A stretch of DNA of 38,933 nucleotides from sequence record SRR20825006_1429. One strand, given 5' to 3'. Both the position numbers and the translations under genes were made by a program. Numbering within the stretch: position 1 is the first letter of the stretch; each line of letters begins with the position of its first letter. Below the pieces are notes generated by a model. It saw only the letters and a list, made by a program, of their open reading frames with translations. It searched no databases and was not told the origin of the DNA. Below are positions 1-38,933 of this stretch, in pieces.

Positions 1-790
<790 letters not shown>

Positions 791-791
<1 letters not shown>

Positions 792-1393
792 TATTTCTCT
801 TGATACAAGATATTGTGTACAGGTTTGAACGAACGTCTATGGTGTGGGGTCACACCAATTATCTGCAACGCCTCTCTGTGGCTTTTTGACGGATAACCCA
901 TGTTCGTTTCCCAGCCATAGCCCGGATGCTGTTGCGCCAAATCCACCATCAGCCGATCGCGCCTGATTTTTGCCACAATTGAGGCCGCCGCAATCGACAG
1001 GGACCGGGCGTCGCCCTTGATCACCGTGGTCGCCGCCAGGTTGAGTCCGCGCGGCACCATGTTCCCGTCAATCAGCACATGATCGGGCGGCACAGACAGG
1101 CCAGCAATCGCGCGCATCATGGCAATGTGCGAGGCGCGCAGGATGTTGTGTTCGTCAATTTCCTCGACCGAGGCACTGCCCACCGACACATCGGCCCGCG
1201 CCATCAACTCGGTATAAAGCGCCTCACGCCGCTTCGCGCTCAGCGCCTTTGAATCATTCAGCCCATCCGGGATATCATCGGGGTTCAGCACCACGGCGGC
1301 GGCCATCACCGGCCCCGCCAGCGGCCCGCGCCCCACTTCGTCCACGCCGGCCACGCGGCCCCCGATCTCAAGCTCGAATGAAAAATCCGGCAT
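791..1393 (-). CDS. rnhB: Ribonuclease HII
   Basis: AGVDEVGRGPLAGPV, LNDSK, LIDGN, IKGDARSLSIAAASIVAK, GYP and HRRSF motifs. Start placed at ATG 1393 (MPDFSFE) rather than the ORF-track start. Confidence 0.96.
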
Positions 1394-1409
1394 GGTCCAC
1401 GCCCCTTTG

Positions 1410-1444
1410 TTTCTTTTGGCCTCAAATATCCTCGCCGAAGGCGA
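1410..1444. repeat. Short dispersed intergenic repeat, copy 1 (TTTCTTTTGGC-NNN-AAATATCC followed by hairpin TCGCC-GAA-GGCGA)
   Basis: The 11-nt and 8-nt blocks recur with identical spacing at 35533-35554. Confidence 0.55.
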
Positions 1445-1498
1445 AAAACACACATTTCAAAGCACGGCACATACCGCAAGAACAGAGCGCCCTAAAGC

Positions 1499-1532
1499 AA
1501 AAGGGGCAAGGAGCCTTTCGGTCCTCGCCCCT
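1499..1532 (-). terminator. Rho-independent terminator downstream of gabD
   Basis: Minus strand AGGGGCGAGGA...TCCTTGCCCCT stem followed by a T run, ~25 nt after the gabD stop. Confidence 0.75.
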
Positions 1533-1555
1533 CGTTTCTCAGCGATCCTGATACC

Positions 1556-3034
1556 TCAGGCGTCCAACCCGCCAAAATGGAAGGCTTTGGTTTCAAGGTA
1601 CTCTTCGATCCCCTCCTGCGCGCCTTCGCGGCCCAGCCCCGAGGATTTCACGCCCCCGAACGGTGCTTCGGCGTGACTGACAACTCCGGTGTTCAGCCCA
1701 ACCAGCCCCACTTCCAACGCCTCGCCAAAGCGGAATGCGCGGGCCATGTTGGTGGTAAAGAAATAGGCCGCCAGACCAAAGGGCGTGCCGTTGGCAATCT
1801 CCAGCGCCTCGGCTTCGGTCTCGAACTTGAAGATCGGCGCCACGGGACCAAAGGTTTCCTCACCCGCCAGTTGCATGTCGGTGGTCGCTCCGGTCAGCAC
1901 AACAGGATCGGCGTAATGCGCACCCAGATCACGGGTCCTTGTCGCGCGGCTGGCCCCTTTGGACAGCGCGTCGTCCACATGGGCGTTGATCTTGGCGATG
2001 GCCGCGGCGTTGATCATCGGGCCGATCATCGTCCCCTCTGCCGTGCCGGGGCCAACCGTCAACGCATCCACACGTTTTGCCAGGGCCGCAACAAAAGCAT
2101 CGTGAATGCCCGACTGCACCAGAATGCGGTTTGCGCACACGCAGGTTTGCCCGCCGTTGCGGAATTTCGACAGCATCGCGCCCTCGACCGCCGCATCCAG
2201 GTCGGCGTCGTCAAACACGATGAATGGCGCGTTGCCGCCCAGCTCCAGCGACATTTTCTTCAGCGTCGGCGCGCATTGTTCTGCCAGCAATGCCCCAATG
2301 CGGGTCGATCCGGTGAATGACAGTTTGCGCACCACCGGCGATGCCGTCAGCGTCGCACCGATCACTTCGGGGCGACCTGTCAGGATGTTCAGCACACCTG
2401 CGGGAATGCCCGCCCGTTCGGCCAGCACACCCAGCGCCAGTGCGGAATAGGGCGTAAAGTCGGACGGCTTGATCACCATGGTACAGCCAGCGGCCAGCCC
2501 CGGTGCAACCTTGCGCGTGATCATCGCGTTGGGAAAATTCCACGGCGTGATGATCGCACAGACCCCAACGGGTTCCTTCATGGCAAACAGCTTCTTGCCC
2601 GCGACCGGCGACGGGATGATGTGCCCGTTGATCCGCCGTCCCTCTTCGGCGAACCAGCGCACAAAGGATGCGCCATAAAGGATCTCGCCGCGCGCCTCTG
2701 CCAGTGGTTTGCCTTGCTCTGCGGTCAGGATTTGCGCCAGATCGTCGGCATGATCCAGCATCAGCTGATACCAGACCATCAGAATGTCAGCCCGCTCCGC
2801 GTGGGTGCGCGCGCGCCAGCCTTTCATCGCCTGTTCAGCGGCAGCAATGGCGGCGGTGGTTTCCTCGGCGGTGCTGTCGGGCATATGCCCCATCACGTCC
2901 CCTGTCGCAGGGTTGGTGACGGGCATATCGGCGCGGGCAATCCACTTGCCGTCGATCAGCGCGGCCTCGCGGAACAGATCGGGGTCAGCCAGACGGCTGC
3001 GCAGGTCGGCGGTGATGGGGTGGTGCACGGTCAT
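1556..3034 (-). CDS. gabD: NAD(P)-dependent succinate-semialdehyde dehydrogenase
   Basis: ITPWNFPNAMITRK, SFTGST, LELGGNAPF, FRNGGQTCVC, EETFGP and PFGGVKSSGLGREG. Start placed at ATG 3034 (MTVHHP), next to the upstream gene's stop. Confidence 0.92.
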   Translation of the reverse strand: MTVHHPITADLRSRLADPDLFREAALIDGKWIARADMPVTNPATGDVMGHMPDSTAEETTAAIAAAEQAMKGWRARTHAERADILMVWYQLMLDHADDLAQILTAEQGKPLAEARGEILYGASFVRWFAEEGRRINGHIIPSPVAGKKLFAMKEPVGVCAIITPWNFPNAMITRKVAPGLAAGCTMVIKPSDFTPYSALALGVLAERAGIPAGVLNILTGRPEVIGATLTASPVVRKLSFTGSTRIGALLAEQCAPTLKKMSLELGGNAPFIVFDDADLDAAVEGAMLSKFRNGGQTCVCANRILVQSGIHDAFVAALAKRVDALTVGPGTAEGTMIGPMINAAAIAKINAHVDDALSKGASRATRTRDLGAHYADPVVLTGATTDMQLAGEETFGPVAPIFKFETEAEALEIANGTPFGLAAYFFTTNMARAFRFGEALEVGLVGLNTGVVSHAEAPFGGVKSSGLGREGAQEGIEEYLETKAFHFGGLDA

Positions 3035-3036
3035 GT

Positions 3037-4083
3037 TCAAACCTCCAGCGCGGCGCAAATGGCCGCTGTTATGTCATCGGTTGTGTTCTGGCCCTGACGC
3101 GTGCCGATCCCCTTGGCGGTTGCGGCTTCGATCGCGCCCAGCACGGCGGCGGCGGCGTCTGTCTCGCCCAGATGCTCCAGCATCTGCGCACCGGACCAGA
3201 TCGCGGCAATCGGGTTGGCAATGTTCTTGCCCGCAATATCGGGGGCCGACCCGTGCACGGGTTCAAACATCGACGGGCCAGAGCGGTCGGGGCAAATGTT
3301 GGCCGAGGCGGCAAAGCCCAGACCGCCCTGAATGGCAGCCCCCAGATCGGTCAGGATGTCACCAAACAGGTTCGACGCCACGACCACGTCCAGATCTTGC
3401 GGGTTCATCACCATCTTTGCCGCCATCGCGTCGATGTGCATGTGGCTGACGGTCACCTCGGGGTATTCGGCGGCCAGTTCGCGCGTGACCTCGTCCCAGA
3501 ACACCATCGAATATTTCTGCGCGTTTGATTTCGTCACCGACGTCAGATGCTTGCGCCGCGCCTGTGCCTGTTCAAAGCCGAACCGCAGGATCCGTTCAAC
3601 GCCCACGCGGGTGAATACGGACGTCTCTACAGCAACCTCGTTGCCCTTGCCCTGATGCACGCGCCCGCCGGCACCGGAATATTCGCCTTCGGTGTTTTCG
3701 CGGATGCACAGGATGTCGAACTCGGACGCCTTCAACGGCCCCTCGACCCCCGCCAACAGACGGTGGGGGCGGATGTTGGCGTATTGGTCAAACGCCTTGC
3801 GGATCGGCAGCAGCAGCCCGTGCAGCGACACCGAGTCCGGCACCGTGTCGGGCCAGCCAACGGCGCCCAGAAAGATCGCATCAAAGCCGCGCAGGGTTTC
3901 GATCCCGTCTGCGGGCATCATCGCGCCGGTCTTGACGTAATAGTCGCAGGACCACGGAAAGGTCTGCGGCTCCAGTGCAAAGCCGAACCGTTTGGCCGCA
4001 ACGTCCAGCACGGTCATCGCCGCGTCGGTCACGTCAACGCCGATGCCGTCACCGGGGATCAATGCGAGTTTGTAAGTGGTCAT
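3037..4083 (-). CDS. Tartrate dehydrogenase / decarboxylating D-malate dehydrogenase (TtuC/DmlA-like, isocitrate/isopropylmalate DH family)
   Basis: IPGDGIG, GAVGWP, DQYANIRP, RENTEGEYS, TKSN, NLFGDILTDL and SMFEPVHGSAPDIAG; SD GAAGGAG upstream. Confidence 0.88.
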   Translation of the reverse strand: MTTYKLALIPGDGIGVDVTDAAMTVLDVAAKRFGFALEPQTFPWSCDYYVKTGAMMPADGIETLRGFDAIFLGAVGWPDTVPDSVSLHGLLLPIRKAFDQYANIRPHRLLAGVEGPLKASEFDILCIRENTEGEYSGAGGRVHQGKGNEVAVETSVFTRVGVERILRFGFEQAQARRKHLTSVTKSNAQKYSMVFWDEVTRELAAEYPEVTVSHMHIDAMAAKMVMNPQDLDVVVASNLFGDILTDLGAAIQGGLGFAASANICPDRSGPSMFEPVHGSAPDIAGKNIANPIAAIWSGAQMLEHLGETDAAAAVLGAIEAATAKGIGTRQGQNTTDDITAAICAALEV

Positions 4084-4113
4084 GTCGTTCTCCTTCAGAG
4101 TGCCCGATCCGTG

Positions 4114-5577
4114 TTACAGGTCGATCAGCACCGATTTCTTGCGCCGGTTGGCGTGATAGGCCTCGCGACCCAGATCGTGGCCCAGCCCGCTGGATTTCCA
4201 GCCGGTCGTGGGCAGTATGTGATCGCGCGAGCGGCCATATCTGTTCACCCAGACCGTCCCCGCCTCAAGCTTGCGTGTCAGCCGCATCGCACGGCTGAGG
4301 TCGCGTGTGAACAGGCCTGCGCACAAGCCATAGGTGGCGTGGTGGGCCAGAGCCATAGCCTCGTCTTCGGAAGCGAAGGTCTGGAACGTCGCCACGGGGC
4401 CGAAAATTTCCTCACGCACCGCTGGGTTGGTGTCATCCACGCCGGTGATCAACGTCGGCTGGTAATAGCTGCCTTCGTGGTCAAATCGCGCAGCGCCGCA
4501 CAGCATCTCGGCACCTTGCGCGCCCGATGCCTGCACGATGCCGTCGATCCGGCGCAGTTGCGTTTCCGAAATGATCGGGGAAAACCCCGGCTCGGCTGCG
4601 AAAGTGTCTGCCGGACGGTAGCGCGCAAATCGCTGGGTCAGCTTGGCCGCCAGTTCGTCAGCCACCTCCTGCGCCACGATCATCCGCGAGCCGGACACAC
4701 AGGCCTGGCCCGCGTTGGACATGATCCCGCGGTCCAGGCAATCCGCCGCCAGATCCAGATCGGCGTCGGCAAAGACCACCATCGGGCTTTTGCCTCCCAG
4801 CTCCAGCGTCATCGGCTTGATGCCGGTGCGCGCGATGTTTTCCATGATGGCCCCGCCCGCGCGGGTCGAACCTGTGAACGACACCTTGTCGATGCCCGCA
4901 TGTCCTGTGATGGCGGCCCCAGTGGTCAGGCCATCGCCCAGCACCACGTTGAAAATGCCCGCAGGAATGCCCGCCCGCACTGCCAGTTCGGCCATGAACA
5001 GGGTGGAATAGGGCGTCATCTCGGACGGCTTCAGCACCACGGCATTGCCTGCGGCCAGCGCCGGTCCCAGTTTCCAGCCCGCCATCGAGATCGGGAAATT
5101 CCACGGTGTAATAGCGCCGATCACGCCGTAAGGTTCATCCGCGATATAGCCAAAGTGGCTGTCCGACACCGGTGCCAGCGCGCCGCATTCCTTGTCCGCA
5201 AGCTCGGCAAAGAACCGGATTTGTTCAGCCGTCACCACGATGTCACCTGTCAGCACGTGTGCATAGGGACGTGACGAACAGATCGCTTCAAGTCCCGCCA
5301 GCGTTTCGGCTTCGGCTTCCATCAGATCGGCCCAGGCGCACAGGGCGCGCGTCCGTTCACGGGGCTGCATCCCGCCCCAGTTCGACGTGGCCAGCGCCGT
5401 GCGCGCAGATTGAACAGCGCGGTCCACCACATCCACATCTGCGCAGGGGATTTCCCCGATGATTGCACCGGTGGACGGCGACACGACGTTCAGCGCCGCA
5501 GCGCCAGCGACATATTCTCCGCCGATAAAATGCGCATTGGGAAGGGTCAGATCGCTGGGGTCATAGGCAAAGGACAT
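4114..5577 (-). CDS. Aldehyde dehydrogenase (PuuC/aminoaldehyde DH-like)
   Basis: ITPWNFP, LKPSE, SFTGST, LELGGKSP, NAGQACVSG and EEIFGPV. Start ATG 5577 (MSFAYDP) with GAGG SD. Confidence 0.9.
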   Translation of the reverse strand: MSFAYDPSDLTLPNAHFIGGEYVAGAAALNVVSPSTGAIIGEIPCADVDVVDRAVQSARTALATSNWGGMQPRERTRALCAWADLMEAEAETLAGLEAICSSRPYAHVLTGDIVVTAEQIRFFAELADKECGALAPVSDSHFGYIADEPYGVIGAITPWNFPISMAGWKLGPALAAGNAVVLKPSEMTPYSTLFMAELAVRAGIPAGIFNVVLGDGLTTGAAITGHAGIDKVSFTGSTRAGGAIMENIARTGIKPMTLELGGKSPMVVFADADLDLAADCLDRGIMSNAGQACVSGSRMIVAQEVADELAAKLTQRFARYRPADTFAAEPGFSPIISETQLRRIDGIVQASGAQGAEMLCGAARFDHEGSYYQPTLITGVDDTNPAVREEIFGPVATFQTFASEDEAMALAHHATYGLCAGLFTRDLSRAMRLTRKLEAGTVWVNRYGRSRDHILPTTGWKSSGLGHDLGREAYHANRRKKSVLIDL

Positions 5578-5692
5578 CGGGCACCTCGTGTTGCTAGAAT
5601 TACGTACATGATCGCCGGGAGTATGTACAAACGGGTGCCGAAAGTGCCGGTTGCCCGGCATCATCCGCCATCAGACTGTCGGCGGCAGCAGA

Positions 5693-7066
5693 TTATTTCG
5701 TGCGCGCATCCGGTGCCTTCTCCAGATAGGCGCTGATCGGCGCCGGACGCACGGGTGGCTGGCTGCGCAACCGTCCGATCTTGGCGACCGAAACGCCGGA
5801 TTCGGCGGCCAGAATCTCGGCTCCGGCAAGCTGGCAATAGCGCCCCTGACACCGTCCCATGCCGACACGCGACAAGGATTTCGCGCGGTTCGCTTCGGGG
5901 CCGGACAGGGACAAAGTTGTGCGCAGGTCGCCAACGCTGATGCCTTCGCAACGGCACAGGACAGTGTCTGCGGGCAGCGCACGGACCATCTGCGCAGGCC
6001 ACGGAAACGCCCGCTGCATGGCGCTGGCAAAGCGTTGCATCCGGCGCAATTCCTTCAACTCGCGGCCCGTGTCGGGGGCAGCCATCCCGAGGTCCTGCAA
6101 ACAGGCGCTGGCAGCGATTTTTCCGGCCAGTTCCGCGCCATCTGCGCCCAGTATCCGCATCCCGTCACCTGCCAGGTACACGCCCGCAGCGGCACGGCCC
6201 ATGGCATCTGTTTCGGGCAGCCATTGGTGAGACACCTGATCCCAAGCCATTGAAACACCTGCAAGATCGGTGAGGTGTGTTTCGGCTCTGAGATGCCAGC
6301 CCAGGCCCACCATATCGCAGGACGTAGCGTGGTCACGCCCCCGCGCATCCTGCCAGTGGATCGCCGTCGGCCCCGTGGTGTCCGTCACGATCCGCGTCAG
6401 CGTGACGCCTGCGTGATAGCTGCGCCCCAGACCCGCCCGCAGTGCGGCACCGCGCAAAGTGACACGGGGGCGTGCCAGCGCCATGCCAAAGGCGCCCGCC
6501 GCCTGTGTGGTCAGCGGCGCGGTGTCCAGCACCGCCACAACCTGTGCGCCCGCCTTGCGCAGTTGTGACGCGACAAGCGTCAGCAATGGTCCCGATCCGG
6601 CCAGAACCATGCGCCGTCCCAGCGCCACGCCCTGCGATTTCAGCGCGATCTGCGTCGCGCCCAGTGAATAGACGCCCGCGCTTTGCCACCCCGGAACCGG
6701 TGCCAGCCTGTCGGTGGCACCTGTCGCAAGGATCAGCTTGTCATATTCAATGGTCTCGACACCCTGCGGCCCCAGAACCTGCGCCGCCTGCCCTTCCAAT
6801 GCGACGACGGAACTGCGCGGATGATAGCTGAGTTGCGCCGCCTCAAGCATGCTGTCGAAACAGCCGTGCAGGGCGACGGCCTTGTCCGCCTCTGATCCGT
6901 AGAGCGTCCGGGCGGGGCGCTTGAACCCCTCGGGCGGGCGGCGATAGATCTGGCCACCGGCCCTCGTGCCCTCGTCCACGACAACGGGATGCAAGCCCGC
7001 TGCCACCAACCGCTGCGCCGCGCGGATACCTGCGGGGCCTGCGCCGACGATCAGCACCCGTGTCAT
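5693..7066 (-). CDS. Opine oxidase subunit A / HcnB-like NAD(P)/FAD oxidoreductase with C-terminal BFD-like [2Fe-2S] domain
   Basis: IVGAGPAG, GGQIYR, LATGATDR and YLAGDG; C-terminal CRCE...GMGRCQGRYC. Confidence 0.85.
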   Translation of the reverse strand: MTRVLIVGAGPAGIRAAQRLVAAGLHPVVVDEGTRAGGQIYRRPPEGFKRPARTLYGSEADKAVALHGCFDSMLEAAQLSYHPRSSVVALEGQAAQVLGPQGVETIEYDKLILATGATDRLAPVPGWQSAGVYSLGATQIALKSQGVALGRRMVLAGSGPLLTLVASQLRKAGAQVVAVLDTAPLTTQAAGAFGMALARPRVTLRGAALRAGLGRSYHAGVTLTRIVTDTTGPTAIHWQDARGRDHATSCDMVGLGWHLRAETHLTDLAGVSMAWDQVSHQWLPETDAMGRAAAGVYLAGDGMRILGADGAELAGKIAASACLQDLGMAAPDTGRELKELRRMQRFASAMQRAFPWPAQMVRALPADTVLCRCEGISVGDLRTTLSLSGPEANRAKSLSRVGMGRCQGRYCQLAGAEILAAESGVSVAKIGRLRSQPPVRPAPISAYLEKAPDARTK

Positions 7067-7377
7067 GGCGCGTCACCGGTTGCGGGCCATGCATCCGTCG
7101 CGGCGGACCGCAGACGCATGCCCGCTTGCAACGCGGTCGAGCACGCCCGCAGGCGCACGCCGTCCTCCTGCCAGATCCAGCAGTCCTGACAGGCCCCCAT
7201 CAGGCAAAAGCCGGACCGCTGTTCGGGGCCGAATTCGGCCTGTCGCAAGGCGCCGCGTTCCGCCAGAATCGCCGTCAGCACGGTGTCTCCTGCCAGCCCC
7301 GTCATCACCACCCCGTCAAAGGTGAACGACACCTTCGGGCGCGCCGTTTCAGCCAGCCGGACAAGCCGTCCTGTCAT
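7063..7377 (-). CDS. [2Fe-2S] subunit (HcnA / opine oxidase small subunit-like)
   Basis: GDTVLTA...FCLMGACQDC...RAC; 4-nt overlaps with both neighbours. Confidence 0.85.
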   Translation of the reverse strand: MTGRLVRLAETARPKVSFTFDGVVMTGLAGDTVLTAILAERGALRQAEFGPEQRSGFCLMGACQDCWIWQEDGVRLRACSTALQAGMRLRSAATDAWPATGDAP

Positions 7378-9359
7378 TCCGCAGCCTCTTTCAGGGGCGC
7401 CGCATGGGGCAGCGCGGGGAACCGTTCGCAGACCTCGGCGAAGGCTGCGGTGACACCTTCGGGCCCTTTGCGGCCTTTCATCCGGCGGAAAATCTCGGTC
7501 TTGGTGAAGAACCGCCAGTGGATCGGCAGGTCCGCCAGGATTTGGGTCAGCAGGTCATAGGCCGCATCGGTCCACTGTGCCTCGTAACCGTTGCGTTCGG
7601 GGCCAAAGTGGAAATGCTGGGTGTGGGGCGTCATGGACGCGCGCAGTGCTGTGGTCGCGTCTTCGTCCACCACGCCGTCGGTGATGACCACGCCATATTC
7701 ACGGCGGGCTGCATCGACCGAGACATAGCCACCAACGACATCCCGCGCGACCCGTGCAGTCGGTCGCTGCAACGGATCACCGCGCCCGCCACCACCGGCC
7801 GAGCGGATTTCAAGCACGTCGCCCGGCTCCAGAATTGCGGTGTCGACATTGCCCAAAGGCCGCGCCTGTGGCGTGCCGGGGTTGATCATCATGTCGGACA
7901 GACCTGCCGCATGGCCGCCAAGAGTACCCCACGGGCGAAAGAACGACCGGTCTCGGTTGCGTGCGGTGATGCGCGTGTCGGGGGAAAAGACACGGAACGC
8001 CATTTCGGTCGCCAGCCCGCCGCGCCAGTACCCTGCCCCGCCGCTGTCCTGGGCCAGACCGTATTTCACGAACTCCACCGGCACCTCGGTCTCGGTGATC
8101 TCGATGGGTGTGTTTTTCAGGTAAGCGGCATCCGCACCCGACCCGTTCGACCCGTCCCGATGCGGCATCCCGCCACCGCCGCCGACCACCGGATTGACGG
8201 CGGCAATCACCGTCTTCTGCGTGCGCTCGTCGCGTGTCATCACGTTGACGATGCAGTTGTTGCCAGCAGGCGCTGCGGGCATCCTGTCGGGAACAGCCTG
8301 CGAGAACGCTCCGAAGATCACCGACCGCAGCCGCGCGCAGGTCAGCGACCGCATGCCCACGGCGGCAGGTTCCACGGGGTTCAGAACGGTGCCTTCGGGT
8401 GCAATGCAGGTAAAGGGCCGCGTCATGCCCGAATTCAGCAACAGACGCGGGTTGAGCGTGTAAAGCACATAATAGACCCCCACCAACAGGATGGTATGAC
8501 GCGGGTTGCCGCCCGACGGCACGTTCAGCGACGACGCCAGTTGCGGGTCCGACCCGGTAAAGTCCAGCACGGCGCTGTCATCGGTGATCCGCAGCGTCAG
8601 CTTCAGGCGGCATGGGTTCGCCTCGTCGCTGTCTTCGTCGGCATAGTCGGCAAAGACGTATTCACCGTCGGGTACTGCCCTGAGAATGTCACGCGCCTGC
8701 GCCTCGGACTGATCCATCAGCGCGCTGACGCCTTGCAGGAACCCGGTCTTGCCAAAGCGCGCGATCATCGCCTGCACCTTGCGCTCGCCCGTGCTGAGCG
8801 CGCCGGCCAGTGCCTTGATGTCACCGATGTTCAGCGCGGGCTTGCGCACGTTGGTTTCCATGATCCGCAGGATTTGCGGGTCAAAGACGCCCTCGTTCAC
8901 CAGCTTCATCGGGGGAAAGCGGATGCCTTCCTGATGAATCTCGGTCAGCGAGCGGGACAGCGATGCAGGCACCGCACCGCCCATGTCGGTGTTGTGGATG
9001 TGCCCACCTGCAAAGGCGACGATATCGTCACCGTCAAAGATCGGACGCCACAGGTGCGTGTCCGGTGTGTGGGTGGCGACCTGACCGGAATAGGGGTCGT
9101 TGGTAAACGCCACGTCGCCCGGGCGGTAATCATCGACCATGTTGATCGCCGATCCGTGGGACAGGCCGGGATACCAGGTGGCCCCCAGATCCATGGGGAC
9201 GGCAAAGGTGTCGCCGATCTTGTCCATCAGCAGAACGGTAAAGTCCTGCGTTTCCTTGACAAAGGCGGAATGCGCGGTGCGGTGCAGGGTGTGGGCCATG
9301 TTTTCGGCAGCGGCGCGCGCGTGGTTGGCCAGCACCTGAAGGGTCATTTTATCAGACAT
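7374..9359 (-). CDS. Hydantoinase B / 5-oxoprolinase family subunit
   Basis: RTAHSAFVKETQDF, TNDPY, THTPD, HNTDMGGAVPAS, EIHQEG, DFTGSDPQ, NTPIEITE and GGGGRGDPLQR. Confidence 0.92.
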   Translation of the reverse strand: MSDKMTLQVLANHARAAAENMAHTLHRTAHSAFVKETQDFTVLLMDKIGDTFAVPMDLGATWYPGLSHGSAINMVDDYRPGDVAFTNDPYSGQVATHTPDTHLWRPIFDGDDIVAFAGGHIHNTDMGGAVPASLSRSLTEIHQEGIRFPPMKLVNEGVFDPQILRIMETNVRKPALNIGDIKALAGALSTGERKVQAMIARFGKTGFLQGVSALMDQSEAQARDILRAVPDGEYVFADYADEDSDEANPCRLKLTLRITDDSAVLDFTGSDPQLASSLNVPSGGNPRHTILLVGVYYVLYTLNPRLLLNSGMTRPFTCIAPEGTVLNPVEPAAVGMRSLTCARLRSVIFGAFSQAVPDRMPAAPAGNNCIVNVMTRDERTQKTVIAAVNPVVGGGGGMPHRDGSNGSGADAAYLKNTPIEITETEVPVEFVKYGLAQDSGGAGYWRGGLATEMAFRVFSPDTRITARNRDRSFFRPWGTLGGHAAGLSDMMINPGTPQARPLGNVDTAILEPGDVLEIRSAGGGGRGDPLQRPTARVARDVVGGYVSVDAARREYGVVITDGVVDEDATTALRASMTPHTQHFHFGPERNGYEAQWTDAAYDLLTQILADLPIHWRFFTKTEIFRRMKGRKGPEGVTAAFAEVCERFPALPHAAPLKEAAE

Positions 9360-11418
9360 CGGATTGCTCCACGAGGCTAAGGTGAATGTTCAGATGGGCG
9401 TCGACGTGGGCACGGGCACCCGGCGGCACGGCAAAGGTCGTGTCCTCCTGCGCCACAATCGCGGGGCCGTCGAACACCGCACCGCCGCCCAGTTGGGCGC
9501 GGTCATAGATCGGCACATCACGCCAGCCGTTGATCCAGACCGGCACATGACGGTCCGCCGTGGCCTGTTCTTGCGTGGCTTGCGACACCGGGAACGTGGG
9601 CTTTGGCGCGCCCCCGAGTGCGGAAAGGCGCAGGTTGACCAGTTCGACCTTTCCGTCGGGGTCTTCAAAGTCGTAGATGCGTTTGTGGGTTTGGTGAAAG
9701 GCCGCCGCGATCTGGTCGGCCGAGCCCAGCCAGTCGGGGGACAACGCCACCTCGATTTCGAAACTTTGGCCTGCGTAGCGCATGTCTGCGGACAATCGCA
9801 GATCGGCGGTGCCCTCAAAACCCTGAGCGTCCAGCCATGCGCGGCCTTCGTCCGCCAGCGCGGCAAAGTCCTGTTTGAGCTGCGGCAGCGTCGCCGCCTC
9901 AAGCGGGGCATAGACCGTGCGGATGAAATCGCCGCGCAGGTCAGCCACCAGCCCGCCCAGCGCCGACACCACACCGGGGCGGCGCGGCGCGATCACGCGG
10001 GACATACCCAGTTCCTGGGCCAGAAACGCGCCCAGCATCGGGCCGCCGCCGCCAAAGGGCATCAGGGCAAAGTCCCGCAGGTCGACGCCCGCGCGCGAAC
10101 ACAGTTTTTCCACCTCGACGAACATTTCGGACACGGCGATGTCGATGATCGCCTGCGCCGTTTCCTCGACGCTGCGGCCCAGTTGTTCGGCCAGCACACC
10201 CACGGCCTGACGCGCCAGATCGACGTTCATGCGCAACTGGCCATAGGCCATTTCGGAATGCCCCAGCCAGCCACACACCGCCAGCGCATCGGTCACCGTT
10301 GCATCGGTGCCGCCACGGCCATAGCAGGCCGGACCGGGGTTTGATCCCGCGGATTCAGGACCGACGCGCAACACGCCAAGTGCGCCCAGGGTGGCGATCG
10401 ACCCGCCGCCGATGCCGATCGAGCTGACAGAGACCGACGGGATGTGCAGCGGAAATTCTCCGACTTGTTCATCCGTGCCATATTGCACTTCGCCATCCAC
10501 GATCAGCGCAAAGTCCGCCGAGGTGCCGCCAATGTCCAGTGTCAGCACCCGCGCTTCGCCCGCCTGGCGTGCCAGCCACGACGCGCCGATAACACCCGAG
10601 GCGGTGCCGGACAGCAACATTGACACGCAGTCGCGCCGCCCCTGCCCCGCGCTCATCAACCCGCCGTTTGAACGTGTCAGCATAGCCTTGGCCGGAACGC
10701 CCTGAGCATCCAGACGGCTTTCCAGCGCGGTCAGATACCCCGCAACGCGCGGGTGCACATAGCCGTTCAGGATCGCGGTCGAGGTGCGTTCATATTCACG
10801 GATCACCGGCCAGACCTCGGAGGAGGTGAAAACGAACATTTCCGGCGTGGCTGCTTCGATCATCGCCTTGACCGCTGCCTCTTGGGTGGTGTCGCGCCAA
10901 CTGTGCAAAAGGGCCACGATCACGCCATCCGCACCGGCTGCCTGCGCCTGACGCGCGGCGTCTGCGACCGAGGCGGCGTCGGGCGCCAGTGCTTCGGACC
11001 CGTCGGCGCGCATCCGCACCGGCACGCCGAACACCATGTCGCGGCCAATCAGCGGATCGGGCCGGTGGCAGAACAGCGAATACATATCCGGCATCCGCAA
11101 CCGCGCCAGTTCGATCACGTCTTCGAAACCTGCATTGGTGATCAGTGCCAGTTTGGCCCCCTTGCGCTGGATGATCGTGTTGATCCCGACCGTGGTGCCA
11201 TGCACGAACCGCGTGACATATGCCGGGTCCAGCCCCTCGCGTTCGGCCAGCAGGCGCAAACCGTCCAACAGTTCGGCCCCCGGATCATCAGGTGTCGTCA
11301 GCACCTTGAGCGATGCAACGCGGCCTGACACGGTTTCAAGCGCGCAGAAATCCATGAAAGTACCGCCAATATCGACCCCGATCTTCCAATCGGGTTTGGG
11401 CTGTGTTGCGCCATCCAT
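9352..11418 (-). CDS. Hydantoinase A / 5-oxoprolinase family ATP-binding subunit
   Basis: IGVDIGGTFMD, HGTTVGIN, REYERTST, DIGGTSAD, GPESAGSNPGPACYGRGG and DMRYAGQSFE; SD AAAGGA. Confidence 0.92.
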   Translation of the reverse strand: MDGATQPKPDWKIGVDIGGTFMDFCALETVSGRVASLKVLTTPDDPGAELLDGLRLLAEREGLDPAYVTRFVHGTTVGINTIIQRKGAKLALITNAGFEDVIELARLRMPDMYSLFCHRPDPLIGRDMVFGVPVRMRADGSEALAPDAASVADAARQAQAAGADGVIVALLHSWRDTTQEAAVKAMIEAATPEMFVFTSSEVWPVIREYERTSTAILNGYVHPRVAGYLTALESRLDAQGVPAKAMLTRSNGGLMSAGQGRRDCVSMLLSGTASGVIGASWLARQAGEARVLTLDIGGTSADFALIVDGEVQYGTDEQVGEFPLHIPSVSVSSIGIGGGSIATLGALGVLRVGPESAGSNPGPACYGRGGTDATVTDALAVCGWLGHSEMAYGQLRMNVDLARQAVGVLAEQLGRSVEETAQAIIDIAVSEMFVEVEKLCSRAGVDLRDFALMPFGGGGPMLGAFLAQELGMSRVIAPRRPGVVSALGGLVADLRGDFIRTVYAPLEAATLPQLKQDFAALADEGRAWLDAQGFEGTADLRLSADMRYAGQSFEIEVALSPDWLGSADQIAAAFHQTHKRIYDFEDPDGKVELVNLRLSALGGAPKPTFPVSQATQEQATADRHVPVWINGWRDVPIYDRAQLGGGAVFDGPAIVAQEDTTFAVPPGARAHVDAHLNIHLSLVEQSDV

Positions 11419-11504
11419 AATAACGTCCTTTCGTCAGGTTCGATGCGTTCCCGCTCAAACCATCAGAAAGTGCGGCAGGGGTCCAAGACCTATGCAGGGG
11501 CAGA

Positions 11505-11523
11505 CCATAAGTCGAACTTATGG
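11505..11523. promoter_or_regulatory. LysR-type operator upstream of the hydantoinase operon
   Basis: Palindrome CCATAAGT-CGA-ACTTATGG containing T-N11-A; 18/19 identical to the inverted copy at 12422-12440. Confidence 0.8.
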
Positions 11524-12414
11524 CTACGGGATCAACCGCTCGGCGCAAAGCTTGCGAATCTCGTCGCGCATCCCTTCTTCGGCACGCGACAGGGTTTTGC
11601 CCGCCAGCGTCAGCAGGGACAAAGGCAGCTTTGGACTGTCTTGCAGCGGACGGGTGGTGACGCCCTGAAACTGGTGCCAGGGCATCAGAGCATCGACCAC
11701 TGCAACGCCCAACCCAGCCTGAACGAAACCCACCGCGGAAATGGACACCTCGATCTCGAGCTGGGCAGAAAAGTCCAGCCCCTGCGCCCGCGCGGCCTTG
11801 TCCAACTCGACCCTTGGACGGGTCGGGCTACGATAGGAGATAACCGTTTCCGCTTGCAGGTCCTCAAAGGACACGGTGTCCTGGTCGACCAGTTGATGGT
11901 CATTGGGCAGCAGACAGCAAAAGGTGGTGACGCCCAGACGTTCGACCATGATGTCGGGTGTCATCTGGTCGTCCATCGCCATCGCAAAGGCCGCATCGCC
12001 CGCGCGCAACAACGCGATCAGCGACGTGATGGGAGCCACGTGCGAGCGCAGCAGAACGTCAGGATATCCGGCACGGTAGCGGGCCAGAATATCGGGCAGC
12101 AACGCCATCGCAGGCGGCACCGACGCGGCGACCCGCACCACCCCCGCCCGTCCCAGTCGCAAGTCCTGCGTCTTGCGCCGCAGCCCCTCGAGACCTGCAA
12201 ACAGCCGTTCAGCCTCGGCGTGGATTTCCAGCGCCTCGGCGGTGGGTCGCAGCCGACCCTTTTCGCGGTCGAACAGCTTGAACCCCAGTTCGTCCTCGCA
12301 ATGCAGCAAGATCTGACTGAGCGCAGGCTGTGAGATGTTCAGCGACTGCGCCGCCCCTGTCACCGTTCCCACCCGCATCACGGCGGTGAACACTTCAAGC
12401 TGTCGTGCGCGCAT
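11524..12414 (-). CDS. LysR family transcriptional regulator
   Basis: N-terminal HTH RQLEVFTAVM..GTVTGAAQSLNISQPALSQ..LGFKLFDR; 296 aa. Confidence 0.94.
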   Translation of the reverse strand: MRARQLEVFTAVMRVGTVTGAAQSLNISQPALSQILLHCEDELGFKLFDREKGRLRPTAEALEIHAEAERLFAGLEGLRRKTQDLRLGRAGVVRVAASVPPAMALLPDILARYRAGYPDVLLRSHVAPITSLIALLRAGDAAFAMAMDDQMTPDIMVERLGVTTFCCLLPNDHQLVDQDTVSFEDLQAETVISYRSPTRPRVELDKAARAQGLDFSAQLEIEVSISAVGFVQAGLGVAVVDALMPWHQFQGVTTRPLQDSPKLPLSLLTLAGKTLSRAEEGMRDEIRKLCAERLIP

Positions 12415-12421
12415 GGCACCC

Positions 12422-12440
12422 CCATAAGTTCGACTTATGA
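12422..12440. promoter_or_regulatory. LysR-type operator in the LysR/oxidoreductase divergent region
   Basis: CCATAAGTTCGACTTATGA, 7 nt upstream of the LysR ATG; inverted copy of 11505-11523. Confidence 0.8.
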
Positions 12441-12520
12441 CCTATATCATATCCGGTCTTTGACGTGGAGCCACCCTTTGCGGTCTGATGCTGGCAACAA
12501 ATCACGCAAGGGGGCAAGCT

Positions 12521-13627
12521 GTGGATGTGATCGTTTTGGGCGGGGGATTGATGGGCACAAGTGCCGCGTTTTTCCTGGCCCGTCGCGGCATCGCTGTCAC
12601 GCTGATTGACCCCAACTCCATTGGTGCCGGGGCCACCACCGCGTCCTTTGGCAATATCCGGCGTACGGGGCGCTATCTGCCGCAACTGCCGCTGGCCCAC
12701 CGGTCGCGGGCGCTGTGGGCGCAAACCGAAACATTGCTGGGCCGCGATGTCGAGTTTCGCGCCACAGGCCATGTGCGCCTGATCTTTGACGAAGAAAGCC
12801 GCGCCGACATGCGCCGTTTTGCCGATGCCGCCGCGCCTTGGGGGCTGACGCTGGAAGAGCTGAACGCCACAGAGTTGCGCCGCCGCTTTCCGGGTTTGGG
12901 CGCGGACGCCATCGGCGCGTCGTTCTCGCCGCAGGACGGGTCGGCCAATCCGCGGCTTGTTGCACCCGCCTTTGCCGACGCCGCTGCGCGGTTGGGGGTG
13001 AATGTTCTGCCCCACACCAAGGTGCAGGCGATCACCACCACCGATAGCGGCTTTGCCGTGCAGACCAGCCGTGGCACATTGGAAAGCGCGCAGTTGCTGA
13101 ACTGTGCCGGCGCATGGGGCAAGGCGATTGCCGCGCAGTTCGGCGAAGACGTGCCGTTGACCATGCATGGCCCGCAAATGGGCGTGACCGAACCGCTGCC
13201 CCACCGCATCCTGCCGGTTGTCGGCATGTGGTCGCAAGAGGTTGGCGCCTATCTGCGACAGGTCGAACGCGGCAATGTCGTCTTTGGCGGCGGCGTCGCC
13301 CGCACACCGGTGAACCCCGACACCGGCCATGCCACGGCCGATCCCACCCGCTTGGCGCAGCAGTTGCGCACTGTGGTGCGCTTGGTGCCGTCCTTGCGCG
13401 ATGTTGCGGTGATCCGACAGTGGTCGGGCTGCGAAGGCTATCTGGCCGATGACCTGCCCGTCATGGGGCCGTCGGGCACCACGCCCGGATTGTTCCACGC
13501 GTTTGGGTTTTGCGGCCACGGGTTCCAATTGGGCCCCGGCGTGGGTGACGCCATGGCCGAGCTGATCGCGACCGGCAGCTGCGATACGCCGCTGACCCAT
13601 TTCGACATCAAACGGTTTGCGGCATGA
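12521..13627 (+). CDS. FAD-dependent oxidoreductase, DAO family (opine oxidase subunit B / HcnC-like)
   Basis: DVIVLGGGLMG, GATTASFGNIR, DGSANPRL, NCAGAW, WSGCEGYLADDLPV and GFCGHGFQLGP. Start is GTG 12521 or ATG 12488. Confidence 0.85.
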   Translation: MDVIVLGGGLMGTSAAFFLARRGIAVTLIDPNSIGAGATTASFGNIRRTGRYLPQLPLAHRSRALWAQTETLLGRDVEFRATGHVRLIFDEESRADMRRFADAAAPWGLTLEELNATELRRRFPGLGADAIGASFSPQDGSANPRLVAPAFADAAARLGVNVLPHTKVQAITTTDSGFAVQTSRGTLESAQLLNCAGAWGKAIAAQFGEDVPLTMHGPQMGVTEPLPHRILPVVGMWSQEVGAYLRQVERGNVVFGGGVARTPVNPDTGHATADPTRLAQQLRTVVRLVPSLRDVAVIRQWSGCEGYLADDLPVMGPSGTTPGLFHAFGFCGHGFQLGPGVGDAMAELIATGSCDTPLTHFDIKRFAA

Positions 13628-13629
13628 GG

Positions 13630-14955
13630 TCAGAATTTCGAAACCTTGCCCCATTGCGACTGGTCAAACCGGTTCAGCTTGTACTGGGCGGTTTCGGTGA
13701 TCGGCTGGCGGTTCAGCACCAGATCAGCAACCAGATGCCCCACCCCCGGACCGATGCCAAAGCCGTGGCCCGACAGGCCCGCCGCCAGCGTCAGCCCCGG
13801 CACGCCGATGTCGGGATCGATCACCGGCACTCCGTCGGGGGTGCTGTCGATGTAACCCGCCCAGCTTTGACGCATCCCGATATCCTTCAATGCAGGCAAC
13901 AAGGCACGGGCGCGGCGCAAGGCTTCGTCCACATGTGCCTTGGACGGGCGCGGGTCCAGAATACGGGTGCGTTCCATCGGGGTCTGCTGATCCAGAGCCC
14001 AGATCGCGCGGGTCTCGAATGCTGCCTTCCACGCCTGCAGGCCACCGGGCGACAGGGACTTCCAGCGTTTGGCAAACATCGGCAGGAAATGTTTGGCGCC
14101 TGCGATCATCCGCAGCGTCGGATCGAAATGGCTGCGGCCCGACACGGCCACCGTATAGCCGCCGTCGCGTCGGCGCGTGACCGACGCTGTCGCCGTGTGC
14201 AGCGCATCGGGCAAATCCTTGGGCACCGGGTTCAGCGAGAGGATCGAGCTACGGACAGAGGCCTGAGGGAAGAAAATGCCCGACTGGTGCAGAAAGCTGC
14301 CCGCCCATGCGCCGCCCGACAGCACCACATTCGATGTCTTGATCGTGCCGCGTTCGGTCACAACCGCCGACACCGCCCCCGCGCTGGTTTCGATCCCGCG
14401 CGCGGCGCAATTCTGAACCACTGTCGCACCGTGCTTGATGGCCCCTTGGGCGATCAGCGGTGCGGCGCGCGACGGGTCGGCAATGCCGTCGGTCGGAGAC
14501 CAGACACCGCCCAGCCACGACTGGCCCGTCGCAGCCCCGCGCGCCGTCGCCTCGGTGCGGTCCAGCATACGCGTGTCCACGCCTTCACCGCGCGCGAAGC
14601 GGCCCCAGTTGGCCCAACCGTCCAGTTCGGACTGGTCATTGGACAGATACAGCAAGCCACAGCGCCGAAAGCCCAGATCATCGCCAATGTCTTCGGCCAT
14701 CTCCTCCCACAGCGCGAGGCTTTTGGTCGACAGCGGCAATTCCCGCGCATCGCGGTTTTGCTGGCGGCACCAGCCCCAGTTGCGGCTGGATTGTTCGGCC
14801 CCGACACGCCCCTTTTCCAGCAACACCACACGCAGTCCGGCGCGCGACAACCAATAGGCGGCACTGACCCCGACAATGCCGGCGCCGATCACCACACAAT
14901 CGGCATGTTCGGGCAAAGTTTCGTGTGTTTCTATGTGCATCAAGGGCGCAGGCAT
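13630..14955 (-). CDS. FAD-dependent oxidoreductase, D-amino acid oxidase family (AgaE-like)
   Basis: VIGAGIVG, EKGRVGAEQSSRNWGWCRQ, WAGYIDSTPD and GLSGHGFGIGPG. Start ATG 14955 (MPAPL) with GGAG SD. Confidence 0.87.
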   Translation of the reverse strand: MPAPLMHIETHETLPEHADCVVIGAGIVGVSAAYWLSRAGLRVVLLEKGRVGAEQSSRNWGWCRQQNRDARELPLSTKSLALWEEMAEDIGDDLGFRRCGLLYLSNDQSELDGWANWGRFARGEGVDTRMLDRTEATARGAATGQSWLGGVWSPTDGIADPSRAAPLIAQGAIKHGATVVQNCAARGIETSAGAVSAVVTERGTIKTSNVVLSGGAWAGSFLHQSGIFFPQASVRSSILSLNPVPKDLPDALHTATASVTRRRDGGYTVAVSGRSHFDPTLRMIAGAKHFLPMFAKRWKSLSPGGLQAWKAAFETRAIWALDQQTPMERTRILDPRPSKAHVDEALRRARALLPALKDIGMRQSWAGYIDSTPDGVPVIDPDIGVPGLTLAAGLSGHGFGIGPGVGHLVADLVLNRQPITETAQYKLNRFDQSQWGKVSKF

Positions 14956-15115
14956 GAAGTTCTCCGATTTGTTGCCAAAACTTACGCCACCCTGTTCAAC
15001 CACTTGTGCCGGATGTCGCCCTGCAAACAGCATTTCATATCGAATGCAGTTGACTATAAAGGGTGGCTGACGTTCACAAGGGGATACATGGCGTGCAGAC
15101 TCCGAAGGATAGCAG

Positions 15116-15610
15116 ATGACAACCCGTTATAAGCTGGACCGGATCGACCTGAAGATTCTGGCCGAGCTTCAGCGCAATGGACGTATCACGAATGTCGAGC
15201 TGGCCGATCTGGTCAGCCTGTCGCCATCGCCTTGCCTGATGCGCGTCAAAAAGCTGCAAAAGGCCGGTTACATTGTCGGATACGCCGCCCAGATCGACGT
15301 GGCCAAGCTGGGCGATACGCTGACGGTGTTCACCGAATTCACCCTGACCAACCATCGCCAGATCGACTTTGCCCGGTTTCAGGAAGCGTTGGAAAAAGTC
15401 CCGTCCTGTGTGGAATGTCACCTGGTATCAGGTGGTTACGACTATCTGGCGAAATTTGTCACGTCGTCCATCGCAGACTATCAGAACGTCATCGAAGCCC
15501 TGATCGACCGCAGCGTCGGGATCGACAAATATTTCAGCTTTGTCGTGATGAAGACGCCCTTTGTCAAAACGCAACTGCCCCTGACGGATCTGTTCGAAGA
15601 CCGGATCTGA
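15116..15610 (+). CDS. Lrp/AsnC family transcriptional regulator
   Basis: LDRIDLKILAELQRNGRITNVELADLVSLSPSPCLMRVKKL; ECHLVSGGYDY. Confidence 0.95.
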   Translation: MTTRYKLDRIDLKILAELQRNGRITNVELADLVSLSPSPCLMRVKKLQKAGYIVGYAAQIDVAKLGDTLTVFTEFTLTNHRQIDFARFQEALEKVPSCVECHLVSGGYDYLAKFVTSSIADYQNVIEALIDRSVGIDKYFSFVVMKTPFVKTQLPLTDLFEDRI

Positions 15611-15615
15611 CCGCA

Positions 15616-17295
15616 TCAACGATCAGAAAACTGCGCGATCAGTTCCGGGTCCTGTTCCAGTGACGCCAGCCAGCCGGTGTCGAGCTTGGGGATCGAAGAG
15701 ATCAACAACCGCGAATAGGGATGTGTGGCGCATTCTGACATCTTGCTGGCGGGGAGTGCTTCGACGACCACGCCCTTGTGCATCACCAGAACATCATCGC
15801 AAATCGCCTCGACCGTGGACAGGTCGTGGCTGATGAACATGTAGCTGAGGCCCAGCTCGCTTTGCAGTTCCTTGAGCAGTTCGAGGATGGCTGCCGCGAC
15901 GACGGTATCCAGCGCAGACGTGATTTCGTCACAAAGGATCAGCTCGGGTTCGGCAGCAAGCGCACGCGCGAGGTTCACCCGTTGCTTTTGCCCGCCGGAC
16001 AATTCGCTGGGCAAGCGGTGGCGCATGTTGGCAGGAAGGTGGACCATGTCCAGCAGTTCGATCACCCGCGCGTCACGTTCCTTGCCGCGCAGACCCTTGT
16101 AGAACGTCAGCGGCCGGCCAATGATATTGGCGATGGAATGTCCGGGGTTCAGCGCGGTATCAGCCAGCTGGAAAACAATCTGGGTACGGCGCAGGTCTTC
16201 CTTGGACCGGCTTGCAAGATCGGGTTTCAATTCCCGACCGTCCACCAGGACACTGCCCTTGTAGGGCGGCAGGATGCCTGCAATCGCGCGGGCCAATGTC
16301 GATTTTCCAGAGCCGGATTCGCCGATCACCCCAAGATTGCGGCCCGGTTCCAGCTGGAAATTCACATCCTTCAGGATCTTCGTCGCCGGTTCACCGTTCC
16401 GGATCGGCCCATAGCCTGCGTGCAGGTTGGTTACCTCGAGTATCGGTTTTTTCTTGTCCGTTGCCGACAGCGGCTGCGGCGTGCGGCCTGCGGGTTCAAA
16501 GGCGGCCAGAAGCTCTTTGGTATAGGGGTTCTGAGGGGCGTTGAGTATCTGCTCGGACGTGCCGACCTCTTGCACCTCGCCGCCGCGCAACACGACGATG
16601 CGGTCCGCGATTTGCGCAACAACCGCCAGGTCGTGACTGACATAGACACCGGCACAGCCGCCTGCGGCCATCGCCGATTTGAAGGCGCGCAGCACCTCAA
16701 TCTGGGTGGTCACGTCGAGGGCTGTTGTCGGCTCGTCAAAGATCACCAGACGCGGATCACCGATCAGCGCCATTGCCGCCGACAGGCGCTGAAGCTGGCC
16801 ACCGGACACCTGATGCGGATAGCGGTCGCCAATTGTGTCGGGGTCGGGCAATGCCAGCGCACGGAACAGCTCCACCGCCTTGGCGCGGGCTTCGGCCTTT
16901 GGCATCAGTTTGTGGATCGTCGAAATCTCGATCACCTGATCCATGATCCGCTGCGACGGGTTGAACGCCGCCGCCGCCGATTGCGGCACATAAGAGACTT
17001 CGGTCCCGCGCATCGCCGCACGCTGGCGGGTGGTCATGGCGGTCACATCGTTGTCGCCCACGCGGATGCGTCCACCGTTGATCGAACAGCCGGGCCGCGT
17101 GTGCCCCATCAGCGAAAGTGCAATCGTCGTCTTGCCCGAACCGGATTCCCCGATCAGCGCCAGAATCTCCCCGGGCGCGATGTCGAAATCGACGCCCTTG
17201 ATGATCTCGACCTTGCGGTTCGCATCGGTGACCGCGCCGATCTTCAGATCGCGGACGCTGACAAGCGGTGTATCGTGGGGTGTCTGGGACATCAT
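15616..17295 (-). CDS. Dpp/Opp-type ABC transporter ATP-binding protein (two fused ATPase domains)
   Basis: GESGSGK twice; VSGGQLQR and LSGGQKQR signatures; FDEPT and CDEIT Walker B; SHDL twice. Confidence 0.95.
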   Translation of the reverse strand: MMSQTPHDTPLVSVRDLKIGAVTDANRKVEIIKGVDFDIAPGEILALIGESGSGKTTIALSLMGHTRPGCSINGGRIRVGDNDVTAMTTRQRAAMRGTEVSYVPQSAAAAFNPSQRIMDQVIEISTIHKLMPKAEARAKAVELFRALALPDPDTIGDRYPHQVSGGQLQRLSAAMALIGDPRLVIFDEPTTALDVTTQIEVLRAFKSAMAAGGCAGVYVSHDLAVVAQIADRIVVLRGGEVQEVGTSEQILNAPQNPYTKELLAAFEPAGRTPQPLSATDKKKPILEVTNLHAGYGPIRNGEPATKILKDVNFQLEPGRNLGVIGESGSGKSTLARAIAGILPPYKGSVLVDGRELKPDLASRSKEDLRRTQIVFQLADTALNPGHSIANIIGRPLTFYKGLRGKERDARVIELLDMVHLPANMRHRLPSELSGGQKQRVNLARALAAEPELILCDEITSALDTVVAAAILELLKELQSELGLSYMFISHDLSTVEAICDDVLVMHKGVVVEALPASKMSECATHPYSRLLISSIPKLDTGWLASLEQDPELIAQFSDR

Positions 17296-18155
17296 TCGCT
17301 CCTGTCGCGGATACGGGTCGGCAGGTTGTCGATGAACATGTTCACCGAGATGGTCAGCGACGCGATGGCGATCGACGGAAATACGACCGCCGGCGCGCCA
17401 AGGCTGAGCCCTTCGATATTCTCGCGCACCAGCGCGCCCCAGTCGGCATTCGGCGGCTGCACGCCAAGGCCCAGAAACGACAGGCCCGACAACACCAGCA
17501 CGATAAAGACGAAACGCAGGCCAAGATCGGCCAGAACCGGCCCCAGGATGTTCGGAAAGATCTCGCGCAGGATAAGATAGGGCGTCGCCTCGCCGCGCGC
17601 CCGCGCCACGGTCACGAAATCCATGGTATTGATGTTCACCGCCAGCGCCCGCGCAAAACGGTAGGACCCAGGCATGTAGATCGCCGTCAGGGTCATGATC
17701 AGGATCGGGATGGACGAGCCGACCGCCGCCACGACCACCAGTCCGAACAGCAGCGAAGGAATACCGTTGAACGCATCCAGCAGCCGCGACAGGATCATGT
17801 CGAACCAGCCCCCGGCCACGGCTGCAATCATGCCCAGCAGAACCCCGATGGTGCAGGCCAGCGTCACGGCGGCCAGGGCGATGCCCACGGTATAGCGCGC
17901 GCCCATGATGATGCGTGAAAAGATGTCACGCCCCAGATAATCGGTGCCCATCCAGAATTCGGACGTGACCGGACCGAAATAGTCCCAATCCACAATCTCG
18001 CCCGGAGGATGCGGTGCCAGGAACGGCCCGGCAATGGCGACGATGGCCCAAAAGACGATCACCGCCAGCCCGACACGTCCAACCCAGTTGAAAACGAACT
18101 TGGGACCTTCGGGAGCCTTATCTTCGGACAAGGAGTGAGACACGGTATCGGTCAT
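17292..18155 (-). CDS. ABC transporter permease (DppC-like)
   Basis: MGTDYLGRDIFSR, FVTVARARGE and SFLGLGVQPPNADWG. Start placed at ATG 18155. Confidence 0.93.
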   Translation of the reverse strand: MTDTVSHSLSEDKAPEGPKFVFNWVGRVGLAVIVFWAIVAIAGPFLAPHPPGEIVDWDYFGPVTSEFWMGTDYLGRDIFSRIIMGARYTVGIALAAVTLACTIGVLLGMIAAVAGGWFDMILSRLLDAFNGIPSLLFGLVVVAAVGSSIPILIMTLTAIYMPGSYRFARALAVNINTMDFVTVARARGEATPYLILREIFPNILGPVLADLGLRFVFIVLVLSGLSFLGLGVQPPNADWGALVRENIEGLSLGAPAVVFPSIAIASLTISVNMFIDNLPTRIRDRSE

Positions 18156-18157
18156 GA

Positions 18158-19114
18158 TCAACGAAGCCTCGGGTTTGACAGGATTGCAATGAGATCCGCC
18201 AGAGTGATCAGCGACAGGTAGCTGACGCAAAAGATCATGGCACAGGACTGGATCAGCGGCAGGTCGCGGGTAGAGACCGCATCGACCATCAGCTTGGCAA
18301 CACCCGGATAGTTGAAAATCGTCTCGACGATGATGACCCCGCCCACCAGATAGCTCAGCGACAGCGCGACCGCGTTGGCGATGGGTCCCAATGCATTGGG
18401 CAGCGCATGGCGCAACACCATGCGCGACAGGGACGCCCCCTTGAGCAGCGCCATCTCCACGTAAGGCGTGTTGATGGTTTCGATCACCGCGGCGCGGCTC
18501 ATGCGGATCATCTGCGCCGACACGACCAGCGACAAGGAGATCACCGGCATGGCATAGGCGCGCAGCATGGCCGACCAGCTGTCAAGTTCGACGCCGTAGC
18601 TGAGCGCAGGCAGCCACCCGAGCCAGACGGCAAAGACCAGCACGGCCAATGTGGCGACCATGAATTCAGGCACCGACACCACAGAGATTGTCAGCAAGGA
18701 CACCAGACGATCAAAGATCGAGCCACGCCACATGGCCGCACAGATCCCCAGCGTCAGCGCAACCGGCACCGACACCAGCGTCACGACACCGGCCAAACGC
18801 AGCGAGTTCAGAAGACGCCCGCCGATCAGTTCAGCAACTTCCATATTGTTGACATAGGACGTGCCCATATCGCCTTGGGCCAACCCCAAAAGCCAATGCA
18901 CGAAACGCGACAGCGCCGGTTCGTTCAGCCCCATCGCCTCGCGCAGACCCGCGACGGCTTCGGGCGTCGCGGCCTGGCCCAGCAGGATCTCTGCCACGTC
19001 ACCGGGCAGCATCGCCGTCGCGAAAAAGACCGCGAAGGACACGATGATCAATGTCACGAATGCGATGCCCAGTCTTTGCGCAACGAGAATGTATGGCAGA
19101 AGTGATCGGGTCAA
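18158..19114 (-). CDS. ABC transporter permease (DppB-like)
   Basis: LPGDVAEILLG, YVEMALLKG, RHALPNA, VETIFNYPG and RDLPLIQ; TTG start with GAGG SD. Confidence 0.93.
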   Translation of the reverse strand: MTRSLLPYILVAQRLGIAFVTLIIVSFAVFFATAMLPGDVAEILLGQAATPEAVAGLREAMGLNEPALSRFVHWLLGLAQGDMGTSYVNNMEVAELIGGRLLNSLRLAGVVTLVSVPVALTLGICAAMWRGSIFDRLVSLLTISVVSVPEFMVATLAVLVFAVWLGWLPALSYGVELDSWSAMLRAYAMPVISLSLVVSAQMIRMSRAAVIETINTPYVEMALLKGASLSRMVLRHALPNALGPIANAVALSLSYLVGGVIIVETIFNYPGVAKLMVDAVSTRDLPLIQSCAMIFCVSYLSLITLADLIAILSNPRLR

Positions 19115-19191
19115 AAGGCACCTCGTATCAGTTAATGGACGTCTGAAGAGCCGCGCGATACCGCGCGACCCTTATGTTCAGCGTAAATCGA

Positions 19192-20802
19192 TTACGCGTC
19201 CAGCCAGACATATTCGGCAAAGGCATAGCCCATCATGCCGCCCAGCGGGTTGGCCTCGAGGCCGCCCAGCTTGGATGTCACTGCGTCGACGTTGGAGATA
19301 TAGGCGGGAATGATCGTGCCTGCTTCGTTGGCCACCATTTCCTGCATTTCCCAATACATCGCCGTCCGCTTTTCCTCGTCCAGTGCGCCGCGCGCTTCGA
19401 TCATCATCTTATCGAATTTCTCGGACTTGTAATGGCTTTCGTTCCAGGGCGCATCGGACGCGTACAGCAGCGAGAACAGGATGTCCGGTGTCGGACGCGG
19501 GTTGATGTTGCCGAAGTGAACCGGCGACTTCAGCCAGTAGTTCGACCAGTAGCCATCGGACGGCACACGGTCGACCGTCAGGTTCATGCCGATTTCCGCG
19601 CCTGCTTGCTGGACCACTGTCGCCATGTCGACCGAGGACCCGGCCGCATCGGAGGCAACCATCGGAATCTCGACACCCAGCAGACCCGCTTTTTCAAAGT
19701 GGAACTTGGCCTTTTCAGGGTCAAAGTCACGCGGTGCCAGGTTGGGGTTGTGGTAACGGTTGGCCGACGACACGGGTTGGTCGTTGCCGATTTCCGCCAG
19801 ACCACGCAGAACCGATTTCTGGATCGCTTCACGGTTGATCAGCGATTTCATACCTTCGACGAAATCCATCTGCTCGCCCGGCGCTACGTCGAGCCGGATG
19901 TTCAGGTTGGTATAGTTGCCAGCGGTCGAGATGCTGGTGCGCACCGCGTCATTCCCTTCAACCATCCGCAAGGAACGGGGGTTCACCGCCGCCGCGAGCT
20001 GGATGTCGCCCGAGAGCAAAGCATTGACGCGCGCGTTGTTGTCGGGGATCGCGAAGAACTCAAAGCTGTCCAGATAGGCGCCTTGGGGCTTGAAGTAGTT
20101 GTCGTTGCGCACGCCGATAGACCGCACGCCGGGTTCAAACACTTCGCTTTTGAAAGCGCCCGTACCATTGGCGGTGGTGAAATCGGTGGTGCCGTCAGCG
20201 ACAATCATGAAGTGGTGCAGCGACAGGATGGTGGGAAGGTCGGCGTTCGGCTCGGCCAGAACGATCTTGACGGTCAGGTCGTCGACCTTGCTGATCTCGG
20301 CCATCTGCTTGGCCAGCGAGTTGGCTTTGGAGCCCACGGCCGGGTCAAGGTGACGGTTCATCGAGTACACGACATCATCCGCGCTCAGCGTTTTACCGTC
20401 GTGGAACTGTACGCCGGACTTCAGCTTGATGTTCCAAGTTTGCGCATCATCGGATTCAATGCTGTCGGCCAGCTCCATCTGCACATTGCCGTCACCGCCC
20501 AGGAATGTCAGGCGGTTATAGTAGGCGCAGCAGCGGACATAGTCGGTGGACAGTGTCGCCTTGGCCGGGTCCAGCGTGTCGGCGGTGGACGACGACCAAC
20601 CTGCGGCTTTCAGCGTGCCGCCCGTTGTCGGCGTTGCGGCAACGGCGGCTGTCGCATGGGACAAAAGCGTCCCACCTGCGGCCACGGCCACACCCGATGC
20701 CATAAGCATTTTCAGCAACTCGCGACGCGATGCGCCGCGGCGGATCATGTGTTCAACCGCTGCATCATCGCGGCTGGTCCAGTTTGTGGGTGTTTTGGTC
20801 AT
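19192..20802 (-). CDS. ABC transporter substrate-binding protein, family 5 (peptide/opine/nickel), Tat-exported
   Basis: Twin-arginine SRRELLK followed by a hydrophobic stretch; LDP, GVQFHDGKTLSADDVVYS and GTGAFK family 5 motifs. Confidence 0.93.
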   Translation of the reverse strand: MTKTPTNWTSRDDAAVEHMIRRGASRRELLKMLMASGVAVAAGGTLLSHATAAVAATPTTGGTLKAAGWSSSTADTLDPAKATLSTDYVRCCAYYNRLTFLGGDGNVQMELADSIESDDAQTWNIKLKSGVQFHDGKTLSADDVVYSMNRHLDPAVGSKANSLAKQMAEISKVDDLTVKIVLAEPNADLPTILSLHHFMIVADGTTDFTTANGTGAFKSEVFEPGVRSIGVRNDNYFKPQGAYLDSFEFFAIPDNNARVNALLSGDIQLAAAVNPRSLRMVEGNDAVRTSISTAGNYTNLNIRLDVAPGEQMDFVEGMKSLINREAIQKSVLRGLAEIGNDQPVSSANRYHNPNLAPRDFDPEKAKFHFEKAGLLGVEIPMVASDAAGSSVDMATVVQQAGAEIGMNLTVDRVPSDGYWSNYWLKSPVHFGNINPRPTPDILFSLLYASDAPWNESHYKSEKFDKMMIEARGALDEEKRTAMYWEMQEMVANEAGTIIPAYISNVDAVTSKLGGLEANPLGGMMGYAFAEYVWLDA

Positions 20803-20869
20803 TTCTATTTTCCCTGGTGTTGTTAAAGTTTAACCCTAGTGATCTTGTCGTCGCTTCAGGCCGCTGAGA

Positions 20870-21601
20870 TCACGCGCTAAAGGCATCGTCGGCCGCTTGG
20901 GCCAATTCGATCAACGCGTGAAAATGGTAATCCGGCACGGTGAACTCCTTGGGCGCGATGGTGCCGCCGTATCCGCCCTGGGCATGGCGCCGCTGAATCC
21001 AGGCGTTGGTCATGCCCAGCGCGCGCGAGATTCCGATGTCGTGGTACTGGCTTTGCGCCGTGTGCAGGATGTCGTCCTTGCAGCCGCCATCACGCTCGAC
21101 ATGGGCGAATACCTTTTGGAAATAGGCGCGGTCCGGCTTTTCCGTGCCGGTGTCGTCGGTGGTGAAACCGGCCCAGAACGGATTGCCCAATTTGGCGGAA
21201 TATTTGTCAAACGCCCAGCGCCGCGCGTTGGTCATCGCGATCAGCTTGTAGCGCGCCTTGAGCCGCGCCATCGCCTCGACGCTGTCGGCAAAGGGTTCGG
21301 CCTCGCCCACGGCGTCGATCATGTACTGGCGATATTCCGGGGTGTCGGGCAGGCCGAACACCTCGGCAATGCGCCCATAGCAGCGGCCCAGGTCGTCGGG
21401 GAACAGGTCCGCGTCAGGCTCGTAGCGCGCATCGCGGTATACGGCGAGCGCAGCCTCGCCGTTAAGATCAATGCCTTCTTTCGCTGCGATGTCTGCAAGG
21501 CCGCCTTTGATCGCACCTTCAAAGTCGATCAGTGTGCCGACCACATCAAAGCTGACGTAACCGAATTCTGTCAGGGGTTTCACATCGGTTGTCGTCGTCA
21601 T
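20870..21601 (-). CDS. HAD superfamily type II hydrolase, similar to L-azetidine-2-carboxylate hydrolase
   Basis: FDVVGTLID (motif I), AMTN, EKPD, ILHTAQSQYHD and WIQRRHAQGGYGGT. Start ATG 21601 with GAGG SD. The specific similarity is from recollection of that enzyme's sequence. Confidence 0.85.
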   Translation of the reverse strand: MTTTTDVKPLTEFGYVSFDVVGTLIDFEGAIKGGLADIAAKEGIDLNGEAALAVYRDARYEPDADLFPDDLGRCYGRIAEVFGLPDTPEYRQYMIDAVGEAEPFADSVEAMARLKARYKLIAMTNARRWAFDKYSAKLGNPFWAGFTTDDTGTEKPDRAYFQKVFAHVERDGGCKDDILHTAQSQYHDIGISRALGMTNAWIQRRHAQGGYGGTIAPKEFTVPDYHFHALIELAQAADDAFSA

Positions 21602-21796
21602 CTCTGATATCCTCAGTGCATAAGAGCGGATTTTCGCAATGTTCGAGAGCGGTGTTTCGGAACCGGCTTTCACGTTTTCTACCTTCAGGTTCCCCTGAAA
21701 CAGGCTCTGCAAAACGCCGAATGTGGGCAGGAGCACGGCAGATTCTACTGTATTCGGGAAAACAGCGGCATTTCCCTGCAATCTGCCATTTTCCCC

Positions 21797-22708
21797 TTAA
21801 TACCCGCGATCCTGATCGACCTGACCGGGCAATTCGGCGTTGTCGCGGCTGGCGCGGACCACCGCCAGAGCATGACGTGCGCCCTCGACAGCGTCCGTAT
21901 TTGCGGCAATGTGCGGTGTGATGAAAACGCGGGGATCTCGCCAAGCCCAGTGGTTTTCGGGCAATGGTTCAGGGGCGGTCACGTCCAGCATCGCAGAGGT
22001 CAGAACGCCATCGTCCAGCGCCTGCTTGAGCGCATCCATATCCAGCTGCGCCCCACGCCCCGCATGCACCAGACGCGCGCCATGGGGCAGCTTGGCAAAC
22101 AGCGTTGCGTTCAGGATGCCCTGCGTTTCATCGGTCAGGGGCAGCAGACAGATCAGAATGTCCGACTGTGCCAGAAAGTCCTCCAACCCGTCAGAAGCAA
22201 AAACCTTGATCCCCTCGACGGGTCTGCCGGATCGTGACCAGCCCGCCACGTCGAACTCCATGTCCGCCAGTGTCCGCGCCGCCAAAGCGCCGATACGGCC
22301 CATTCCCATGATACCGACGCGCGTGCCGCGCGCACGTGGGACCGCGTGGCCTTTCCATTGTCCGGCGCTGGCCTGTTGCACATAGGTCGGCATGTCGCGG
22401 TGCAACATCAGCGTGGCCATAACCACCCAATCGCGCACCATTTCGTCAATCCCCGGTGCAAGCGTGCGCACCAAGGTGACGCCCTCGGGCATCTTGGGCA
22501 TGTGGTCCACACCTGCCCCCGAGCCGATGACGACTTTCAGATTGGGATAGCGCCCAAGATCCTTTGGCGGCAGCCAGCACATCAGATGTGTGATTGCTGC
22601 CGGATCGGTCACCGCGTCCTCGCCCACGATAAACGGCTCGCCCGCTTCTTCAAACATCGGTCCCCAAACGGCAGCCCGCTCGGGGGTCGAGAGAAACAGG
22701 AACGCCAT
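21797..22708 (-). CDS. ghrA: Glyoxylate/hydroxypyruvate reductase A-like D-2-hydroxyacid dehydrogenase
   Basis: GAGVDH, GIMGMGRIG, LLPLTDET, AGRG, LDV..PEPLP and ITPHIA. Start ATG 22708 overlaps the aminotransferase stop. Confidence 0.85.
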   Translation of the reverse strand: MAFLFLSTPERAAVWGPMFEEAGEPFIVGEDAVTDPAAITHLMCWLPPKDLGRYPNLKVVIGSGAGVDHMPKMPEGVTLVRTLAPGIDEMVRDWVVMATLMLHRDMPTYVQQASAGQWKGHAVPRARGTRVGIMGMGRIGALAARTLADMEFDVAGWSRSGRPVEGIKVFASDGLEDFLAQSDILICLLPLTDETQGILNATLFAKLPHGARLVHAGRGAQLDMDALKQALDDGVLTSAMLDVTAPEPLPENHWAWRDPRVFITPHIAANTDAVEGARHALAVVRASRDNAELPGQVDQDRGY

Positions 22709-24081
22709 CAGCGCAACACCGCGCGAATTTCGGGATCTTCCAGCGTCAGGTCCAGCACGTTGCGGGTGCGTTCGACAATCGCGTCGATCTCGCCGTCGGT
22801 GCAGCACAGCGGCGGCGCGTAGCCAAAGATGCCTTGCGCAAACGACCGCACGATCAGGCCCTGATCCCATGCGCGGTCGAATAGCCGCGTGGCGGGCTGC
22901 ACGGCGGCAGGCAACGGGGTTTTCTTGTCCTTGTCCGTCACCAGTTCGACCGCCGCCAGCATGCCGCGGCCGCGCACATCACCCACCAACGGGTGATCGC
23001 GCAGGCTTTCCAGCCCTGCCATCAGGCGCGCACCGGCCTTGATGCCGTTGTCGAACAGGCCGCCCTCGTACAGCGCCAGAACCTCGAGCGCGACGGCTGC
23101 CGAAACCGGATGCGCGGAGTAGGTAAAGCCGTGGCCCACGGCCTTGGCCCCTGCCCCGTCGGCGATGGTGTCATAGACATGATCCGACATGAACACGGCC
23201 CCCATCGGCACATAGCCCGAGGTCAGACCCTTGGCACAGGTCATCAGGTCGGGCACGATGTCTTCTTCGGCGCTGGCAAAGATCGGGCCGGTGCGGCCAA
23301 AGCCGGTGATGACTTCATCGGCGATGAACAGGATGCCCAGTTCCTTGCAGACATCGCTCATTGCCTTGATCCAGCCCTTTGGCGGGACCAGAACGCCACC
23401 CGAGCCCTGGATCGGCTCGACATAGAATGCGGCGACCTTGTCTTCGCCAATCGTGGCCACCTTGGCACGCAATTCGGCAACCGACGCGTCGATGACCGTT
23501 TGCGCATCGTCCCCCAGCGGGTTGCGATACAGGTAGTGCGACGAAATCTTATGCTGCCACGCGTAAGGCACGCCAAAGCCGTCGTGGAACCCCGGCAGCG
23601 CGGTCAGGCCAGCCCCCATCGTGGTGGACCCGTGATAGCCCTGTTCGACCGAGATGAACTGATCGCGCTGGGGCTGGCCCTTGGAATGCCAGTAATAGCG
23701 GACAAAACGGATCGTGCTGTCGACGGCGTCCGACCCGCCAAGGGTGAAATAGATGTGGTTCAGATCGCCCGGGCTACGCTCGGCCAATTCAGCGGCCAGC
23801 CGGATCGGTGCCTCGGAGCCAAGATCAAAATAGCCGGTGGCGTAGGGCAGGCGACGCATCTGCTCGGCAGCGGCCTCGACCACGCTTTCATGGCCATAGC
23901 CTGCGTTCACGCACCACAGGCCTGCAAAGCCGTCGATCAACTGGCGGCCCTCGGCATCGGTGACGGTCGCGCCCTTGGCAGATTTCAGAACGCGCACGCC
24001 GCGCGCTTCGTGGCCGCGGAAGGACGATACCGGGTGAACAAGGTGCTGGCGGTCCAGCTCGACAAGGGAATTGGTCAGCAT
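22708..24081 (-). CDS. Class III (omega-amino acid) PLP aminotransferase
   Basis: DGFAGLWCVNAGYG, GGSDAVD, GYHG, EPIQGSGG, ADEVITGFGRTG, PDLMTCAKGLTSGY and HGFTYSAHP. Confidence 0.93.
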   Translation of the reverse strand: MLTNSLVELDRQHLVHPVSSFRGHEARGVRVLKSAKGATVTDAEGRQLIDGFAGLWCVNAGYGHESVVEAAAEQMRRLPYATGYFDLGSEAPIRLAAELAERSPGDLNHIYFTLGGSDAVDSTIRFVRYYWHSKGQPQRDQFISVEQGYHGSTTMGAGLTALPGFHDGFGVPYAWQHKISSHYLYRNPLGDDAQTVIDASVAELRAKVATIGEDKVAAFYVEPIQGSGGVLVPPKGWIKAMSDVCKELGILFIADEVITGFGRTGPIFASAEEDIVPDLMTCAKGLTSGYVPMGAVFMSDHVYDTIADGAGAKAVGHGFTYSAHPVSAAVALEVLALYEGGLFDNGIKAGARLMAGLESLRDHPLVGDVRGRGMLAAVELVTDKDKKTPLPAAVQPATRLFDRAWDQGLIVRSFAQGIFGYAPPLCCTDGEIDAIVERTRNVLDLTLEDPEIRAVLR

Positions 24082-24098
24082 GTCAGTCTCCGAAAGGA

Positions 24099-24950
24099 TC
24101 AGCCAAGTGCCTGCGACACAAGGGCATAGGTTTTGAAATCAGTAGAACGCGCGGATGCGGGGGCCTGTGCACGGCGCATGGCGATCCCGCCGCCTGCATG
24201 GTCCAGCCCAAGGTCCTGCGCATGGCCTGCAAGCCCGCTTTCTTCGACAAGGTCGACGCGCAGGAACTGACCTGCGCAACGGCTGGCCGCTTCGGCCATG
24301 AGCGCCCGCGCAGTGGCGTCATCTTTGGCCACGATCGGGCCAACAACCTTGCCACGTCCAAAGCTGCGGACCATGGCAAAACCGTCTTGGTGCACCAGAA
24401 CCTCGCCCCCGGCGGCGATGGTCGCAAGCAGCGCGTCCCGAGACAGGCCTGATGCCGCCGTGTCCATCTGCGCCAGCCGCGCGATGTCCTCTGTCGTGCC
24501 GGTCGCCACTGGCAGTTCGGGCTTTGCCGACCGCGCTATGCCCTGATGTTGCAGGATGCGACCCGTGGCCTGAAAGCCCAGCTTTTCATACAGCGGCAAG
24601 CCATCCGCCGTCGCCACCAGCCGCAGTTCGCGTGTGCCGCCAAGGGCAATGACCCGTTCCATCAGCGCACGCCCCAGACCGCGCCCCCGCATGGCAGCAT
24701 CGACGATAATCATGTTCATCGTCGCCACCGCGCCAAAGCCGGAGCACAGCGCCGTGCCCACAACCTGACCGTCCGCGATTGCCACAACCCCATCGGACAC
24801 AGACAGCGTCAGCGCCCAGTCCTCGGCGCGGTGCGGCCACTGAACCGCTTGTGACATGCGCAGCCCGTCGGTCAGGTGGTCCTGCGTGAAAGGGGCAAAG
24901 GTGATGTTTGTCTGGGGCAACGCCGTGCTGGCGGATTTGGCAATGGTCAT
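24099..24950 (-). CDS. GNAT N-acetyltransferase with YitH-like C-terminal domain
   Basis: WPHR, IIVDAAMRGRGLGRALM acetyl-CoA motif, LYEKLGF and FGRGKVVGPIVA. Confidence 0.85.
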   Translation of the reverse strand: MTIAKSASTALPQTNITFAPFTQDHLTDGLRMSQAVQWPHRAEDWALTLSVSDGVVAIADGQVVGTALCSGFGAVATMNMIIVDAAMRGRGLGRALMERVIALGGTRELRLVATADGLPLYEKLGFQATGRILQHQGIARSAKPELPVATGTTEDIARLAQMDTAASGLSRDALLATIAAGGEVLVHQDGFAMVRSFGRGKVVGPIVAKDDATARALMAEAASRCAGQFLRVDLVEESGLAGHAQDLGLDHAGGGIAMRRAQAPASARSTDFKTYALVSQALG

Positions 24951-25086
24951 GGGATGGTCCGTTTTGTTCAGGCTTAGCTTAGCGGCGCGCAGCTGGCAGT
25001 TTCGTCTTGTTCACTTGGACAGGCAGCAGTTTCGATCACATCTCCGCGGCAACGCCGCAGGATATGCCGCTTTGCGTTCCGGGTGT

Positions 25087-26205
25087 TTACGTGGACAGGG
25101 TCCGGCCCAGTGACAGGATCATATCGACCGCGCCCCCAAGTTCGTCCTGCGTCAGGTACTCCTCGGGGCGATGGGCACGCGCGATATCGCCGGGGCCACA
25201 GATGATCGACGGCACACCCGCCTGTTGGAACAGACCCGCCTCGGTGCCGAAGCTGACAGCGCCCAAGGGCGTCTGCCCCGAGATGTCTGCCACCACCTTC
25301 GCAAGCGGGTGATCCGCATCCAGCGCCAGTGCCGGATAGGTCGACATCCATTCACCACGCACGCCTTCGTCCAGCGCGTCCAGAACCGGCGCCAGCAACG
25401 CCTGCGGGTCGACACCCGCAATCGCGCGCGCTTCAATCTCTGCCTGGGCCGCCTCGGGGATGATGTTGATCGCCTGCCCCCCTTTGATCGTGCCGATTTG
25501 CAGGCTGGAGTATGGCGGCGCGAACCGTGTGTCCTGTAGCCCGGTCTCCAGCGCCTTGGCCTGCGTCGTCGCAGCCAGCAGCGCGGGAAGCAATCCGTGG
25601 ATCGCGTTTGCTCCCAGATCGGGGCGCGAGCTGTGGCCCGCGCGCCCTTCGGACAGCAACCGCAGCGCCGCCTTGCCCTTGTGCGCCAGTACCGGCACCA
25701 GCCCCGTCGGTTCACCCACGATGCAGCCCAAGGGGGCCGCACACAGATCGGGCAGTGCCGCCAGCATATGCGGCACACCACGGCATCCGGCCTCTTCATC
25801 ATAGGACAGGGCAATGTGCACCGGCGCGGACAGCTTCATCTTTTGCAGCGCAGGCACTGCGGCCAGAGCCGCCGCGACATAGCCTTTCATGTCACAGCAC
25901 CCGCGCCCGATCAGCCGTCCGTCGACACGCCGCATCACAAAGGGGTCGGCTTGCCATTCAGGTTCCTGCGCGGGCACGACGTCGACATGTCCTGACAGGA
26001 TATAGCCCGGCACCGAGGCATCACCGATGGTCGCAAACAGATTGTACCGATCGCCCTCTGGCCCCTTGAGCAAGGTAAAGGGGACGTCATGCGCGCGAAG
26101 GTAATCCGCGACAAACGCCATCAACGCGCCGTTGGGCGTGCCCACGACAGAGGGAAATCCGACCAGTCGGTCAAGCAGATCAGCGGGGGACAGGTCCAGT
26201 GTCAT
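25087..26205 (-). CDS. argE: Acetylornithine deacetylase-like M20 amidohydrolase
   Basis: LSGHVDVVP, GRGCCDMKG, SYDEEAGC, VGEPT, GHSS, FGTEAG and AHRPEE. Confidence 0.88.
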   Translation of the reverse strand: MTLDLSPADLLDRLVGFPSVVGTPNGALMAFVADYLRAHDVPFTLLKGPEGDRYNLFATIGDASVPGYILSGHVDVVPAQEPEWQADPFVMRRVDGRLIGRGCCDMKGYVAAALAAVPALQKMKLSAPVHIALSYDEEAGCRGVPHMLAALPDLCAAPLGCIVGEPTGLVPVLAHKGKAALRLLSEGRAGHSSRPDLGANAIHGLLPALLAATTQAKALETGLQDTRFAPPYSSLQIGTIKGGQAINIIPEAAQAEIEARAIAGVDPQALLAPVLDALDEGVRGEWMSTYPALALDADHPLAKVVADISGQTPLGAVSFGTEAGLFQQAGVPSIICGPGDIARAHRPEEYLTQDELGGAVDMILSLGRTLST

Positions 26206-26214
26206 TGATCAGGC

Positions 26215-26583
26215 TCAGGATGCGATAACGTAGATCTTGCGCACGGTCTCGATGGTCTTCCACTGACCGACAAAGCCCGGCTTCATGACAAAACTGTCAC
26301 CGGCACCAAAAGGAAATGTGTCGCCTCCGTCTTCGATGATCTCGACCCGGCCTGACAGGATATGACAAAACTCGAACGTGTCCCCCTTGATCGAAATGGT
26401 CGTACCAGGCGTTGCTTCCCACACGCCGGTTCTGATCTGACCCCATTTGGCAGCCTCGGCCAGCGCCGTGTCCAATTCCCAGGTCTGAAAGGACGGCGCG
26501 CCTTCGATCAGGCGTTCGGGGGCGGCAACATCCTTGCGCGGGGTGAAATCTGGCGCGTTGGGGATGGGAACGATATGGGGCAT
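26215..26583 (-). CDS. Cupin domain protein (DUF861/EutQ-like)
   Basis: TGVWEATPG, EFCHILSG and GDSFVMKPGFVGQW..IETVRKIY. Start ATG 26583. Confidence 0.85.
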   Translation of the reverse strand: MPHIVPIPNAPDFTPRKDVAAPERLIEGAPSFQTWELDTALAEAAKWGQIRTGVWEATPGTTISIKGDTFEFCHILSGRVEIIEDGGDTFPFGAGDSFVMKPGFVGQWKTIETVRKIYVIAS

Positions 26584-26804
26584 TGCTGGGTCTTTCTGAC
26601 AGAGCGCAGGTGGCGCGTTTGCGGGTATTGCCGATAAAGTGCCACTGCCCGCGCCGCCATCGTGACCAAAGATACGCACCCTGCGGCAGGTCGTGCCGCC
26701 CGCCGCGCCACATTCGCTATTTCGTGCTTTGAAAACCCGAAACGCGGCAAGCGCTGTGGCGTATTGCGGGTGATCATGATGCGAACAGAAGCCCGGAGAC
26801 CGAC

Positions 26805-27470
26805 ATGACCTTTCGCCCCAAATTCATCACCTTTGACTGCCACGGCACCATGATTTTCTTTGACATGGCGGGCGCCGCGCGCGCGCACTATGCCGACACC
26901 CTGACACCCGAGCAGATGGATAAATTCATCGCTGACTTCTCGGCCTACCGGCTGGACGAGGTGCTGGGCGCCTGGAAGCCCTATGCGGAACTCGTCCATA
27001 ACGCGCTGGAACGCACCTGCAAACGCAACGGCGTCACCTTTGACCCGGCGGTTGCCGCCGATATCTATACGCGTGTGCCAACATGGGGTCCGCACACAGA
27101 TGTGCCCGCAGGTCTGGCGAAGATCGCGGACAAGATCCCGCTGGTGGCGCTGACCAACTCGATGAACGACCAGATCCCGCACAACATCGAAAAGCTGGGC
27201 GCGCCCATCGCCCATGTCTACACGGCCGAAAGCGCAGGGGCCTACAAGCCGCAGATGCAGGCGTTCGAGTATATGTTCGACATGCTGGGCTGCGGTCCCG
27301 AGGATGTGCTGCACGTATCGTCCAGCTTTCGCTATGACCTGATGACCGCGCATGACATCGGCATCAAAAACAAGGTTTGGGTGAATCGCGGCCACGAGCC
27401 GGCGAACCCCTATTATGGCTATACAGAAATCAAGGACGTCTCGGGGCTGGCCGCCGTCGTCGGCCTGTAA
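26805..27470 (+). CDS. Haloacid dehalogenase type II family hydrolase
   Basis: ITFDCHGT, ALTN, AYKP, LHVSSSFRYD and WVNRG; GGAG SD. Confidence 0.88.
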   Translation: MTFRPKFITFDCHGTMIFFDMAGAARAHYADTLTPEQMDKFIADFSAYRLDEVLGAWKPYAELVHNALERTCKRNGVTFDPAVAADIYTRVPTWGPHTDVPAGLAKIADKIPLVALTNSMNDQIPHNIEKLGAPIAHVYTAESAGAYKPQMQAFEYMFDMLGCGPEDVLHVSSSFRYDLMTAHDIGIKNKVWVNRGHEPANPYYGYTEIKDVSGLAAVVGL

Positions 27471-27486
27471 GGGACCGGAACATACC

Positions 27487-28776
27487 ATGAAGTACATGTC
27501 ATACTGGCACGACACATCTGCGCTCTTTGCAGATGCGCAAACCGGCCCTGTCACCGGCCACGTCGATGTGGCCGTGATCGGTGGCGGGTTTACCGGGCTG
27601 AATGCCGCCCGCAAGCTGGCGCGTGAAGGTGTCAGTGTCGCCCTGCTGGAGGCCGATCACATCGGTGCCGGCGGGTCCGGGCGCAATGGCGGCCACCTGA
27701 ACAATGGCATGGCGCACGGATATGGCGAGGCCAAGGCCTTCTTTGGCGCGGACCGCGCACATGCGATCTACAAGGCATACGACCGGTCAATCGACATGAT
27801 CGAGGATGTGATCGCCGAGGAGAACATCGACTGCAACTTTCGCCGCTCGGGCAAGCTGAAACTGGCGTCAAAACCGTCGCATGTCGCCGGCCTGCGCGCC
27901 AGCTTTGAGCAACTGAACGCCGAGGTCGACCCAGACACGCGCTGGGTCGACAAGGCGGACCTGCCACAGGAAATCGGCTCTGACGCCTTTCACGGCGCGA
28001 TGATCTACGAAAAATCCGCGATGATGCACATGGGGCGCTATGTGAACGGGTTGGCCGATGCCGCCCACCGCCACGGCGCGATGATCTGGGACCGCGCGCC
28101 GGTCACCGATCGCCAGCGCAGCGGGGCACGCTGGGAGCTGACCACACCCAAGGGCAAGATCACCGCCGACCGCGTCATCGCGGCGACCGGCGCCTATTCG
28201 GGGGCCTATGCGAAAAAACCGCTGACCTATTTCCGGCGGCGGATCATTTCGGTGGGGTCTTTCATCATTGCCACGCGTCCGCTGACCCCGGATGAAATCG
28301 CAGCGACCCTGCCCGGCAACCGCACTTGTGTGACGTCCCTGAATATCGGCAACTACTTCCGCCTGTCGCCGGACAACCGCCTAATCTTTGGCGGTCGTGC
28401 GCGGTTCTCGGCGGTGTCGGACCAGCAGTCAGATGCCAAGTCCGGCGCGATCCTGCGTCAGTCCATGGCGCAGATTTTCCCACATCTGGCCGACGTGCAA
28501 ATCGACTATTGCTGGGGCGGCCTTGTCGGCATGACCAAAGACCGCTTTCCCCGCGCGGGCGAAGCAGACGGGATGATCTATGGCATGGGCTATTCCGGTC
28601 ATGGCGCGCAGATGTCCACGCTGATCGGTCAGTCACTGGCCGATATGGCAATGGGGCGGCAAGACACCAATCCGCTGGCCGGTCTGGACTGGCCCAGCAT
28701 CCCGATGCACAGCGGCAAGCCGTGGTTCTTGCCAATGGTGGGACTGTGGTTCGGCCTGAAGGACCGTCTGTCCTGA
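27487..28776 (+). CDS. FAD-dependent amine oxidoreductase (PuuB/OrdL-like)
   Basis: SYWHDT, VIGGGFTGL, GGSGRNGGH, NRLIFGGR, YCWGG and GYSGHG. Start ATG 27487. Confidence 0.88.
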   Translation: MKYMSYWHDTSALFADAQTGPVTGHVDVAVIGGGFTGLNAARKLAREGVSVALLEADHIGAGGSGRNGGHLNNGMAHGYGEAKAFFGADRAHAIYKAYDRSIDMIEDVIAEENIDCNFRRSGKLKLASKPSHVAGLRASFEQLNAEVDPDTRWVDKADLPQEIGSDAFHGAMIYEKSAMMHMGRYVNGLADAAHRHGAMIWDRAPVTDRQRSGARWELTTPKGKITADRVIAATGAYSGAYAKKPLTYFRRRIISVGSFIIATRPLTPDEIAATLPGNRTCVTSLNIGNYFRLSPDNRLIFGGRARFSAVSDQQSDAKSGAILRQSMAQIFPHLADVQIDYCWGGLVGMTKDRFPRAGEADGMIYGMGYSGHGAQMSTLIGQSLADMAMGRQDTNPLAGLDWPSIPMHSGKPWFLPMVGLWFGLKDRLS

Positions 28777-28806
28777 AAACCGACGGGGGCGGCACGCGCC
28801 CCGGTC

Positions 28807-29787
28807 CTAGCCCAGGGAATGCGACGACAGACCGTATGTTTGCGCATTTTCCGTGGCACGTCGAAACCCGCCCAGATGCATTTCGGTCACCGTGTCGTAA
28901 ACACCCATGCCCGCAGCGGACAGGAACGCCTTGAAATGCTCACTCTGCTGGGGCGTGTCCAAACGGACAAAGCGGCCTTCGCATTGCTGGATCAGCGGTG
29001 CGCACAGGCACATCGCCATCTGGTCGTCTTCTGCAACAACCGGTCCGATCACGATCCCCTTGCCAAAGGGGCGCATCATCGCAAAACCGCAAACCGCGCC
29101 ATCGCGTTCCACCACGACACCTGTCGAAAGATGGATCATGGCATCCAGAACCTCGGGCCGGCTCGCCCCGTATGCATAGCTGTCCAAGGCATGGATCGCC
29201 CCGCGGTCCGATGCTTCGAGCGGGCGCAGGGTCAGACCCTGCGCAAGTTCCGGCATGTGAATAGGCCGCGCCACGCCTTGTTGCTGCCAGATGGCTCCGA
29301 CGGTTTCGAACCCGGCGGATTCATAGAGGGAAAAGCCTGATTTCGTTGCTGAAAGCCGCAGGTCCAGACCTTCGCAATCCTTCAAGATACGCCGCAATAA
29401 CCGACGACCCGCACCCAGGGCCTGCAAGCGTGGTGTCGTCACCATCATGCCGCACATCGCAAAGTCAGACCCCATCGGAAAATACATCGCAGAGCCGATC
29501 GGGCGGCCGATTTCATCCAGCGCGATATATCCCTTACCCAACGACAGAAACGCATCCAGATCATGCGCACGGTGCGGCCAGAACACTGCCACTGTCAGCT
29601 CGTGCATCAACGGGCGATCGGCCAGGGTGATGGGGCGGATCGTCGCCTCGTAAGTGTCCAGCATCAACCGCTCTTCGTCAGCGGGCATGGATCGTGACAT
29701 GAACGCCTTGTACCGCGCGGCACTGGTTGCGCTGCCCGAAGACCTTTTTACCATCTGTTCGTTCATGGTGCCGCTTTTGGCCTGCAT
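28807..29787 (-). CDS. GNAT N-acetyltransferase with YitH-like C-terminal domain, paralog of 24099-24950
   Basis: FWPHR, LQALGAGRRLL, LYESAGF, FGKGIVIGPVVA; C-terminus YGLSSHSLG (paralog ends YALVSQALG). Start uncertain: 29787 has an AGGAAG SD; 29766 or later is possible. Confidence 0.82.
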   Translation of the reverse strand: MQAKSGTMNEQMVKRSSGSATSAARYKAFMSRSMPADEERLMLDTYEATIRPITLADRPLMHELTVAVFWPHRAHDLDAFLSLGKGYIALDEIGRPIGSAMYFPMGSDFAMCGMMVTTPRLQALGAGRRLLRRILKDCEGLDLRLSATKSGFSLYESAGFETVGAIWQQQGVARPIHMPELAQGLTLRPLEASDRGAIHALDSYAYGASRPEVLDAMIHLSTGVVVERDGAVCGFAMMRPFGKGIVIGPVVAEDDQMAMCLCAPLIQQCEGRFVRLDTPQQSEHFKAFLSAAGMGVYDTVTEMHLGGFRRATENAQTYGLSSHSLG

Positions 29788-29867
29788 GTCACGCTTCCTG
29801 TCCTGAACTTTAACAGACACGAGGAACATGCTTCGTGCCGCTGCCATTATGGTCCGAAGTTTATGGT

Positions 29868-30866
29868 TTATTCTACCGAATACCGGTCTTGAATGACACA
29901 ATCTGCTGCGCTTTGACGCAGGATTTCCGGGCCCGCGCCCAGACTTGCGACCGCATCCAGATCTTCGGCCATACGATCACACAGCCAGCGCGCGATCTCG
30001 CGCGCCATCGGTCGCATAGGCCCCGGTCGCGTTGATTGCAGCCGGATCACGCGCCCTGTCTCGATCCAGCGCCCTTGCCATGCAGGGACCAGCCGGCCGC
30101 TGCGCAGGCTGCCTGCCACAACGTTCAGCCAGCCCAATGCAATCCCGGTGCCGTCCGTCGCGGCCTGAATGATCGCGGCATAGTCCGAAAACCCGTGCCA
30201 GACCGCTTCGCCGCGCGCCATGGCGTTCTTGCCCAGAACCGGATCCCATATCGTGCGCGGATGATCCGACAGATGCAAAAACGTATGTCCCGCCCTGAGC
30301 CGCGCAGGGTCCTCGGGCAACATCCCGCCATGTGACGCCAGATACTCGGGGCTGCAAACCGGCACGATCACCTCTGGTGCCAGAACAATGTCATCTGGCC
30401 CGGCCTCGGTGATCAGGGTGGCCAGGTCCACCTCGCCCGCCACGGACTTGCGCGTGCCTGCCACCAGATCAAAGCGCAACACCGCTTGGGGAAATTGCTC
30501 GGACATGGCCGCAAGCCGTGCCCCCAGCCAGTTGGTGACAAAGGCGTTGGACAGCGACAGGACCACCTCGTTCCCGGTTGCACCAGTTTGCGCGCGCAGG
30601 GTTTCGACCGCTTCGCTGATACGTCCCAGCCCCTCGCTGGTGGCAGCATACAGCACGCGCCCCGCATCGGTCAGACGTGCACCACTTGCGCCGCGCACGA
30701 ACAGGGGCTGGCCGATGTCCTGTTCAAGCAGCGCAATGTTGCGGCTGATCGAGGGCTGCGAAATGTTGAAGTCCTTGGCCGCGCGGGTAAAGCTGCCGTG
30801 CCGCGCAACGGTTTCGAACACCAGAAGCGACTTGGGCGACGTGATCAGGCGGGCCAGTTCGGTCAT
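29868..30866 (-). CDS. LysR family regulator (GcvA-like)
   Basis: LLVFETVARHGSFTRAAKDFNISQPSISRNIALLEQDIG.PLF.R; VPVCSPEY; GTGIALGW. Confidence 0.92.
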   Translation of the reverse strand: MTELARLITSPKSLLVFETVARHGSFTRAAKDFNISQPSISRNIALLEQDIGQPLFVRGASGARLTDAGRVLYAATSEGLGRISEAVETLRAQTGATGNEVVLSLSNAFVTNWLGARLAAMSEQFPQAVLRFDLVAGTRKSVAGEVDLATLITEAGPDDIVLAPEVIVPVCSPEYLASHGGMLPEDPARLRAGHTFLHLSDHPRTIWDPVLGKNAMARGEAVWHGFSDYAAIIQAATDGTGIALGWLNVVAGSLRSGRLVPAWQGRWIETGRVIRLQSTRPGPMRPMAREIARWLCDRMAEDLDAVASLGAGPEILRQSAADCVIQDRYSVE

Positions 30867-30879
30867 ACGCTGAGAGTAT
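30865..30879. promoter_or_regulatory. LysR box ATAC-N7-GTAT overlapping the LysR start codon
   Basis: ATAC GCTGAGA GTAT, a T-N11-A dyad ~80 nt upstream of the divergent flavoprotein gene. Confidence 0.7.
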
Positions 30880-30958
30880 AGGGCTTTCCTGTTTTTTCAA
30901 GCTTTATGGGTCCCGGCAAAAGGGCCATGCTGATCGCTGCCACATCAGGAATCTCGCC

Positions 30959-32923
30959 ATGACCGCGCCCACGTCCAACGATCCGCTTTTGTCCCCGTTC
31001 ACGTTGGGCAAGGTGCAATTGCGCAACCGGATCGTCAGCACCAGCCACGCGTCGATGAATGACGACGGCGGTATGCCCGGCGATCGCTATCAGGCCTATC
31101 ACGAGGAAAAGGCGCGCGGCGGGCTGGCCATGACGATGATCGGCGGAAGCGCCATGGTGTCACGCGATTCCAGCTGGGGCGGCGGGCAGCTGGATTTCAG
31201 CAGCGACCGCATCATTCCCTATCTGCAAGCCCTGTCGTCACGGGTGCACAGCCAAGGTGCCGCGGTGATGACCCAGATCTCGCATCTGGGCCGCCGCGCC
31301 AATGCGTTTCACGGCGACTGGACTCCCGTCATCGCACCCTCGCCCATCCGCGAAGTGCGCAGCCGCAGTTTTCCGCGTGAAATGGATCGTGACGACATCG
31401 ACCGAGTGATCGCCGATTACGCCAGCGCCGCCAGACGCGCGCAGGATGGCGGGCTGGACGGTGTGGAAACCCTGTGCGGGGGCCACTTGATCGGTCAGTT
31501 CATGTCGCCCCTTGCCAACCAGCGCACCGACGCATTTGGCGGATCGCTGGAGAACCGCGCCCGTTTCGGGCTGATGGTACACGAAGCAATCCGCGAAGCT
31601 GTCGGGGCCGACTTCGCCGTTGGCATCCGTCTGGTCATCGACGAAGGCACGCCGGGTGGTCTGACCGCCGACGATGGCATCGCACTGGCGCAAATGTTCG
31701 AACGCGAAGGGCTGCTGGATTTCTTTGATGCGATTTACGGGCGGATGGACAGCGACCTGATCCTGTCCGAGGACAACATGCCCGGCATGTTTCAACCCAA
31801 TGCGCCCTACCTGTCGTCGGTCGAACAGTTTCGCAAGGAAGTGACCCTGCCGCTGATCCACGCGGGGGGCATCCGCGACACCGCCACCGCCCGCCACGCC
31901 ATCCGCGCGGGCATTGTCGATCTTGTTGGCATGACCCGTGCGCACCTGACCGATCCGCATCTGGTGCAACACCTGCTGAACGGCACGGAAGACGCCATTC
32001 GCCCTTGCGTCGGCTCCTCTTACTGCCTGTACAAAAAAGCGACCTGCATCCACAACGCGGCCACCGGCAACGAGCTGAAAATACCCCATACCGTCACACC
32101 GGCAGAAACGCCGGGCCGCGTCGTTGTCGTTGGCGGCGGCATTGCCGGGTTAGAGGCCGCGCGCGTCGCCGCACTGCGCGGCCATGCAGTCGTGCTGCTT
32201 GAGGCGGCGTCGCAATTGGGGGGCCAGTTGCGTCTGGCTGCGCGCGCGCCAGAGCGTGCCAACATGATTGGCATCGTCGACTGGCGCATCGCTGAACTCT
32301 CACGGCTTGGGGTCGAGGTGCGCACCAACTGCTATGCAGATGTACAAAACGTGCTGGCCGAAAACCCGGACACGGTATTCGTCGCCACAGGCGGCTTGCC
32401 CGACCTTGGACAGATCGAAGGCGCAGATTTCTGCCAGAACACCTGGGATTTCCTGTCTGGCGCCGTGCCGCCCGCCGCCGAGGTTCTGATCCACGATGGC
32501 ACCGGCCGCGCGCCAGCCCCCTCCTGTGCGTTGCTGGCCAGAAAGTCAGGCAGCAACGTCACCTTTGCCACCAGCGACGGCGTCGTCGGGCAGGAAATGC
32601 CCTATCAGGACGGCACCGGTTTCCGGAAACGCTTTGCCGAACTGGGGGTTCAAATTCTGGGTGATCTGGACCTGCTGCGCGTCGAACAAGCGGGGGCGCG
32701 GCTCAGGGCAACGTTTGTGCACAGTTTTAGCGGCCATTTACACACCGTCGAGACCGACCAGATCGTGGTCGAACGCGGAACGCAGGCGCTGAACGACCTT
32801 TATCACGAACTGAAAGCTTCGGATGCGTTCAAGGGCGTGGCCCACCTTTTGGGCGACGCGGTGGCATCACGCGATGTGCACGCATCAATTCGCAACGCAT
32901 ATGTGGTCGCTCTGACCGCCTGA
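30959..32923 (+). CDS. NADH:flavin oxidoreductase (old yellow enzyme domain + Fe-S + FAD domain), N-methylproline demethylase StcD/HpbA / DgcA-like
   Basis: NDPLL.P, LRNRIVSTSH, EEKARGG, QISHLGRR, GHLIGQF.SP..NQRTD.FGGSLENR, VGMTRAH..DP, RPCVG..YC....CIHNAATG, VVGGGIAGLEAAR and GDAVASR. Confidence 0.88.
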   Translation: MTAPTSNDPLLSPFTLGKVQLRNRIVSTSHASMNDDGGMPGDRYQAYHEEKARGGLAMTMIGGSAMVSRDSSWGGGQLDFSSDRIIPYLQALSSRVHSQGAAVMTQISHLGRRANAFHGDWTPVIAPSPIREVRSRSFPREMDRDDIDRVIADYASAARRAQDGGLDGVETLCGGHLIGQFMSPLANQRTDAFGGSLENRARFGLMVHEAIREAVGADFAVGIRLVIDEGTPGGLTADDGIALAQMFEREGLLDFFDAIYGRMDSDLILSEDNMPGMFQPNAPYLSSVEQFRKEVTLPLIHAGGIRDTATARHAIRAGIVDLVGMTRAHLTDPHLVQHLLNGTEDAIRPCVGSSYCLYKKATCIHNAATGNELKIPHTVTPAETPGRVVVVGGGIAGLEAARVAALRGHAVVLLEAASQLGGQLRLAARAPERANMIGIVDWRIAELSRLGVEVRTNCYADVQNVLAENPDTVFVATGGLPDLGQIEGADFCQNTWDFLSGAVPPAAEVLIHDGTGRAPAPSCALLARKSGSNVTFATSDGVVGQEMPYQDGTGFRKRFAELGVQILGDLDLLRVEQAGARLRATFVHSFSGHLHTVETDQIVVERGTQALNDLYHELKASDAFKGVAHLLGDAVASRDVHASIRNAYVVALTA

Positions 32924-32926
32924 CGT

Positions 32927-32959
32927 AAAAAGGGGGAAGGTGCCCGAACACCCTCCCCC
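32927..32959 (-). terminator. Rho-independent terminator between convergent genes (T tail on minus strand)
   Basis: Plus strand AAAAA GGGGGAAGGTG-CCCGAA-CACCCTCCCCC. Confidence 0.75.
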
Positions 32960-33008
32960 AAGTTAGACCGGAAACAGGGACCTATCCCCGGTCATGACTC
33001 CGCCTTTG

Positions 33009-33530
33009 TTAGCGGCGGGCCAATTGGTAGCCACGTTGACGCAGACATTGCGCGTCATAGCCCTTGCCAAATCCGTACTGGTCGCGAAAGCGTAGTGCGC
33101 AGGCCTCGGGCAGGCTGTTGGTATAGCGATAGTTGCCCGACAGACATTTGCCGCCGAACCCGTTGATCTTGCCCTGACGGGTCTGGAAGGTCCGCAGGCA
33201 GGCCTGGGGCAACAGCTTTCGATTGTCCGCGCGCGGCGGCAGCGGACGCGGGCGCGGCGGCAGCGGGTGATAGCCGGGGCGGTCATGGGGACGGTAACCG
33301 GGGCGATCATAGGGGCGGTGGTTGTCGTAACGCGTCACGTTATCATCCTTGCGGGAATCGTGGATGACCGCGCCTACAATCGCGAGGCCCAGAATGGCGG
33401 CCAGCGCGCGGGCCGTGTCATCCTGATCGGCGGCCGCAGGCGCTGCGGACAGTCCGGTGATGGCGATGGACAAGCCCGCAACGAGGGCGATGAACTTGCG
33501 GTGCAGGGACCGAGGTGTGAAAACCGGCAT
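33009..33530 (-). CDS. Secreted hypothetical protein with Pro/Arg-rich repeat linker and Cys-containing C-terminal domain
   Basis: Signal peptide RKFIALVAGLSIAITGLSAAPAAA; hydrophobic ALAAILGLAIVGAVI; four Cys in the C-terminal domain; SD AAAGGA. Confidence 0.8.
   Translation of the reverse strand: MPVFTPRSLHRKFIALVAGLSIAITGLSAAPAAADQDDTARALAAILGLAIVGAVIHDSRKDDNVTRYDNHRPYDRPGYRPHDRPGYHPLPPRPRPLPPRADNRKLLPQACLRTFQTRQGKINGFGGKCLSGNYRYTNSLPEACALRFRDQYGFGKGYDAQCLRQRGYQLARR
33231..33318 (-). repeat. In-frame tandem repeats RP(Y/H)DRPGY x2 and PLPPR x2
   Basis: 24-nt unit CGCCCCTATGATCGCCCCGGTTAC / CGTCCCCATGACCGCCCCGGCTAT, and CCGCTGCCGCCGCGC twice at 21-nt period (minus strand). Confidence 0.7.
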
Positions 33531-33624
33531 GACGTATTCCTTTCAGACAGGATTTTGTTTTTGGGTGGCCCGGCCTGCATGGCTGAACCTTGGATCAAGG
33601 ATGGGTCCCCTGCCCCCGGTCACA

Positions 33625-33685
33625 CAATAACAGCCCGTTGTTATCCAATATCAGCCGTCCGAAACCCCTGTTGTTATTGAATATC
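33625..33685. promoter_or_regulatory. Repeated TGTTAT motif array in a divergent promoter region
   Basis: GTTGTTATCCAATATC 33637-33652 and GTTGTTATTGAATATC 33670-33685 (14/16 identical, 33 bp period), plus an inverted copy CAATAACAG at 33625-33633. Confidence 0.6.
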
Positions 33686-33711
33686 GCGCGCGCAAGGCGC
33701 ACAGTCGCATC

Positions 33712-33999
33712 ATGAAACACATTCTCCTTTCCCTTGCCTGTGCCGCACTTCTGGCCGCACCGGCGGCGGCCCAGGCCGCCGATTGCTTTGCCGATTACAA
33801 GGCAAAGAAGGACAACCCCTTGCGCCTGCATTACGGTGTGGCGCAGGTGTCGGCCTGTGACCGTGGTGCGGCGCAGGCCGAACTGAAGAACCGTCTTGCC
33901 GCCAGTGGCTGGACGTTGTTGCAGATCATGTCTGTGTTCGGCCCCGAAGGCCTTGATCAAAGGAAAGACAGTGCCGGACAATATTTCCTCCGCTTCTGA
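33712..33999 (+). CDS. Small secreted hypothetical protein
   Basis: Signal peptide MKHILLSLACAALLAAPAAAQA; mature part DCFADYKAKKDNPLRLHYG with two Cys; 95 aa. Confidence 0.8.
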   Translation: MKHILLSLACAALLAAPAAAQAADCFADYKAKKDNPLRLHYGVAQVSACDRGAAQAELKNRLAASGWTLLQIMSVFGPEGLDQRKDSAGQYFLRF

Positions 34000-34675
34000 A
34001 ATGCGCCAGACCGGCGAACGGCTGGTGCTGGGCGGGATCGCGGCGATTGTCGCGATCCTGCTGGCGGCCGCCATTGTGTTGTTCCTGACCCTGCCCGACG
34101 CCGGTGCCTTTAACGCACAGGTCGAGCGGATCTTTGTCGAAAACGCCGATCTGACCAGCCAGTCCGAGATCAAGCTGCTCGAGATCCTTGCGCAATCGGG
34201 CACTGCCTTTTCCGACACGCTGACCAGCTATCGGTTCATCATCTTCGTGTTGCTGACCTTTGCCACCGCAATGCTGGTGGCAGCGCTGGTGTTTCTGGTG
34301 ATGCTGGTCGTGATGGGGCGCAGCCTGAAGCAGATCGAACGCGCGGGCATCGAGGTGAATTCGTTGCTGATCAGCCGCGAGGAAAACACCGTCTACCTGA
34401 ACAACCTTGGCTTCAAGCTGACCGACGCGGCGATGGAAACCATGTCGATCCTGGCCGAGGCGCGGATGGACGACGACGTGCTGTCCGGCGTCGAGATCGA
34501 GGCGATCATCTCGGGGCGCGATGCATCCGACTGCGAAGAGGCCGCAGGGGCGACCCGCATCAAGCGTCTGCGCGACACGCTGGGCAACCAGATCGTCAGC
34601 GAACTGCTGGTCAAGAACATCGCGCGGCGCGGCTATATGCTGGCCGTGGGCAAGGACGTGATCAAGGTGATCTGA
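33971..34675 (+). CDS. Membrane-anchored protein with two TM helices and a C-terminal OmpR/PhoB-like winged-helix domain
   Basis: TM1 LVLGGIAAIVAILLAAAIVLFL; TM2 FIIFVLLTFATAMLVAALVFLVML; C-terminal VYLN...LT...TRIKRLRDTLG...VKNIARRGYML. GTG 33971 has an AAGGA SD (alternative ATG 34001). Confidence 0.78.
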   Translation: MPDNISSASEMRQTGERLVLGGIAAIVAILLAAAIVLFLTLPDAGAFNAQVERIFVENADLTSQSEIKLLEILAQSGTAFSDTLTSYRFIIFVLLTFATAMLVAALVFLVMLVVMGRSLKQIERAGIEVNSLLISREENTVYLNNLGFKLTDAAMETMSILAEARMDDDVLSGVEIEAIISGRDASDCEEAAGATRIKRLRDTLGNQIVSELLVKNIARRGYMLAVGKDVIKVI

Positions 34676-34751
34676 CCTGCCAACTCGCTCTGGTCAAAGT
34701 TGCAAGGCGCGTCCTAAGGTGCGCCTCGCATACACCCCGGAGGAGAAACCG

Positions 34752-35519
34752 ATGCCAGCGCCGATCAACACATTCAAACAAGCCCTCGCCAACGGTGAAA
34801 CCGTCATCGGATCGTGGCTCAGCCTTGGCACGGTCAACACGACCGAACTGATGGGCAACATGGGCTTTGACTGGCTGCTGATCGACGGGGAACACACGCC
34901 CTATGACATCTCGAACCTGCGCAACCAGCTGATGGCGCTCGAGGCGTCGCCGTCCCACGCCGCCGTGCGCGTGCCATCGGGCGAGACATGGATGATCAAA
35001 CAGGTGCTGGACGTGGGCGCGCAAACGGTGCTGGTCCCCATGGTCGAAAGTGCCGAGCAGGCGCGCCAACTGGTGCGTGCGATGAAATACCCGCCCTTCG
35101 GCAATCGTGGTGTCGGCTATTCCAGCACCCGCGCGGCGGGCTTTGGCGGCATCCCCGACTACGGCCAGACGGCGGACGACCAGACCTGCCTGCTGGTGCA
35201 GGTGGAAAACCGCGCCGGTCTGGCTGCGTTGGACGAAATCCTGACCATCGACGGCATCGACGGCGTATTCATCGGCCCCGCCGACCTGTCTGCCGATCTG
35301 GGGTACATGGGCCAGCTCAGCCACCCTGACGTGATGGAAGTCATCCTGGACGCCACCCGCCGGATTGCCGCTGCAGGCAAGGCCCCCGGCATCCTCAGCA
35401 GTGACGAGGACGTGCTGACCGCCGCCATCGACGCAGGCGCGCGCTTTGTCGCTGTCAGCATTGATGCGTCCCTGCTGGCCAACGCCGCCCGCGCCTCGGC
35501 GAAACGCTGGGTCAAATAG
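34752..35519 (+). CDS. HpcH/HpaI class II aldolase family protein
   Basis: FDWLLIDGEHTP, KQVLDVGAQT.LVPMV, YPP.G.RG, VQVE and VFIGPADLS; SD GGAGGAG before ATG 34752. Confidence 0.93.
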   Translation: MPAPINTFKQALANGETVIGSWLSLGTVNTTELMGNMGFDWLLIDGEHTPYDISNLRNQLMALEASPSHAAVRVPSGETWMIKQVLDVGAQTVLVPMVESAEQARQLVRAMKYPPFGNRGVGYSSTRAAGFGGIPDYGQTADDQTCLLVQVENRAGLAALDEILTIDGIDGVFIGPADLSADLGYMGQLSHPDVMEVILDATRRIAAAGKAPGILSSDEDVLTAAIDAGARFVAVSIDASLLANAARASAKRWVK

Positions 35520-35532
35520 GCACGATCCCAGC

Positions 35533-35554
35533 TTTCTTTTGGCTCTAAATATCC
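35533..35554. repeat. Short dispersed intergenic repeat, copy 2
   Basis: TTTCTTTTGGC-TCT-AAATATCC, matching 1410-1431. Confidence 0.55.
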
Positions 35555-35570
35555 AAATCCGGCGGCAGCC

Positions 35571-36710
35571 TCAGACGCTGCCGCCCTTGATCTGCGTCGC
35601 CGCCTGCGTATAGCCGCCCGCCGCCCCGTCGATGAAATGCACGTGATCGTCGCGCATCATCGACGGCACGATGCAGGTCATCAATGCCTCGCTCTGACTG
35701 TGCATCCCATAACGGATCGTGCCCGCCTTGCGCGCGTCTTCCATGATTTCCGTCAGCCGCGCTGCGGTGGCGTCGTCACAGTCCAGCGTCATCTTCAACC
35801 CGTCGTCGAACTTGCGAAAGTCCGCATTCTCCCCGACGGAGCGGGCATAGCTGCGCGCATCGAAGCCACCGATTTTCAGTCCGGTCCTGATCAGCAGCCA
35901 GGCCAGGAAGCTCTCGAACAGGATCTGCCGCTTGCGCTTGGCCACGGTCATTTTGCCATGGGTGGCGCGGGCCTCCATCTCGGCGCCTGCGGGTGGCCAG
36001 CCTGCACCGGGTCCGTCGACGGGTGCGGGGTGACCGTTGCGCTCCAGATCGCCGACCACCTTCAACACATCCCGGATCAAGTCCGCGACGGCTGTGTCGT
36101 CGGCACCTTCTTCCGGCTGGATCAAGACTGACAGAATCTGCCCGTTGCGCGCTTTCATCTGGCTCCAGCGGCAGGACAGGCCGGTCAGGTCAGGCTGGGT
36201 GCCTGCAGGTGCATGGGGCAGGTCGAACTGGCCGCGTTTCATCTCTGCCTCGGCCCAGCTGATGCCGCCGCCGGTGAACATGGCGTAATCCACACCCTTT
36301 GCGGCCTGATACCGTGCCACGGCCACGTCGCGGCCCGCGCTGCGGATCTCGGCCACCGGCAACATGGCCACGCGCAGGGTCAGGCCGAATTCCTCGGCGG
36401 CCCAGACACGCACCTCGGACAAGGCCCGCGCCGCGGCATCGGCATGTTCGCCCGGACAGGCAAAGGCCGCCCCGTCACCGCCGAAGATGAAAGGAAACGC
36501 ACGCCCTTCAGCCGCGTTGATCTGCGCCGAGATCACGGCAGCGCCGATCATATTGACTGTCTTGTAACGCCCTTCTGCAATCGCCTGTGTCGACCCCACG
36601 ATATCCGACGCCCCCACGACCCAGTCATCGGGCAACGGAGTATAAAGCGCCTGGTCAGACAGCTTGGCAAAGGCATCCTGCAAGGGCAGCTGATTATAGA
36701 AGTCGTTCAT
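35571..36710 (-). CDS. DUF3095 family protein
   Basis: Start ATG 36710 (MNDFY); YTPLPDDW...SDIVGST.AI.EGRYK.VN, FIFGGDGA, DLTGLSCRW, DFRKFDD.LKM and HVHFIDGA.GGY. Confidence 0.82.
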   Translation of the reverse strand: MNDFYNQLPLQDAFAKLSDQALYTPLPDDWVVGASDIVGSTQAIAEGRYKTVNMIGAAVISAQINAAEGRAFPFIFGGDGAAFACPGEHADAAARALSEVRVWAAEEFGLTLRVAMLPVAEIRSAGRDVAVARYQAAKGVDYAMFTGGGISWAEAEMKRGQFDLPHAPAGTQPDLTGLSCRWSQMKARNGQILSVLIQPEEGADDTAVADLIRDVLKVVGDLERNGHPAPVDGPGAGWPPAGAEMEARATHGKMTVAKRKRQILFESFLAWLLIRTGLKIGGFDARSYARSVGENADFRKFDDGLKMTLDCDDATAARLTEIMEDARKAGTIRYGMHSQSEALMTCIVPSMMRDDHVHFIDGAAGGYTQAATQIKGGSV

Positions 36711-36817
36711 CCGGTCTCTCGCTTTCTGCTCTTGCGGCACGCTTGCCCTTATACCCACTCTTGCACGGGCGTGGTGTCCGTGTAACCAAGCTTCACCAAA
36801 GCTTGAAAGGCCGCACA

Positions 36818-37990
36818 ATGCGTTCCGGACTGTTTCTTCTGGCGCTGGCCTATGTGCTGAGCCAATTCTTTCGCGCCTTTCTTGCGGTGCTGGCCGGTCC
36901 GCTTGAAAGCGATCTGGGCCTGACACCCGAAGATCTGGCCTTTGCCTCGGGCCTTTGGTTCCTGTCCTTCGCCGCCATGCAGCTTCCTGTCGGCTGGGCG
37001 CTGGACACCATCGGCCCACGCCGCACCGCAGCCGCTTTGCTGTTGGTGGGCGGCGGGGGCGGGGCGGCGCTGTTTGCGATAGCGACAAACGCGGTTCACA
37101 TCGACATGGCCATGGTGCTGATCGGGATCGGCTGCTCACCGGTGCTGATGGCATCCTATTACATTTTCGCCCGCGAATTTCCGCCCCTGCAATTCGCCAC
37201 GCTGGCGGCGCTGATGGTGGGCGTCGGAACCGTAGGCAATCTGATCGCATCCTACCCCATGGCCATGTCCGCCGAACTGATCGGCTGGCGCGCCTCGATG
37301 GGTGGGCTGGCGGCATTGTCGGCTGTGGTGGCCATAGGCGTGGCGCTGACCGTGCGCGACCCCGCCAAGCCGGAAAGTGATCTGCGCGGGTCGGTGTTCG
37401 ACCTGCTGAAAATGCCGGTGCTGTGGCTGATCCTGCCGCTGACGTTCGTCCACTATGCCCCCGCCGGGGCCATTCGCGGGCTGTGGATCGGGCCCTATCT
37501 GCGCGATGTCTTTGACGCCAGCCAGTCACAGATCGGCATGGCCACGCTGTTGATGGGTCTGGCGATGATCGCGGGCGTGGTGATGTATGGCCCGCTCGAC
37601 CGGCTGGTGGGCAGCCGCAAATGGGTGAACTTTACCGGCAATGCGCTGACCGCCGCTGTGGTGCTGACCCTGTGGGCGATGCCACAGCCAGGCATGTGGA
37701 CTGCCGTGGCGCTGATGTGCGCCGTGGGCCTGTTCGGGGCGTCCTTCCCGGTTATGATCGCCCACGGTCGCAGCTTTGTGCCCCCCCACCTGACCGGTCG
37801 TGGCGTGACCCTGCTGAACCTCTTTGGCATCGGCGGTGTCGGGCTGATGCAATTCGTCTCCGGACGGCTGCACGCAGGCGCACAGGGCGGCGATGTGGCG
37901 GCCCCCTATGCGGCGATTTTCGGGTTCTTCGGGCTGGCTTTGGTCGCCGGTCTGGCCGTCTACCTGTTTTCCCGCGACAACATCGCCTGA
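36818..37990 (+). CDS. MFS transporter
   Basis: About 12 hydrophobic segments; GWALDTIGPRR and GPLDRLVGSRK motif A repeats. Start ATG 36818. Confidence 0.9.
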   Translation: MRSGLFLLALAYVLSQFFRAFLAVLAGPLESDLGLTPEDLAFASGLWFLSFAAMQLPVGWALDTIGPRRTAAALLLVGGGGGAALFAIATNAVHIDMAMVLIGIGCSPVLMASYYIFAREFPPLQFATLAALMVGVGTVGNLIASYPMAMSAELIGWRASMGGLAALSAVVAIGVALTVRDPAKPESDLRGSVFDLLKMPVLWLILPLTFVHYAPAGAIRGLWIGPYLRDVFDASQSQIGMATLLMGLAMIAGVVMYGPLDRLVGSRKWVNFTGNALTAAVVLTLWAMPQPGMWTAVALMCAVGLFGASFPVMIAHGRSFVPPHLTGRGVTLLNLFGIGGVGLMQFVSGRLHAGAQGGDVAAPYAAIFGFFGLALVAGLAVYLFSRDNIA

Positions 37991-38066
37991 AACGCGGGCG
38001 CGTGCCCCTTTCAACGGGGGACCAAGCGGTATATGGACGCCGAGCACCCAATAATGGAGAATCGCA

Positions 38067-38933
38067 ATGGGTTATCGCGTCGTCGTCGTTGGCGCCACCG
38101 GAAACGTGGGCCACGAAATGCTGAACATCCTGGCAGAGCGCCAGTTCCCGGTGGATGAAATCACCGCTCTGGCCAGCCGCAAGTCGTTGGGCACGGAGGT
38201 CAGCTTTGGCGACAAGACACTCAAGACGAAGGATCTCGATACGTTCGATTTCACGGGTTGGGACATTGCGCTGTTTGCCGTTGGGTCGGAAGCGACCAAG
38301 AAATACGCGCCCATCGCCGCCAAGGCGGGTTGCTATGTCATTGATAACTCGTCGCTTTATCGCTACGATGCTGACATTCCGCTGATCGTGCCCGAGGTGA
38401 ACCCCGAAGCCATTGAACTGGCCGTCAAGCGCAAGATCATCGCCAACCCCAACTGCTCGACCGCGCAGATGGTCGTGGCGCTGAAGCCGCTGCACGACCG
38501 TGCGCGCATCAAACGCGTTGTCGTCAGCACCTACCAGTCGGTTTCGGGCGCGGGCAAAGAGGGCATTGACGAGCTGTGGGACCAGACCAAGTCGATGTAC
38601 AACCCCACCGATGACAAGCCTGCGCGCAAGTTCACAAAGCAGATCGCGTTCAACGTGATCCCGCACATCGACGTGTTCATGGACTCGGGCGAGACCAAGG
38701 AAGAGTGGAAGATGGTCGCAGAGACGAAGAAAATCGTCGACCCGTCCATCAAGGTCACAGCGACCTGCGTGCGGGTTCCGGTCTTTGTCGGCCACTCGGA
38801 AGCGATCAACATCGAGTTTGAAGAGTTCCTGGACGAGGACGAAGCCCGCGACATCCTGCGCGAAGCGCCCGGTGTCATGGTGATCGACAAGCGCGAAGAC
38901 GGTGGCTATGTCACGCCGGTTGAATGCGTTGGC
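38067..38933 (+). CDS. asd: Aspartate-semialdehyde dehydrogenase (3' end runs off the window)
   Basis: Absent from the ORF track; translated by hand: MGYRVVVVGATGNVG...VIDNSS..R...PLIVPEVN...IIANPNCSTAQ...STYQSVSGAG...IAFNVIPHID...ATCVRVPVFVGHSE; GGAG SD. Confidence 0.96.
   Translation, partial: MGYRVVVVGATGNVGHEMLNILAERQFPVDEITALASRKSLGTEVSFGDKTLKTKDLDTFDFTGWDIALFAVGSEATKKYAPIAAKAGCYVIDNSSLYRYDADIPLIVPEVNPEAIELAVKRKIIANPNCSTAQMVVALKPLHDRARIKRVVVSTYQSVSGAGKEGIDELWDQTKSMYNPTDDKPARKFTKQIAFNVIPHIDVFMDSGETKEEWKMVAETKKIVDPSIKVTATCVRVPVFVGHSEAINIEFEEFLDEDEARDILREAPGVMVIDKREDGGYVTPVECVG

Follow-up and report, generated by a model that had tools for sequence, protein, structure and literature searches.

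A conserved accessory gene island that probably opens an azetidine-type amino acid ring and degrades the product via D-malate to pyruvate

The DNA analysed here (the window; 38,933 nucleotides of record SRR20825006_1429) belongs to a Sulfitobacter/Pseudosulfitobacter genome and contains a gene island spanning about positions 1556 to 29900. The window is read, with slightly less than even confidence, as a conserved accessory island devoted to the breakdown of an imported amino compound, which would be processed as a four-carbon hydroxy-amino acid to D-malate and on to pyruvate. The families of the genes, their operon-like spacing, and their linkage and co-occurrence in different genomes underlie this reading. 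All the enzymes named in the initial annotation, namely a HAD hydrolase, a class III aminotransferase, GabD, a second aldehyde dehydrogenase, a TtuC-type enzyme and a D-2-hydroxyacid dehydrogenase, were recovered with Pfam and NCBIfam models.

The lower end of the island encodes the enzymes that would release pyruvate. The GabD-type succinate/malate-semialdehyde dehydrogenase (1556–3034, minus strand) scores 656.9 against the TIGR01780 cutoff of 646.35; its likely start is the ATG at 3034 behind GGAGG, with the listed reading frame beginning at 3058. It matches PDB entry 8S33, the malic semialdehyde dehydrogenase of Acinetobacter baumannii, at E 8e-167. The adjacent TtuC-type tartrate/D-malate dehydrogenase (decarboxylating; 3037–4083, minus strand) scores 568 against a TIGR02089 cutoff of 470.4, and its best PDB match is the tartrate dehydrogenase/decarboxylase 3FLK (E 9e-111). 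The second aldehyde dehydrogenase (4114–5664, minus strand, start uncertain), which resembles betaine and aminobutyraldehyde dehydrogenases, matches Pfam Aldedh at 3e-140 and falls under all NCBIfam cutoffs. The downstream half of the pathway has proven precedent because GabD resembles 8S33, the partner of a decarboxylating D-malate dehydrogenase. In the A. baumannii L-carnitine pathway, the GabD-like and DmlA/TtuC-type genes lie side by side as in the island, and the pair converts malic semialdehyde to D-malate and then pyruvate in vitro and in vivo (PMC11353897). The island differs in that its aldehyde would be 2-hydroxy-4-oxobutanoate rather than 3-hydroxy-4-oxobutanoate and would arise from an amine by transamination or FAD-dependent oxidation; no Pfam match to the carnitine monooxygenase (Rieske CntA/CntB) was found among the window's open reading frames.

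A class III omega-aminotransferase (22708–24081, minus strand; PRK05965, 832 bits against a cutoff of 729) would provide the amine-removing activity. Its nearest PDB chains include polyamine:pyruvate and putrescine transaminases, several entries described just as aminotransferase, and the 5KQ/5KR set of 4-aminobutyrate transaminases. Its stop codon overlaps, within ATGA, the ATG of a GhrA-like, D-isomer-specific 2-hydroxyacid dehydrogenase (21797–22708, minus strand; Pfam 2-Hacid_dh_C, 4e-46). Both dehydrogenases for 2-hydroxy acids in the island are of D-specific types, which fits with C2-inverting HAD enzymes.

The candidate ring-opening enzyme is a HAD-IA hydrolase of 243 residues (20870–21601, minus strand), starting at the ATG at 21601 preceded by GAGGA. 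Its PDB matches assign it to the AZC (L-azetidine-2-carboxylate) hydrolase branch of the HAD superfamily. Two solved AZC hydrolases are its sole close solved relatives, one represented by 3SMV/8YWO/9V14 (E 5e-35) and the other by 8HP5 (E 3e-33), whose source organism we take to be Novosphingobium; the next match, a cis-epoxysuccinate hydrolase, drops to E 8e-8. The island HAD shares the HAD-IA fold, the catalytic motif skeleton and a length of about 240 residues with the Pseudomonas sp. A2C enzyme (3SMV/8YWO/9V14), the 8HP5–8HP7 enzyme and Aspergillus nidulans AzhA. It retains the nucleophile Asp, S/T-N, Lys and S..HD motifs, and its family is invariant at FDVVGTLIDFE, MTNA, EKP and AQSQ.HDIG. 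However, the motifs common to the solved enzymes (CY, DWE, LSN[IV]D, YKP and HTAESL[YF]HDH) are missing: CY is replaced by VV, DWE by DFE, LSN[IV]D by MTNA[RQ], YKP by EKP and AESL[YF]HDH by AQSQ[YH]HDI. Throughout its clade, smaller residues stand where the solved enzymes have four aromatic ones; the tree separates this clade from them (SH-aLRT 99), and we know of no characterised member in it. One related locus (L069), with an aminotransferase-HAD-AsnC operon and a divergent TtuC gene, encodes a HAD with most motifs of the solved enzymes but without their CY or YKP. Given that the island HAD shares only about 37% identity with the solved Pseudomonas enzyme (hand count on the alignment), misses the shared motifs and belongs to another clade, AZC as its substrate is a guess by analogy. 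With 80.2 bits it also falls short of the 125.4-bit cutoff of TIGR01428, the model for type II haloacid dehalogenases, so the 'type II' label given to it earlier does not hold. No signal peptide was seen on inspection by eye, and the protein is therefore probably cytoplasmic.

The link between the HAD/transaminase and GabD/TtuC genes is real, and the grouping is not a product of chance. Among 251 genomes of the family, sampled one per genus, seven carry an orthologue of the HAD; a TtuC 73–99% identical to that of the window is present in all seven and in two of the 244 others, the remaining TtuC-like matches being at most 58% identical. In five of the seven, HAD and TtuC lie 7–17 kb apart on one contig. 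Around 47 HAD loci, the transaminase was found in 45, the binding protein in 46 and an AsnC regulator in 44, with TtuC within 10 kb of the HAD in 11. Ten further genomes each have one TtuC (73–87% identical) about 16–18 kb from the HAD by coordinates, and TtuC fell within the island at every one of 21 loci checked, in varying gene order. The transaminase, GabD and TtuC genes are linked with the HAD in many genomes. At least six arrangements keep the island genes together. A compact form combines GNAT, FAD oxidase, cupin, transaminase, 2-hydroxyacid dehydrogenase, HAD, ABC transporter, AsnC, TtuC and GabD, and in P. denitrificans the genes form one co-directional array. One genome (G032) holds TtuC, GabD, M20 and transaminase genes together on a contig separate from the HAD/ABC part. 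In Rhizobium johnstonii, one variant carries the HAD, transaminase and ABC genes with no TtuC within 17 kb, which weighs against the proposed route. Two loci (L050 and L051) are without the first HAD and keep TtuC, GabD, the second HAD, FAD oxidases and the 2-hydroxyacid dehydrogenase; such variants count against AZC as the substrate.

From these data we infer which compound is degraded, with what stereochemistry and in what sequence of steps, and what the other conserved genes do. The substrate would be taken up by a family-5 (Opp/Nik-type) ABC importer. In the next step, attack by the HAD aspartate on C2 of an L-2-substituted carboxylate would invert that centre; the substrate may be AZC, or an N-substituted or related strained imino acid, since ring opening of L-azetidine-2-carboxylate is the branch's only precedent, and the product would be D-2-hydroxy-4-aminobutyrate. 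Inversion is suggested by the chemistry of L-2-haloacid dehalogenases (type II HADs), in which an aspartate attacks C2 to form an ester intermediate and the configuration at C2 is inverted; the literature searched yielded no report on product configuration or C2 inversion for AZC hydrolases. The omega-transaminase would turn the 4-amino group into an aldehyde, a step that the FAD oxidase at 27487–28776 may take over where the transaminase is missing. GabD would oxidise the malate semialdehyde to D-malate and TtuC would decarboxylate it to pyruvate, which could be reused as amino acceptor. The AZC-to-pyruvate route put forward in the initial annotation is thus upheld in part: the HAD branch, the gene linkage and the precedent for its later steps speak for it, whereas the divergence of the HAD from the solved enzymes speaks against its first step.

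Several components lie outside what this route explains: the Opp/Nik-type transporter, three or four FAD oxidoreductases, two GNATs, an ArgE-like deacylase, a cupin, the second HAD and a hydantoinase pair. The trunk leaves at least ten conserved genes without a role, which counts against AZC as the substrate. The transporter comprises a fused double ABC ATPase of Nik/Opp/Dpp type (15616–17295, minus strand; two Pfam ABC_tran domains and oligo_HPY; best NCBIfam matches to dipeptide, NikE/NikD and CntD/F models), two permeases (17292–18230 and 18158–19114, minus strand; Pfam BPD_transp_1; best matches to nickel/Opp permease models, under cutoffs) and a family-5 solute-binding protein (19192–20802, minus strand; SBP_bac_5, 5e-64). 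The binding protein has distant PDB relatives only (DppA, AgaA, NikA), none with an E value better than 2e-22. Importers of this type usually carry larger ligands, which also counts against AZC.

An opine-oxidase/sarcosine-oxidase alpha-like flavoprotein (5693–7066, minus strand; Pyr_redox_2 and SO_alpha_A3) adjoins a conserved small subunit (7063–7377, minus strand; weak match to the SoxA N-terminus), homologues of which, 51–59% identical, adjoin OoxA in three other loci (L064, L066 and L078). A sarcosine-oxidase-beta-like FAD oxidoreductase (12488–13627, plus strand; DAO, 1e-71) is their probable partner. The hydantoinase/oxoprolinase-type pair consists of a B subunit (7374–9359, minus strand; Hydantoinase_B, 4e-136) and an A subunit (9352–11418, minus strand; Hydantoinase_A, Hydant_A_N and Hydant_A_C) that is caprolactamase-like yet under cutoff. 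A D-amino-acid-dehydrogenase-like FAD oxidoreductase (13630–15033, minus strand; DAO, 4e-75) occurs in 37 of the 47 loci. Beyond the transaminase lie a GNAT acyltransferase with an Acetyltransf_18 domain (24099–24950, minus strand; Pfam), whose PDB matches are weak and generic and do not include Mpr1; an ArgE-like M20 deacylase (25087–26205, minus strand; PRK07522, 424 against 412; TIGR01892, 393 against 298); and a Cupin_3 protein (26215–26679, minus strand, start uncertain; 2e-21). The second HAD (26805–27470, plus strand; 38/47 loci) is recognised by the type II haloacid dehalogenase model that the first fails (TIGR01428, 161.4 against 125.4), and a pipecolate-oxidase/amine-oxidase-like FAD oxidoreductase (27487–28776, plus strand; DAO, 2e-71; 43/47 loci) is paired with it, its ATG lying 16 nt past the HAD stop. 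A second Acetyltransf_18 GNAT (28807–29901, minus strand, start uncertain; Pfam) is likewise present in 43 of the 47.

Known AZC systems resemble the island in part. A. nidulans requires a hydrolase and a GABA transaminase to use AZC and is aided in detoxification by a GNAT, as described in PMC8016842; the island too has a transaminase and GNATs beside its HAD. AzhA and the Pseudomonas AZC hydrolase are 44.5% identical, compared with about 37% for the island HAD and the solved enzymes. For Pseudomonas, that 2021 paper (PMC8016842) places hydrolysis in the periplasm and a GABA-type permease after it, unlike the island, where an apparently cytoplasmic HAD sits beside an ABC importer. The transporter, hydantoinase pair and opine-oxidase-like flavoprotein find a further parallel, of weak similarity, in the aga genes for agropinic and mannopinic acid catabolism on octopine-type Ti plasmids. 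The aga system brings together an ABC importer of family 5, a lactamase pair of hydantoinase-like type and a flavoprotein resembling opine oxidase and, to our knowledge, includes no HAD, transaminase or TtuC. AgaA (6HLX) matches the island binding protein at E 3e-21.

Other substrates would account for some of these features. It is unlikely, though the least so of the alternatives, that ordinary omega-amines or diamino acids (2,4-diaminobutyrate, polyamine fragments, GABA analogues) are what the island breaks down, with D-2-hydroxy-4-aminobutyrate formed from a 2-oxo acid by the D-2-hydroxyacid dehydrogenase and the HADs in side roles. The polyamine-type relatives of the transaminase, the hint of acetyl-protected diamino acids given by the deacylase and GNATs, the gene content of variants without the first HAD, and related HAD and FAD-oxidase pairs within polyamine-type (Pot) ABC operons (L056–L059) would agree with this. 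Yet each variant seen has one or both HADs, few island proteins are as well conserved as the first HAD (70–99% identity across the 47 loci), and the window has no polyamine-type binding protein. Somewhat less likely again is a larger conjugate with units of azetidine or aminocarboxypropyl, for example nicotianamine or a metallophore of the mugineic-acid or opine type. Nik/Cnt-like uptake would be followed by cleavage of secondary and tertiary amines by the FAD oxidoreductases, with AZC, 2,4-diaminobutyrate or hydroxy-aminobutyrate units entering the D-malate trunk and an acetyl-protected branch (GNAT, transaminase, aldehyde dehydrogenase, ArgE-like deacylase). The best-scoring models for the transporter parts (nickel, Opp and staphylopine) favour such a ligand but are mostly under cutoffs, the fused ATPase alone passing those of NikE and NikD, and all the transporter matches are weak. 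The FAD amine oxidoreductases, including the three-part opine-oxidase-like enzyme, the smaller residues in the HAD clade, which could mean a wider pocket, the largely plant- or alga-associated hosts and the AZC ring within nicotianamine (PMC11794875) point the same way; a literature search found no report of bacterial nicotianamine catabolism.

The HADs might instead be true dehalogenases or epoxide hydrolases feeding TtuC, from L-2-chlorosuccinate to D-malate or from cis-epoxysuccinate to tartrate, with the amine enzymes forming a separate, co-travelling pathway. The type II membership of the second HAD, the cis-epoxysuccinate hydrolase next in line behind the AZC hydrolases and the tartrate/D-malate type of TtuC make this conceivable, but it is improbable: the transaminase, GabD and TtuC move as a unit (L054 and L069), the transaminase is translationally coupled to the 2-hydroxyacid dehydrogenase immediately upstream of the HAD, the regulator is of the amino-acid-sensing Lrp/AsnC type, and transporters of halide or organic-acid type are absent from the window, in which nothing points to a halogenated substrate. 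That the named genes are unrelated neighbours, in independent operons brought by chance within 25 kb, is highly improbable and already contradicted by the comparative data. The two operons do lie about 17 kb apart in the window with two regulators and divergent genes between them, and a promoter and terminator scan yielded nothing useful; the co-occurrence counts and the presence of TtuC within every island checked argue otherwise, as does direct adjacency in the compact, P. denitrificans and S. meliloti forms.

An Lrp/AsnC regulator (15116–15610, plus strand; HTH_24 and AsnC_trans_reg) probably controls the island, and a LysR regulator (11524–12414, minus strand; HTH_1 and LysR_substrate) is encoded in 25 of the 47 loci. 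The island is common to marine and plant-associated bacteria. Its further carriers include pSymA of Sinorhizobium meliloti and a P. denitrificans plasmid; by host, plasmid records number 119 for Rhizobium, 68 for Sinorhizobium and 31 for Ralstonia, and mangrove isolates are also represented. By analogy with the characterised enzymes, the island would probably allow these bacteria to open the ring of an azetidine-type amino acid and to degrade it via D-malate to pyruvate.

The genes form a genuine catabolic island that is widespread and uncharacterised. The best-supported part of its chemistry is a trunk that runs from an amine through an aldehyde and D-malate to pyruvate. The window is high-GC DNA of Sulfitobacter/Pseudosulfitobacter; its closest related loci are those of Sulfitobacter sp. 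20_GPM-1509m (HAD 99% identical) and P. pseudonitzschiae (94%). Genes were called from an ORF listing with Pfam and NCBIfam scans, and several starts were refined by reading the DNA. These sources resolve two gene runs on the minus strand, and the genes named in the initial annotation are all found at their places. Run 1, read from high to low coordinates, encodes a cupin (26215-26679), an ArgE-like M20 deacylase (25087-26205), a GNAT (24099-24950), a class III aminotransferase (22708-24081), a D-2-hydroxyacid dehydrogenase whose ATG overlaps the aminotransferase stop (21797-22708), a HAD-IA hydrolase with its ATG at 21601 behind GAGGA (20870-21601, the first HAD), and a family-5 binding protein, two permeases and a fused ATPase (15616-20802). 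Run 2 encodes hydantoinase A and B (7374-11418), a small subunit with an opine-oxidase-alpha-like flavoprotein (5693-7377), an aldehyde dehydrogenase (4114-5664), the tartrate/D-malate dehydrogenase TtuC (3037-4083) and a GabD-type dehydrogenase (1556-3034; ATG 3034 behind GGAGG). An AsnC gene (plus strand), two FAD oxidoreductase genes and a LysR gene lie between the runs. To the right of run 1, on the plus strand, a type II haloacid dehalogenase gene (26805-27470, the second HAD) and a third FAD oxidoreductase gene (27487-28776), whose ATG at 27487 is 16 nt further on, form a pair spanning 26805-28776, beyond which lies a second GNAT gene.

The hydantoinase A/B genes and those of a three-part opine-oxidase-like flavoenzyme occupy 5693-11418 and 12488-13627. 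They appear to be co-transcribed with the aldehyde dehydrogenase, TtuC and GabD-type genes because adjacent reading frames overlap or are separated by short gaps. P. denitrificans plasmid 1 has the hydantoinase pair in its island too, hydantoinase A is seen at the edge of two other loci (L023, L028), and the opine-oxidase-like subunits are found again in three (L064, L066, L078). A promoter/terminator scan of 15000-31000 returned fewer sites than in shuffled sequence. RNA-library contigs from four runs span the whole 20 kb compared, single contigs of 8-14 kb at about 92% identity among them, and may be DNA carry-over; transcription and carry-over are inseparable in these libraries, and the genes cannot be ranked by them.

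Orthologues of the first HAD that are 70-99% identical were found at 47 loci, in marine Rhodobacterales, Thalassospira, Nisaea, Hoeflea, Rhodobium and Pelagibius. A tblastn search of these loci with the window proteins recovered the binding protein at 46 of 47, the aminotransferase at 45, AsnC at 44, the third FAD oxidase and the second GNAT at 43 each, the 2-hydroxyacid dehydrogenase at 42, the second HAD at 38, a D-amino-acid-dehydrogenase-like oxidase at 37, the cupin at 36 and the M20 deacylase at 35. TtuC fell inside the 10-kb flank at 11 of the 47. Ten further genomes with too short a flank each carry exactly one TtuC of 73-87% identity (10/10). Its coordinates put it 16-18 kb from the HAD, a spacing also seen in the window, and presumably on the same contig. 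Among 251 genomes of the family (one per genus), seven carry an orthologue of the first HAD, and TtuC identities are bimodal, with 73-99% in nine genomes and 58% or less in all others. All seven HAD genomes belong to these nine, and in five of the seven both genes share a contig, 7-17 kb apart, so the co-occurrence that the initial annotation had named as a check is borne out. A HAD of this branch is present in 25 of 401 genomes of a phylum-wide sample, and the island's own HAD in 264 records of a plasmid collection (Rhizobium 119, Sinorhizobium 68, Ralstonia 31, and others); Paracoccus and Azospirillum are also among the hosts of these plasmid or chromid records.

Gene order varies widely among the loci compared. 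In a compact form (Celeribacter and four others) the order is GNAT, FAD oxidase, cupin, aminotransferase, 2-hydroxyacid dehydrogenase, HAD, ABC genes, AsnC, TtuC and GabD; in a second form, aldehyde dehydrogenase and TtuC genes lie directly behind the D-amino-acid-dehydrogenase-like gene; the window form has the hydantoinase and oxidase genes inserted. The island of P. denitrificans PD1222 plasmid 1 (L076; PDEN_RS24625-24750) is a single co-directional array, that of S. meliloti 1021 pSymA lies at about 1.041-1.063 Mb within locus L077 (1037158-1071826), and genome G032 has TtuC, GabD, M20 and aminotransferase genes on one contig and the HAD and ABC genes on another. Both L076 and L077 hold the full island, with TtuC 76% identical. 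Every variant that keeps TtuC also has GabD, the third FAD oxidase and the second GNAT in the fetched stretch, and nearly all have AsnC. Genome G002 keeps TtuC and GabD together with the second HAD, the FAD oxidases, the 2-hydroxyacid dehydrogenase, the GNATs and the M20 deacylase, and the first HAD, aminotransferase and ABC genes are absent within the 20 kb fetched. G245 is without the first HAD and the 2-hydroxyacid dehydrogenase, and R. johnstonii has the HAD, aminotransferase and ABC genes and no TtuC within 17 kb. One compact island (L025) is flanked by unrelated uronate genes.

In this genome the island is chromosomal, given its flanks: an N6/N4 DNA methylase gene cut by the window end and an RNase HII gene on the left (1-1453), and, closing the window on the right, an aspartate-semialdehyde dehydrogenase gene (38067-38933). 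Many other hosts carry the island on plasmids. At 29868-32923, a GcvA-like LysR gene is divergent from a gene for a 654-aa FMN (old yellow enzyme) plus FAD/NAD(P) oxidoreductase, which we take to resemble N-methylproline-demethylase-type enzymes; a 59% identical copy lies at the island edge in P. denitrificans and in locus L067. A DUF3095 gene (minus strand) meets an MFS transporter ORF (plus strand) at 35571-37990. The two long ORFs overlap, so at least one start has been called too early; the DUF3095 Pfam match is confined to the last 378 residues of a 652-codon ORF.

Among the trunk enzymes, the class III aminotransferase scores 832 against PRK05965 (cutoff 729). Its near solved chains include a polyamine:pyruvate transaminase (9J4Z, E 5e-104), a putrescine transaminase (6GWI), the 5KQ/5KR set, whose label is 4-aminobutyrate transaminase, and several chains, 6HX9, 3FCR and 3HMU among them, that are labelled just 'aminotransferase'. 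We infer that pyruvate is its amino acceptor. The GabD-type enzyme passes the SSADH subfamily model TIGR01780 (656.9 versus 646.35), scores below the E. coli GabD equivalog cutoff (648.9 versus 828), and matches PDB 8S33 at E 8e-167. TtuC scores 568 against TIGR02089 (cutoff 470.4), and its best structure is a tartrate dehydrogenase (3FLK, E 9e-111). According to the paper behind 8S33 (PMC11353897), this chain is the malic semialdehyde dehydrogenase encoded in the carnitine operon of A. baumannii and forms D-malate, which a DmlA-type decarboxylating dehydrogenase then converts to pyruvate. A pair of GabD-like and TtuC-like enzymes therefore has a proven precedent for this job. A system of the Acinetobacter carnitine-to-D-malate kind would be expected to encode the carnitine monooxygenase CntA/CntB with both dehydrogenases; no Rieske or CntA-like family appears in the Pfam matches of 45 window ORFs.

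Among solved enzymes, the first HAD is closest to those that act on L-azetidine-2-carboxylate (AZC). Against the PDB it matches the Pseudomonas AZC hydrolase (3SMV/8YWO/9V14) at E 5e-35 and the other solved AZC hydrolase (8HP5-8HP7) at 3e-33, with no other close relatives; a cis-epoxysuccinate hydrolase comes next, at 8e-8, ahead of classical dehalogenases at about 1e-3. Its nearest solved relatives are thus AZC hydrolases and not classical dehalogenases. The HAD-IA core is kept (Asp nucleophile in FDxxGTL, S/T-N, K-P and S..HD), and FDVVGTLIDFE, MTN, EKP and AQSQYHD align to the corresponding motifs of the solved AZC hydrolases. By hand count, 86 of about 231 aligned positions are identical in 3SMV (about 37%). 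The Aspergillus nidulans enzyme AzhA, reported as 44.5% identical to the Pseudomonas hydrolase, is genetically proven necessary for AZC use (PMC8016842). Both solved AZC hydrolases have FDCYGTLIDWE, LSN[IV]D, [SA]YKP and HTAESL[YF]HDH in common, whereas FDVVGTLIDFE, MTNA[RQ]RWA, EKP and HTAQSQ[YH]HDI are invariant in the window HAD family (15 sequences). The shared residues CY, DWE, LSN[IV]D, YKP and HTAESL[YF]HDH are accordingly missing from the first HAD, where the family's invariant VV, DFE, MTNA[RQ], EKP and HTAQSQ[YH]HDI stand instead. Four aromatic positions of the solved enzymes correspond to smaller residues, as judged by sequence alignment alone.

The HAD family forms one cluster among representatives at 50% identity, and its next full-length relatives are 38-41% identical. 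In a quick IQ-TREE analysis of 93 rows, which excluded the validated AZC hydrolases (their class was assigned by motifs), all 'V..AQSQ.HDI' rows fall into one 26-row clade that includes the window (SH-aLRT 99). This clade is nested among 'CY'-class rows and has zero members with CY...ESL/QSL..HDH motifs. Taken together, branch, motifs and clade place the first HAD, by sequence, in the AZC-hydrolase branch but probably in an uncharacterised sister clade. The initial annotation had labelled it type II, which does not hold: it scores 80.2 bits against TIGR01428 (cutoff 125.4). The type II member is the second HAD, at 161.4 bits. In four other Proteobacteria (L056-L059), a HAD of the first-HAD clade replaces this type II enzyme beside the FAD oxidase, inside polyamine-type ABC operons with a LysR gene. 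The solved-type motifs are partly kept elsewhere. In a distant 3.2-Mb proteobacterium (L069, G349:C1:1562000-1581999), a cluster at 8993-13109 comprises an aminotransferase-HAD-AsnC operon and a divergent TtuC gene; this HAD keeps DWE and HTAES..HDH and not CY or YKP, and, as a candidate for a simple AZC-to-D-malate route, this locus may be the clearest. A HAD with the same two motifs adjoins a GabD-like gene in L068, and three loci (L070, L073, L075) have no aminotransferase, TtuC or GabD-type partner beside the HAD.

The route read from the window by the initial annotation led from L-AZC to pyruvate and is supported in part: its D-malate end is well founded. In the trunk, the transaminase or an FAD oxidase would convert the amine to the aldehyde, the GabD-type dehydrogenase would oxidise this to D-malate, and TtuC would yield pyruvate. 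By analogy with the solved hydrolases, AZC is a plausible starting substrate: most simply, the first HAD would produce D-2-hydroxy-4-aminobutyrate, starting from L-AZC or from a similar imino acid that is strained or N-substituted. If the transaminase uses pyruvate, the TtuC product would regenerate the amino acceptor, giving AZC to alanine plus CO2. The D-specific 2-hydroxyacid dehydrogenase could also arrive at this D-hydroxy acid by starting from 2-oxo-4-aminobutyrate, such as oxidation of 2,4-diaminobutyrate might supply; the GNAT, aminotransferase, aldehyde dehydrogenase and ArgE-like set could run a putative acetyl-protected diaminobutyrate branch, and the hydantoinase pair could open a putative lactam. 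AzhA, a GNAT and GABA transaminase are reported to take part in AZC use by A. nidulans (Biratsi 2021, PMC8016842). Against the PDB at E up to 1, the window GNATs gave weak, generic GNAT matches, Mpr1 not among them, a result that speaks neither for nor against Mpr1-like AZC acetyltransferases.

A serious alternative is that the real substrate is a larger AZC-bearing or aminocarboxypropyl compound. The Opp/Nik-type importer speaks for it. This importer does not fit the proposed AZC route, and neither do the variants in G002, G245 and R. johnstonii. The Pseudomonas AZC hydrolase is described as specific for L-AZC (2026 preprint). The binding protein and the FAD oxidase have only distant solved relatives in the PDB, and Atlas names for the latter are generic. 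Nicotianamine contains AZC, and AZC synthases are reported from several bacterial phyla, aquatic sources included (Klaubert 2025, PMC11794875). In the boldest form of this alternative, which we consider improbable, the island would be the route, so far missing, by which bacteria consume nicotianamine or mugineic-acid-type (aminocarboxypropyl) metal chelators made by plants and algae. The chelator would enter by Nik/Cnt-like import, FAD oxidoreductases would cut its amine bonds, and a new HAD clade would open the N-substituted azetidine ring; the pieces would flow by way of D-malate into pyruvate and, along an acetyl-protected diaminobutyrate branch, into aspartate. Literature searches found nothing on bacterial nicotianamine catabolism with azetidine, on 'A2CH' with azetidine, or on tartrate dehydrogenase with haloacid dehalogenase, hydantoinase and aminotransferase in rhizobia, and no AZC work in a marine context among the matches listed. 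Nor was a link of AZC or hydroxy-aminobutyrate to D-malate or tartrate dehydrogenase found: azetidine was co-mentioned with these dehydrogenases, among the matches listed, only in unrelated metabolomics work, and hydroxy-aminobutyrate with D-malate or malate semialdehyde only in carnitine work.

Because the island is so widespread, in marine Rhodobacterales and in the 264 plasmid or chromid records, the compound it acts on is probably a nitrogen compound common in plants or algae. Its presence on S. meliloti 1021 pSymA and P. denitrificans PD1222 plasmid 1, in hosts that are easily manipulated, makes the predictions directly testable. SMa1850, SMa1855, SMa1864 and SMa1869 are presumably genes of the S. 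meliloti island, going by matching product names only. An oxidoreductase, an aminotransferase, an ABC ATPase and an amino acid oxidase, respectively, they are reported in one PhaR-dependent regulon class (PMC12542648). If the AZC route holds, it would complete AZC-type catabolism, for which descriptions had stopped at the initial enzyme and a vaguely defined 'GABA-like' continuation, and it would explain a D-malate enzyme among amine-degrading genes, since a C2-inverting hydrolase would give the D form.
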